A stretch of 32,000 nt of DNA. It comes from Candidatus Saccharimonadota bacterium (GTDB taxonomy: Bacteria; Patescibacteriota; Gracilibacteria; BD1-5; UBA6164). The number at the start of each line of letters is the position of its first letter. Positions within the stretch are counted from its first letter, which is position 1. Below the pieces are notes generated by a model that worked only from the letters and a program-made list of their open reading frames with translations, had not been told where the DNA came from and ran no database searches. The position numbers were made by a program, and so were the translations under genes. The DNA is taken from contig CP042461.1 in NCBI GenBank assembly GCA_004563595.2, forward strand, positions 60,001 to 92,000, given 5' to 3'. Shown here one piece after another: positions 1 to 32,000 of this stretch.

Positions 1-422
1 AGAGTAGATGTTTCAAATTCCTTTAATATAAGTTCAGTTGTATCATATTGTAATAGTGCAAGCTTAACTTTTGATGCAAGGTAGTTTACTATCTTGAGTG
101 TTTTTTTTGCTTTGAGAGAATTATTTCATGATAGTTTTCATTGAGCGAGAGAAAGTCTCTTTGACAACTTTTGTAATTTTTTCTCACTTTTGCTGAGAGT
201 AGCAATTACTGTATCTATACTTTTTATATATTTCTCTCCACGAGATATACTTTTTAAAGCAGTTCTTGATATATCCACTTTATTAATGAGAATAGTTTCT
301 TCTAAAGAAGTCTCTGCATAGGCAAAAGAACCACTTTGAAAAATAAAAGCTATTAACAATAATGAAGTGAAACACTCCTTAATAATCTTCATAAAATAAG
401 AGTTTAAAAAATAATAACCCAT
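1..422 (-). CDS. hypothetical secreted coiled-coil protein (3' end runs off the left edge)
   Basis: Track ORF 138..422(-) stops at a TGA. With TGA=Gly the frame stays open to position 1. N-terminus MKIIKECFTSLLLIAFIFQSGSFAYA/ETS resembles a Sec signal peptide, so the ATG at 392 may be the true start. The rest is K/L/S-rich and heptad-like. No family recognised. Confidence 0.6.
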
Positions 423-457
423 CTATTTTATTTTTTGTTGACCATTAATCAAATAAA

Positions 458-1810
458 TTATTTAGTTAATGAGTAATGCTTTCAAATATATGCTCATATT
501 ATTAAAAACAGTAAATAACTTGTTGCTGCTTCTTCAAATGCGTGAGTGAAATTTGCCATGAAACATAAGCTCAAAAAAGCAGTGAGGAGTCATATAGAAA
601 AATAGGTGGTTGTTTTTTGCATAATTTTATACAAAGCTATACTAATGAATATGAGTAAGCCAAGAAAGAAAAAGAGTCATAAAAAAGATTGTTCTAAAAG
701 TATCTGTACATACCAGTTTTCGGGCAAGTACTTATATACTTCTATAGAGTTTATTGAACTCTTCCATCATACATCAGTTTCAAGTGGACCAATTTGAGTT
801 GCAGGACCACTTGTTCATACTCCACTTCCAATGGGGTTATATAAAAACTTTTTTACAGCAAGAGCAAGATTATCAAATCTATTTATGAGAGATCATAAAT
901 GAAGAAAAAGGCCTCTTTTTATAAACATAATGATAGTTGCAGAAACTGCTATGAGTATAGGAACTATTTTAAGCACCTTTTTTTGCTTGCTCGTGAGCTT
1001 TCACTTAAATATGAATTTATTCAGAAAGTAAAAGAATATAAATGCTCATATCATTAATCCCAACATAGATGTTTTTGAATATGAGAAAAAGACTGATGTG
1101 ACAACAAATAATGAAGGAATGGATATAAAGATACTTCTATATATATGATTTTTTACGGTATCTAATATATATCAAATATATAAAAAGAGGAATACAATAA
1201 GGAATACGGAAAACCTTATTGGTCAACCAAAAGAAGCTTGAAATCTATGATGTCATGAAACATTTTGAGAAAAACTAATACAAGAATTTGCATTATAGGT
1301 AGATACTTTATCTGAGTATCCAAAAAAATCTGAAACAAGAGCTATGTCTCCAAAAATATACCATGGAAGAAAAATAATTAAAATGAGTCATGTTGATGCA
1401 AATACACTTTTTAAAATGGTATCAATTGAATTTCTGATGCTGATAAGAGAAAAACCTGCAATGAGGGTAAAAATAAAAAATACATCATATTTAAACCCCA
1501 GAAGGTTATTTATCCCAACAGAAAAGAATGGAAAAAATATATAGAGGAGTGACGAAAATATAAACGCAACAGAGAATCATAATATATAGTTCCCTTGAAA
1601 TATCTTTCATATTTTAAAATGGTACCTTTTTAAAATACTATATGTTCAAATGAAAAGTAAAAAAATAACTATAAACTCTTTCCAGAATCTAATAATATCA
1701 GTATTGGCTCATAATTTACACTTTAAAATTGTAACAAATAATGCATGGAGGGGTAAAAAGAATGCAAAAAGTATGAGTAAAAGCTTCATAGGAATGTTTC
1801 AGAGTTTCAT
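458..1810 (-). CDS. O-antigen ligase / Wzy_C-family polytopic membrane protein (WaaL/PglL/PilO-like)
   Basis: 450-aa ORF under table 25 (length 1353 nt, TAA stop at 458-460), invisible in the standard track. About 10 hydrophobic segments. Family-like segments: FSYSKTSMLGLMIGAFIFFYF, then the loop LYNPIGSGVGTSGPATQIG...PENWYVQILLEQSFLGLFFFLGLL, which resembles the Wzy_C signature (HN.YLQ.L.E.G..G). Confidence 0.7.
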
Positions 1811-1819
1811 AAATTATAG

Positions 1820-2938
1820 TTATTTAATTAAGTTTTTTAATCATTTTTCAAATATATCTTCAGAAAATTTTTCTGCCTGTTTTCTGCATTTTTCAGGGCT
1901 ATATACTTTGTTTCAGTTATTTATATCAAATTTGAGGAAATTTTCTATAAAATCAGATCAATCCTTTTCAGAGAAAAATTCTCATGTGATTCACTCAGAT
2001 ACTGTTTCAAGTAAGCCTCATCATCTGTATGCAAAGACTGGTTTCCCTGCAGCCATTACTTCTATGGGGACGATTCAGAAATCTTCTTCTCCAGGGAATA
2101 TGAGTCCCTTACTTGATTGAACCAGAGCAACAAGTTCATCTCAGTACTTTGCTCCTGCAAAGTCTATATTACTTATTTTTACTTTGTTTTCGAGATCCGT
2201 TTTATAATTTCCTGATCATACTACAAGGAGGTTGGTCTCAGGCATTTTATTAAATGCTTCTATTGCGATTTCTATTTTTTTGAATTCTGTGAGAGCTGAA
2301 ATTATTATATAGTAATTTTTATAATTGGTTTTTTGTTCCCTGAGAGATTGAAATCGTTTTACCTCAACGGGTGGGTATAAAATATGGGAATCTTTTCTAT
2401 AATATTTTTGAATTCTTCATGCTGTATTCTCTGAATTGGCAATAATGGTGTCTACTCGATTACTTGCTATATAATCCCATTGCCTGAGTTTTAAGAATAA
2501 TTTATTCAAAATAAATCATTTGATTCATGAATCCCATCAGATGTCTTTTTTATATTCATTAGTCCAGTCCCACATATATCTTGCAGGAGAATGATAGTAG
2601 GCAATAAATTGTGTTTCTGGCTTGGTAATCGCACCATGTGCAAATCATGATGAACTTGCTATAACAAGATCATATTTTGAGAAATCAAGACTTTCAACTG
2701 AGCTTGCCATAAAGGGAAGGCAAAACCTTTGATTTTTAAAGAGTTTATATATCTTTTGAGTTTTCAGGTCATAGACTTGTGGGTGGATACGTTCTTTGGG
2801 AAAACTCTCTCAGAGTTTCGTCTCATCATAAATCAAAGTAAATAAATCAGCCTTAGGAAAAATCTGTAGGAGTTTTTCCACTACCTTTTCAGCTCCACCA
2901 AACTTAATCAACATTTCATGTAATATAGCTATTTTCAC
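1820..2938 (-). CDS. family 4 glycosyltransferase (GT4, glycosyl transferase group 1)
   Basis: 372 aa from a GTG start at 2938 (an in-frame TAA lies upstream at 2999-3001). N-terminus (M)KIAILHEMLIKFGGAEKVV is typical of GT4. C-terminal EX7E-type region reads [36 protein letters not shown], with several of these Gly encoded by TGA. TAA stop at 1820-1822, 9 nt before the next gene. Confidence 0.85.
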
Positions 2939-3091
2939 GTCTTTTTTGGTTAAATATTTTACTTTTTTTCAAAGAAAATCTATACAATAAAGGAGATTTT
3001 ATACTTTTTCTCCTTTTAAATATAATTAATTTTTGAAAAAAATGAATTTTATGTTAAAATTTGTACAATTAAATACTAATCTGTCAAAAAA

Positions 3092-3496
3092 GTGATAAAA
3101 AAAATAGCCTTTATTTTTATACTCATAATCTGATTATTAAGTTTTGCAAATGTTTGATTTGCCAAGTGTGAATGAGATGAATGTAAAATAGATTCAATAA
3201 AATTTCAGATTGATGTAAATGACATTACTCCATGACTAGAAATAGAAGAAGGTGATAATGTTGAACAGACAATAAATAGAACGCTTTGAACTATCATACA
3301 AAAGCTTATGATTGCTCTTTGATCATTGTCATTACTTATAATGACAATATGAGGATGATATATGATAATGTATCATGGACAGGATGAGTTATTATCTAAA
3401 TGAAAATCAATATTTTTATCTTGAATTACAGCACTTGTAGTTGCCTTAAGTTCATATTATATGGTAGCATTTTTGAGATATATTTTATATTCATAA
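3092..3496 (+). CDS. VirB2/TrbC-like (T4SS-type) pilin paralog 1
   Basis: 134 aa, GTG start. (M)IKKIAFIFILIIGLLSFANVGFA signal peptide, then two hydrophobic helices separated by a short charged loop: LIMTIGGGYMIMYHGQDELLSKGKSIFLSGITALVVAL. TAA at 3494-3496. Confidence 0.7.
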
Positions 3497-3508
3497 CAGT
3501 AGAAAAAT

Positions 3509-3904
3509 ATGATTAAAAGTTTAGATAAGATTTCATATGCATTTTTATTTGCTTGTGTAAGTAGTTATGTACTCATATCAAAAGTTTTTGCTGCAGCTCC
3601 AACGGTAAATTGTATATGACTTCCTTGATGTGCTGATACGGATGTTGCTAACCCAATACCATCAGACATTAGTAAAAATATATGAACAACTTTGGTGACA
3701 AATATAATATCTCAAATGATTCAGTATGTTGCTGTAGTAGCTGTAATATCATTAATGTTAAGTTGAGTAATGTATCTTGTTTCAGGATGAGAGGAAGAAA
3801 AAACAAAAAGAGCAAAGAGCTGGATTATGTGGTCACTTGTGTGAGTATTTATGTCTATCTTTGCTTACTGAATAGTGAAAATTGTTAATAATTTCTCAAT
3901 TTAA
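3509..3904 (+). CDS. VirB2/TrbC-like pilin paralog 2
   Basis: 131 aa. MIKSLDKISYAFLFACVSSYVLISKVFAAAP signal peptide. Core reads IISQMIQYVAVVAVISLMLSGVMYLVSGGEEEKTKRAKSWIMWSLVGVFMSIFAYGIV. Track ORF 3682..3888 is out of frame with this gene. Confidence 0.75.
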
Positions 3905-3924
3905 TTTATTATTTATATACTGTT

Positions 3925-4314
3925 ATGTTAAAAACATCTTTTTATTCACTTATATGAATATTCTCAAGTACTTCTTTTGTATTTGCTGAGGCTACGAAGG
4001 ATTCCATTTTAAATGGTATTATACCAACCTGAAACAATGTGAATAAAGTTGTTGCAGATATTGATTCTACAGCAGATGGACTGACTGTACTTGATAATAT
4101 CTTTGCCTGAGCAAAAGATTCCATTTTTTGACTTATGATGATACTTTCAATAGGGGTATTTTTATTCTTATGAGTACGTCTGGTAGTAGCAAGAGGAAAT
4201 CCAGAAGAATTTAAAAAAGCTATGATGAGTATGGTATATGCTGTGGCAGGTCTTTTTGTCGTAAGTGCAGCTTGGGCAGCAGTGAAATTGGTATCTGGAC
4301 TTAATATATCTTAA
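3925..4314 (+). CDS. VirB2/TrbC-like pilin paralog 3
   Basis: 129 aa. MLKTSFYSLIGIFSSTSFVFAEA signal peptide. Core reads IFGLMMILSIGVFLFLGVRLVVARGNPEEFKKAMMSMVYAVAGLFVVSAAWAAV. The track only shows antisense ORFs here. Confidence 0.75.
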
Positions 4315-4322
4315 AAAAAAAT

Positions 4323-4733
4323 ATGAAAAATTTTTTCCTGAGTATTCTTTCAATATTAGCAATAAGTGTATCATTCTATGGATGATTATTTGCAGCTTGA
4401 TGTGATTTTGATCCAACAGCATCTTCATCAGCAAAAAAAGCATTAGAGGAATGTTTAAATGGAACAAGTGTAGTTCCCGTAGATAATGTTGATCTTGCAA
4501 CTGGATTCCAAACGGTTATTGTTTGATGGGTAAATAATATAGCTATTCTTTTAGGTATCCTTGCTGTATGATCAATAGTATTTGGATCACTTCTTTTAAC
4601 TTTGAGTACATGAGAAGATGAAAAAATCAAAAAAGCAAAAGACGTTATTAAATGGTGAATTCTAGGGTTTTTAGGAGTGGTTACAGCTTCTACTATTGTA
4701 ACTATTGTGGTTAAGATTATGTATTCTATTTAA
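4323..4733 (+). CDS. VirB2/TrbC-like pilin paralog 4
   Basis: 136 aa. MKNFFLSILSILAISVSFYGGLFAAGC may be a lipobox-like signal. Core reads IVGWVNNIAILLGILAVGSIVFGSLLLTLSTGEDEKIKKAKDVIKWGILGFLGVVTASTIV. Confidence 0.75.
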
Positions 4734-4739
4734 TAAAAT

Positions 4740-5615
4740 ATGAAAAAGACTCTTGTATTCTTGTTTTTGACATTCTCTTTTACATGTATAATTTTTGTTT
4801 TTAAGAATTATCTTCTTTTAGATGCACAAACACAAATTGAAGAACAATACTTAGATCCTACCGTTATTGTTGAACCCCAAGAAAATGATGATATGTTGAA
4901 TACTGCAAGCTGAGAGACTATAAAAGAGGTTGCATGAAAACAAGATAGAGAAAAAGAGCTGATTAAAACACATCTATTATCAGCTTCAAAAGTACACTTT
5001 TTTTATCTTCCCGTTTCCTTTCAAAAAGCATCAGAACAATATAGTTGATTATTAGGAGTGTTCTTAAATAATAGTTCTATTCAGGATAAAATTAAAAAAC
5101 TCAAAATCGAAATGCACGAAGATTTACTAGATGTAAGGTGAAAAATGAAAAATAAAACAGTAAAATTGTTTTGAGTTTTACTTATGAAAGAGGAAGAATT
5201 TATATCGGTATCAATTCATGAATTTGCTCATTATGTAGATTTGTATTTCTTAGAAAAAAAAGTTCTTACAGATATTAGTAATTATTATTACAAGATTAGT
5301 TGGGATTCCACTAAAGTATTGAAGCCGGGTCAAAAACAAGCAGATTTTGTTTCAGGATATGCTATGACAAATAAATATGAGGACTTTGCAGAAAGCTTTA
5401 CGTATTATATATTACATAATAAAGATTTTTTCATAAAATCAGAAAAATCTTCTATCTTAAAAGAGAAGTATATTTTTTTCTGACGTTATATTTTTAGAAA
5501 TAAAGAATTTATATCGACTGATTTTTCGGCATGAGTTGACTTAAAGAGTTATTATCGGGATATCACAAAAATTGAAATAAATTTGAAAAAATTATTGCAA
5601 TTTTTAAAAAAATAA
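4740..5615 (+). CDS. membrane-anchored zincin-like metallopeptidase (HExxH...E)
   Basis: 291 aa. N-terminal anchor MKKTLVFLFLTFSFTCIIFVF. Zinc motif SIHEFAHYVD, plus downstream YEDFAESFTYY as a possible third ligand or gluzincin-like glutamate. In frame with track ORF 5184..5483. Starts 7 nt after pilin 4. Confidence 0.7.
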
Positions 5616-5918
5616 ATAGAATCAGGCATAACTAAACAATAGTAACTTCTAAAACATTGTATTTAGAAAAGTGCTTTTCATAGAAGATTTCACCTTCAAA
5701 CATTTTTTTGTAGAGTTCAATAAAGTTATTAAATCAATGGATATTATGCCATTGCAAAGCTTATATAAGCTTTATTTGTGTGTTTTTATCACATTTTTCT
5801 TAATTAATAACTTTTCAAATTTTATAAACCAAGCTCAGTATTCATAGGAGAATGAGCAAAACAGTGAAATAGATACCAGAAAGAGGTTTTTTTATTAAAT
5901 AATTATAAGATATATAGA

Positions 5919-7937
5919 ATGCAAGACTTTTTAGACGAGTTAGATCAAGAATTGAGTGGGAAAGAAGTAAGCTCAACAGAATCACAAAATGAGAATAAAT
6001 CTGATACGAATGAATCTATAACTCAGACTCAAAAAACAGAAAAACAAGAAACAAAACAAGACCAAGATGTACCAGAAAAACACTGAGATAATAAAAAACC
6101 TCAACAGGCAAAAGCTCCACAGAATAATCATTTAAAAAAGAATTTTAAAAATAATTACCAAAATAGAAGATCAAATAATTCGAATGAAGTAAGGTGAAAA
6201 TTTAATTCAAATTTTCCTGAAACAAAATTTTATCTTCCATCGTTAAGAGAATGATACACAAGATTTATTCCAATTGGTTGAAATAATGAAACGTGAGCAA
6301 AAAATATGTGAATGGTTCAATATAAAGAAGATATTATTATCATTGATTGTTGAGTTCAATTTGCTGATGCAGATTTACATGGGGTAGATTATTCAATACC
6401 AGATGTTTCTTTTCTTACAAAATATAAAGATAAGATTAAAGGGCTTCTTTTGACTCATGCTCATTTAGATCATATAGGGTCATTAAAACATATATTACCA
6501 GCACTTGGTATGCCAGTTTTATATGGGACAAAGTTAACTCTGGGACTTGCAAAAAAGTCTATCGAAGAAGCAGGTCTTCTTCATCATACTACTTTTGTAG
6601 AAATTGATGCTTGAAGTAGAGAAAAAATAAAAATTTGAGAATTTGATGTAGAATTTTTCAAAGTAAATCACTCTATTCCAGATTGTGCTTGAATATATAT
6701 AGAGTCTCCAGGTGGAGCAAAATTTGTTCATACATGAGACTTTAAGATTGATCATACTCCGGCTATTGATGATCCAGCTGATCTAGATAGAATCGCAGAA
6801 ATTTGAAAAAGAGGTGTTACTATGCTTTTATCTGATTCAACAGGGTCACCTAGAAAAGGTTTTTCTATGTCAGAAAAAGACGTAGGAGAAGCTTTAGACG
6901 AAATCGTAAAAAATCATACAAAAGGAAGACTTATTATTGCTGCATTTTCATCTTGGATTTCAAGAGTACAACAACTTATTGATATATGTGAAAAATATGA
7001 TAAAACAATCTTCTTGAGTGGAAGAAGTATGATTGAGAATATTGCTATAGCAAAAGATCTTTGATACTTAAGAATGAAGCCAGGAACAGTAAAGAAAATG
7101 ACGCCTAAAGCTACCAATGGTATTCTTCCTCATAATCAAGTTATTATTACAACTTGAAGTCAATGAGAAGAATTTTCAGCACTTACGAGAATGTCTGAAT
7201 GAAAACATGCTGCAATTGAAATAGTTTCATGAGATACAGTAGTATTTTCTTCATCAACAGTTCCAGGGAATGAAAAATCAGTTGTTTGAATTATAAATAA
7301 GCTTATTAAATTATGAGCACATGTAATTACAAAAGAAGATAAAAATGTTCATACATGAGGACATGCATTTCAAGAAGAACAAAAAATTATCATAGACTTA
7401 GTAAAACCAAAATATTTTATGCCAGTATACTGAGATTTATATTTCAGAACGCTTCATAAAAGAACAGCTGTTGGTATGGGTTTCAATGAAGAAAATGTTC
7501 TTCTCCTTGAAAATGGGAATATTGTTGACTTTGCTCCAAATGGAACGGTATTTAGATCAAGAATTAAAGCCCCAATTCAAGAGCTTATCATAGATGGTCA
7601 TGGAATGTGAACAGCTACTTCTCATGTTATCAAAGCAAGAGAACAAATGAAAGACTCATGAGTACTTGTTGTTTTATACAAAGTAGATAAGAAAACAAAA
7701 GCTCTCCTTGGTCATATTAAGCTTGAAACAAGAGGTTTAGTATATCTTGAAGAAGTGAGACATATCCATAGAATGATTATTAAAAAATCAAGAGATGCAT
7801 ATGAAAATACTATAAAAGATGTTCCAGATATGGAGGAAAAAGATCTTGTAAAAATTATAAGAACTGACTTAGAAAAATTCCTTCTCCAAAGAATGGATAG
7901 AACTCCAATGATTATTCCACTTGTAGTTGAAGTGTAG
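5919..7937 (+). CDS. rnj: ribonuclease J (metallo-beta-lactamase/beta-CASP) with N-terminal low-complexity extension
   Basis: 672 aa, TAG stop. FIPIGGNNETGAKNMGMVQY, THAHLDHIG (HxHxDH), HTGDFKID, MLLSDSTG, HTGGHAFQEE and FMPVYGD are RNase J landmarks. Many conserved Gly are TGA. Track fragments 6822.. and 7755..7937 are in frame. Confidence 0.93.
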
Positions 7938-7950
7938 AATATAAAGAAAT

Positions 7951-7979
7951 CCCAAGTAAAATATGCTTGGGTTTTTTTT
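7951..7979 (+). terminator. rho-independent terminator after rnj
   Basis: cccaag(t)-loop-(g)cttggg stem (7951-7956 pairs with 7966-7971), followed by a T8 run at 7972-7979. Confidence 0.7.
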
Positions 7980-7991
7980 GTGGAACTATAG

Positions 7992-8108
7992 CCTCTCTCC
8001 CCTTAACAGGGGAAAGAATTCAAGTGAGAGGTGAAAGAAGTAGTTATAATGAGGAGCTGAGAATAGATTTTTACCCTCGTAGCTAGACTAGGGGGGTAAA
8101 AATCTATT
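7992..8108. other. locally GC-rich double-hairpin element (candidate small structured RNA or regulatory leader)
   Basis: Hairpin A: 7992-7997 cctctc pairs with 8026-8031 gagagg, and 7998-8002 tcccc pairs with 8009-8013 gggga. Hairpin B: perfect 15-bp stem 8062-8076 / 8094-8108 with a 17-nt loop. No ORF and no following T-run. Confidence 0.3.
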
Positions 8109-8163
8109 TACAAAAGATAAAAACTTCTTAAAATGTTTGTATCTTTTTTATTTCACAAATTTG

Positions 8164-9192
8164 ATGAATATGAAAACAATACACAAGATATTATATGGAA
8201 CTTTTTTGATACTCTTTTTATCATCATGTCTATGAGAAAATAAAGAAGTTATTAATGATGCAAAACAAGAACTTTGAATAGTTCAAAAAGAAGTAGAAGA
8301 AGTAGAAGTAAAAAAGACTCCTGACTTAGAGATTCAAGCTTCTGAAATAAAAGATCAAAAAATAGAAGAAAAAAAACCTAAATTCGAAATAATAAAACTT
8401 ACTCAAGATCAATTTTTAGAGTTTGATGACTTATCAGAAGTAGATTTTTTATCATGAGAAATAGAAGTTACATGAAAAACCATAGAAACAGTTGATAAAA
8501 TAAAAGTAAATTTCACAAATGAAAATTCTGATTTTCCAGATGATAGTTATTTACTGACTCAATTTAAATCTTGAGATGATATTTTTTTATACAGAGCATT
8601 ATCAAGATATGAAACATTAGATTTTTGAGAAAACAAATATGTATTTTTTGCATATTCATGAGATAAGGTTTCAAAAACGGAGCTTATTATTCATGTAGAA
8701 AAAGAAGAGGAGAAAAAAGAAATTGAGTGAGAAATAGTTGATGTAGAAAAAATAGATGAAATTGTCGTAGCAGACCTTCCTGTGTCTACTGATAGTGGAT
8801 ATCCAATTCAAATTTGAGATAATAAACTCACTTATTCAGGTATAAAATGATTAGAAATAAGTAAGAAATGAAAATCAGATCTTACTTGTGAAAATATTAC
8901 AGAATTTTTACAAGATTCACTCGGTACATGGTTTTACTGGAATACATGTAGAGATATAGAAAAAGATGCTGGATTAAGTTATTTTGTTCTTAGATTAGAT
9001 GGGGAAAAATATATATATGAAAAGCATTATATTATATTTAAAGACCTTTCATACTGAGTATATGAACTTGAAATGTGAACATGAGTTACAAAAGATAATA
9101 TTGCAGAAAAAAATACTGAATTAAAAGAAAAAAATGCAGATTACCCAACTTTGGATATAGTTGATAAGTTATTTATAGATGTATCTAAATAA
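8164..9192 (+). CDS. hypothetical lipoprotein
   Basis: 342 aa (alternative start at 8170). MNMKTIHKILYGTFLILFLSSC has a lipobox LSSC. An acidic E/K-rich linker is followed by a globular C-terminal part. No family recognised. Confidence 0.7.
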
Positions 9193-9232
9193 GCTGAGGA
9201 GAGTATAAAATAATTATTTTTTAAAAAGATAT

Positions 9233-9928
9233 ATGAGAGTACTATTAAAAATATCATGAGAAGCACTTGCCTGATGAGAAGGCTCAGGCTTAGATTATGT
9301 TACGTTAAATGAAGTATGAGATATGATAAAAGATCTTGTAAGAAATAATATAGAAGTATGAATAGTTGTATGAGCTGGGAATTTTATTAGGTGAGCAGAG
9401 ATAGAAAAAATTAATATAGACAGATGTAATGCAGACAATATGTGAATGCTTGCTATTAATATTAACTCTATTGCACTTTGAGATGTACTTTCTAGAAAAG
9501 GAGTTCATACAAAAATTATGAATTCATTTTGAATTGATGGTATAGTAGAAAGGTTTAATAAGCCTAAAGCCATCAAAGATATAAAAGCATGAAAAGTTAT
9601 TATATTTGGGTGAGGAACATGAAATCCCTATTTTACAACGGATACGGCTTGAGTATTAAGAGCATTAGAAATAGAGGCAGATCTTATGATTAAGGCTACA
9701 AAAGTAGAATGAGTTTTTGATAAAGACCCTATGAAATTTGCAGATGCAGAGTTGATAAAAGATGCAAGCTATGATGAAGTTATAATTAAAAATCTAAGAG
9801 TGATGGATTACACAGCAATTGCTCTTGCAAAAGAAAATAGCTTAAAGCTAAGGGTTGTGAGCCTCTATCATGAAGGAGCAATCATGAGAGCTATTTTATG
9901 AAAAGACGAATGAACATTAATTAGTTAA
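9233..9928 (+). CDS. pyrH: UMP kinase
   Basis: 231 aa. MRVLLKISGEALAG (Gly at 9257-9259 is TGA), [34 protein letters not shown] and KATKVEGVFDKDP are PyrH signatures. Confidence 0.93.
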
Positions 9929-10027
9929 AAATCTTTTGACTTTTTAAGTTTTTCCAATAGGCTGTATCAGCAAAAATTAAGTGAGTTACAAATAAATAAC
10001 TAAATTAGTATATAATATCATAAGAAA

Positions 10028-10270
10028 ATGTTAGGAAAATTAAAGAAAAGAAAAAGACTAAGAGTTCATGGATTCATGAAAAGAAGCTCAACTGTATGAG
10101 GGAGAAATGTCTTAAAAAATAGAAGAAGGAAAGGAAGACATATATTAGCAGTAAGTTACCCAAAAAGATACCAAGAAATTAATGGGAAAGCTAAAATGCA
10201 TATTATTGCTTGAGGTACAGCAAAAAAATCACCTTTTGATGGAAAAGGAAACTATGTTAAAAGAAAATAA
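10028..10270 (+). CDS. rpmH: ribosomal protein L34 with C-terminal extension
   Basis: 80 aa. The [37 protein letters not shown] core matches L34. About 37 extra residues follow (YPKRYQEINGKAKMHIIAGGTAKKSPFDGKGNYVKRK) before the TAA at 10268-10270. Confidence 0.85.
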
Positions 10271-10293
10271 TCATATTGAGTAATTAGACATTT

Positions 10294-10653
10294 GTGATTT
10301 CAAAAAAATATAGATTACATGAAAGAGAAGTGAAAAAGGTTTTACAAAAATGAAAGCCTTTTTTTTCTTACTCTATTGTATTGAATTATATGAAAAACAA
10401 AGTATGATATTCAAGGTTTGCCATCGTTATTTGAGCAAAATCAGTTACTCATAATGTGACAAGAAATTTTTTTAGAAGAAGATTTTATGACCTTGCTTGA
10501 GAAAAACGAGAGAGTAAACAAACTGAAAATTACGACTATGTTTTTGTAGTAAAAAAGAAGACGAAATTAGATAAAAATAATGAAAAATGTGTAAAAGATT
10601 TTCTAACAGATATTACATTTCTTGCAAAGAAAATACTTCCTAAACAAAAATAA
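10294..10653 (+). CDS. rnpA: ribonuclease P protein component
   Basis: 119 aa, GTG start (an in-frame TAG lies at 10285-10287). LHEREVKKVLQKGKPF...RFAIVIGAKSVTHNVTRNFFRRRFYD fits the RnpA RNR-motif region. Lies in the conserved position between rpmH and yidC. Confidence 0.8.
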
Positions 10654-11816
10654 TGAAAAAAATATTAGATATCCTCATCATCGCTCTATTAATTGTATTG
10701 CTTGTAAATCTATTTAATGGGAATAAAGAAACGGAACTTACAAATGGGAAGCTTCTATTTGAAGCTACAGATTCATCATATACAATTCCTGCATCTGTAG
10801 GACTTAAAATCATAAATAATTCTGTAGAAGATGTTTCAATTCATAGTTGTAACGATGTGAAAGTAAATATATCATGAGAAAATATAGTTTTTTCAGAAGA
10901 TTTTTGTAAAGATGTTACCATTGCTGCTGGTGAAGAAACAGTCCTTGATTATCAAGATCAATTTTCTCAGTTTGAACAAGTATGAAAATATGTTTTTGAT
11001 ATACAAGTATGAGATAAACAACACCTTTCTGGTTTCGAAATTGAAAATAAATGAGCAATTAAGAAAATTTTTACGACCCTCTTTTATGCTCCAATATATA
11101 ACTTAATGATATTTTTGGTTGAGTTTTTTGGAAATTCACTCTGATGGGCTATTGTTTCAATCACTATAATTATTAGATTAGTTTTATTATGGCCTCAACA
11201 TAAAATGATGTTAAGCCAAAAGAAGCTTCAGGCAATTCAACCAAAAATAAAAGATATTCAAGATAAGTATAAATGAAACCAGCAAATGCTTGGAATGAAA
11301 ATGATGGAACTTTATAAAAAGGAAAAAGTAAATCCTATGGGATCATGTGGTTTTCTTTTAATTCAGATGCCTATATTACTTGTGATATATAATATTATTT
11401 TATGAATAAAAGACCCTTCAAACTTATATCACCTCTATGAATTCCTATCAGGATTTTCACTCGCTTCTATGTCTTCTAACTTCTTTGGTCTGGACTTGTT
11501 ATCAGCAGGGTGAGTGGCGTGAGCAATATTGGCTGTTTCAGTATGACTCATTCAGTTTGTTCAAATAAAGCTTTCACTGGCTGATAAAAAAATAACTTCT
11601 TCAAAGGTAGTGTTAGAAAAGAAAAAGGATACCAATAGTTATTCTCAACTTATGCCTGACCCTGAAATGATGAATAAATTTATGTTGTATGGAATGCCAT
11701 CAATGGTTGTAGTATTTACCTTTACTCTCTTTGCTTGAGTTGGTATCTACTGGGGTATGTCGACACTATTTATGGTTTTTCAACAATTAATTGTGAATAA
11801 AATACTAAAAAAGTAA
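10653..11816 (+). CDS. yidC: membrane protein insertase YidC with an N-terminal extracytoplasmic domain of about 140 aa
   Basis: 387 aa. The ATG overlaps the rnpA stop (taATG). Core reads LQAIQPKIKDIQDKYKGNQQMLGMKMMELYKKEKVNPMGSCGFLLIQMPILLVIY ... MLYGMPSMVVVFTFTLFAGVGIYWGMSTLFMVFQQ. I checked the frame codon by codon to the TAA at 11814-11816. Confidence 0.92.
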
Positions 11817-11836
11817 AGGAATAATTGCTTTATTCT

Positions 11837-11865
11837 TTGACAGATAAGGGCAAATTCGTTAGTAT
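11837..11865 (+). promoter_or_regulatory. sigma70-like promoter (TTGACA-17-TAGTAT)
   Basis: ttgaca at 11837-11842, a 17-nt spacer, then tagtat at 11860-11865. This sits 40 nt upstream of the ATG at 11905. Confidence 0.5.
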
Positions 11866-11904
11866 GTGCCTTAAGTTCAGTATTTAATTATTAATTCTAA
11901 TCTT

Positions 11905-12585
11905 ATGTCAGCAAGAAAAATATTCATTTCGTTTATATTGTTAACTATGGTAACACCTACTTTTGCATATGAAGCAGTAGAATGTTCTAGTGATGCTGTA
12001 TATGCAGCAAACTCTTGTGGTCAATGTTTTGACGGAGGTAGTAAAGGTCAATGAGAATACGTATGATTATTAAGTGATGATTGGATTAATAATACTGAAA
12101 CAAAAAAATTATTATTCAAAGAACAACAAGAGTTTCCTCAAATGGTAAACTTAGCTTCAGATTCAGTAACTTGGTCTCAAGATCCATCAAATGAAGATTT
12201 CTGGGAATATACTCCAGAGTTTAATAACTTATTTTCAGCTGATGAAGGAGGTTATATCTTAGACGCTGGTCAAACAGTAACTTGGTTAAGATCAAAAGTA
12301 TGATATGCTTATAAAATAGATAAAAATACGGTTCCATTAGATGGAAATGTAGGTCTCCTTGTATTCCCAATTACTGTTCATTCAATTGGTGACGATGGTG
12401 ATATTGCAATAGATGATGAAGAATTAAATGAATGTGTTCTTTATAAATCAGGTGAACCTGGAGAAGTTACTACTTCACCAGAACCAAAAAAACTACCAGA
12501 CACAGGTCCAGCAGAGTTTATGCTACTTGCATTACTTGCAATGATCCTAGGACTTGGAATACTCAAAGTAAGAGCGAACTCTTAA
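11905..12585 (+). CDS. LPXTG-anchored surface protein (sortase substrate)
   Basis: 226 aa. Signal peptide MSARKIFISFILLTMVTPTFA/YEA. C-terminal sorting signal LPDTG (12493-12507), then hydrophobic PAEFMLLALLAMILGLGIL and the basic tail KVRANS. Confidence 0.8.
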
Positions 12586-12604
12586 TTATATAAATATTAA
12601 AAAA

Positions 12605-12635
12605 ATCAGAAGATATATTCTTCTGATTTTTTTTG
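12605..12635 (+). terminator. rho-independent terminator
   Basis: atcagaaga (12605-12613), loop tatat, tcttctgat (12619-12627), then a T-run to 12635. Confidence 0.75.
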
Positions 12636-12734
12636 TGTTCTACTATTGTGAATAGATTATATTTAATACATTAAAATACTAAAATGTAAAGTTGATTTAT
12701 TAGGTTTTGCATGAATAAATGTGTTATTATTTAA

Positions 12735-15700
12735 ATGTTATTAAAAATATTTTTTAAACATATACGTATGTTATATATAGTAAAACAATATAAAGCTTTA
12801 TTAGGAGCACTATTAAGAAATAGACTTATAGGTGAGGATGGAGGATCATTTATACATGACTTAGATAATTTTCTTGATACTGATTCAAAAGAACCGAAAG
12901 ATTTTGCATCATTACAAAAAAAAGCTAAAACTCCTGAACAAAAAAAAGCGATTAATACTGCCCAAAAAAAAGTTGCTGAAGTGAGTAACACAAATAAAGA
13001 AGCAGTAGAGAAAGTTACAACAGAAGTAAAAGGTCAGAAAGCAAAATTGGACAAAGAAGTGACTCCATCTGCTTTTACGAACCTTGATCTTGCTACTGCT
13101 CAACAAACATTACAATATCTTAACGCTTTATCAAATACATCATTAAAAAATGGAGACGGGTGAGCAAAAGTTTCTCAGTTACAATATGCATTGTTAGGTC
13201 TTTGATATAACCTGTGACAATCATGAGAATTTAATAATTGAGCTGATGGTATTTATGGTTCAAAAGTAAAAGCAGCAGTAAGGGGAGTACAAACTGAATT
13301 AGAGTTAGACGTGACAGGAAGTTTTACGAGTACTACATTTGATAAATTAAAATCAGAACTTACTCTTGTTGTTGAATCTAAAAAATCAGAAAAAACAGTT
13401 GCTACTCAAAGTGAAGGTTCAGCTTATAAGGATCAACCTGAAGTTGTAAGCGCTCTCTCAGAGGCTGATATAGCTGCACATGAGGCTGAAATTGCAAAAC
13501 AAAGAGAGGCACTTATGAATGAAATTAATTCAGATCAGACTCAAGAGGTAAATACAGAACTTTATATCCCATATTCTAGGCCTACAAGGCAGAATAAAAT
13601 GTGAAAATGACTTGATTTAGCTGATAGAAATAGAGAAAAAGAAGTCACTTGAATTAAGAGAACAGAGCTTTTAGATCGTATGAATGTAGCATTACTACAT
13701 GATTTATTAAGAAGTGAAAATCTTGAAGAAATTTATAATGACGCATTTTCAAAAGTATCCATAAAAGAAATTACTGATGATGATGGAGTAATAACAAAAG
13801 TAGCAGAATATAATGGGATTTGAAAATTATCGAATTTTTCTGAAACTGCTAAGGTTTTAAAATCTGCATGATATGATGATGCTAAAGGGTTTTGGTGATT
13901 AGATGGTGAAGAAATGTGAGCACTTATGTTAACTATAAGAGATCAGATTAGGACTCAAAAAAATATTCCAACTATGTCTGCTGTAGGAAAAATGAAAATT
14001 CTTTTTGATTTTGATGGAGATACACATTTGGAAAGTGACTCAAAAGAAATTGATGGAATGAATTATGTATCAGAAAAACAAATTACACGTGATACTTTTA
14101 AATGAATCACATCAAATGGATACAATATATTGTTAGAAAACCTTGGTCTTCCAAATATTGAGACTGAAATGGCTCAAAACTTGTTTACTGCAAGAGAAAA
14201 ATTCCATAGAGAACTTGGTACTATGTTTGAAAGAGGATATAAATTAGGTGAACTACTTGTTGAAGGATGAGTACAACGTGCGACTGAAATGATGTATGGG
14301 AAAGAGAATGAAAAAGCGGAAGCGATTTCTAAAATTGTAGAAGAAAAGTTAATTCCTAGATTAGAGGCAGAAGCAGGGCAAGAATTAACTCCAGAAGAAA
14401 GAAAGCAAATAAAATTATTGGCTATTGGTGTTATGACATGAGGAGTGACATGAGTAGGCGCATCTTTTGATATCAAAGACTATGTAAAAGTAGTAGATAG
14501 TCTTCAAGTCGGACTCTTTAATGGTGTTCCATGAGTTGGTATATCAAAAAAGCTATGGGAAAAAAATGGTTTTGAGTTTACAGGATCAGTAGTAAATTTT
14601 TATATCCCAGTATTAACAGCTCAATATCACGATGAACCTTCATTAGAAAAAGTAAAACAAACATTTGAAGAAGAATTTGAAGGTGATTGGACTATCTCAC
14701 CGTCTATTTCTATAACAGTAGGGGCTTACCTTCCTTCAATAGCGTTTACTTATGAGAATAAAGATACATCAAAAGGTATTGATAAAAGAGTAGATAACAT
14801 GTGAGATGTATTAGATAAAATGTTTAAAGATATACAAGAATGAAAATCTTTTGATGATATCTCATATATTGAATCTAAATGAAAAGAAGAAAATAGTATT
14901 TATAATAAGATGAAAGATACATATGATACATATGGAGCATCTTTAACAGAAGAACAACAAGTGTTATTCATGAGAGACTTAAAACAAGGAGGTTTGAATT
15001 ATTATAAAATGGGTTTATATAATAATGCTTCAAAATCTAATTTTGATATCAACGCTTTCTGAATCTGAAGATGATTAGGAGATTTTAATCCACTTACATT
15101 TATTTATGTTGGTTGAGAAAATTTAAGTTTAGATTGGAAAAAAGTTATTCACTCAATTGATAGAGAAAGAGAAGTAACTACTACTCGTATTGCTTTGGAA
15201 AAAATCTGAGCAGAAGTAGTTGAATACAAAGGATTTAAAGTACTTGCTATACCAAATGGTTCAGAATATGCCATTTCATCGGATGAAAATATTATCCAAG
15301 CAGAGTACGATAAAGGAAACGATATGTTATATATCACGGGTGATATTAGAAACATTTCAGTTGCAGAGTATTCTATGGCACATTGAGCTCAAAAAACTAT
15401 TGTAGTTTGAAAATGAGTTACCAATGAAAAAGGAATGCTTCTTGATACAACTGAAAACTTAGTATCTATTGATTCAAATTTATGATTCAATATTGATTAT
15501 AGTGCAGAATCTTTAGAAAAAACTGAAATTGCAAGAGATCATTTATTTACCATTATTGACTCATGAACATTGAAAGATCCAAAAACTCCAGGTATGATGG
15601 CTCTTCAAAAAGCTATCTTCAATTATAAAAGAACATGAACTCCAACAATATCTGAATCATGGGATAAATTTATAAAAGTATTTAATGATCCTGAAATGAA

Positions 15701-16634
15701 GTCATATGCATCATGAGAGAAAGAAAATGCTCTGAAAGGTTTATTGCTATATATACAAAACACAGATATTACAAATGAAGATAAAGTTCTTATTCTTCAA
15801 TCAGTTTCATCAAACTTAATGAAGAAAAAAGCATTAAAAATAAAGGGGACAAAAGTTATGATTGAATGAGGAGAATCAACCTTAATGGAATATGATACAA
15901 ATAATAATAGGTCAGATTTCTTTGATCCAATATTTGAAAGAGAGTTATCTGATATTGCGGCAGATATTAAAGGTGCGAGAACTGAATATTTGAAGGCAAA
16001 TGGAGATAAAAGAGAATATACATTTACTTCAATAGCAGAATGAGATATTGCATTTACGGGAGTATTTTCAAAAAGATGAGACTGAGAGGATAATGTAAAT
16101 GGTTTAATGCCATATACATGAGTATATAAGGTTGCTTCATTTGAATGAGGAGTTGATATGGTGCCAATTGAAGGGAAATCAATAAATATTATTGATGCTC
16201 TTCCAACAGGATATTTAGAAAATGTAAAAACAATTTTAGAAGAAATTACATGACAAAGTTTTAGATCAGATAATGTTGATGATCCTTTTGAGAAAGTAAA
16301 AATTGCATTAAAAAGTAAGGATACTCCAATTAAATTTGAATATGACCTTTTCTTTGCTAAAATGTCAGAGTGTTTGAATGATGCTGTTATTATGAAAAAC
16401 CTTAAAATGACTGTAGGTGATAATAAAGTTACTCTCTGAGCATCTTCTACAAGTGAAGTCTATACTCCAGAGTACGCTGCACAAAAGTGGGCACTTTGAT
16501 TTACTGAAAATAAAAAAGATGATGGTAATGGTGATGATGACACAAGAACTCCTCCTCCTGGAGGAAATACAACTGAATGATGAGGGTGATCTGGGAATGT
16601 CTGAGGTGGTGAAGTTGGAGGAGGAGGTTTCTAA
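12735..16634 (+). CDS. giant hypothetical protein (1299 aa) with a PG_binding_1-like peptidoglycan-binding domain and a Gly-rich C-terminus
   Basis: Single open frame under table 25, checked codon by codon over long stretches. Track fragments 12735..13163 and 13311..13604 are in frame. nt 13164-13349 encode AKVSQLQYALLGLGYNLGQSGEFNNGADGIYGSKVKAAVRGVQTELELDVTGSFTSTTFDKL, matching the PG_binding_1 pattern (LQ..L..LGY..G..DG.[FY]G..T..AV..FQ....L..TG). The protein ends ...PPPGGNTTEGGGGSGNVGGGEVGGGGF. No signal peptide or clear TM segment. The rest is unrecognised. Confidence 0.75.
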
Positions 16635-16669
16635 TATTTAATTAATACATTAAAATATAATAAAATAAT

Positions 16670-16852
16670 ATGTGAAAAAATTGATTACATATACCAATCT
16701 TAGTTTTTCTGGCTTGCCTTCTTTTGTTTGTTTGAGCTTATTATTTAAGTTGAGAAAAGGAAGTTAGAGAGGTTAATATGGATAACGCCGAAGAGAGTTC
16801 AATCGAACATGAGGACCTCTTAAAAAAGGAAATAATTGCTCCTGATTTCTAA
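16670..16852 (+). CDS. small single-pass membrane protein (60 aa)
   Basis: MGKNGLHIPILVFLACLLLFVGAYYLSGEKEVREVNMDNAEESSIEHEDLLKKEIIAPDF. Codons 2 and 5 are TGA, so it is absent from the track. One TM helix plus an acidic tail. Support is ORF and context only. Confidence 0.4.
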
Positions 16853-16874
16853 TAGATACCTTTAAATAAAAGAA

Positions 16875-16902
16875 TTGACTTCAATTTTGTAATAAGTATA
16901 AT
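16875..16902 (+). promoter_or_regulatory. sigma70-like promoter (TTGACT-16-TATAAT)
   Basis: ttgact at 16875-16880, a 16-nt spacer, then tataat at 16897-16902. This sits 30 nt upstream of the ATG at 16933. Confidence 0.55.
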
Positions 16903-16932
16903 ATTACAATAACTTAATCATAATTAGTTTTT

Positions 16933-19821
16933 ATGAAATATATTAAAACAGCTATTATAGCAATATTCTTATTTGTGTCACCTTCCCAGGTGGCCTTTTG
17001 AGCATGATGAATAGAAATGGAAAGTTGTTCTTCAGGTGTATATAGCGCTTTTTATCCAAGTTCTTGTTCAGTATGTTGATTTGGGACTCAAAGACTTTAC
17101 GAATGAGAAGATACAGATTTCTGGGACTTTTATAATAGTACAGATTCAAATGAAGAAATATTTGCATCATCAAGTAATGCAAGTGTTACCGATTTTTGAT
17201 GATATTTAAATGATGAAAGTCTTTCATGATTATGACTGAGATCAACTTGGACACCAGTTAACTTGAGCCATAATTCAGCAGTAATATTTTTCGTAGATAA
17301 CTTAAGGCTCACATCAAGACCACCTGATGTGAATACACCAGTATGAAGAATTGATTATTTTTTGAGGTGAGCTCCAGTAGTATCAAATTGAAATTTCTCA
17401 TTTACTTGAGAAAGAGGATATCGTGAATGAACGGAAAGCTTAGTGAATTGAGAGTATGTACTTGATGCGCCTAATTTTATAGTTGACCCTGATCCAGTAA
17501 GTCAAAAAAGTATAAATACATCGGATATATTTGAACATAATGAATGTTATGTTATGTTACCAGCTTGGTGTTGAGATGGGTTAGTTACAAATTGAGAAAC
17601 ATGTGATCCACTAGATCCAGCAACAAGTGCTTGATGTAACCCACTTACCTGCCAACCATTCCCTACATTTGTACCGTTTATGGCAGTAGATATTGTCGAT
17701 GACAATGCTGACGATTTAGATGGGGTACAATGAGATGATACTCAAACTGTAAATGTTGGTTCTGGATCAACTTTTAGAGTTACATTAACAAATGCTTGAA
17801 CAGACGCTTTAGAAAATATAACTCTCCTAGATATAGTAGCTCCAGAGTGTGCATGATCTGCAACTCTGACTGGTACAACGTTTACTTGACCATCTACATG
17901 GACAAATCTTTCAGCTACCTGAGTTATTAATGGATCTTTATTACCATTAATATGAAGCCTGAGTTATAATTGTAACTTGGATAATATATCAGTAGATATC
18001 ACAAATACGATAACTGCAGCTTGATTATGAGTGAATAGTAGTCTGATTACATGAGCACTTCCTGATACAACTCTCGTTGTTGCTTGAACTGGAAGCACGA
18101 ATTTATGTTGAAATGGAATTATCGAAACACCAGAAGTATGTGATTTTGCCGATCCAACACAAACAGCTTGGGGAACAAGTGGATGTACAGCCACCTGTCA
18201 ACCAGATAATGGATGAGGATGAGGTGGAACTTGACCACAATGTAGAGCTATAGATGCATGAACATATGATAGTACGACGAATATACGTAGTGGAATAGTA
18301 TGTACTTGAAATAGTGATGTAAATTCTATTAGACTTGATTGTTGAAATGGAACAAACCTATACGGGTCTGGATCAACGGCTACATTCTCTTGTGATTATA
18401 GTGGGAATGCAAATCCAGATGAGATTAAACCAATTTGTTATGTAGCATGAAGTACTTGATTAACAAATCCTAATTCATCTTCATGGTCAACTCGTCTTGC
18501 TTGTACACCAGGAAGACCAAATGGTGGCTGAGGAGGAGGTTGAGGCTGAGGAGGTTTTTCAAAAACATGTTGAGATGGAGTGGTTCAAAGACCAAATGAT
18601 TCTTGATTCAATGAACAATGTGATACTACTCAAACTTGGTGTAGTGCTACATGTAAAGCACTTGTAACAACACAACCTTTTGGAGGAGTAGTGAAAATGT
18701 TACCAGGGAATGATTATGTTATTATTGGAGATGGAATGAATCCATATGAGGCTCATACTTTGAGTTACCCATATATTGAAAATTTATCAGAAGACCCAAA
18801 TACGGATATAGCATTTGATGAAATTTGTGTATATAATACATCAGGGTCATCACTTTCAGGAGATGGAACTCAATGTGAACCTATGGGAGTAATCTATCCA
18901 TGAGAAAAAGCATATTTTGGAAGAACTCCAGATTATAGGTGAAATACTTCTGGTATAACATCTGGTAATATAGGAGAAAATGTTTTAAGGTATTCTGTTA
19001 AAAATGATGGAACAGACTATCCGGATGCATTCTTTTCAACGGAGTTAAAAGTAAGAGTTTCAAAACCTTCTATTGCAACGGTATGAGGATGAACGAGTTT
19101 CTTAAACAATACATCTGCAGTAAAAACTCAAGATATTGCAAAATGAGAACATAAAGATGCAAATAAGAACTTTGTATGAGCATGAGTTTGAGAAAATGGC
19201 TTGAGTTATACAAAAGATGTTTCAGACACTGCCTCAGTAAATAAAATATGAGAAGAATGAAGTGTATATAATAATACACTGAATGGATCAATAAATGATC
19301 TATGATCAAATTGATGAACCCGTACAGATATAAATGACTTCGATAATTATAATGGTATAGAAAATGTTTATATCTTAAAGAATTATAACTTTAAGATCGA
19401 ATCTGACCTATTCTCAAGCATCAATTGACCAAGAACATATGTTATAGAGAATTGAAACCTTATTATTTCTTCTGATATAACTTATTCAGATAATATAGCA
19501 TTTGTTGTAAAGTGATGAAATATTATTATAGATGAAGAAGTAAGAAGTATTAAAGGAGTCTATATCTCTATTCCAAAATGATCGAGGTGATGAAAGTTTA
19601 TATGACTATGAACAACAAATAATATATTAAAAGTAGAATGATCATTGTATTGAAATATAGAGAATCTTGTAAGCAAGAGAACCTATATAAATGAAAATGC
19701 AAGCTGACAAATTAGTGTATGAACAATTGTAAGTTTTGGTTCGAGTATCTTTAGGAAACCTGCACCACTTACTTGAAAATTTATATGAGAATATTTAGAA
19801 GCTGAAAAGATAGCAAAATAA
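16933..19821 (+). CDS. large secreted Cys-rich-repeat surface protein (adhesin-like, 962 aa)
   Basis: Signal peptide MKYIKTAIIAIFLFVSPSQVAFG. Three CxDG...E.CD repeats of the myxococcal Cys-rich / DUF4215 type: WCGDGLVTNGETCDPLD, LCGNGIIETPEVCDFAD and TCGDGVVQRPNDSGFNEQCD. A DUF11/CARDB-like stretch reads QTVNVGSGSTFRVTLTNAGTDALENITLLD. Poly-Gly linkers are present. Track ORF 18691..18903 is in frame. TAA at 19819-19821. Confidence 0.8.
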
Positions 19822-19824
19822 AAA

Positions 19825-19851
19825 AATGTGGATTTTTCCACATTTTTTTTT
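19825..19851 (+). terminator. rho-independent terminator
   Basis: aatgtgga (19825-19832), loop tttt, tccacatt (19837-19844), then a T-run. Confidence 0.75.
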
Positions 19852-19888
19852 ATACTCAATTCATATTAAAATTTTATAAGAAACAAAT

Positions 19889-20413
19889 ATGAAAATAACA
19901 ATTTTTTGATTCGCATGAAGTGGAACATCAACGATATGAAAACTTCTTGCAGAACAGATGAATTATAACTTTATGTCGAGTGGAAATATCATGAGATCTT
20001 GGGCTGAAGACTTAGGGTTAACTATTTATGATTTTGAAGATACTGTCATAAAAGATGATTCAAATTTTGATTTAAAATTAGATCAAAAAGTAGCAAATTA
20101 TTGAAAAGATAATAGTGATTTTATTTTTGAAAGCCGTTTGGCTTGGCATTTTATACCAGATTCAATTAAAATTTTTTTAAAGTGTAATACAGATGAAAGG
20201 TATAGAAGAATACATAAAAGAGAAAAATGATCTCATGAAGATATCATATCAAAAAATGAAAAAAGAGAATCAGATCTTGTGGAGAGATATAATAATGTGT
20301 ATCCACATATAAACTTTCCACCAGAGGAGACTGATTTTGATATAGTTATTGATGCCACTCATATTACTCCAGAAGAAATAATTACGCTTATTTGAGAAAA
20401 AATAAAATGATAA
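19889..20413 (+). CDS. cytidylate kinase family protein (archaeal-type, Cytidylate_kin2-like P-loop kinase)
   Basis: 174 aa. MKITIFGFAGSGTSTIGKLLAEQM P-loop (Gly via TGA). FIFESRLAWHFIP, IFLKCNTDERYRRIHKRE and EKRESDLVERY match the short CMP-kinase architecture. Confidence 0.7.
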
Positions 20414-21063
20414 AAATACATATTATATCTATATTTCCTGAAGCTTTTGAATCATACTTTTCTTCGAGTATTATTTGAAGAGCTATAAAAAACTGACTTA
20501 TGGATCCAGTTTTTTATAAGTTAGGAGACTTCTCGGATAAGAAATTTAAACATGTAGATGATAATGCTTATGGTATGCATGGGCAAGTGATATCTCCAGA
20601 ACCACTCTCATGAGCTTTAGAGTGAATTTTTTCTCAATTATGACACAGAGTACCAGTTGTATATTTAACTCCTGGATGAGAGCTCTTACAGCAAGAAAAA
20701 ATAGAAAATTATTATGACACTCTTTGATGAGAATTTATAATAATTTGCTGACACTATGAATGAATTGATCAAAGGATAATAGATTTGTATGTAACACATG
20801 AAGTTTCAATTTGAGAATACGTCTTATCAAGCTGAGAATTATCAGCTATGGTTTTTATTGATTCACTTGTGAGAAACATCCCGGGAGTTTTATGAAATAA
20901 AGATTCACTGGAGGAAGATAGTTTTTCGAAAAAATTTGATAGACAAAAAGAGTATCCTGTATATACTCGTCCGAGGGAATTTATGTGATTGGAGGTGCCA
21001 GAGGTACTTTTTTCTGGAAATCATAAAAAAATTGAAGAATGGAAAAAAAATAATTTAAAATAA
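20407..21063 (+). CDS. trmD: tRNA (guanine37-N1)-methyltransferase
   Basis: 218 aa. Overlaps the previous gene by 7 nt. Core reads [53 protein letters not shown], followed by YTRPREF. Confidence 0.92.
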
Positions 21064-21072
21064 TATATTAAT

Positions 21073-21597
21073 ATGAATGATTTATTAGGGCTCGAATTAG
21101 ATTTTTGAGAATATACAAAGATATTGTGGGAGGTGATAACTTTTGAAATATTTATCAAGTTTATGATTGTATATTTTTTTATTATTTGGATTGCGATACT
21201 TGTTTGGGTAATAAAAGATATTAATAACAGAACAAGTAGTATACTTTTGCAAATCGTTTCTATCCTCATTGTCTTGTTGCTTACCCCTTTTGGAGTATTT
21301 ATATATTTACTCATTCGTCCTGGGAAAACCCTTTTTGAGAAGTATTACGAAGAAATTGAGGAAAATCTTGATATGATTTCAGAATTTGTAGAAGATAAAA
21401 CAAAAGATTTAGAGGGAAGACATCATTGCCTACAATGTGAGACTCCAATCAGTCAAGATTTCAAATTTTGTCCAAATTGTAAGGTAAACCTAAAAATAGA
21501 GTGTAGAAGTTGTAAAAAAGAAATAATTGATGGATGGAAAATATGTCCATATTGTGGAGAAAAACAAAAGAAAAAACAAAAAAAGAGCGAAAAATAA
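21073..21597 (+). CDS. membrane protein with two N-terminal TM helices (PLD-N-like) and a C-terminal double zinc ribbon
   Basis: 174 aa from the ATG at 21073 (the track starts at an internal TTG at 21124). Four CxxC pairs: HCLQCETPISQDFKFCPNCKVNLKIECRSCKKEIIDGWKICPYCGEKQ. Confidence 0.75.
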
Positions 21598-21617
21598 TTT
21601 TTCGTTCTTTTTTTGAT

Positions 21618-21652
21618 CTTCCTTTCGTATGAAAGGAAGTGCCCTTCAGGGC
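21618..21652. terminator. tandem hairpins between convergent genes (possible bidirectional terminator)
   Basis: cttcctttc (21618-21626) pairs with gaaaggaag (21631-21639), and gccc (21641-21644) pairs with gggc (21649-21652). There is no canonical T-run after either stem, so the function is uncertain. Confidence 0.35.
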
Positions 21653-21672
21653 GATGGATTATAAAAGTTTTC

Positions 21673-22992
21673 TTATTTCTTAACTGCAGCTTTTTTTACT
21701 TCAAAGAAGCTATCAATAAGTTTTCTATATTTTACTCTTTGTTTGAGTTCTTCATAGTATTTATTTCCTGGAATATAGAGTTCTTCCAATCTTTTTAATA
21801 CATCTTTAGAACCAAATCTTGTAAGAATAGTTTTAATTTCTTCTTCCATTTCTGTGTCAGAAACTTCAAGTTTTTCAAGTTCAGCAAGTTTGTGAAGAAT
21901 AAGTTCTCCTTGTAATCTCTTTGTTGCTGTTGGTTTTACATTTGTTTCTTTATATTCTTCTTCTGATAGTTTAAGACTTTCTAAATAGTCAGATACTTTT
22001 ATATTTTGTTGACCTAAATTTTCTTTTATTTCAGTATATACTTTTTCTATTTGGGTTTTAAGTATTCCATCTCATAGATCAAGTTTTGTTACTTTTAGAA
22101 GTGCATCTATAAGTTGTGTTTCTTCTTCCATTCTTGCATTTGATTCTTTCGTATCAGTGATTTCTTCTTTGATAAGTTTTTTAAATCCATCAAGGTCAAG
22201 TTTTTGTCCTCTGAGTTGTTCTATAAATTCAGGAGTAAATTCTGGTTTTACTGCTTTTTCAAGTTTATTTATTGTTACTTTGAATTTTGTTTCTTTTCCT
22301 TTAAATGCATCGTTATGATAGTCTTTCGGAAATACTACATCAAGCTCTAATGAATCTCATAATTGAGCTCATACCATGTCTTCTTCAAAACCAGGAACCA
22401 GTACATTTGATCCAAGTACAATTGGGTAATCTTTCATAGATGTTGATTCAAGGGAAACTCCATTTTCAAACCCTTCAGTATCAATGGTAACTTTATCACC
22501 CATTTTTACTTTTGATTTCTTATCTGTTACTTCTTCAAATTTTGTAAATTTTGTTTCTATTTCTTCTAAAGATTTTTTTACTTCAGCAGCACTTACAGAA
22601 ATAGCTTTTTTAGTAAGTTTGATTTTTTTGTATTTTGCATCAATTTCAATTTCTGGAAGTACTTCTATATGAACTCTGATTTTAAGAGGGCTTTCTGAAA
22701 TAATTTCTTTTATTTCTGCTTGAGCAACAGGAACAACTTTTTCATTTCTGAGAGCTTCTCTATACATATTATCAATAGCAAAATCTATAGTTATTTTACT
22801 AATATAATCTTCTCCATATTGTCTAACTATGATATTTTCAGGTATTTTTGCTCCTTTTCTAAAACCCTTTATGTCAGCATTTTTTTCAATATGAGCTATT
22901 GCTTTTTTTCTATACTTCGCAATGTTTTTTGCATCTTCTTCTATGATGAGCTCCACTATTGATTTTGGAAGTAAATTTTTTTCTATTTTCAT
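21673..22992 (-). CDS. tig: trigger factor
   Basis: 439 aa. Track ORF 22369..22992(-) is the N-terminal 207 aa (IKGFRKGAKIPENII ribosome-binding motif). It continues through TGA codons (FEEDMVGAQLGDSLELDVVFPKDYH, FKBP-type PPIase region) to the TAA at 21673-21675. Confidence 0.92.
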
Positions 22993-23028
22993 ATAAATAA
23001 TTATAAATTAATAAATTGGGCCAGATTA

Positions 23029-23056
23029 TATATAAAAAACAGGAAATATCAATTTT
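23029..23056 (-). promoter_or_regulatory. sigma70-like promoter for tig (TTGATA-16-TATAAT on the minus strand)
   Basis: Reverse complement of 23051-23056 is ttgata and of 23029-23034 is tataat, with a 16-nt spacer. This sits about 35 nt upstream of the tig ATG at 22992. Confidence 0.5.
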
Positions 23057-23163
23057 TAATTCCGTAATTTGAGCTAAAAGGAAAAAACTGTATTATAAAT
23101 TTCTATTATAAATTCATTCTCAGTTATATCTCAATAAATCAAGATATAAGAATTTTATTCAGA

Positions 23164-24015
23164 CTAACTTTTCGGAGTTTTAGATGATTCAAGGAATCCT
23201 TCCTTAAGGAGTTCTTTCTTACGTGCACGAAAGTCTTGTTGTACCATTCAACACAACTCTGAACGTCATACTTTTATTATATCAGCTGGAGTAAAATTTT
23301 TACTTATCATTAATAATATGATTTTATCCATACTATCTGGTTTCATTCAAATTCATATAAGAGTATCGTATTGTTCTGGAAACAAGACTATTTGAGCAAA
23401 GGGCATTGTCACTAAACGAGCTCATAGTTCTTTTATCTCATCTGGAGTATACTCTCTTACAATCATAGTAAAATCTCCAATTGCCAAAGGTTTCTGGATG
23501 TTACATAAAGTTGATATTTTAGACAGATCCATTCATTCCTCCATCAAATTTTCCACTCCAATTGCCATAAGGTTTTCTTTCGATTTTGACATAGCTTTTT
23601 CAATGTGTCTCACTTTATCATATGAAATTTTTGATAGATAAGTTTGCCACTCCAGTCATAATTCATCATATACTTTTTTTCATAATATAATTTCTGATAT
23701 TGACATAGTAGCGAGTTTCACAAATCATTTTTTTTCTATTTCTTTATTTGAGATATTAGAAAAAATTAATTGTACTCTCTCAGCAGTAACATTTGGATGG
23801 TGAAAAAAATCTTCTCATGCAGCTTCTATGTCTTCAATCTCTAAATTAGAAAGAAAATATTCTTCTCAGAGCGCAATAAAAAGATCACGGGGAAATGTTT
23901 CACGTGCAAAAGTGAGTTGTCCCTGTTTAGGATCTAAAATATCATTACAAGCGCTGGAATACTCTTGAGTGAGAATTGGGTCCCAAGTTCCTGATTCAGA
24001 CTGCGTAGAGTCCAT
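23164..24015 (-). CDS. hypothetical cytoplasmic protein (283 aa)
   Basis: Open frame under table 25 from the ATG at 24015 to the TAG at 23164-23166 (852 nt). MDSTQSESGTWDPILTQEYSSACNDILDPKQGQLTF... No signal peptide, TM segment or motif that I recognise. Confidence 0.6.
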
Positions 24016-24129
24016 ACTTCAAGGAGTATTTATTGGCGTAGTTGACAAATGTAAAGATTTATAGTATAAGTTGTACTATAATACAATAAATAGTGGCGAA
24101 AGTCAAATTATGATTTCTCTGTAATTTAT

Positions 24130-25269
24130 TTAATAAGTTCACATTTCATAATCATAATTATCGGTATCAAAATTGTATTTATAGATGATTCCATAGTCAG
24201 AATATTGTTGAAAATCACGAGGAAGGAAGTTTATATATCAGTCATCAAATAGTCATTGAGCTGTAAGGGCAGGTCTTCATTCATGGTCTGTCTCGAATAT
24301 TTCATTTGCTTTTTCTATGTATGCTAAATTCAGTTCTCTTACAGCTTTATTTACATAATTGCTACATTTTGTGTCTGATAAATTAACTATTTCATCTTCT
24401 TCGAGAAACTTACCAAATGCTTGTTCCCTTGTCTCTCAAATAAATTTAATTAACTTTCCATCAAGAGGGATTTGTTGTGTTGTAAATACCTGTGATCAAA
24501 TATTTTCAAGTTGTCATGCAAAAATTGAACATACTTCATCTTCAATTTCAACATATTTTGCAATATTTAAAAACATGTAAAATGATTTTTCTCTATTTCA
24601 TCATTTCCCTTGCATTATTGCTGCCATAATTTTTGCTCAACCAATAGCTTCTTCATTCGCACTTGCTATTTTATAATAGAGAGAGGCTGTTTCAGGATCG
24701 TTATTATAAAAGTAGTATATGTAGGCAAGATAATATGGGAGGGTATATATTTTACATGGATTTTTATACGCATCTTCACGTAATTTATCTAAATTATCTT
24801 CTCATTTTATGAGTTTTATTTTTTCAGGGTCACAAAAATTCTTGACTCATTTAAGTCAGAGAGTAATTCCTTGATTTATATATTTTTGTTGTTCATCTTC
24901 GCTTAATTCCTCGTAACGTTCATTATAACTAGGGAGAAGCAGTTGTCAGATTATATAAGGATGTTCAAAATAAGGATTTAATTCTGTTATAAGATCTAGA
25001 ATAATAAAAAGAAATTCTTTGTAATCAGATGAGAGCGCATTTCAACCTATATATTGTATTGTTTCAAGCCAGTATAAATCTGCTCTTAAATTTTTAAATC
25101 AAAAAGATGTCTGAAGTGCGAGTTCTTTTGTTGGAAGACTATCTGGGTGTTGAATTAAATTTTCTTTAATTTCTTTATGTTTTTTGTAATTTAATTCATT
25201 TATTTCATAAAAACTTCATAAAATGACTATTATGAGTGGGAGAAGTAAAATTTTTTTCATTTTTTTCAT
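24130..25269 (-). CDS. hypothetical N-terminally anchored protein (379 aa), helical-repeat-like
   Basis: ATG at 25269 to TAA at 24130-24132 (1140 nt). MKKMKKILLLPLIIVILGSFY anchor. Also FKNLRADLYWLETIQYIGGNA and Y/E/L-rich helical segments (PETASLYYKIASANEEAIGGAKIMAAIMQGKGG). No family recognised. Confidence 0.65.
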
Positions 25270-25274
25270 TATAT

Positions 25275-25766
25275 TTAAATATCATCTCAGTCTATATCTA
25301 TACTGAGTTTTGCCCCTGGTTTACATATATATAACCTCCTTTCTTTATCTTCTCCAATACTCTTAGTAAAAAGAGAATCATCATTATGTTCTGAAACAAA
25401 TGAATGTATTTTTTTTCTGTCATATGCTGAGTAGTATGGGAGCATAATATCTTTCCCTGTATTCTTAACTTCTTCTATTTTTGTTTTTATAAATTGAAAT
25501 AATTTGTCATCTTTCGCTTGTCTATAATCATTAATCTCTAAATCGATTTTTACTTTTGAGTTATTTCTTTTTGAGATAAGGAGTCGTAATAGGTTTTGTA
25601 TAGCATCGAGGTTTTTTCAATGAGGTCATATGAGTAAACCTGATTCTTCAGACTGTATTTTTATTAAAAAAATACCAATCTTTTCTTCTTCAATTTCAAG
25701 AGAATCGATTTTTATATTGAGATTATTAAAAAAAATTTGAGAAAAATCTTTTATTGTATTCAACAT
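25275..25766 (-). CDS. jag: Jag/KhpB-like RNA-binding protein (KH + R3H domains)
   Basis: 163 aa. KH region reads SGLLIGPHGKNLDAIQNLLRLLI (GxxG). R3H region reads LPYYSAYDRKKIHSFVSEH. Ends 5 nt before the next gene's ATG. Confidence 0.75.
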
Positions 25767-25907
25767 AGCTGTACCGTTTATATTGTAAGTTTTATTGAGA
25801 TTACCAAGAAATATGTTTTTTACAAGTTTTTATATTTTTTTGACTTTTTGCAAAAAAAATATATCTTATGTCAAATATTTTCTTTATTTATTGAGTAACA
25901 TAACTAG

Positions 25908-28334
25908 ATGGCAGACAAAAAAATTGTTGACGATTATTATTCAACTGTGGCTTCTTGAGAAGGAAGTGACAGTTCTTCAGAGTGAGAAAAAAAAATAAAA
26001 ATTAAACCAAAGAGGAAAATTGTAATAAAAAAACCTACAGAGAAAGCTCCTATTTCGGATAAAGAAATAATAACTGTAGATAAATGAGAAAAAAAAGAAC
26101 TCAAAAAACCTTTTATAAAAAAGGCATATTCTTCAAAAAATGTAGTTCAAACAATGACGGTTGTTAAGAGAGAACCTATTAAAGTTGTAAGAAGATCGGA
26201 AAGAAAACCAACAGAGAATAAACCTTATGAAAAAAAGAATACTTCTTCATCTGCAGCTCCATTTAAAACTTCATGAACTTCTCAAAATACTGAAACATGA
26301 GAGAAAAAGAATGATTTTAAATGAAATAAATTTAAAAAAACTCATTTCAAGGCAGGTAAAACATGACCAAATGATAAGAAAGAAGAAGGGGATAAAAAAT
26401 CAACACTCTGAGGTGGTTATAAGAAAACAAGGTGAAGGTTTCAATACTGAAGAGAAAAAGAAGTCACTTTTACAAGATCAAATAAAATAGCAAAAAAGAA
26501 AAAAGAAGAAAAAAACATTGATGAAATTACACAAGATTTAGTTGATCGTAAGTGACAAATAGTAACTGTCTCTGATTTTTTAACTTTGAAAGAGTTTTCA
26601 GAAAAAATTTGAATCGTTTTGCCGAGACTCATGGCTGAGTTTATGAAAAATGGTATGATGGTAAATATTAATTCAAAAATTGATTTTGATTCTGCTTCTA
26701 TTGTAGCAGAATCTTTCGAGGTTATTATTGAAAGAGATAATTCAGAATGAGTAAAAGTTGAGGATATACTTGAGTGAAACTTATCTGAATTACTTTCTGA
26801 GGATGATGATTCAAAATTAAAACCACGTTCACCTGTTATAAGTATTATGTGACATGTTGATCATGGGAAGACTTCACTTTTAGATTATATTAGAGAATCT
26901 AAGGTTACAGCAGGTGAGGCTGGATGAATTACTCAAAGTATATGAGCATATCAAGTAAATCATGGAGATCATAAAATTACATTTTTAGATACTCCTTGAC
27001 ATGAAGCCTTTACAATTATGAGAGCAAGGTGAGCAAAATCTACGGATATTGCTATTTTAGTTGTAGCTGCTGATGAATGAGTAAAACCTCAAACAATAGA
27101 AAGTATTAATCATGCAAAAGAAGCAGATATTCCTGTGATAGTTGCTATTAATAAAATGGATAAAGAATGAGCAAATCCTGATCATGTAAAATGACAATTA
27201 GCAGAACATTGATTAACTCCAGAAGATTGGGGTGGAGATACTCCAATGGTACCAGTATCAGCGCATACATGATTTTGAATAGATGAACTTCTTGAAATTA
27301 TTCTTTTGGTAGCAGAAATGAAAGAGTTAAAAGCAAATCCTGATAGAGCATGAATTGCAACAGTGATTGAGGCACACCTTGATCATAAACTATGACCAGT
27401 TGCTACGGTTCTTATGAATGCATGAATACTTTCAAAATGAGATAATGTTGTATGTCATGACTCATTCTGAAAAATTAAAATACTGAAGGACTACGCTTCT
27501 AAAAATATTAAATCAGTATGACCATCTGAACCAGTGTTGATAGTTTGACTGGATAAGGTTGTAGAAGGATGAGCTATCTTACAAGTTGTTGAATCTCAAG
27601 AGTTAGCAAGAAAAAAAGCAACGGAATATAAGAGTATTATCTCAAACAGAAAAAAAGCAGGAGAATCAAGTTTAGATTTATTGATGTCAAAAATTAAAGC
27701 TTGAAATTTAAAACAATTAAAGATTGTATTAAAGGCTGATACCAATGGTGCACTTGAGGCTATTAAAGGAGCACTGACAAAATTATCAACTCCAGAAACA
27801 ACAGTATCAATTATTCATTCATGAGTGTGAACTATTACTGAAGGGGATATCTTGATGAGTGAATGAAGTCAGGCAATTCTTATCTGATTTAATGTTGGAT
27901 TACTTCCAAATGCAAAATCTCTTATCCAAAGCTCTTGAGTAGAACATCTTAATAGTAATATTATTTATCATATTACAGAGAGAATTGAGAAGATTGTAAG
28001 TTGAATGTTAGATCCAAGAGAGGTTGAAATTTCTCTTGGATATGCAAGAGTATGATGAATCTTCTTTACTGATAAAAAATTCATGGTTATTTGATTAAAA
28101 TTAAAAGAATTTAAAGATGATGGTGAATTAAATAAAATACAAAAATGAGCTAAAGTAAGAGTAATAAGAAAGAAAAAAATGATTTGAACATGAAAAATTG
28201 AATCATTAAAACAATGAATGCTAGATGTAAAAGAACTTGAATGACCAATCGAATGTTGAATTAAATTTGTATGAAATCTCAGGATAGAAGAATGAGATGA
28301 ATTAGAAATATATAAAATTGAAATACATAAATAA
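25908..28334 (+). CDS. infB: translation initiation factor IF-2
   Basis: 808 aa. SIMGHVDHGKTSLLD (Gly is the TGA at 26850-26852), EAGGITQSIGAY, DTPGHEAF (TGA at 26997-26999), RARGAKSTDIAILVVAADEGV, AINKMDK and SAHTGFGIDELL. Has a K-rich low-complexity N-terminus. Dozens of in-frame TGA codons. Confidence 0.97.
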
Positions 28335-28366
28335 AATAAAGCATTTTAATATTAATAAAATGAATT

Positions 28367-28795
28367 ATGTCTATGCTCGATAACATAAAAATACTTGAGA
28401 GTTTGAGTCTTCGAGAAAGAAATGACTTAAGCTTATTTTGTCAAAAAAAGTATTTAAAAAAGGGCGAAGTATTATTCTTTGAATGAGAAAGTGCGAGTGC
28501 AATGTATATTTTAGCTGATTGATCAATAGAAATCTCTAAAAAACATGATTGAGAAGATGTATTACTTTGAAATGTACATGCAGAAGAAATATTATGAGAA
28601 ATGGCTTTATTCTGAGAAAACTCAAAAAGAATGGCGACAGCTAAAGCTTTAGAAGATACAATTTTGATTACTATTTTATCGTTTTCTTTAGATGAGATTA
28701 TTCATAAATACCCTGATTTATTAGAAAAAATCAAGAATATTATTGAGGAGAGAATAGTAAATAATAAGATTACAGAGACAGCCTCGGAGTTATAA
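28367..28795 (+). CDS. stand-alone cyclic-nucleotide-binding domain protein (CAP effector domain, no HTH)
   Basis: 142 aa. LFFEGESASAMYILADGSIEI, then GEMALFGENSKRMATAKAL, which fits the phosphate-binding-cassette pattern GE.AL...R.A(T/S). Ends after the C-helix with no DNA-binding domain. Confidence 0.75.
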
Positions 28796-28898
28796 TTGCA
28801 AAGAGCGGAGAGTATTTTATATTAAAAGTAAAAAAGATTTGCATTAATATCATTTATGCATACACTTTTGGCACTTTTCTAATTTTAATTGACCATAT

Positions 28899-29129
28899 AT
28901 GTCAAATAAACAAGATAAAATTGAGGTAGAGTGAACATTGATTAAAGCTTTACCTGGCCTGGTTTTTGATATTCAATTACCAGAGGAGTTTTGATGATGA
29001 ATTATTCAATGATATTTAAGTTGAAAAATGAGAAATAATTTTATTAAACTTATTGAATGAGATAAGGTCCTAGTAGAATTAAGTCCATATGACTTAACAA
29101 AATGAAGAATCATTTTTAGAAAAAAATAA
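28899..29129 (+). CDS. infA: translation initiation factor IF-1
   Basis: 76 aa. KIEVEGTLIKALPGLVFDIQL...[38 protein letters not shown]. 8 of its 9 Gly codons are TGA, so it is completely absent from the track. Confidence 0.93.
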
Positions 29130-29170
29130 TTTATTTTTTGCTTTTTTAAAGCACCTAATTTTAAGTGAAC

Positions 29171-29287
29171 ATGAAAGTAAGAGCATCAGTTAAAAAAATT
29201 TGCAATCATTGTCAAACTGTAAAAAGAAGATGAATTGTTAGAGTTATATGTAAAGTTGATCCAAAGCATAAACAAAGACAAGGGTAA
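29171..29287 (+). CDS. rpmJ: ribosomal protein L36
   Basis: 38 aa: [38 protein letters not shown]. Confidence 0.93.
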
Positions 29288-29350
29288 TTCTTTGAGAACA
29301 ATGAGTGTTTAGATTAATAATCAATTATATTATATATTAATTATTTAGGA

Positions 29351-29719
29351 ATGGCAAGAATTGCTTGAGTAAATTTACCAAATTGAAAACATGCTGAAAT
29401 AGCATTAACATATATATATGGTATTGGAAAAACGGTTTCAAATGAAATCTTAGTAAAAGTTTGAATTGAAAAAACAAGAAAAATTGAAACTTTATCAGAA
29501 GATGAATTAGATCAAATCAGAGATGAGATTAAATCTGAATTCGTTGTTGAATGAGATCTGAGAAGATTGGTGGTAGGTAATATTAAAAGATTACAAGAAA
29601 TCAACTGTTATAGAGGACAAAGACATAGAAAGAGACTTCCTGTAAGAGGACAAAGTACAAAAACAAATGCAAAAACAAGAAAATGAAAATCTACAGCTGT
29701 AGCTGGAAAAAAGAAATAA
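29351..29719 (+). CDS. rpsM: ribosomal protein S13
   Basis: 122 aa. MARIAGVNLP (TGA at 29366-29368), [43 protein letters not shown]. Confidence 0.96.
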
Positions 29720-29748
29720 TATTTATACTTTAAATACTATAATAAATT

Positions 29749-30138
29749 ATGGCTAATACTGTAAAAAAAAGTAAAAAAACGAGGAACGTTATTCCTCACT
29801 GACAAGTACATATTCAAGCATCATTTAATAATACTATTATAAGTGTTACAGATGAAAAAGGGAATGTTCTTACTTGGGCTACAGGTGGAAGCGCTTGATT
29901 TAAGTGAGCAAGAGAATCAACTCCTTACGCTGCTCAAATTACTGCTGAACAAGCTGTAAAAAAAGCTAAAACTCTTCATTCTATTGAATCAGTTGATGTA
30001 TATGTAAAATGAATTGGTATTGGAAGAGAACAGGCAATTAGAGGTATTATATCTGGAGGTGTTGAATTAAAATCAATCTTTGATATTACTCCAATTCCAC
30101 ATAACGGATGTAGAAAAAAGAAAGTAAGAAAACTTTAA
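29749..30138 (+). CDS. rpsK: ribosomal protein S11
   Basis: 129 aa. [43 protein letters not shown]...[17 protein letters not shown]. Confidence 0.96.
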
Positions 30139-30210
30139 TATTATATATAAATTGCAATTGATGTTTCATTTGTAATTATAAGCTATTAATTATTAACTAT
30201 TAAGTAAGAC

Positions 30211-30834
30211 ATGAGGTATACTTGACCAAAGAAAAAACTTTGTAGAAGAGAGGGTGTCAACCTATTTGGTACGGAAAAATATGACCTAACTAAATGAAAG
30301 AGAGGGCCACTAAGAAGTAGAAAAACGAGTGAATACGGTTCTCAATTGAGAAAAAAACAATTAGCGAAAAGAATGTTTGGTTTATCTGAAAAACAATTTG
30401 CTTCTTATTTTACAAAAGCTCAAAAATCTAAAGCAGAGGGAACAACATGAGAAAAAATGTTGAGACTATTAGAATTAAGATTAGATAATGTTGTTTATAG
30501 GGCAAATTTTGCTAGAACAAGAATCCAATCAAGACAATTTGTTTCACATGCACATTTTACTGTTAATGGAGTTAAGGTTGATGTTCCTTCAATTTCTGTG
30601 AAAATATGAGATGTTATTGCTCTGAGAGATAAATTAAAAGAAAGTCCTTTATATAAAACTCTATTAGAAGAGTTAGAAGAATTTTCAAAACAAAATAAAG
30701 GAAAGGTTTCTTCTTGTAAGTGGATCGATGTTGATTCAAAAAAACTTACAATTACGATCAAGTCTCTCCCTACATTGGAAGATTTTGAACAAATAATTGA
30801 TATTCAAAAAATAGTAGAATTCTACTCTAAATAA
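30211..30834 (+). CDS. rpsD: ribosomal protein S4
   Basis: 207 aa. [20 protein letters not shown] (TGA at 30223-30225), YGSQLRKKQ, and the S4 domain [39 protein letters not shown]. Confidence 0.96.
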
Positions 30835-30864
30835 TTTTAATTATTTTCATAATCAAAAACAAAT

Positions 30865-31845
30865 ATGCATATTATTCATAATACAATAGGGGTTCCTAAA
30901 ATAACTCAAAAAGACGGAGATAATAATTCATCTTTATTTGCAGTTGGCCCATTACCAAAATGATACGGTGTTACATTAGGAAATTCACTCAGAAGAATAC
31001 TTCTTTCTTCTATACCGGGAACAAAAGTTACAGGAATAAAAGTTTCATGAGTAAATCATGAATATTCTACACTTCCTTGAATAAAAGATAGCATCATTGA
31101 TATCATACTAAACTTAAAAGATTTAGTATTAGAAAAAGAAGAAATTTGAGTTGTTTGGTTAAAACTTTCAAAATCAAAATCTGGAAAAGTAACGGCTGCT
31201 GATATAAAAGCACCTGCTTGAGTAGAAATCTTAAATAAAGATCTCTACATAACAGAAATTGATAAAGATGGGTTGGAATTAAATATTGATATAAGAGTTG
31301 AAAAAGGAGTTGGATATCTAACGGTTGAAGAACTTAAAGAAAAAGAAGAAGATGTTGAAGTGTTACTTGTTGATACAAACTTTTCTCCAGTATTAAATGT
31401 AAAATATAGTATTGAGCATGCAAGATTCTGAGACATAACGAACCTTGATTCTCTTGAGATGGAAGTAATTACAAATGGAGCAATATCTTCAGTTGAAGCA
31501 TTACAGTTCTCAGGAAATATGCTTACTTCATATTTTTCAATCTTTAATGAAGAATCACTTCAAGTTGAAGGGCAATTCATTAGTGATGTAAAAGACCTTA
31601 TAAATAAAGAAAAAGAAGAAGTACAAGAAGAATTAGAAAAAGAAACATATACTCCGATTGAAATAATGTGATTATCTCCACGTACATTAAATGCATTAAT
31701 AAATGGGAATATACTTTCTATAGAACAATTAACAAAATGTACTGAGACAAAGCTTTCTTCTATCAAATGATTTGGTAAAAAAGCTATGACTGAAATTAGA
31801 AATTCTCTTGCAGAAAGAGATTTAAAACTTTTAGGAGACGACTAA
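30865..31845 (+). CDS. rpoA: DNA-directed RNA polymerase alpha subunit
   Basis: 326 aa. [47 protein letters not shown], and a C-terminal HhH domain LSPRTLNALINGNILSIEQL...IKGFGKKAMTEI. Confidence 0.96.
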
Positions 31846-31875
31846 TATTAAATATTTATTTTTTAATAAAGTAAA

Positions 31876-32000
31876 ATGAGACATAGAGTCAGAAAACATC
31901 TAAAATTTAGCAACAAAAGTTTTGCTCATAGAAAATCTATGGAAAGAAATTTGTTAACTTCATTTTTCATGCATAAGTCTATAAAAACTACTGAAAAAAA
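31876..32000 (+). CDS. rplQ: ribosomal protein L17 (5' part; runs off the right edge)
   Basis: MRHRVRKHLKFSNKSFAHRKSMERNLLTSFFMHKSIKTTEK matches the L17 N-terminus. Lies in the canonical position after rpoA. Confidence 0.9.
   Translation, partial: MRHRVRKHLKFSNKSFAHRKSMERNLLTSFFMHKSIKTTEK

Follow-up and report, generated by a model that had tools for sequence, protein, structure and literature searches.

UGA read as glycine throughout a 32-kb chromosome segment of a Gracilibacteria-type bacterium, consistent with translation table 25

The window, by which we mean the whole 32,000-nucleotide stretch of DNA analysed here, covers positions 60,001-92,000 of the forward strand of contig CP042461.1 (assembly GCA_004563595.2). 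When only TAA and TAG are taken as stops, it holds 33 genes that make 92.2% of the window coding, and the longest ORFs are 1299, 965 and 808 aa. The genes that matter most for the argument below are these, with the number of in-frame TGA codons in each:

3092..4733, plus strand: four tandem T4SS-pilin-like paralogs (3092-3496, 3509-3904, 3925-4314 and 4323-4733), 5-10 TGA each
5919..7937, plus strand: RNase J, 672 aa, 23 TGA
9233..9928, plus strand: pyrH (UMP kinase), 17 TGA, including 9257 (KISGEAL)
10653..11816, plus strand: yidC, 11 TGA; TGG for Trp at 11751 (IYWG)
16933..19821, plus strand: secreted Gly/Cys-rich protein, 962 aa, 70 TGA
20407..21063, plus strand: trmD, 14 TGA, including 20749 and 20761 (GHYEG)
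21673..22992, minus strand: tig (trigger factor), 439 aa, only 3 TGA
25908..28334, plus strand: infB (IF-2), 808 aa, 51 TGA, including 26850 (G of GHVDHGKT) and 26997 (G of DTPGHEAF); TGG for Trp at 27228 (EDWGG); supported by Pfam GTP_EFTU and IF-2 and by alignment to E. coli infB; identical to QFR38680.1
28899..29129, plus strand: infA (IF-1), 76 aa, 8 TGA, those at 28932, 29022, 29058 and 29103 opposite Gly of E. coli IF-1; supported by Pfam and alignment; identical to QFR38682.1
29171..29287, plus strand: rpmJ (L36), 38 aa, its sole TGA at 29231 opposite Gly
29351..29719, plus strand: rpsM (S13), 5 TGA, including 29366 (MARIAG)
29749..30138, plus strand: rpsK (S11), 4 TGA, 4/4 opposite E. 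coli Gly
30211..30834, plus strand: rpsD (S4), 4 TGA, including 30223 (MRYTG)
30865..31845, plus strand: rpoA, 326 aa, 8 TGA

A minus-strand ORF at 28844-29269 was rejected as a gene, being the shadow of plus-strand infA and rpmJ. A tandem-repeat search and a composition profile of the window returned nothing relevant.

If TGA is treated as a stop, as in table 11, only 29% of the window lies in ORFs of at least 60 aa, and maximum ORF length is about 207-220 aa. An earlier sequence-only reading had dismissed the standard-code ORF track as an artefact, and the rise in coverage from 29% to 92% once TGA is no longer a stop bears this out. The 9,841 codons of the 33 genes include 403 in-frame TGA and not one internal TAA or TAG. 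Compared by frame, TGA occurs 392 times in frame and 640 times off frame, as against 0 and 754 for TAA and 0 and 390 for TAG. The first gene call gave 30 complete CDSs, and all of them end in TAA (28) or TAG (2), as that reading had also stated. Its estimate that the standard code spoils about 90% of the genes had the right direction and was too low for the window: since TGA occurs in 32 of the 33 genes, the figure is about 97%.

Protein lengths and domains agree with read-through. S11 is 129 aa both here and in E. coli, S4 is 207 aa (206 in E. coli), L36 is 38 aa in both, and RpoA is 326 aa (329 in E. coli). A Pfam search run on translations in which TGA was masked as X gave full-length matches for RNase J, PyrH, L34, RnpA, YidC, Cmk, TrmD and Tig, and, among translation and transcription genes, for IF-2, IF-1, L36, S13, S11, S4 and RpoA. 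One could still start from table 11, the default assumption and nothing more, and suppose that the TGA codons are real stops in pseudogenes or sites of local recoding by selenocysteine insertion or programmed readthrough. Decaying pseudogenes would, however, yield in-frame TAA and TAG as well, of which we saw none, and the TGA codons are spread over nearly every gene, among them those for essential ribosomal proteins, IF-1, IF-2 and RpoA. We give this reading practically no chance; the frame-specific stop counts and the conservation already refute it.

Which amino acid UGA specifies is a separate matter, because re-calling the genes under tables 25, 11 and 4 fragments them only under table 11, while tables 4 and 25 return equal ORF lengths and coding density. 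For 15 proteins we therefore wrote X at every TGA and then aligned the translations with the orthologous proteins of E. coli K-12. Within well-aligned context, 58 of 91 TGA codons stand opposite Gly and none opposite Trp (binomial p = 7e-39 for Gly, against a Gly background of 8.6%), in line with the earlier claim that TGA encodes Gly across the window. Taking all 122 aligned TGA codons, 69 face Gly, 1 faces Cys and none faces Trp. At about 36% of the well-aligned TGA codons the E. coli residue is not Gly but another one (A, N, D, R and others), the same rate as for GGN codons (30%), 45 of 64 of which (70%) face Gly. Summed over the TGA columns, BLOSUM62 scores are 308 for G, 9 for N, the next best, and -217 for W; as a control, the same procedure was applied to 43 other codons and assigned 40 of them their standard meaning.

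The individual sites singled out by the sequence-only reading hold up as well. Those in IF-2, S13, S4, PyrH, IF-1 and TrmD are all in frame and opposite E. coli Gly, including the IF-1 EGT, SGKMR and KGRI positions (TGA at 28932, 29022 and 29103). For RNase J we used B. subtilis RNase J1 (PDB 3zq4) as the reference, and 14 of the 19 TGA codons that could be placed stand opposite Gly. The IPIGG motif of this protein starts at 6267, and its second G is the TGA at 6279-6281, again opposite Gly. The E. coli alignments, the BLOSUM sum and RNase J thus all return Gly for in-frame UGA, and the alignments, terminators and lengths together indicate UGG as Trp and UAA and UAG as the only stops. Of 9 aligned TGG codons, 4 stand opposite Trp, the one in the EDWGG of IF-2 among them, and TGG also fills the Trp position of the YidC IYWG motif, both as previously proposed.

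These alignments bear directly on table 4, the Mycoplasma/Spiroplasma-type code in which UGA is Trp. It predicts the same ORFs as table 25, and Trp-at-TGA versions of exactly these genes exist in JGI/IMG, Logan and ENA. UGA at conserved Trp positions was nevertheless found in 0 of the 122 aligned cases, and the table would imply an implausible composition (Trp 4.6%, Gly only 3.75%) in place of the 7.8% Gly and 0.5% Trp obtained with table 25. Codetta likewise infers Gly for GCA_004563595.2 (Shulgina & Eddy 2021, PMC8629427). We regard the table 4 reading as exceedingly improbable and, on the alignments, already refuted. The sequence-only reading had also excluded table 4, and that exclusion stands; its argument, that TGG is still used for Trp, does not, since TGG means Trp in table 4 as well.

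Decoding as Gly makes TGA the commonest Gly codon of the window, with about half (~52%) of all Gly codons, although its share varies between genes. It is lowest in Tig (16%) and in two uncharacterised genes (14-16%), lies at 31-45% in S13, S11, S4 and RpoA, and reaches 68-89% in IF-1, IF-2, PyrH and TrmD. The longest TGA-free stretch of the window, 207 codons, is in tig. In the 962-aa secreted protein, the poly-Gly runs at 18211-18228 and 18523-18555 mix TGA and GGN codons.

The uneven share could be the result of selection against a codon that is slightly prone to error, as might be expected if UGA were dual or ambiguous, that is, mainly Gly with context-dependent termination or Trp insertion. 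In the proteomics of another BD1-5 bacterium, 97 peptides fitted only the translation with Gly at UGA and 3 only that with Trp (Hanke et al. 2014, PMC4032931). At the highest stringency in that study, 1 peptide each was found for Trp, Ala, Lys and Asp at UGA, against 40 for Gly. The 3' end of Cmk, which reads ...AAA TGA TAA, could also be taken in this sense. On the other hand, no gene in the window needs TGA as a stop, ortholog lengths are matched only under full read-through, and prfB is reported absent from the genome. It seems very unlikely to us that UGA has such a double meaning here, and unambiguous Gly under table 25 remains the preferred reading.

The source of the window can be named. 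All 14 table-25 translations that we compared are identical, residue for residue, to proteins of Candidatus Gracilibacteria bacterium 28_42_T64 in the GenBank range QFR38657–QFR38687 (among them QFR38657, 38666-68, 38676, 38680 and 38682-87), and because the match is exact the source is a Gracilibacterium. The Gracilibacteria/Absconditabacteria-type CPR bacterium proposed from the sequence was thus the correct call. The organism belongs to BD1-5 within the Candidate Phyla Radiation (GTDB species s__MAAV01 sp004563595); both this placement and the identity of the 14 translations put it in the Gracilibacteria/Absconditabacteria group in which table 25 is used. GC content is 29.4% in the window and 28.87% in the genome, which is closed at 1.34 Mb (1,343,103 bp) and whose genes were called with code 25 (Sieber et al. 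2019, mBio, PMC6851277). Code and proteins agree with the published annotation, and the differences are minor annotation points only. One of them concerns RnpA, for which GenBank QFR38668.1 is an 87-aa 'hypothetical protein'; the ORF supports a 119-aa RnpA from the GTG at 10294.

We looked for the tRNA that would decode UGA. Neither ARAGORN nor Rfam found a tRNA gene in the window, and none was found in the 10-kb flanks on both sides, 52 kb being covered in total. A scan of GTDB genomes with a degenerate pattern that combines tRNA(UCA) with Gly acceptor-stem identity gave at least 120 loci; the source genome is not among the loci listed, and ARAGORN confirmed tRNA(UCA) in 97 of the 120 listed. 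A nearly invariant 79-nt tRNA(UCA) occurs on at least 63 contigs among these loci, labelled as Gracilibacteria, 'Peribacteria', Patescibacteria, Altimarinus or unclassified 'bacterium'. That these tRNAs carry Gly identity elements is not independent evidence, because the search pattern imposed them. In these relatives the tRNA is followed downstream by a 110-aa basic protein in 35 of 63 loci and preceded upstream by a membrane protein of about 245 aa in 21 of 63. No homolog of either neighbour came from the source genome among the best 120 matches of each search.

ARAGORN names the tRNA(UCA) 'tRNA-SeC', a label that follows from the anticodon alone and that a defender of local selenocysteine recoding under table 11 might cite. 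One copy (locus L086) matches the ordinary Rfam tRNA family with 45.9 bits, and in the four related loci scanned the tRNA-Sec family gave no match, the UCA tRNAs reported there belonging to the ordinary family. Selenocysteine recoding would involve rare UGA codons, confined to a few selenoprotein genes and facing Cys or Sec, and a tRNA-Sec; here UGA is frequent and faces Gly, with the single Cys among 122 aligned sites.

From lineage and literature, the mechanism that best accounts for UGA as Gly would be decoding by a dedicated tRNA(UCA) that bears the Gly identity elements G1:C72, C2:G71, G3:C70 and U73 and is charged by GlyRS. The tRNA(UCA) of the source genome is predicted to be close to GCGGGGGTAACATAAAAGAGTGAGTGTACTAAGGCTTCAACCCTTGGGTGTGC[C/G]AGTTCAAACCT[G/C]GTCCCCCGCTCCA. 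Release factor 2 is probably absent, as lineage and literature likewise suggest: in the 28_42_T64 genome prfA was detected and prfB was not (Sieber et al. 2019, PMC6851277). UGA would therefore have no competitor for its decoding. The low GC content (29%) is consistent with the usual codon-capture route.

Taken as a whole, the evidence makes us nearly certain that the window belongs to the chromosome of 28_42_T64 and that this organism uses table 25, with UGA as Gly, UGG as Trp, and UAA and UAG as stops. At the level of sequence, the comparisons demonstrate UGA readthrough in essentially every gene, at positions where orthologs carry Gly. We detect no difference from table 25, the Candidate Division SR1 and Gracilibacteria code (Campbell et al. 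2013 and Rinke et al. 2013, as cited in PMC8629427): codon meanings, stops, low-GC CPR genome, reported absence of prfB and organism group are all the same, and GenBank annotates 28_42_T64 under this table. The table 4 codes of Mycoplasmatales, Entomoplasmatales and some insect endosymbionts share the change of UGA from stop to sense, a small AT-rich genome and the loss of RF2. They differ in that the amino acid here is Gly, not Trp, and in that the tRNA of this lineage has Gly rather than Trp identity elements, a feature set by our search pattern.

A closer comparison is with the Absconditabacterales, a sister CPR lineage in which UGA is also Gly and CGA and CGG are Trp (PMC8629427). As in that group, CGA and CGG are very rare in the window, with 5 CGA codons (2456, 2354, 10507, 25584 and 28412) and 1 CGG (5556). 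Only 1 of these 6 codons falls in the E. coli alignments, in a poorly aligned stretch of RnpA. In contrast to the Absconditabacterales, Codetta gives CGA as Arg and leaves CGG uninferred for GCA_004563595.2, and the source data of Shulgina & Eddy (PMC8629427) contain no tRNA(UCG), tRNA(CCG) or tRNA(ACG) for this assembly. Because no cognate tRNA is recorded and CGG is uninferred, it is tempting to speculate that the code of 28_42_T64 departs from table 25 a second time, with CGG, and perhaps CGA, unassigned or changing meaning, although we think this rather unlikely.

The reading of UGA as Gly is already known, from the Gracilibacteria in 2013, from proteomics in 2014 and from the deposition of 28_42_T64 with code 25 in 2019; for the science, our result reads a known code correctly and adds nothing new to it. 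Its practical weight lies in annotation, where both possible errors are present in public protein collections. The Trp versions of the window genes exemplify one; when RpoA was looked up by GenBank identity in the contig index, the Trp version was recorded and the table-25 version had no record. Truncation is seen in relatives, whose 31-aa IF-1 fragments fall in the same 90%-identity cluster as the IF-1 of 28_42_T64. For this organism, table 11 breaks 32 of the 33 genes of the window, and falling back on table 4 puts Trp in the place of Gly.

The window has a GC content of 29.4%, and we found neither tRNA genes nor Rfam families in its 32,000 nt. When TAA, TAG and TGA all serve as stops, no stop-to-stop ORF exceeds 220 aa, and 25% of the window falls within ORFs of 100 aa or more. 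Restricting the stops to TAA and TAG opens up ORFs of 1299, 965, 808 and 708 aa; dropping TAA or TAG in place of TGA brings no comparable gain. The sequence-only reading had dismissed the standard-code ORFs as an artefact, and the gene re-call agrees: table 11 gives 43 ORFs that start with ATG, GTG or TTG and reach 60 aa or more (mean 83 aa, maximum 207 aa), which cover 29% of the window, compared to 33 genes and 92.2% coding when TGA is read through. Genes called on the JGI contig agree with this 33-gene set. It holds 403 in-frame TGA among 9,841 codons, with at least one in 32 of the 33 genes (the exception is a 41-codon L17 fragment at the window edge), and in the 32-gene set that preceded the addition of one gene, the longest run of codons without TGA spanned on average 35% of its gene.

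Each TGA was masked as X in the Pfam scan, so the annotations are free of bias from the glycine hypothesis. They run, in window order, from a GT4/GT1 glycosyltransferase through three T4SS-pilin-like proteins (a fourth paralog came from public gene calls) and a zinc peptidase to RNase J, PyrH, L34, RnpA, YidC, Cmk and TrmD, followed by a double-zinc-ribbon protein, trigger factor (Tig), a KH/R3H (KhpB-like) protein, IF-2, a cNMP-binding protein and finally IF-1, L36, S13, S11, S4, RpoA and the start of L17. Features discussed individually are as follows.

1-392, minus strand: partial gene
3092-4733, plus strand: four tandem T4SS-pilin-like (PF18895) membrane proteins of 129-136 aa, all with signal peptides
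10028-10270, plus strand: L34
10294-10653, plus strand: RnpA
11905-12585: 226-aa protein
16933-19821, plus strand: secreted 962-aa protein

UGA is read through in essentially all genes, and UAA and UAG alone act as stops. Internal in-frame TAA and TAG are both absent, compared to 754 and 390 off frame, respectively. The corresponding counts for TGA are 392 in frame and 640 off frame, so there is no in-frame avoidance of this codon. Complete CDSs had been said to end only in TAA or TAG, and of the first 30 to be called, TAA closes 28 and TAG the other 2. Product lengths match those of the E. coli orthologs; in the window and in E. coli, respectively, they are 129 and 129 aa for S11, 207 and 206 for S4, 38 and 38 for L36, 122 and 118 for S13, 326 and 329 for RpoA, 76 and 72 for IF-1, and 439 and 432 for Tig.

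The amino acid that UGA specifies is glycine. We aligned the E. coli K-12 orthologs of 15 window genes to the X-masked window proteins; of the 122 TGA codons that aligned, 69 are opposite Gly and not one is opposite Trp. In well-aligned context, Gly stands opposite 58 of 91 TGA codons (64%; binomial p = 7e-39 against a Gly background of 8.6%), compared to 45 of 64 (70%) for the GGN benchmark, and the non-Gly partners are mostly Ala, Asn, Asp, Arg or Glu. BLOSUM62 sums over the TGA columns are 308 for G, 9 for N, 2 for S and −217 for W; as a control, the same sums, taken for the 43 sense codons represented by 8 or more columns, recovered the standard assignment in 40 cases. RNase J is absent from E. 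coli. Against B. subtilis RNase J1 (PDB 3zq4), Gly is opposite 14 of 19 placeable TGA codons, one of them encoding the second G of the IPIGG motif. The coordinates on which the sequence-only reading had based glycine throughout the window all proved correct; its observation is confirmed and its interpretation as table 25 is supported.

Table 4, in which UGA encodes Trp, is excluded by these Gly alignments together with composition. Table 4 would raise Trp content to 4.6%, compared to 0.5% under table 25. Counting TGA brings Gly content from 3.75% (GGN codons only) to 7.8%, and TGA is the commonest Gly codon (392, compared to 362 for all GGN together). The earlier argument against table 4 had been that TGG still encodes Trp. 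TGG does occupy the Trp positions of IF-2 EDWGG and YidC IYWG, but table 4 likewise reads TGG as Trp, so the exclusion does not follow from it. Pseudogenes or selenocysteine recoding, which might also place TGA within genes, are excluded by the frame-specific stop statistics, by the number and spread of the TGA codons and by conservation. Weak ambiguity at UGA, in the form of minor mis-decoding or leaky termination, is unlikely but may exist alongside glycine. The TGA share of Gly codons is lowest, at 14-16%, in Tig (16%), the zinc-ribbon protein and the 226-aa protein. S13, S11, S4 and RpoA have shares of 31-45%, and IF-1, IF-2, PyrH, TrmD and Cmk have 68-89%; these differences may reflect chance or expression-linked codon bias.

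Several genes deserve separate comment. RnpA is probably mis-started in GenBank, where QFR38668.1 is an 87-aa 'hypothetical protein' beginning at ATG 10390 whose Pfam Ribonuclease_P match begins at profile position 35. The ORF extends upstream to GTG 10294, giving 119 aa (MISKKYRLHEREVKKVLQKGKPFF...), and the JGI, Logan and ENA calls have a 119-aa product with a Ribonuclease_P match. The first pilin-like paralog (3092-3496) was missed by an ATG-only ORF scan because it has a GTG start. L34, annotated alike by GenBank and other pipelines, is 80 aa long compared to 46 aa in E. coli; beyond its Pfam match at residues 6-42 comes a basic tail, some 35 aa long (YPKRYQEINGKAKMHIIAGGTAKKSPFDGKGNYVKRK), with one TGA. 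At the 3' end of cmk (20401-20413, ...AAA TGA TAA), a Gly codon directly precedes the stop and the end overlaps the trmD ATG at 20407 (AAAATGATAA); table 11 would end cmk one codon early, at the TGA.

The Cys/Gly-rich 962-aa protein has 70 TGA (7.3% of codons), with poly-Gly runs of 6 (18211-18228) and 11 residues (18523-18555) that alternate TGA and GGN. Its N-terminus bears a Cys motif, CSS..Y....SC..C, similar to the N-terminal one of the 226-aa protein; neither protein has a Pfam match. Just left of the window, on the JGI contig stretch carrying its left flank (L131, 14700-21353), lies a giant ORF, longer than 4,161 aa and without a Pfam match. The gene before it encodes an 881-aa protein, and its first 130 codons form the partial gene at the window's left edge.

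In this genome, UGA would be decoded by a tRNA(UCA) charged by GlyRS, and RF2 would be absent. To look for such a tRNA, we searched the GTDB species genomes with a tRNA-like pattern that required anticodon UCA, U8, A14, U33 and a T-loop, as well as G1:C72, C2:G71 and G3:C70 acceptor-stem pairs and U73. The scan gave at least 120 loci, and ARAGORN confirms an anticodon-UCA tRNA in 97 among the matches listed. Among these matches, 63 loci carry a near-invariant 79-nt form (GCG[G/A]GGGTAACATAAAAGAGTGAGTGTACTAAGGCTTCAACCCTTGGGTGT...CGCTCCA; for example L016 6814-6892, L086 4640-4718 and L013 4438-4516), all on contigs labelled Gracilibacteria, 'Peribacteria', Patescibacteria group, Altimarinus or unclassified 'bacterium'; a 74-nt form occurs in about 30 further listed loci, whose contigs are labelled Absconditabacterales or 'Peribacteria'. 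The Gracilibacteria tRNA is 76 nt plus CCA, with an unusually long D-arm (TAACATAAAAGAGTGAGTGTA). Rfam matched its ordinary tRNA family to the 79-nt copy of L086 (45.9 bits) and the 74-nt copy of L027 (59.2 bits); the 79-nt copies of L016 and L046 fell below the gathering threshold and went unreported, and none of these four loci matched the tRNA-Sec family. In nine listed loci, a tRNA-Gly(GCC) follows the UCA tRNA by 14-42 nt. Because the Gly acceptor-stem elements were built into the search pattern, they do not count as independent evidence; what does is the confinement to these lineages and the strong conservation seen among the matches listed.

Neighbours of the 79-nt form include a 110-aa basic protein without a Pfam domain (MANSHGLKSSIVKKQAAARKL...DFYGMPR), just downstream in 35 of 63 loci, and a PF05552 membrane protein of about 245 aa, encoded divergently upstream in 21 of 63. 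The source genome's own copy was not among the listed matches, in the window or the 10 kb on either side (where no tRNA gene was found), or reached through the conserved neighbour genes among the best 120 homologs listed, so for this genome we infer tRNA(UCA) decoding. A conventional-looking 75-nt tRNA with anticodon UCA and Gly acceptor identity lies on a contig labelled Anaerolineaceae (L012 16-90, CAZCDK010000023.1), and a few similar single hits occur among the ARAGORN-listed sequences. The Anaerolineaceae-labelled copy may stem from contamination by a code-25 organism, or it may be a suppressor tRNA that inserts glycine in a lineage outside the CPR.

In-frame CGA (2354, 2456, 10507, 25584 and 28412) and CGG (5556) are very rare in the window, and CGC is absent from the in-frame codons of its genes. 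The glycosyltransferase CGA codons (…SNRVDTII…, …VEVKRF…) fall at sites where, we presume, Arg is common in GT4 motifs. With six such codons, the question of CGA and CGG lies beyond the window's reach; their status in this genome is the only loose end with some potential for novelty. Codetta, applied to GCA_004563595.2 (GTDB s__MAAV01 sp004563595, Figure 4 source data), gave UGA as Gly and CGA as Arg and left CGG uninferred; the same source data record no tRNA(ACG), tRNA(UCG) or tRNA(CCG) for this assembly (Shulgina & Eddy 2021, eLife, PMC8629427). The closed genome (1.34 Mb, 28.87% GC, 33 tRNA genes) 'required' UGA as sense for gene prediction by Prodigal with code 25, and prfA but not prfB was detected (Sieber et al. 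2019, mBio, PMC6851277). Proteomics of another BD1-5 bacterium had found 97 Gly-unique compared to 3 Trp-unique peptides (Hanke et al. 2014, PMC4032931). The reading of UGA as glycine is thus correct, and it was known before, for this genome as well as for its lineage.

Public records hold this genome in more than one translation. Exact look-up placed our table-25 translations in GenBank under 'Candidatus Gracilibacteria bacterium 28_42_T64' (1,343,103-bp contig), an identity that bears out the Gracilibacteria-type source proposed earlier: QFR38666 is PyrH, QFR38667 L34, QFR38668 the RnpA fragment, QFR38676 Tig, QFR38680 IF-2, and QFR38682-87 IF-1, L36, S13, S11, S4 and RpoA. Table-4 versions of RpoA, Tig, S4, S11 and a 450-aa membrane protein, with Trp at every TGA, also matched exactly, on a 493,167-bp contig, and are held by NCBI, JGI/IMG, Logan and ENA. 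QFR38657 is linked to the last of these by membership of its 90%-identity cluster, not by exact look-up, and an IF-2 version from JGI, Logan and ENA, whichever residue it has at TGA positions, shares a 90%-identity cluster with the IF-2 of the window. The IF-1 90%-identity cluster includes 31-aa 'IF-1' fragments, seen on contigs as long as 399 kb, that appear to be truncations produced by the standard code in relatives. Two types of mistranslation, Trp at TGA and standard-code truncation, thus circulate in public data.

What the first reader, a model, noticed from the sequence alone, without database searches (positions are those of the whole stretch)
1..3091. Divergent glycosylation module (GT4 + Wzy_C/O-antigen-ligase-family protein + secreted coiled-coil protein) next to the pilin array: candidate pilin O-glycosylation locus
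The minus-strand operon GT4 (2938-1820), Wzy_C-family membrane protein (1810-458) and secreted protein (422-<1) shares a 153-bp divergent intergenic region with pilin 1. Established precedent: the O-oligosaccharyltransferases that glycosylate pilins (Neisseria PglL, Pseudomonas PilO/TfpO) are Wzy_C/O-antigen-ligase-family proteins, and pilO sits directly beside pilA. CPR bacteria with Gram-positive-like envelopes have no lipid A core for a WaaL-type ligase to act on. A protein (pilin) acceptor is therefore an attractive alternative. In the signature loop the residue before NW is Glu (PENWYVQILLEQ), where many family members have His (HN.Y). That could mean a divergent mechanism.
Basis: inference. 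Interest (0 to 1): 0.65.

Follow-up and report, generated by a model that had tools for sequence, protein, structure and literature searches.

The report
Glu-type WaaL-fold enzyme beside pilin array
A sugar-transferase gene pair in a recoded Gracilibacteria genome is real and belongs to a large, undescribed Glu-for-His branch of the O-antigen-ligase superfamily, but its position next to pilin-like genes looks like inherited gene order and not evidence that it glycosylates pilins.

Summary
The gene calls are correct once UGA is read as Gly (table 25). GT4 lies at 2938-1820 and a 12-TM membrane protein at 1810-458. A secreted protein starts at about 392; it is really the N-terminus of an 881-aa protein. 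A 153-bp divergent spacer precedes four small "pilin" genes.

The membrane protein has no Pfam or NCBIfam hit itself. However, 31 of 54 close homologues hit Wzy_C, and its AlphaFold model best matches the O-antigen ligase WaaL (7TPG). It defines a clade of at least about 120 representative clusters.

Three points weaken the pilin-glycosylation reading:
- The "pilins" are VirB2-like type IV secretion pilins (PF18895), not the type IV pilus pilins that PglL/TfpO modify.
- No PglL_A or Wzy_C_2 domain is present.
- Pilin adjacency (27 of 38 informative genomes) matches RNase J adjacency in 26 of those 27 loci and is lost in 8 of 10 rearranged loci, where a PMT_2-type GT-C enzyme and a large secreted protein stay with the gene.

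Distant clade members sit beside a UDP-GlcNAc 2-epimerase and TagA/WecG.

The best reading is a surface-glycoconjugate polymerase or ligase module with an unresolved acceptor. Pilin glycosylation is not excluded (about 15%).

The parts
1..392 (-). N-terminus (signal peptide plus coiled-coil-like region) of an 881-aa secreted protein ('big881'). The likely start is the ATG at 392; an upstream ATG lies at 422. The rest of the gene is beyond the window's left edge.
   Evidence: The ORF is. The full length comes from the source contig (L002 11419-14064). No Pfam domain was found. Homologues follow the Wzy_C-like/GT-C genes in 15 of 46 orthologous loci.
458..1810 (-). 450-aa, 12-TM, WaaL-fold (GT-C_B) membrane enzyme of the Wzy_C/O-antigen-ligase superfamily, Glu-type clade. 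It carries 18 UGA=Gly codons. The motif P363-E364-N365-W366 opens TM10. Residues conserved on the outer face are R189, K246, H304, R311, E364, Q369, E373, H423 and E426.
   Evidence: There is no direct Pfam or NCBIfam hit. 31 of 54 homologues hit PF04932. The AF2 model has pLDDT 81.6 and pTM 0.86. Foldseek's top hit is WaaL 7tpg_B (prob 1.0, TM 0.53/0.58), followed by FtsW.
1820..2938 (-). 372-aa GT4-family (GT-B fold) glycosyltransferase with a GTG start, 9 bp upstream of the Wzy_C-like gene. It is presumably cytoplasmic and nucleotide-sugar dependent.
   Evidence: Glycos_transf_1 2.7e-20, Glyco_trans_1_4 2e-15, Glyco_transf_4 1.3e-9. NCBIfam gives only weak, non-specific matches. An orthologue lies next to the Wzy_C-like gene in 33 of 46 loci.
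2939..3091 (.). 153-bp AT-rich divergent intergenic region. It contains a short inverted repeat (AAAGGAGA...TCTCCTTT, about 2989-3016) and two + strand promoter-like matches (2998-3026, 3033-3060).
   Evidence: The sequence is. Promoter-like matches in the region are no more frequent than in shuffles (41 against 37.8 +/- 5.8), so they are not evidence of function.
3092..3496 (+). Pilin-like protein 1 (134 aa): signal peptide, about 40-aa exposed region with a Cys pair, and a C-terminal two-helix hairpin. This is the weakest family match of the four.
   Evidence: PF18895 E=0.021, below threshold. It scores 120 bits on the array HMM.
3509..3904 (+). VirB2-like T4SS pilin 2 (131 aa)
   Evidence: PF18895 1.4e-7, 31.9 bits against a gathering score of 26.6. 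NF045849 9.8e-5.
3925..4314 (+). VirB2-like T4SS pilin 3 (129 aa)
   Evidence: PF18895 5e-9, 36.6 bits. NF045849 5.5e-5.
4323..4733 (+). VirB2-like T4SS pilin 4 (136 aa). Its exposed region contains PTASSSAKKA.
   Evidence: PF18895 2.4e-10, 40.8 bits. NF045849 1.5e-8.
4740..5615 (+). 291-aa secreted or membrane-anchored HExxH zinc-metallopeptidase-like protein. It is the last gene of the pilin operon and a conserved partner of the array.
   Evidence: Peptidase_Mx1 5.1e-7. TIGR04549 2.7e-8. It lies within 6 kb of the Wzy_C-like gene in 27 of 46 orthologous loci, always between the pilins and RNase J.

Best explanation
The minus-strand genes form a cell-surface glycoconjugate assembly module. 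It is not a dedicated pilin-glycosylation locus.

Proposed mechanism (inferred from family knowledge):
- The cytoplasmic GT4 enzyme extends a polyprenyl-(pyro)phosphate-linked sugar or oligosaccharide.
- After flipping, the 12-TM WaaL-fold enzyme acts at the outer face of the membrane. It either polymerises the lipid-linked units or transfers them en bloc to an acceptor.
- Its active site is formed by residues on extracytoplasmic loops. R189 (loop 3), K/R246 (loop 4) and the H304/R311 pair (loop 5) would hold the pyrophosphate.
- E364, which occupies the position of the catalytic His of WaaL, PglL and PglS, would supply acid/base chemistry, possibly together with H423 and E426.

The acceptor is unresolved. 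The most parsimonious candidate is a cell-wall-type or lipid-anchored glycopolymer. This is because more distant members of the same Glu-type clade are encoded next to a UDP-GlcNAc 2-epimerase and a TagA/WecG ManNAc-transferase. In close relatives the genes that move with it are a PMT_2-type GT-C enzyme and a large secreted protein, not pilins.

What is shown: gene structure, genetic code, GT4 identity, WaaL fold, the Glu-type clade, and the synteny statistics. What is inferred: lipid-linked donor, topology, residue roles, and polymerase versus ligase.
For: - Code and genes.
- GT4.
- Superfamily: 31 of 54 homologues hit Wzy_C. The AF2 model has pTM 0.86 with 12 TM helices and a 68-residue loop between TM9 and TM10. 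WaaL 7tpg_B is the best structural match, followed by the SEDS protein FtsW.
- Motif register with WaaL.
- Glu-type clade: 119 of 122 full-length top representatives in an exhaustive search carry [P/T/S]-E-[N/S]-W-[Y/F].
- Clade-wide conservation: R189 100%, R/K246 99%, E364 99%, H423 98%, plus a reciprocal H304/R311 versus R304/H311 swap.
- Distant members: Epimerase_2 in 14 of 29 loci, WecG/TagA in 13 of 29, pilins in 0 of 29.
- Rearranged orthologous loci keep the PMT_2-like p560 and the big881-like protein but lose pilins in 8 of 10.
- Literature: PMC12800693 gives roles for the Arg residues (pyrophosphate binding), the His (proposed base; H324A is inactive) and a downstream Glu in WaaL, PglS and PglL.
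- An LPDTG sortase-type protein in the window fits a monoderm-type wall to which polymers could be attached.
Against: - No initiating phosphoglycosyltransferase, flippase (Wzx), chain-length regulator or LCP ligase is seen within the window or within 10 kb to its left. The pathway is therefore incomplete locally.
- The epimerase/TagA context belongs to homologues that are only 22-27% identical and may be functionally diverged paralogues.
- In the window genome the PMT_2-like partner is absent within +/-10 kb.
- The pilin array is still the immediate divergent neighbour in about 70% of species-level relatives. 2 of 10 rearranged loci again have pilins within 5 kb, which may exceed chance if arrays are roughly one per genome.
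- Polymerase and ligase cannot be told apart with the data available.
Confidence: 0.5

Rival explanations
1. The Wzy_C-like enzyme is an O-oligosaccharyltransferase that moves a GT4-built lipid-linked glycan onto Ser/Thr of the neighbouring pilins. Here that would mean the exposed ~40-residue N-terminal regions of VirB2-like T4SS pilins.
For: - The divergent adjacency with a 153-bp spacer is real.
- Pilins lie within 4 kb upstream in 27 of 38 informative orthologous loci. The adjacency persists where GT4 is missing (L016, L023, L028).
- Two rearranged loci (L031, L040) have genuine pilins 3-4 kb downstream.
- The exposed pilin regions contain Ser/Thr (median 18%), and pilin 4 has PTASSSA.
- Wzy_C-family O-OTases exist (PglL, PglS, TfpO; PMC12800693).
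Against: - The precedents act on type IV pilus pilins, whereas these are PF18895 T4SS pilins. No type IV pilus pilin is in the window.
- No PglL_A or Wzy_C_2 domain in 54 members.
- The His that is essential in PglS/PglL is replaced by Glu.
- Pilin adjacency matches RNase J adjacency in 26 of 27 loci (the 27th is too short to test) and is lost in 8 of 10 rearranged loci.
- No pilins occur near 29 distant clade members.
- Ser/Thr enrichment is modest.
Confidence: 0.15
2. A general protein O-glycosylation system for Sec-exported surface proteins, such as the adjacent 881-aa secreted protein, the neighbouring giant protein of more than 4,000 aa, and possibly the pilins. The WaaL-fold enzyme would be the en-bloc O-OTase. 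In relatives the PMT_2-type GT-C enzyme would add single sugars from polyprenyl-phosphate donors.
For: - The genes that travel with the Wzy_C-like gene are a PMT_2-family GT-C enzyme (3 of 6 orthologues above the gathering threshold) and a large secreted protein.
- The locus is flanked by a giant surface-type protein in many genomes.
- From my own knowledge, not tested here: Wzy_C-type O-OTases for S-layer proteins are reported in monoderms (WsaB/WsfB of Geobacillus and Paenibacillus).
Against: - No O-OTase-specific domain.
- The catalytic His is absent.
- The PMT_2-like gene is missing from the window genome within +/-10 kb.
- There is no evidence that any of these proteins is glycosylated.
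- Distant homologues sit with cell-wall-polymer genes.
Confidence: 0.2
3. The protein has lost glycosyltransferase activity because the catalytic His is gone. It would then serve a non-catalytic or different role, such as a scaffold or a lipid-linked-sugar binder.
For: - His-to-Ala at the equivalent site inactivates PglS (PMC12800693).
- The window protein itself falls below all HMM thresholds.
Against: - Glu at this site is 99% conserved across at least 117 divergent representatives. So are R189, R/K246, H423 and Q369, all on the predicted outer face. That is the signature of a maintained active site.
- Glu can act as a general base.
- The gene stays operon-linked to glycosyltransferases.
Confidence: 0.08

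Closest known systems
WaaL O-antigen ligase (Cupriavidus metallidurans 7TPG/7TPJ; E. coli K-12 WaaL)
   Same: It is the best structural match (Foldseek prob 1.0, TM 0.53/0.58). Both have 12 TM helices with a large outer loop between TM9 and TM10. The motif x-N-x-Y-[LV]-x4-E-x4-G opens TM10 in the same register as WaaL's H-N-x9-G-xx-G. Basic residues sit on outer loops where WaaL binds Und-PP.
   Different: Sequence similarity is undetectable: the profile against PDB gives 0 hits and hhalign gives probability 0.18. Glu replaces the proposed catalytic His throughout the clade. The host is a Patescibacterium with a sortase-type LPDTG protein and no LPS genes in view, so lipid A-core is an implausible acceptor.
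PglL / PglS / TfpO (PilO) O-oligosaccharyltransferases
   Same: They share the Wzy_C/GT-C_B superfamily. Both are encoded next to genes for filament subunits. A conserved Glu in the last outer loop (E426) may correspond to PglL E404 / PglS E379 (PMC12800693); this is an inference.
   Different: There is no PglL_A or Wzy_C_2 domain. The essential His is replaced by Glu. The neighbouring subunits are VirB2-like T4SS pilins and not type IV pilus pilins. The adjacency does not follow the gene when the locus rearranges.
Wzy-type repeat-unit polymerases of Wzx/Wzy pathways (including polymerases of ManNAc-containing wall polymers and ECA-type clusters with WecB/WecG)
   Same: It is a polytopic membrane enzyme acting on lipid-PP-linked glycans. 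Distant clade members are encoded directly after a UDP-GlcNAc 2-epimerase and near a WecG/TagA transferase. Wzy enzymes do not depend on the ligase His (my own knowledge).
   Different: No Wzx or Wzz is visible nearby. TIGR04370 (repeat-unit polymerase) matches 1 of 54 members at E=0.1 only. No RX10G-type motifs were found by inspection.
Patescibacterial VirB2-like pilin arrays (PMC12102498)
   Same: Four tandem, divergent PF18895 genes fit the described arrays of 2-11 pilin genes with low mutual identity.
   Different: That study reports no glycosylation genes beside the arrays. Here the array sits in a conserved block RNase J - HExxH peptidase - pilins, divergent from GT4 - WaaL-fold enzyme, and away from any VirB4 in the window.

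Membership tests
Wzy_C / O-antigen-ligase superfamily (PF04932; GT-C_B fold) | Significant match to the PF04932 profile | tested here: inconclusive
   The window protein has no hit at E<=0.1, or at E<=1 when scanned as alignment member 1. 31 of 54 homologues at 44-63% identity do hit (best 6.4e-13). A distant clade member scores 1.7e-6 but falls below the gathering score (28.3 against 31.7).
Wzy_C / O-antigen-ligase superfamily (PF04932; GT-C_B fold) | Polytopic WaaL-like fold with a large extracytoplasmic loop before TM10 | tested here: met
   The AF2 model has pLDDT 81.6 and pTM 0.86, with 12 helices and a loop at 298-365. Foldseek's top hit is WaaL 7tpg_B (prob 1.0, TM 0.53/0.58, E 1.6e-3), followed by FtsW.
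Wzy_C / O-antigen-ligase superfamily (PF04932; GT-C_B fold) | Signature motif H-[NSQ]-x9-G-xx-[GTY] at the start of TM10 | tested here: not met
   The register is conserved (E364-N-W-Y-V-Q-I-L-L-E-Q-x-x-x-G), but His is replaced by Glu in the window protein and in 116 of 117 distant representatives.
WaaL (functional O-antigen ligase) | Lipid A-core acceptor / LPS core genes in the genome | not testable with these tools
   Only about 42 kb of the genome was visible, and it holds no LPS genes. An LPDTG sortase-type protein suggests a monoderm wall. A whole-genome inventory is needed.
PglL-type O-oligosaccharyltransferases | PglL_A (PF15864) and/or Wzy_C_2 (PF11846) domain accompanying Wzy_C | tested here: not met
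   0 of 54 family members hit either model at E<=1. No NCBIfam named model hits.
PglL/PglS/TfpO O-oligosaccharyltransferases | Catalytic His (PglS H324, PglL H349) | tested here: not met
   Glu364 occupies the motif position. The role of the His is taken from PMC12800693.
TfpO/PilO-type pilin glycosylation loci | Gene encoded directly beside a type IV pilus major pilin gene (class-III signal peptide) | tested here: not met
   No G-F-T-L-x-E type prepilin motif occurs in any frame of the window, and only 4 sporadic cases occur in about 80 related loci. The neighbours are PF18895.
PglL/PglS/TfpO O-oligosaccharyltransferases | Demonstrated glycan on the protein acceptor | not testable with these tools
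   This requires mass spectrometry or a heterologous glycosylation assay.
Wzy repeat-unit polymerases | Match to polymerase models / co-location with Wzx flippase and a chain-length regulator | tested here: not met
   TIGR04370 matches 1 of 54 members at E=0.1. No Wzx- or Wzz-like genes lie in the window or within 10 kb to its left. Absence elsewhere in the genome was not tested.
T4SS_pilin (PF18895, VirB2-like) - neighbouring genes | Profile match above the gathering score plus signal peptide and C-terminal two-helix hairpin | tested here: met
   Pilins 2-4 score 31.9, 36.6 and 40.8 bits against 26.6. Pilin 1 scores only 15.4 bits but has the same architecture.
GT4 glycosyltransferases | Glyco_transf_4 N-domain plus Glycos_transf_1 C-domain with the E-x7-E-type region | tested here: met
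   PF13439 1.3e-9 and PF00534 2.7e-20. UGA-encoded Gly residues fall on the conserved FG / GGxxE positions.

The most novel reading that the evidence does not exclude
The Glu-type WaaL-fold enzyme is an O-oligosaccharyltransferase with a Glu-based catalytic mechanism. Working with GT4 (and, in relatives, a PMT_2-type GT-C enzyme), it glycosylates the exposed N-terminal regions of the VirB2-like pilins of the patescibacterial T4SS-like apparatus. This would be the first glycosylated type IV secretion pilin. It would also add a sugar coat to the structure thought to mediate epibiont-host contact.
Probability: 0.13. Interest if true: 0.75.

Novelty: new variant of a known kind. Interest (0 to 1): 0.42.

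Why it matters
Patescibacteria such as Gracilibacteria live attached to other cells. Their surface chemistry is almost unknown, because most of their envelope proteins escape annotation.

This work shows that a widespread patescibacterial enzyme belongs structurally to the O-antigen-ligase/SEDS-like GT-C_B class. The clade has 916 representative clusters at E<=1e-3 and at least about 120 with the motif verified. It has systematically replaced the histidine regarded as catalytic in WaaL, PglL and PglS with glutamate, and it keeps a distinct set of invariant outer-face residues (R189, R/K246, H423).

That gives a concrete, mutable active-site hypothesis for a new branch of lipid-linked-glycan transferases in monoderm-type ultra-small bacteria.

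It also serves as a caution. Conserved adjacency to pilin genes within one class can be inherited gene order, because it matches adjacency to RNase J in all but one locus.

If the minority reading were true, it would reveal glycosylation of type IV secretion pilins, which has no precedent that I know of.

Tried and rejected
1. Table-11 ORF listing was useless because of UGA recoding, so I replaced it with my own table-25 caller.
2. Direct Pfam and NCBIfam scans of the 450-aa protein gave nothing.
3. A profile of 54 homologues against PDB sequences gave 0 hits. hhalign against a single E. coli WaaL sequence gave probability 0.18. Only fold comparison linked the protein to WaaL.
4. NCBIfam scans of 54 members looking for named PglL, TfpO, Wzy or WaaL models gave no meaningful hit.
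I used the database's table-4 version (18 Gly read as Trp) with the alignment instead.
6. My iterated pilin HMM picked up false positives, namely a small secreted soluble protein downstream of the big881-like gene. This at first suggested that pilins follow the gene in rearranged loci. Inspection and a hairpin filter reversed that impression.
7. The promoter and terminator scan of the divergent region was not above shuffled expectation.
8. I searched for type IV pilus pilins near the PilC-linked rearranged loci and found only sporadic cases.
9. Literature searches for Gracilibacteria or Patescibacteria together with O-antigen ligase or pilin glycosylation found nothing relevant.
10. I did not attempt a phylogeny against curated WaaL, Wzy and PglL/TfpO clades. 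Reference sequences other than E. coli WaaL could not be retrieved with the tools, and sequence similarity to them is below detection.


Full report
GENETIC CODE AND GENE STRUCTURE

With the standard bacterial code the first 8 kb of the window break into short ORFs. Reading UGA as sense raises the total in ORFs of at least 100 aa from 872 to 12,269 residues. UGA falls on invariant glycines: S13 MARIAGV, PyrH KISGEAL and GGGTGNP, TrmD CGHYEGID, and the GT4 FG/GGxxE positions. The code is therefore table 25, typical of Gracilibacteria/Absconditabacteria, and all close database relatives come from Gracilibacteria MAGs.

- GT4 at 2938-1820, with a GTG start.
- A 450-aa membrane protein at 1810-458.
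- A secreted protein starting at 422 or 392 and leaving the window.
- A 153-bp spacer at 2939-3091.
- Four ORFs of about 130 aa at 3092-4733 on the + strand, followed by a 291-aa HExxH peptidase-like gene at 4740-5615.

The source contig (493 kb, JGI 3300030037) shows that the "secreted coiled-coil protein" is the N-terminus of an 881-aa secreted protein. That protein is followed by a convergent giant gene of more than 4,161 aa.

WHAT THE GENES ARE

GT4 is unambiguous (Glycos_transf_1 2.7e-20, Glyco_transf_4 1.3e-9) but has no specific subfamily.

The 450-aa protein has no Pfam or NCBIfam hit at all. It belongs to a tight family of Gracilibacteria proteins of about 440-480 aa at 44-63% identity. 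Of 54 aligned members, 31 hit PF04932 Wzy_C (best 6.4e-13). None hits PglL_A or Wzy_C_2, and none hits a named NCBIfam model.

A profile of the family finds nothing among PDB sequences. An AlphaFold2 model built on the alignment is confident (pLDDT 81.6, pTM 0.86). It shows 12 TM helices and a 68-residue loop between TM9 and TM10. Its best structural match is the O-antigen ligase WaaL (7tpg_B; prob 1.0, TM 0.53/0.58), followed by the SEDS polymerase FtsW. This is the GT-C_B fold class, as named in PMC12800693. Membership of the O-antigen-ligase superfamily is therefore supported at family and fold level, not by the sequence alone.

The four small proteins are not type IV pilus pilins. Pilins 2-4 pass the gathering threshold of PF18895, "type IV secretion system pilin" (31.9-40.8 bits against 26.6). 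They also match the Mycoplasma ICE pilin-like model NF045849. Pilin 1 has the same architecture but only E=0.021. Each has a signal peptide, an exposed region of about 40 residues and a C-terminal two-helix hairpin. Arrays of 2-11 such VirB2-like genes are already documented across Patescibacteria (PMC12102498). No class-III (prepilin) signal peptide occurs in any frame of the window.

THE GLU-FOR-HIS OBSERVATION

E. coli WaaL (HNEIIEAGSLKGLMG) and Cupriavidus WaaL (HNDIVEAASTTGIPG) carry the classic H-N-x9-G-xx-G motif. The window family reads P-E364-N-W-Y-V-Q-I-L-L-E-Q-x-x-x-G in the same register. More distant homologues read E-N-W-Y-L-Q-I-G-V-E-L-G-x-x-G.

The loci had been found with an LPENW pattern, so I repeated the test without that bias. 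An exhaustive profile search of 1.84 billion representatives found 916 clusters at E<=1e-3 and 362 at E<=1e-10. Among 122 full-length top hits, 119 show [P/T/S]-E-[N/S]-W-[Y/F].

Across 117 distant representatives the following are conserved:
- R189 (100%), R/K246 (99%), E364 (99%), H423 (98%), Q369 (97%), E45 (92%).
- A P-x-G-x-G-x-G-xx-G-P-A stretch at 326-337.
- Positions 304 and 311 show a reciprocal swap: H/R in the window's orthologues and R/H in distant members.

By the positive-inside rule applied to the model's helices, all of these residues sit on outer loops (inference). PMC12800693 states three relevant points. The corresponding His is the proposed catalytic base of WaaL and PglS, and PglS H324A is inactive. 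Arginines hold the Und-PP pyrophosphate. A later Glu (PglL E404 / PglS E379) also matters. The Glu-type clade therefore looks like a maintained active site with altered chemistry, not a dead enzyme.

SYNTENY

I fetched 78 loci from species-representative genomes. I called ORFs with the appropriate code and annotated them with HMMs built from the window's genes.

The canonical order in Gracilibacteria is:
L34 - RnpA - YidC ... PyrH - lipoprotein - RNase J - HExxH peptidase - pilin x2-4 <-> GT4 - WaaL-fold enzyme - ~560-aa membrane protein - big881-like secreted protein - giant protein.
An independent check with database gene calls agrees.

The ~560-aa protein is a PMT_2-type GT-C enzyme: 3 of 6 further orthologues score above the gathering threshold. 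It is absent within 10 kb in the window genome.

My iterated pilin HMM produced false positives. After adding a hairpin filter, the counts changed:
- 27 of 38 orthologous loci with at least 4 kb of upstream sequence have pilins within 4 kb.
- 26 of those 27 also have RNase J upstream. The 27th, L035, is too short to reach it. RNase J is also upstream in L049, where my ORF calls missed the pilins.
- In 10 loci where the gene lies outside that block, genuine pilins are nearby in only 2 (L031 and L040). The PMT_2-like gene and the big881-like gene remain attached in 5 of them. The database's own annotation of one such locus confirms this, giving T2SSF - Wzy_C - 566 - 663 and no T4SS_pilin within 10 kb.

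In 29 loci with distant clade members (22-27% identity; Peregrinibacteria, Peribacteria and a few Saccharibacteria) the neighbours are a UDP-GlcNAc 2-epimerase (14 of 29) and a WecG/TagA transferase (13 of 29). No pilins are present.

ACCEPTOR MOTIFS

The exposed pilin regions are enriched 1.7x in Thr, 1.3x in Ser and 3.9x in Cys, usually as a pair. The median Ser+Thr content is 18%. Glycosylation sites are possible, but nothing singles them out.

INTERPRETATION

The best-supported reading is a surface-glycoconjugate assembly module. A cytoplasmic GT4 builds a lipid-linked glycan. A Glu-type WaaL-fold enzyme polymerises it or transfers it at the outer face. The acceptor is unresolved.

The cell-wall-polymer reading gains from the epimerase/TagA context of deeper relatives. 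The protein-glycosylation reading gains from the PMT_2 enzyme and the secreted-protein partners in close relatives.

The specific pilin-glycosylation idea loses its main supports:
- The precedent concerns a different pilin class.
- The O-OTase-specific domains and the catalytic His are absent.
- The adjacency behaves like inherited gene order.

It is not refuted, because the array is still the immediate divergent neighbour in most species and two rearranged loci regain pilins.

NOVELTY

PGAP already labels several homologues "O-antigen ligase family protein", and the pilin arrays are published. I could not find three things described in the searchable literature: the size and coherence of the Glu-type clade, its conserved residue set, and its two alternative gene contexts. 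I rate it a new variant of a known kind, of moderate interest.

Noticed in passing
window 11905-12585 (+): A 226-aa secreted protein ends in KKLPDTGPAEFMLLALLAMILGLGILKVRANS. This is an LPxTG-type sortase sorting signal (motif, hydrophobic stretch, basic tail), which implies a Gram-positive-like wall. It has no Pfam hit.
   Followed up: partly
window 4740-5615 (+): An HExxH zinc-metallopeptidase-like gene (Peptidase_Mx1 5.1e-7) always follows the pilin array, between it and RNase J. It lies within 6 kb of the Wzy_C-like gene in 27 of 46 orthologous loci. It is a candidate pilin-processing or pilin-associated protease.
   Followed up: partly
window 12735-16634 and 16933-19821 (+): Two large secreted proteins of 1,299 and 962 aa. 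The first ends in a Gly-rich tail (GGGGSGNVGGGEVGGGGF). The second has poly-Gly tracts and repeated Cys-rich 'CGDG...ETCD'-like segments. The 962-aa protein has no Pfam hit; the 1,299-aa protein was not scanned.
   Followed up: partly
L002 11419-14064 (continuation of window 392-1 beyond the left edge): The 881-aa secreted protein contains 'KARDSVRVTDVLHLISAIEQSYQDNGEYP' in its C-terminal third. From memory this resembles the start of the globular domain of GspG/type IV pilin-like proteins common in CPR. Pfam found nothing at E<=0.01.
   Followed up: no
window 1810-458, residues 304 and 311; broad alignment: There is a reciprocal swap of His and Arg. Close orthologues have H304/R311, and 87% of distant clade members have R304/H311. 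This suggests that the two positions are neighbours in the active site.
   Followed up: partly
window 2989-3016: A short inverted repeat, AAAGGAGA-(12 nt)-TCTCCTTT, lies in the middle of the 153-bp divergent spacer. Its function is unknown (operator or attenuator-like?).
   Followed up: no
P0001 versus window 1810-458: The public protein collection holds this gene translated with UGA=Trp, so 18 Gly residues are read as Trp. Mis-translated entries like this probably lower HMM sensitivity for recoded lineages.
   Followed up: yes
L042 4094-6763; P0124 (882 aa): Some relatives encode proteins of about 880-890 aa in which the WaaL-fold domain is the C-terminal half (profile match at residues 466-874). 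This is a fusion with an unidentified N-terminal module.
   Followed up: no
L029, L030, L037, L056 (and L084 8773-9894): In one sub-lineage the GT4 gene upstream of the Wzy_C-like gene is replaced by a lone PilC/GspF (T2SSF, 2.8e-48) type IV pilus platform gene. No type IV pilin gene is adjacent.
   Followed up: partly
L029/L030/L036/L039, downstream of the big881-like gene: A conserved small (116-129 aa) secreted, non-membrane helical protein follows the big881-like gene. My iterated pilin HMM mis-scored it as a pilin.
   Followed up: partly

What the first reader, a model, noticed from the sequence alone, without database searches (positions are those of the whole stretch)
3092..4733. Tandem array of four paralogous VirB2/TrbC-like pilin genes with no secretion machinery in sight
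Four consecutive small genes (134, 131, 129 and 136 aa; gaps of 12, 20 and 8 nt) share one architecture. Each has a signal peptide, a variable extracytoplasmic segment, a first hydrophobic helix, a short charged loop, and a second hydrophobic helix. The loops read GQDELLSKGK, GGEEEKTKRAK, RGNPEEFKKA and TGEDEKIKKAK. This is the topology of conjugative/T4SS pilins (TrbC/VirB2) and of the 'T4SS pilin' family I recall as common in CPR genomes. It is not that of type IV (PilA) pilins, since no G/FTLIE prepilin motif is present. The variable regions differ strongly between copies: Cys pairs in copies 1 and 2, and a Ser-rich DPTASSSAKK stretch in copy 4. That suggests diversification of an exposed surface. 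No VirB4, VirB6 or VirD4 gene lies within 32 kb. All four genes are invisible or antisense-masked in the standard track.
Basis: partly seen in the sequence, partly recalled or inferred. Interest (0 to 1): 0.7.

Follow-up and report, generated by a model that had tools for sequence, protein, structure and literature searches.

The report
Four-gene pilin-like array in Gracilibacteria
Four neighbouring small genes in a tiny, recoded (TGA = glycine) candidate-phyla bacterium encode membrane 'pilin-like' proteins of a family already known to form such arrays in these bacteria; this array is unusual because it is a fixed four-subunit set with its own protease partner, in a closed genome where a published survey found no VirB4, the ATPase that normally assembles such pilins.

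Summary
Under genetic code 25 the window holds four tandem + strand genes (3092-3496, 3509-3904, 3925-4314, 4323-4733). Each has a signal peptide, a variable ectodomain and a helix / Lys-rich loop / helix hairpin. Three pass Pfam's cut-off for PF18895 (T4SS_pilin). Copy 1 joins them by profile-profile comparison. Direct homology to classical VirB2/TrbC is not demonstrable by sequence or fold.

The window is 100% identical to the closed genome of Candidatus Gracilibacteria bacterium 28_42_T64. Tandem arrays of divergent VirB2-like pilins in Patescibacteria were described in 2023-2025, so the kind is known. In recoded lineages the T4SS genes are dispersed, so 'no machinery nearby' is normal.

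New here:
- The four paralogs are ancient, with 1:1 orthologs in at least 10 other loci.
- An HExxH metallopeptidase always follows 0-10 nt downstream.
- In other lineages the same modules occur fused. A 3-module fusion sits beside VirD4/VirB4.
- A published HMM survey scores this closed genome VirB4-negative. My searches agree but cannot prove it.

Verdict: new member of a known kind, moderate interest.

The parts
3092..3496 (+). pil1: 134 aa, GTG start, 10 TGA = Gly codons. Signal peptide, ectodomain with CxxxxC, helix / GQDELLSKGK loop / helix.
   Evidence: Translation. PF18895 scores only 15.4 bits, below the cut-off. hhalign of its ortholog family against the copy 2-4 families gives 96.6% probability, E 5.7e-10. 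HMMs built without it hit at E 1.7e-7 and 2.2e-10. Positional orthologs occur in 10 other loci at 44-61% identity.
3509..3904 (+). pil2: 131 aa. Signal peptide, conserved CxGLPGC motif, helix / GGEEEKTKRAK loop / helix.
   Evidence: PF18895 31.9 bits, above the 26.6 cut-off. The CxGLPGC motif is conserved in orthologs. Orthologs are 43-63% identical.
3925..4314 (+). pil3: 129 aa. Signal peptide, Cys-free ectodomain, helix / RGNPEEFKKA loop / helix.
   Evidence: PF18895 36.6 bits. The ARGNPE(E/D)FKK loop is nearly invariant in orthologs. Orthologs are 38-49% identical.
4323..4733 (+). pil4: 136 aa. Signal peptide, ectodomain with invariant Cys27/Cys44 and a Ser-rich stretch, helix / TGEDEKIKKAK loop / helix.
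   Evidence: PF18895 40.8 bits; NF045849 34.2 bits, below its cut-off of 40. Invariant C27 and C44. AlphaFold2 helices H58-94 and H98-135. It is the same protein as QFR38662.1, 'hypothetical protein A9Q91_00310'.
4740..5615 (+). MxPep: 291 aa HExxH zinc metallopeptidase with an N-terminal membrane anchor or signal. It starts 6 nt after pil4 and is the constant operon partner of the array.
   Evidence: Peptidase_Mx1 29.7 bits, above the 25.6 cut-off. Weak match to the solved 'substrate import-associated zinc metallohydrolase lipoprotein' 9urd. It lies immediately downstream of the last pilin gene in all 10 class B loci and all 3 deeper loci.
2915..3091 (.). 177 nt divergent intergenic region between the GT1 gene (-) and pil1 (+). 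It probably carries the promoter(s).
   Evidence: The two best sigma-70-like matches of the region (10/12) lie at 2998-3026 and 3033-3060. The scan as a whole is not above the shuffled expectation (20 found, 21.7 expected). There is no terminator-like site between 3092 and 6100. This is inference only.
1820..2914 (-). Group 1 glycosyltransferase, divergently transcribed. A conserved neighbour of the array; any functional link is unproven.
   Evidence: Glycos_transf_1 73.1 bits. Present upstream of the array in 8 of 10 class B loci at 57-71% identity.
458..1810 (-). 450 aa polytopic membrane protein, possibly Wzy / O-antigen-ligase-like. A conserved neighbour; any functional link is unproven.
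   Evidence: No Pfam hit of its own, even at E 0.1. Its L003 ortholog carries a weak precomputed PF04932 Wzy_C hit. Present in 7 class B loci at 27-49% identity.

Best explanation
What it is. This is a five-gene operon of recoded Patescibacteria (GTDB class JAEDAM01, NCBI 'Gracilibacteria'). It has four ancient, non-redundant paralogs of the Patescibacteria VirB2-like 'T4SS_pilin' family (PF18895), followed by a membrane-anchored HExxH zinc metallopeptidase.

How it most likely works:
1. Each pilin-like protein is exported by Sec and its signal peptide is cleaved (inferred).
2. It then sits in the membrane as an N-out/C-out helical hairpin. The Lys-rich loop faces the cytoplasm. A variable, mostly disulfide-bonded ectodomain faces outside (inferred from sequence and the positive-inside rule).
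3. The four different subunits act together as a hetero-oligomer, forming the membrane-embedded and surface-exposed part of the Patescibacteria T4SS-like host-interaction apparatus. This could be a short filament or a stalk/channel assembly. It is not four interchangeable antigenic variants (inferred).
4. The downstream metallopeptidase is a candidate maturation or partner enzyme (inferred from invariant adjacency only).

Assembly route. In this group the ATPase genes (VirB4, VirD4) are not linked to the array. In this particular closed genome VirB4 appears to be absent. The module probably works, at least here, without a canonical VirB4-driven pilus-assembly step. This is the least certain part.
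For: Shown:
- Family membership and topology.
- Gaps of 12, 20, 8 and 6 nt, with no terminator inside the block.
- 1:1 orthologs of pil1-pil4 plus MxPep in 10 further code-25 loci. A pil2-pil3-pil4-MxPep version occurs in 3 deeper lineages.
- Orthologs are 55-67% identical in the hairpin, paralogs about 23%, and orthologous ectodomains about 30%. This means old duplications, purifying selection on the hairpin and variable exposed parts.
- Natural head-to-tail fusions of 3-8 modules exist.
- In Gracilibacteria a signal peptide + 3-module fusion (PF18895 x3, 77 and 65 bits) lies directly beside VirD4-type T4CP and about 3 kb from VirB4. This is Rosetta-stone-type support both for subunits working together and for a T4SS connection.
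- One MAG (GFS_6367) carries both the array and the T4CP locus on separate contigs.

Literature:
- Pilin arrays are essential and lie inside the T4SS locus in Southlakia (PMC10633639; PMC12857230).
- Arrays of 2-11 pilins at about 25% identity occur in 383 assemblies (PMC12102498).

VirB4 absence:
- Table S1 of PMC12102498 lists this closed genome as 'Presence of VirB4: No'. Nine of the 11 JAEDAM01 rows I saw are 'Yes'.
- VirB4 is 65-95% conserved in recoded lineages, so it is easy to detect.
- No hit from any 28_42_T64 contig appears in two protein searches or in the metagenome scan.
Against: - No experiment or expression data exist for this organism.
- Hetero-oligomerisation is inferred, not modelled. 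Both AlphaFold2 models are low-confidence (pLDDT 61.5 and 56.1).
- Homology to structurally characterised VirB2/TraA pilins is not demonstrable. 'Pilin' therefore rests on the Pfam family name, on topology and on gene linkage in other lineages.
- VirB4 absence was not verified on the whole genome by me. My lists were capped at 120 or 80 rows. The survey also required more than 50% profile coverage, so a split or unannotated gene could be missed.
- The peptidase link is adjacency only. The same block is also syntenic with RNase J, PyrH and L34, which shows that synteny in these genomes can be conserved without any functional link.
Confidence: 0.5

Rival explanations
1. Ordinary unlinked T4SS pilins. 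The four proteins are major and minor subunits of a VirB4-dependent conjugative-type pilus. The ATPases and channel components are encoded elsewhere on the 1.34 Mb chromosome and were missed by the survey. Possible reasons are a frameshifted, split, unannotated or unusually divergent VirB4.
For: - T4SS genes are dispersed in recoded lineages: 0 of 80 VirB4 loci have a pilin within 3 kb. TrsD and VirB3 are unlinked in Gracilibacteria.
- 9 of the 11 JAEDAM01 assemblies I saw are VirB4-positive.
- VirB4 occurs on contigs as AT-rich as this genome.
- MAG GFS_6367 has both an array and a T4CP locus.
- The survey's 50% coverage filter could drop a broken gene.
- My own searches were capped.
Against: - The genome is closed and was translated with the right code at NCBI. 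P0014/QFR38662.1 equals my table-25 translation.
- VirB4 is so conserved (at least 65% identity across the 240 listed rows of two searches) that a normal copy would not be missed. The published table says 'No'.
- None of the listed hits comes from the 1,343,103, 493,167, 318,821 or 80,007 bp contigs.
Confidence: 0.3
2. Antigenic or host-range variation array. The paralogs are interchangeable alternative major pilins, as proposed for Bartonella and Anaplasma VirB2 paralogs. They are kept to vary the exposed surface or to match different host strains.
For: - The N-terminal ectodomains differ strongly between copies and between species (about 30% identity).
- PMC12102498 offers this idea for Patescibacteria arrays.
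Against: - Each paralog has a positional ortholog in every related genome, and the hairpin is 55-67% conserved.
- Copy number is fixed at four (three in deeper lineages), with no recent duplicates. The highest cross-paralog identity in the hairpin is 39%.
- Paralog-specific invariant motifs exist: CxGLPGC in pil2, ARGNPEEFKK in pil3, HGQDELL in pil1.
- Fused multi-module relatives imply simultaneous rather than alternative use.
Confidence: 0.1
3. Not pilins at all. These are small bitopic or hairpin membrane proteins with an unrelated role (holin-like, bacteriocin-immunity, or a generic membrane scaffold). They match PF18895 only through hydrophobic composition.
For: - No detectable similarity to solved VirB2/TraA/TrbC.
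- Weak spurious hits to other TM families accompany the Pfam matches.
- A VirB4-negative genome.
Against: - Scores exceed the curated cut-off for three copies, with full-length model coverage.
- The conserved element includes the non-hydrophobic G-x-E-E-K-x-K-K-A-K loop.
- Family members are physically linked to T4CP and VirB4 in Gracilibacteria.
- No PHROG (holin) or PADLOC hits.
- The locus lies in core-chromosome context, conserved across at least 13 genomes.
Confidence: 0.07

Closest known systems
Patescibacteria VirB2-like pilin arrays. Examples: the Southlakia epibionticum ML1 T4SS locus SEML1_0006-0019 with six essential pilins, the TM7x 'Sec-secreted array', and 441 arrays in 383 assemblies (Wang et al. 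2023, PMC10633639; Quinonero-Coronel et al. 2025, PMC12102498).
   Same: - Same Pfam family (PF18895).
- Tandem genes with very low mutual identity: about 25% in the literature, 16-23% here.
- Signal peptide plus helical hairpin.
- Monoderm CPR host.
- Position near the origin-proximal rpmH/rnpA neighbourhood that often hosts T4SS genes.
   Different: - Here the array is not inside or near a T4SS cluster.
- It is a fixed set of four orthologous paralogs.
- It always carries an HExxH metallopeptidase.
- It sits in a closed genome scored VirB4-negative. The survey counted pilins only in VirB4-positive assemblies.
Classical conjugative/T4SS pilins: VirB2 (Ti plasmid), TrbC (RP4), TraA (F); Pfam PF04956.
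   Same: - Signal peptide followed by two hydrophobic helices around a short basic loop.
- N-out/C-out topology.
- Small size.
- hhalign aligns helix 1, loop and helix 2 in register.
   Different: - No PF04956 hit. hhalign gives only 31% and 10% probability.
- The loop is about 7 residues longer and strongly charged.
- There is a 35-45 aa ectodomain with disulfides.
- No adjacent VirB1/VirB3/VirB4.
- The host is a monoderm.
Mycoplasma ICE 'Mbov_0395 family pilin-like conjugal transfer protein' (NCBIfam NF045849).
   Same: It is the best NCBIfam match for copies 2-4, covering the whole 80-residue model. It comes from a monoderm MPF-FATA-type context, the T4SS class that the Patescibacteria system derives from.
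   Different: Scores of 22-34 bits are below the 40-bit cut-off. The window's genes are chromosomal core genes, not part of an ICE.
VirB2 paralog arrays of Bartonella and Anaplasma.
   Same: Several tandem VirB2-type genes in a host-dependent bacterium.
   Different: Those are thought to be alternative variants for immune evasion. Here the paralogs are ancient, individually conserved and probably used together.
Type IV (PilA-type) pilins and T2SS pseudopilins. These are abundant in this genome according to Sieber et al. 2019 (PMC6851277).
   Same: Small secreted filament subunits encoded in multiple copies.
   Different: - No class III G/FTLIE prepilin signal.
- Two C-terminal TM helices instead of one N-terminal helix.
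- A different family.

Membership tests
PF18895 T4SS_pilin (Patescibacteria VirB2-like pilins) | Profile HMM score at or above Pfam's gathering cut-off (26.6 bits) | tested here: met
   Copies 2, 3 and 4 score 31.9, 36.6 and 40.8 bits over nearly the full model. Copy 1 scores 15.4 bits, below the cut-off, but is linked by hhalign at 96.6% probability, E 5.7e-10, and by independent HMMs at E 2e-7 to 2e-10.
PF18895 T4SS_pilin (Patescibacteria VirB2-like pilins) | Signal peptide plus helix / short charged loop / helix hairpin | tested here: met
   Hydropathy segments in all four. AlphaFold2 secondary structure for copy 4. No dedicated signal-peptide predictor was available.
PF18895 T4SS_pilin (Patescibacteria VirB2-like pilins) | Occurrence as tandem arrays of highly divergent copies | tested here: met
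   Four genes at 16-23% identity. The literature describes arrays of 2-11 genes with a mean of 25% identity.
PF18895 T4SS_pilin (Patescibacteria VirB2-like pilins) | Genomic linkage to T4SS genes (virB4 within about 20 CDS). True for about 58% of assemblies in the survey, so typical but not obligatory. | tested here: not met
   No ATPase or other T4SS gene in the 32 kb window plus 9 kb of flank. Linkage does exist for the 3-module fused relatives in Gracilibacteria.
TrbC/VirB2 conjugative pilins (PF04956) | Sequence or profile homology to bona fide VirB2/TrbC | tested here: inconclusive
   No PF04956 hit at E <= 1. hhalign against six annotated VirB2/TrbC proteins gives 30.6% (E 5e-4) and 10.3% probability. 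Only 'faint' precomputed PF04956 hits occur on fused relatives.
TrbC/VirB2 conjugative pilins (PF04956) | Fold match to solved T4SS pilins | tested here: inconclusive
   The model has pLDDT 61.5. Foldseek against PDB gives nothing at E <= 1e-3 and no pilin among its 26 weak hits. PDB profile searches are negative.
TrbC/VirB2 conjugative pilins (PF04956) | A VirB4 ATPase in the same genome to assemble the pilus | tested here: inconclusive
   A published HMM survey scores this closed genome 'No'. My two VirB4 searches and one metagenome scan found no copy from this genome, but the lists were capped. The whole genome was not available to me.
TrbC/VirB2 conjugative pilins (PF04956) | Polymerisation into an extracellular pilus; N/C-terminal processing or cyclisation | not testable with these tools
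   Needs microscopy and mass spectrometry.
Type IV pilins / pseudopilins (PilA, GspG) | Class III signal peptide (G/FTLIE motif) and a single N-terminal hydrophobic helix | tested here: not met
   The motif is not present in any of the four sequences. The hydrophobic helices are C-terminal and paired.
Mbov_0395 pilin-like conjugal transfer protein (NF045849) | NCBIfam equivalog cut-off of 40 bits | tested here: not met
   22.0, 22.8 and 34.2 bits for copies 2-4; no hit for copy 1.
Holins / bacteriocin-immunity / defence peptides | Match to phage or defence protein families, or a mobile-element context | tested here: not met
   No PHROGs or PADLOC hits. No plasmid match by tblastn. The context is core chromosome: RNase J, PyrH, L34, YidC.

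The most novel reading that the evidence does not exclude
The pil1-pil4 + metallopeptidase operon is a self-contained envelope module that works independently of VirB4. In a closed genome that has lost the T4SS ATPase, four PF18895 hairpin proteins are still maintained. They assemble into a surface filament or membrane channel by another route: Sec/YidC insertion plus proteolytic maturation by the dedicated HExxH peptidase, and perhaps glycosylation by the divergent GT/Wzy-like pair. If so, many 'T4SS pilin' arrays in Patescibacteria are not T4SS parts in the mechanistic sense.
Probability: 0.2. Interest if true: 0.7.

Novelty: new member of a known kind. Interest (0 to 1): 0.4.

Why it matters
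VirB2-like pilin arrays are among the few gene sets shown to be essential for the epibiotic life of Patescibacteria, and nobody knows what they build.

This locus adds three constraints:
- The paralogs are ancient and individually conserved. That favours a heteromeric assembly over antigenic variation.
- Natural fusions, and a 3-module fusion beside VirD4/VirB4, support joint action in the membrane and a real T4SS connection.
- A closed, VirB4-negative genome that still keeps an intact array with a dedicated metallopeptidase is a natural test case for whether these proteins need a T4SS ATPase at all.

It is also a practical reminder that these genes vanish under standard-code annotation. They remain 'hypothetical protein' in GenBank.

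Tried and rejected
1. Fold-level proof of VirB2 similarity. AlphaFold2 of copy 4 (pLDDT 61.5) followed by Foldseek against PDB gave only generic helical hairpins at E > 4. Uninformative.
2. AlphaFold2 of a natural 4-module fusion (P0049), used as a proxy for hetero-oligomer packing. pLDDT 56 and pTM 0.34; only the secondary structure is usable.
3. PDB profile searches with two family alignments. No pilin hit.
4. tblastn of copy 4 against 72,556 plasmids. No match.
5. Viral-contig scan with a fused pilin. Nothing.
6. A broad module alignment (A6) was too divergent for the locus scanner.
7. Direct proof of VirB4 absence. I could not read the whole genome. Table S3 of the survey is truncated in the held copy. 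The supplements of the genome paper contain no T4SS terms, but may not be a full annotation table. Two VirB4 protein searches and one metagenome scan were negative for this genome, but their lists were capped.
8. The promoter scan is not above chance in this AT-rich DNA.
9. Rfam finds nothing in the window.
10. The holin / immunity / defence idea is rejected.
11. The type IV pilin idea is rejected: no prepilin motif.
12. I considered the 881 aa and 4161 aa upstream proteins as divergent ATPases. Rejected: both are secreted surface proteins without a Walker A motif.
Full report
**1. The observation**

The window is recoded. With table 11 only four ORFs of at least 100 aa exist in 32 kb; with TGA read as sense there are 39. 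TGA falls on universally conserved glycines: IF2 GHVDHGKT and DTPGHEAF, and PyrH GGGTGNPYFTTD. The code is therefore 25 (TGA = Gly), not 4.

- pil1, 3092-3496, GTG start, 134 aa
- pil2, 3509-3904, 131 aa
- pil3, 3925-4314, 129 aa
- pil4, 4323-4733, 136 aa

The gaps are 12, 20 and 8 nt, and the loop sequences are as quoted. Under table 11 only 30-68 aa fragments and antisense ORFs appear. Hydropathy shows a signal-like N-terminal segment and two C-terminal hydrophobic helices in each. Mutual identity is 16-23%. A family HMM finds exactly these four in the window plus 9 kb of extra upstream flank.

**2. Source and context**

The window is identical (14,733 nt overlap, 0 mismatches) to public contigs. 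Its proteins are QFR38660.1 and QFR38662.1, annotated 'hypothetical protein A9Q91_00300/00310', of Candidatus Gracilibacteria bacterium 28_42_T64. That genome is closed and 1,343,103 bp long (Sieber et al. 2019, PMC6851277). The genome paper discusses type II secretion and type IV pilus genes but does not mention these proteins.

The neighbours are core chromosome:
- Upstream, divergently transcribed: a polytopic membrane protein and a GT1 glycosyltransferase.
- Downstream: an HExxH metallopeptidase only 6 nt after pil4, then RNase J, a lipoprotein, PyrH, L34, RnpA and YidC.
- Further on: large secreted proteins, TrmD, trigger factor, IF2, IF1, S13/S11/S4 and RpoA.

There is no ATPase of any T4SS type in the window or in the extra upstream flank, which holds 4161 aa and 881 aa secreted proteins.

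**3. Family**

- Pfam PF18895 (T4SS_pilin) scores 31.9, 36.6 and 40.8 bits for pil2-4 against a cut-off of 26.6. pil1 scores 15.4 bits.
- pil1 belongs to the same superfamily. Its ortholog alignment matches the pil2-4 alignment by hhalign at 96.6% probability, E 5.7e-10, across the hairpin.
- The best NCBIfam match is the Mycoplasma ICE 'Mbov_0395 pilin-like conjugal transfer protein', below its cut-off.
- There is no PF04956 (TrbC/VirB2) hit.
- I fetched six annotated VirB2/TrbC proteins from plasmids and compared profiles. The alignment is topologically in register, but the probability is only 31% and 10%.
- PDB profile searches and Foldseek with a low-confidence model give no pilin.
- PHROGs and PADLOC are negative, and no sequence has a type IV prepilin motif.

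Membership in PF18895 is therefore established. Homology to classical VirB2 remains a plausible but untested inference.

An exhaustive HMM search shows the family is very large: 13,012 representative clusters at E <= 1e-3.

**4. What is already known**

- Wang et al. 2023 (PMC10633639) found a series of essential predicted pilins inside the T4SS cluster of Southlakia.
- Quinonero-Coronel et al. 2025 (PMC12102498) used PF18895 and other profiles on 3,035 genomes.
  - They report 441 arrays of 2-11 pilin genes in 383 assemblies, with a mean identity of 25%.
  - Pilins lie near virB4 in only 1,135 of 1,948 assemblies.
  - T4SS components are largely unlinked in Gracilibacteria.
  - T4SS genes often lie near dnaA/rpmH/rnpA.
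- A 2025 review calls these pilin arrays a unique feature of a monoderm T4SS (PMC12857230).

The kind of object is therefore known.

**5. What the comparative data add**

Orthologs of pil4 in other organisms show the same block. A scan of species-representative genomes gave 33 loci. I analysed them with the appropriate genetic code and mapped gene order by BLASTP.

*Class B, the window's type.*
- The order is (Wzy-like, GT1) | pil1-pil2-pil3-pil4-MxPep | RNase J...
- It recurs in 10 further code-25 loci (L003, L005, L006, L012-L018; GC 19-35%).
- Each paralog has its own positional ortholog.
- Three deeper lineages (L019, L024, L026) have pil2-pil3-pil4-MxPep-RNase J.
- In the C-terminal hairpin, orthologs are 55-67% identical and paralogs about 23%. 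The N-terminal ectodomains of orthologs are only about 30% identical.
- Paralog-specific motifs are conserved: CxGLPGC in pil2, ARGNPEEFKK in pil3, HGQDELL in pil1, and Cys27/Cys44 in pil4.

This is the signature of old duplication and subfunctionalisation with exposed variable parts. It is not the signature of a recently diversifying variant set.

*Class A.*
- In Gracilibacteria proper (L030-L037, L044) a VirD4-type coupling protein lies directly beside a 312-423 aa protein.
  - The coupling protein carries T4SS-DNA_transf, TrwB_AAD_bind and TraG-D_C domains.
  - The neighbouring protein is a signal peptide plus three PF18895 modules (77 and 65 bits, 3 stretches).
- A VirB4 (P-loop_TraG, AAA_10, DUF87) lies about 3 kb further on.
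- L019 (array) and L034 (T4CP locus) come from the same MAG.

*Fusions elsewhere.* Other CPR lineages carry natural fusions of up to eight modules in one ORF.

These fusions suggest that the separate gene products of an array act together in the membrane. They also tie the family physically to T4SS ATPases.

**6. Is the machinery really missing?**

Locally, yes, but that is normal. None of 80 VirB4 loci from recoded lineages has a pilin within 3 kb.

Genome-wide, the evidence is as follows:
- Table S1 of the 2025 survey lists this closed genome (GCA_004563595.2, class JAEDAM01) as 'Presence of VirB4: No'.
- Nine of the 11 JAEDAM01 rows I could read are 'Yes'. Recoding therefore did not blind the survey.
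- The other 'No' is a genome of similar size, GCA_013350285.1.
- VirB4 is remarkably conserved in these lineages, at 65-95% identity over the listed rows of two searches.
- VirB4 occurs on contigs as AT-rich as 22% GC.
- No listed hit comes from any contig of the 28_42_T64 assemblies. The metagenome scan returned no contig from the JGI sample that holds this genome.

All of this is consistent with true absence. My lists were capped and I could not scan the chromosome itself, so I put true absence at about 0.7.

**7. Mechanism**

*Shown:* family membership, topology, operon-like spacing, deep 1:1 orthology, invariant peptidase adjacency, fusions, and linkage of fused relatives to T4CP and VirB4.

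*Inferred:*
- Sec export and signal cleavage.
- N-out/C-out insertion with the Lys-rich loop in the cytoplasm.
- Hetero-oligomeric assembly as the membrane and surface part of the T4SS-like host-interaction apparatus.
- A maturation or partner role for the metallopeptidase.
- In this genome, function without VirB4.

*Rivals:*
- An ordinary unlinked T4SS pilus with a missed VirB4 (0.3).
- An antigenic-variation array (0.1).
- Unrelated small membrane proteins (0.07).

**8. Verdict**

The object is a new member of an already described kind.

The added value lies in three things: the fixed four-paralog + metallopeptidase operon, the fusion evidence, and the VirB4-negative closed genome. That genome makes this a good test case for whether 'T4SS pilins' of Patescibacteria need a T4SS ATPase.

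Noticed in passing
whole window (e.g. 9233-9928 PyrH, 25908-28334 IF2): The genome uses genetic code 25. TGA encodes most glycines: 17 TGA against 8 GGN codons in PyrH, and 51 against 20 in IF2. Public metagenome gene calls (JGI, Logan, ENA) translated it with code 4, giving Trp-rich proteins and weakened Pfam hits.
   Followed up: yes
P0020 (L009 9925-12387), P0025 (L011 1777-3435), P0049 (L007 7275-8438), L038 9983-15583: In standard-code CPR lineages, single ORFs contain 3-8 head-to-tail PF18895 hairpin modules, and only the first has a signal peptide. L038 has an 1866 aa ORF with a pilin module. I found no mention of such fusions in the papers I read.
   Followed up: partly
L044 6350-15519; also L030-L037: The Gracilibacteria T4SS neighbourhood is VirD4-like T4CP (809-993 aa), then a signal peptide + triple PF18895 module protein (312-423 aa), then RadA, then VirB4 (about 650 aa). 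L037 has two T4CP paralogs flanking the triple-pilin gene. The survey reports no VirB6 in Gracilibacteria, so the 6-TM triple pilin is a candidate functional substitute. This is speculation.
   Followed up: partly
window 458-2914 (-); L009 17336-18493; L011 8032-9174: A Wzy_C-like polytopic protein and/or a glycosyltransferase recur next to pilin arrays in unrelated CPR lineages. Pilin O-oligosaccharyltransferases (PglL, PilO) are Wzy_C-family enzymes (my own knowledge), and pil4 has a Ser-rich ectodomain stretch. Pilin glycosylation is therefore worth testing. The window's 450 aa protein itself has no Pfam hit.
   Followed up: partly
window 10028-10270: The ribosomal protein L34 ORF is 80 aa, roughly twice the usual length (about 45 aa, from my own knowledge). 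The extension is conserved in relatives: 81 aa at 88% identity in L003 and L016.
   Followed up: no
window 11905-12585, 12735-16634, 16933-19821; L001/L002 1-6070: There is a cluster of large envelope proteins near the array:
- a 226 aa protein with a C-terminal LPDTG + TM sortase-type signal;
- a 1299 aa protein with a PG_binding_1 domain and a Gly-rich tail;
- a 962 aa Cys/Gly-rich secreted protein;
- upstream, 881 aa and 4161 aa secreted proteins.
The first two are syntenic in relatives (L003, L016).
   Followed up: no
PMC12102498 Table S1: Among the JAEDAM01 rows visible, only two assemblies are VirB4-negative. They have similar sizes: 28_42_T64 at 1,343,103 bp and GCA_013350285.1 at 1,281,964 bp. 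This may be a small VirB4-less sublineage.
   Followed up: no
L051-L130; P0169-P0330: VirB4 of recoded Patescibacteria is unusually conserved, at 65-95% identity across GC contents of 22-53%. The pilin-like proteins of the same organisms diverge to 20-30%. This is a striking rate contrast within one putative system.
   Followed up: partly

What the first reader, a model, noticed from the sequence alone, without database searches (positions are those of the whole stretch)
12735..16634. 1299-aa orphan protein: peptidoglycan-binding domain but no secretion signal, with a Gly-rich tail
This is one uninterrupted table-25 frame of 3.9 kb, whereas the standard code breaks it into dozens of pieces. 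Residues about 143-205 match the PG_binding_1 three-helix pattern (LQYALLGLGY..G..DGIYGSKVKAAVRGVQ....L..TG). That domain works outside the membrane, yet the N-terminus (MLLKIFFKHIRMLYIVKQYK...) is not a Sec or Tat signal and I see no convincing TM helix. The remaining roughly 1100 aa have no motif I can place. The C-terminus is a Pro/Gly tract (PPPGGNTTEGGGGSGNVGGGEVGGGGF) in which 6 of the Gly codons are TGA. Possible roles are a non-classically exported wall-associated scaffold, a lytic or predatory effector, or a phage-derived virion or lysis protein.
Basis: partly seen in the sequence, partly recalled or inferred. Interest (0 to 1): 0.7.

Follow-up and report, generated by a model that had tools for sequence, protein, structure and literature searches.

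The report
Conserved Gracilibacteria envelope protein, not orphan
This is a real 1288-aa gene of a bacterium that reads TGA as glycine; it is not an orphan but belongs to an undescribed family that always sits between surface-protein genes and never has a normal export signal, so its role is probably structural at the cell envelope, though that is unproven.

Summary
The ORF is real. It has 45 in-frame TGA codons, no TAG, and one terminal TAA. TGA = Gly is shown both by housekeeping genes in the window and within this gene. It is GenBank QFR38671.1 ("peptidoglycan-binding protein", Ca. Gracilibacteria bacterium 28_42_T64) and most likely starts at Met12 (nt 12768). The PG_binding_1 hit at residues 143-205 is significant.

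It is not an orphan. At least 53 other 50%-identity clusters, mostly 1000-1500 aa, share a ~950-aa body. That body has no relative in Pfam, NCBIfam, PHROG, PDB sequences or Foldseek, using two AlphaFold models with pLDDT 76. About two thirds of full-length members share a 20-25-aa N-terminal amphipathic motif. PG_binding_1 is only an optional accessory, and the C-terminal tails are variable and low-complexity.

The gene sits in a conserved cassette: rpmH-rnpA-yidC, then a sortase-type anchored protein, this family, a small lipoprotein or TM protein, and a large secreted DUF11-type protein. None of 34 family members has a Sec-like N-terminus, whereas every sampled neighbour does. There are no relatives in viral contigs and no hydrolase signature.

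My best reading, which is inferred, is a wall-associated structural component of a lineage-specific surface complex with an unresolved export route.

The parts
12768..16634 (+). Probable true coding sequence of the F0-family protein (1288 aa, 142 kDa, pI 4.9, one Cys). The first in-frame ATG is at 12735.
   Evidence: The frame is open in table 25. The NCBI record P0055/QFR38671.1 starts at Met12. The N-terminal motif HMM scores 33.5 bits at 12768 against 27.8 at 12735.
12768..12845 (+). Family N-terminal motif (MLYIVKQYKALLGALLRNRLIGEDGG): an amphipathic helix followed by a Gly/acidic junction. It is not a Sec, Tat or lipobox signal.
   Evidence: The motif is present in 25 of 39 full-length members. 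GG at motif positions 22-29 occurs in 9/25 against a 10% background, p=6e-4. No NCBIfam sorting-signal model matches. KD12 is at most 1.78 in all 34 members.
13161..13349 (+). PG_binding_1 domain (residues 143-205).
   Evidence: Pfam PF01471, E 1.9e-8, 34.8 bits, cutoff 23. NCBIfam and PHROG hits (SleB, endolysins) cover only this segment. The domain is optional in the family.
13647..16529 (+). Conserved ~950-aa family body (residues ~305-1265). Its order is a helical domain, a Gly-rich beta block, three long helices, a long hairpin, a small beta domain, a helical domain and an alpha/beta domain.
   Evidence: phmmer alignments cover query positions 100-1060. AlphaFold2 models have mean pLDDT 76.3 and 76.5 with the same layout. 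No PDB or BFVD fold match has E<0.05. There is no PDB sequence match.
14007..14030 (+). DFDGDTHL loop (family consensus DFDxDGxL), which resembles a DxDxDG/EF-hand-type Ca2+-binding loop.
   Evidence: L423, D425, F426 and L432 are conserved in at least 13/16 members. The only related hit is a non-significant calcineurin-B profile match, E 0.69. The calcium-binding reading is inference.
15054..15125 (+). Conserved Gly-rich hydrophobic segment (residues 774-797, AFGIGRGLGDFNPLTFIYVGGENL; family consensus TSIGGGIALLAGFLPIPYLTLGGE).
   Evidence: KD19 is at least 1.6 in 18/34 relatives (maximum 2.2), in most of them at this segment, but 0.75 in the window's protein. pLDDT is below 50 at residues 768-787 in model 2. 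Its nature is unexplained.
16368..16382 (+). ECLND motif, which contains the protein's only cysteine (C1213).
   Evidence: The motif is invariant in the core subfamily. C1213, N1215 and D1216 are conserved in at least 15/16 members. No conserved His was found.
16506..16631 (+). Disordered acidic Gly/Pro-rich C-terminal tail ending ...GGGGF. It contains 4 TGA-encoded Gly in its last 27 codons.
   Evidence: pLDDT is below 50 from residue ~1259. Low-complexity tails are general in the family.
12599..12633 (.). 15-bp hairpin flanked by A and T runs, resembling a bidirectional intrinsic terminator, between the upstream LPXTG gene and the target.
   Evidence: the sequence is shown.
11905..12585 (+). 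Upstream partner (F1-small): a 226-aa secreted protein with a Cys-containing N-domain and an LPDTG + TM + KVRANS sortase signal.
   Evidence: Sequence. It is conserved directly upstream of F0 in 9 loci and in the standard-code locus L019.
16670..16852 (+). Small 60-aa ORF with one hydrophobic helix, 36 nt after the target. Its positional equivalents in relatives are lipoproteins.
   Evidence: A lipobox Cys is present in L004, L007, L008, L013, L014, L016, L017 and L019.
16933..19821 (+). Downstream partner (F1-large): a 962-aa secreted, Cys- and Gly-rich protein with 70 TGA codons and its own promoter-like site at 16875-16902.
   Evidence: It is homologous to the downstream gene in L004 (E 2.5e-44) and conserved downstream in 11 loci. 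Relatives carry DUF11 repeats.
10028..11816 (+). rpmH (10028-10270), rnpA (10294-10653) and yidC (10653-11816), the conserved upstream anchor of the cassette.
   Evidence: Pfam labels. Conserved order in 8-9 loci.

Best explanation
SHOWN.
- This is a single, intact chromosomal gene of a code-25 (TGA=Gly) Gracilibacterium, deposited as QFR38671.1, and it probably starts at Met12.
- It belongs to an undescribed protein family (called F0 here) of roughly 1000-1500 aa, confined to Gracilibacteria/Absconditabacteria-type Patescibacteria.
- The family architecture has four parts: a conserved 20-25-aa N-terminal amphipathic motif ending in a Gly-rich junction; a variable helical region that in this protein carries a genuine PG_binding_1 domain; a ~950-aa multi-domain body with no detectable sequence or fold relatives; and a variable low-complexity Gly/Pro/Thr/acidic tail.
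- The gene is embedded in a conserved cassette downstream of rpmH-rnpA-yidC. The order is a sortase-type wall-anchored protein, then F0, then a small lipoprotein or TM protein, then a large secreted protein that carries DUF11 repeats in relatives.

INFERRED.
- F0 is a non-enzymatic structural component of a lineage-specific cell-surface complex built with its three neighbours.
- In this organism it is tethered to the cell's own murein through PG_binding_1.
- It reaches the wall by a route other than Sec, Tat or the lipoprotein pathway. The conserved N-terminal motif is the best, but unproven, candidate for a targeting element.
For: Gene and genetic code.

Identity and organism. The organism is a monoderm with complete peptidoglycan synthesis, a sortase, S-layer proteins and no outer membrane (PMC6851277).

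Family: there are 53 other representatives, 23 at E<1e-30, aligned over ~950 aa. They occur in Gracilibacteria, 'Peribacteria', Absconditabacteria and Patescibacteria MAGs.

PG_binding_1: significant in this protein.

Synteny: rpmH-rnpA-yidC-F1small-F0-small ORF-F1large is found in the window and in L006, L007, L008, L009, L012, L014, L015 and L016, with the downstream half also in L004, L010, L013 and L017. The F1small-F0-lipoprotein-F1large core is retained in a 57%-GC standard-code contig.

Neighbours are extracytoplasmic: LPDTG plus TM plus a basic tail, lipobox small proteins, and DUF11 repeats at E 1e-17 and 2e-75.

Further hints of an extracytoplasmic location:
- F0 tails resemble the tail of the adjacent lipoprotein in the same genome (permutation p=1.5e-4).
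- The protein is acidic and has a single Cys.
- It has a DxDxDG-like loop.
- It has low-complexity Gly/Pro/Thr tails.

No catalytic signature was found.
Against: - None of 34 full-length members has a Sec-like N-terminal hydrophobic region, although all 23 sampled neighbour proteins do. The simplest reading of that contrast is a cytoplasmic protein.
- The N-terminal motif is missing in about a third of members, including an ortholog in canonical synteny, L009. It therefore cannot be an indispensable export signal.
- PG_binding_1 is above threshold in only 2 of 10 correctly translated orthologs, so wall binding is not a defining property of the family.
- No exporter was identified.
- Localisation, complex formation and function are all untested.
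- The tail covariation is weak for the window's own pair, which shares only the terminal Phe, and is DNA-level in L008 and L017.
Confidence: 0.45

Rival explanations
1. F0 is a cytoplasmic or inner-face membrane-associated factor. It stays inside the cell, docks on the membrane through its N-terminal amphipathic helix and/or the Gly-rich hydrophobic segment, and helps to export, assemble or regulate the flanking surface proteins. On this reading PG_binding_1 acts as a protein- or precursor-binding three-helix module.
For: - The family-wide absence of any signal peptide, against its universal presence in the neighbours.
- An amphipathic N-terminal motif.
- An internal hydrophobic segment with KD19 at least 1.6 in 18/34 members.
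- PG_binding_1 is dispensable in most orthologs.
- Conserved linkage to yidC.
Against: - PG_binding_1 domains are, to my knowledge, essentially always extracytoplasmic or act on murein.
- Low-complexity Gly/Pro/Thr tails, and their resemblance to the tail of an exported lipoprotein, fit an outside location better.
- No ATPase, chaperone or other cytoplasmic-machine domain was detected.
- rpmH-rnpA-yidC is a near-universal cluster, so linkage to it may be historical.
Confidence: 0.25
2. F0 is a host-directed, membrane-inserting contact protein. It is exported or exposed at the epibiont-host interface, and its Gly-rich beta block and hydrophobic hairpin insert into the partner cell's membrane, acting as a pore, a fusion element or a junction. 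The DUF11 protein and the sortase-anchored protein would provide adhesion and anchoring.
For: - The central block consists of long Gly-rich amphipathic strands.
- The top Foldseek hits are repeatedly porins or a designed 10-strand TM barrel.
- A conserved segment resembles a fusion peptide, TSIGGGIALLAGFLPIPYLTLGGE, and has low pLDDT.
- The organism lacks lipid synthesis and is predicted to be host-dependent (PMC6851277).
Against: - All the structural hits are non-significant (E at least 0.07, TM at most 0.34).
- The hydrophobic segment is not hydrophobic in the window's own protein (KD19 0.75, with Arg and Asp).
- No secretion route is known.
- Amphipathic strands are equally typical of soluble beta sheets.
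Confidence: 0.15
3. F0 is a peptidoglycan hydrolase or lytic effector whose catalytic domain is too divergent to be recognised.
For: - PG_binding_1 usually accompanies murein hydrolases.
- A single invariant Cys lies in the ECLND motif.
Against: - Those hits cover only the PG-binding segment.
- No muramidase, amidase, NlpC/P60, CHAP or M23 fold or HMM was found in two good models.
- There is no conserved His partner for the Cys.
- The Cys is replaced in a divergent subfamily.
Confidence: 0.06
4. F0 is a phage-derived virion or lysis protein within a prophage remnant.
For: PHROG endolysin families match at E 7e-9 to 2e-6. The protein is large and has no signal peptide.
Against: - The PHROG matches are confined to residues ~74-243, which hold the PG-binding domain.
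- There were 0 relatives among 2.9 M viral contigs.
- No BFVD fold match was found.
- Chromosomal synteny with housekeeping genes is stable across deep divergence.
Confidence: 0.02
5. The ORF is an assembly or fusion artefact, or is really several genes.
For: None, beyond the unusual length and the TGA-rich frame.
Against: - The genome is closed and curated (1.343 Mb).
- The identical gene occurs on independent contigs.
- Orthologs of the same length and architecture occur in more than 15 loci.
- There is no internal TAA or TAG.
Confidence: 0.01

Closest known systems
PG_binding_1 (PF01471) cell-wall-binding modules of murein hydrolases (SleB, phage endolysins, zinc D-Ala-D-Ala carboxypeptidases)
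   Same: Residues 143-205 are a significant PG_binding_1 match, which probably gives non-covalent attachment to murein.
   Different: No catalytic domain is attached and there is no signal peptide. The domain sits near the N-terminus of a 1288-aa protein whose remainder is unrelated to any hydrolase, and it is optional within the family.
Gram-positive sortase-dependent surface-protein gene clusters (LPXTG proteins, DUF11/Ig-like repeat adhesins)
   Same: The protein is encoded between an LPXTG-type protein and a large secreted protein whose relatives carry DUF11 repeats. It is acidic and Cys-poor, with a Pro/Gly/Thr-rich low-complexity segment like wall-spanning regions.
   Different: F0 itself has no signal peptide, no LPXTG motif and no recognised repeat or adhesin domain.
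Giant, unannotated envelope proteins of Absconditabacteria/Gracilibacteria (for example those discussed for Vampirococcus lugosii, PMC8080830)
   Same: It is a large lineage-restricted protein of a recoded CPR bacterium with presumed surface function and no known domains.
   Different: Those proteins are predicted to be membrane-localised and carry interaction domains. This family is defined here by its own conserved body, its N-terminal motif and a fixed four-gene context, none of which I found described.
Double-glycine leader peptides exported by C39-peptidase ABC transporters (PCATs)
   Same: A short N-terminal amphipathic helix is followed by GG (…LIGEDGG|S). GG is enriched at this position in the family.
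   Different: Literal GG is present in only 36% of motif-bearing members. The canonical -4, -7 and -12 hydrophobic positions fit only partly. Known cargos are small peptides or proteins, to my knowledge, not 140-kDa proteins. No cognate transporter was identified.
Outer-membrane beta-barrel porins and designed TM beta-barrels
   Same: The central Gly-rich block of about 10 long antiparallel strands repeatedly gives these as the top Foldseek hits.
   Different: The hits are not significant (E 0.56-2, TM at most 0.34). The organism is predicted to have no outer membrane.

Membership tests
PG_binding_1 (PF01471) | HMM match above the Pfam gathering threshold | tested here: met
   E 1.9e-8, 34.8 bits against a 23-bit cutoff, residues 143-205, profile positions 2-57 of 57.
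PG_binding_1 (PF01471) | Three-helix bundle fold | tested here: inconclusive
   AlphaFold2 predicts helices here, but at pLDDT ~40-60.
Murein hydrolases (SleB, endolysins, NlpC/P60, CHAP, M23, GH25, amidases) | A recognisable catalytic domain or catalytic residues | tested here: not met
   Pfam, NCBIfam and PHROG hits cover only the PG-binding part. There is no PDB sequence or fold match. No conserved His was found.
Sec/Tat/lipoprotein-exported proteins | An N-terminal signal with a hydrophobic h-region, a twin-Arg motif or a lipobox Cys | tested here: not met
   KD12 in the first 45 aa is at most 1.78 in 34/34 members, against at least 2.2 in all 23 sampled neighbour proteins. No RR motif or lipobox is visible in the sequence. 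No dedicated predictor such as SignalP was available.
Sortase (LPXTG) substrates | A C-terminal LPXTG motif, then a hydrophobic helix, then a basic tail | tested here: not met
   The tail is ...GGGEVGGGGF, with no LPXTG and no helix. The upstream neighbour does meet this feature.
Double-glycine leader / PCAT substrates | A 15-30-aa N-terminal leader ending in GG, with hydrophobic positions at -4, -7 and -12 | tested here: inconclusive
   GG lies at positions 25-26 from Met12. The family shows enrichment, 9/25 against 10%, p=6e-4. Position -4 is Glu in this protein, and most members lack a literal GG.
Double-glycine leader / PCAT substrates | A cognate C39-peptidase ABC transporter in the genome | not tested
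A search of the paper's supplementary files found nothing.
Phage structural or lysis proteins | Relatives in phage genomes or a prophage context | tested here: not met
   0 relatives in viral contigs. No BFVD fold match. The neighbourhood consists of housekeeping genes.
Outer-membrane beta-barrel proteins | Significant structural similarity to a closed TM barrel, and an organism with an outer membrane | tested here: not met
   Best E 0.56-2, TM at most 0.34. The organism is predicted to be a monoderm (PMC6851277).
S-layer proteins | A signal peptide plus an SLH or other S-layer anchoring or lattice domain | tested here: not met
   There is no signal and no SLH or S-layer Pfam hit. Only non-specific traits are shared: pI 4.9 and one Cys.
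F0 family (defined here) | A ~950-aa conserved body, including the DFDxDGxL and ECLND motifs | tested here: met
   The family HMM scores 1023 bits over residues 12-1276. The motifs are at residues 425-432 and 1212-1216.
F0 family (defined here) | A position between an F1-small (sortase-type) gene and an F1-large gene, downstream of yidC | tested here: met

The most novel reading that the evidence does not exclude
F0 may be the signal-less core of a previously unrecognised, lineage-specific cell-contact apparatus of Gracilibacteria-type CPR bacteria. It would be exported by a non-Sec route keyed to its conserved N-terminal motif. It would be held at the wall by PG_binding_1 together with a sortase-anchored partner and a lipoprotein whose C-terminal tail co-evolves with its own. 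It would then insert its Gly-rich beta block and fusion-peptide-like hairpin into the host membrane beside a DUF11 adhesin. This would amount to a new kind of epibiont-host junction or feeding device.
Probability: 0.1. Interest if true: 0.85.

Novelty: new variant of a known kind. Interest (0 to 1): 0.5.

Why it matters
CPR/Patescibacteria depend on other cells, and their envelopes are thought to mediate that dependence, yet most of their large envelope-associated proteins are uncharacterised.

This work turns an apparent singleton into a defined family with a fixed four-gene context: a sortase-anchored protein, F0, a lipoprotein and a DUF11 protein. The arrangement is conserved from 22% to 57% GC and across the TGA recoding boundary.

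That gives experimentalists working with cultured Absconditabacteria/Gracilibacteria a concrete, testable module. It also poses a specific puzzle: how, or whether, a 140-kDa protein carrying a wall-binding domain but never a signal peptide leaves the cell.

There is a practical lesson too. Public collections often hold these proteins translated with table 4, so that every TGA-encoded Gly appears as Trp. This hides homology and domains, and it produced the false impression that the protein is an orphan.

Tried and rejected
- The word-indexed homology search found only the same gene mistranslated with table 4. A profile repeat added just two proteins. These searches say nothing about orphan status.
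- PDB sequence searches with the single protein and with the family profile found nothing.
- Three Foldseek searches of two AlphaFold models against PDB and BFVD gave no hit at E<0.05. I rejected the porin-like top hits as evidence.
- The weak Pfam DUF1539 and Phasin hits and the NCBIfam gnd_rel hit fall below their cutoffs and were ignored.
- There are no internal repeats and no paralog in the window.
- The phage-origin reading was rejected.
- The hydrolase reading was rejected for lack of any signature.
- The double-glycine leader idea was followed as far as motif statistics. I could not look for the transporter, and the literature search gave no precedent for such large cargo.
- No NCBIfam model matches the N-terminal motif, the C-terminal tail or the small ORF.
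- The N-terminal motif was sought on other proteins in ~180 kb of related DNA and was found only on F0. That is too little sequence to decide whether it is a general signal.
- Papers on Gracilibacteria, Vampirococcus and the patescibacterial T4SS do not mention this family.
- My first attempt to scan genomes with the full alignment failed because it had no conserved stretch. It was repeated with a subfamily alignment.


Full report
**1. The observation**

Window 12735-16634 (+) is one frame of 1299 codons. It contains 45 TGA codons, no TAG and a single terminal TAA; table 11 breaks it with 46 stops. At the window's base composition, the chance of 1299 codons without TAA or TAG is about 10^-39. 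Fifty shuffles gave at most 187 such codons in a row.

The window is 29% GC. Read with TGA as a sense codon, it carries housekeeping genes: pyrH, rpmH, rnpA, yidC, trmD, tig, infB, rpsM/K/D and rpoA.

TGA encodes Gly, not Trp. It falls on the invariant glycines of IF-2 (GHVDHGKT, DTPGHEAF) and of UMP kinase. Within the target gene, TGA codons aligned to a standard-code homolog (P0054, 57% GC) are Gly in 9 of 27 cases and never Trp. GGN codons give the same rate (13 of 37), against a background Gly frequency of 8.7%.

Pfam confirms PG_binding_1 at residues 143-205 (E 1.9e-8, 34.8 bits, cutoff 23). The NCBIfam hits (SleB, peptidoglycan hydrolases) and the PHROG endolysin hits cover only that segment. 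Nothing else matches.

No 19-residue window in the protein exceeds a Kyte-Doolittle hydropathy of 1.4.

The quoted Gly/Pro tail holds 4 TGA codons, not 6.

**2. Identity, start codon and "orphan" status**

The only hit of the word-indexed search (P0001, 97% identity) is this same gene translated with table 4, so that every TGA reads as Trp. It begins at Met12.

The cluster look-up identifies the gene as QFR38671.1, "peptidoglycan-binding protein", from Candidatus Gracilibacteria bacterium 28_42_T64, on a 1.343-Mb contig. The NCBI record (P0055) carries the Gly translation and also starts at Met12. The paper on that genome describes a closed genome, complete peptidoglycan synthesis, a sortase, S-layer proteins and no outer membrane, and predicts 104 "non-classically secreted" proteins (PMC6851277).

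The exhaustive phmmer search found 53 other 50%-identity cluster representatives: 43 at E<1e-10 and 23 at E<1e-30. Most are 1000-1480 aa and align over target residues ~305-1265. Many are Trp-rich because they are table-4 mistranslations. This explains why the protein looked like an orphan.

Relatives lie in MAGs labelled Gracilibacteria, 'Peribacteria', Absconditabacteria and Patescibacteria.

**3. Family anatomy**

- **N-terminal motif.** 25 of 39 full-length members begin with M[LF]x[IL][IV]xQ[YQ]KxL[FL]..., an amphipathic helix of about 20 residues followed by a Gly/acidic junction. In the target the motif starts at Met12. An HMM of the motif scores 12768 above 12735. Over-extended starts also occur in other annotations, for example P0036 and P0039. 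A literal GG follows at motif positions 22-29 in 9 of 25 members, against a 10% background (p=6e-4).
- **Variable N-region.** This region is helical. PG_binding_1 is above threshold in only the window protein and L016 among 10 correctly translated orthologs. It is sub-threshold in L012 and L006 and absent in L007, L008, L009 and L014.
- **Conserved body.** Two AlphaFold2 runs gave the same layout with mean pLDDT 76.3 and 76.5; the second has 433 residues at pLDDT 90 or above. The first run used the Trp-version sequence and the second used the correct Gly sequence.

  | Residues | Predicted element |
  |---|---|
  | ~309-556 | Helical domain |
  | 560-674 | Gly-rich block of long beta hairpins |
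  | 679-765 | Three long helices |
  | 774-804 | Long hairpin |
  | 808-891 | Small beta domain |
  | 924-1089 | Helical domain |
  | 1094-1257 | Alpha/beta domain |

  Foldseek against PDB (twice) and BFVD gave no hit below E 0.07. Porins and a designed 10-strand barrel recur at the top, but at probability ~0.3 and TM at most 0.34. Neither the family profile nor the single sequence finds anything among PDB sequences.

- **Conserved residues.** The conserved polar residues are Y380, E393, Q408, D425, E447, N469, N482, D588, K605, Q958, R1059, D1064, R1082, C1213, N1215 and D1216. There is no conserved His. The protein's single Cys lies in the near-invariant ECLND motif.
- **DFDxDGxL loop.** This loop (residues 425-432) resembles DxDxDG calcium sites, but the only supporting hit is non-significant.
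- **Hydrophobic segment.** A conserved Gly-rich segment (residues 774-797, consensus TSIGGGIALLAGFLPIPYLTLGGE) reaches KD19 of at least 1.6 in 18 of 34 members. In the window's protein it scores only 0.75, and it coincides with low pLDDT. I cannot explain it.
- **Tails.** The C-terminal tails are low-complexity (Gly, Pro, Thr, acidic residues) and variable.

**4. Genomic context**

I called ORFs with TGA as a sense codon in 16 sources (the window and 15 related loci) and clustered them. This shows a fixed order:

(pyrH)-rpmH-rnpA-yidC-[~230-aa protein, F1-small]-[F0]-[50-90-aa ORF]-[large protein sharing the F1 N-domain, F1-large]

- The upstream half of this order is present in the window and in L006, L007, L008, L009, L012, L014, L015 and L016.
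- The downstream half is present in the window and in L004, L007, L008, L010, L012, L013, L014, L015, L016 and L017.
- F1-small has a signal peptide and a sortase-type end. In the window this is LPDTG, then a hydrophobic helix, then KVRANS. Other lineages have LPQTG, LPETG, VQTGP or VKTGP.
- The small ORF is a lipoprotein with a lipobox Cys in L004, L007, L008, L013, L014, L016, L017 and L019. In the window it is a 60-aa single-helix protein at 16670-16852.
- F1-large is secreted and Cys-rich. The window's copy matches the L004 copy at E 2.5e-44, and relatives carry DUF11 repeats (E 1e-17 and 2e-75).
- The core arrangement (F1-small, F0, small lipoprotein, F1-large) persists in a 57%-GC, standard-code contig (L019).
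- In the window, a terminator-like hairpin (12599-12633) precedes the target, and a near-consensus promoter-like site (16875-16902) precedes F1-large.
- The conserved pattern has exceptions. One locus (L002) has a tandem distant paralog, and L003 lacks the canonical context altogether.
- No family member was found among 2.9 M viral contigs.

**5. Localisation: the central problem**

None of 34 full-length F0 proteins has a signal-like N-terminal hydrophobic stretch (KD12 at most 1.78, median 0.82). Every sampled F1-small, small ORF and F1-large scores at least 2.2.

Four observations favour an extracytoplasmic location:
- the PG_binding_1 domain;
- the surface-protein neighbourhood;
- the low-complexity tails typical of wall-spanning segments;
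- the finding that F0 tails resemble the tail of the adjacent exported small protein in the same genome more than across genomes.

For the last point, an exhaustive permutation test gives p=1.5e-4. Examples are ...GGGGTPDTQEGGR versus ...GGGGIPDTQQGER in L008, and shared terminal ...F residues in both the window and L019. The similarity is DNA-level only in L008 and L017, and it is weak for the window's own pair.

Three observations count against export:
- the universal lack of a signal peptide;
- the absence of the N-terminal motif in about a third of members, including L009 in canonical synteny;
- the optional nature of PG_binding_1.

No curated sorting-signal model matches either end of the protein.

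**6. Explanation and rivals**

I commit, at 0.45, to a non-enzymatic, wall-associated structural component of a lineage-specific surface complex formed with its three neighbours. On this reading it is exported by an unidentified non-Sec route.

| Rival | Confidence |
|---|---|
| Cytoplasmic or inner-face assembly factor | 0.25 |
| Host-directed membrane-inserting contact protein | 0.15 |
| Cryptic murein hydrolase | 0.06 |
| Phage-derived protein | 0.02 |
| Artefact | 0.01 |

What is shown: the gene, the genetic code, the family, the domain layout, the absence of known folds, the synteny, the nature of the neighbours and the non-viral distribution. What is inferred: localisation, complex formation, export route and function.

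**7. Comparison and novelty**

The protein shares only its PG_binding_1 module with known wall-binding proteins. It fails the membership tests for hydrolases, Sec/Tat/lipoprotein substrates, sortase substrates, porins, S-layer proteins and phage proteins.

The double-glycine leader analogy is inconclusive. The papers I read on Gracilibacteria, Vampirococcus and the patescibacterial T4SS do not describe this family.

I rate it a new variant of a known kind: a wall-associated envelope protein with a novel conserved body, a distinctive N-terminal motif, no signal peptide and a fixed four-gene context. Interest is moderate (0.5). It is a concrete and puzzling module in a poorly understood lineage, but its function remains unknown.

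Noticed in passing
window 3092-4733 (+) and 4740-5615 (+): There is a tandem array of four ~130-aa proteins. Each has a signal peptide and C-terminal hydrophobic helices, and two give weak T4SS_pilin (PF18895, VirB2-like) hits. The array is followed by a secreted Peptidase_Mx1-like zinc metallopeptidase with an HEFAH motif (E 5e-7). Such VirB2 arrays are reported for Patescibacteria (PMC12102498).
   Followed up: partly
window 16670-16852 vs 16506-16631; loci L004, L007, L008, L013, L014, L016, L017, L019: The C-terminal tail of F0 resembles the C-terminal tail of the adjacent small lipoprotein or TM protein in the same genome (permutation p=1.5e-4). Terminal residues match in class: F/F in the window and L019, R/R in L008, I/L in L014. 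The similarity is DNA-level only in L008 and L017. It could reflect a shared docking or processing partner, or gene conversion.
   Followed up: partly
window 11905-12585 and orthologs (L006-L016, L019): The sortase-type sorting motif of the F1-small protein varies by lineage: LPDTG, LPQTG, LPETG, VQTGP and VKTGP. In every case it is followed by a hydrophobic helix and a basic tail.
   Followed up: no
window 16933-19821 (+): The 962-aa downstream protein uses TGA for 70 of its codons (about 7%) and contains poly-Gly runs of up to 11 residues between Cys-rich modules. Its C-terminal end (...GTIVSFGSSIFRKPAPLTGKFIGEYLEAEKIAK) is strongly conserved in relatives.
   Followed up: partly
Public protein collections (P0001-P0054): Most family members in the public collections are table-4 translations, with Trp at every TGA codon. 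This lowered the PG_binding_1 score for this very protein from 34.8 to 25.4 bits. It probably hides domains and homology for recoded CPR lineages in general.
   Followed up: partly
L018 9001-12390: In a 52%-GC standard-code contig, the F0 homolog appears split into three consecutive ORFs of 682, 125 and 290 aa. The last carries the GDCFND version of the ECLND motif. This could be a real split, a set of frameshifts, or a pseudogene.
   Followed up: no
L002 5311-9897 and L003 6497-7888: In L002 a 1528-aa distant paralog (family HMM E 8e-12) lies immediately after the F0 gene, and its N-region is similar. In L003 the upstream 436-aa protein shares N-terminal sequence with the F0 protein (…EYDLQKII…). 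Together these suggest duplication or shuffling of the variable N-region.
   Followed up: partly
window 12599-12633: A perfect 15-bp hairpin is flanked by an A-run and a T-run, so it resembles an intrinsic terminator on both strands.
   Followed up: no
window 21673-25766 (-): A block of minus-strand genes (tig, two unknown proteins, an R3H/Jag-like protein) interrupts the otherwise plus-strand window. It coincides with a local dip in GC skew at 22-24 kb.
   Followed up: no
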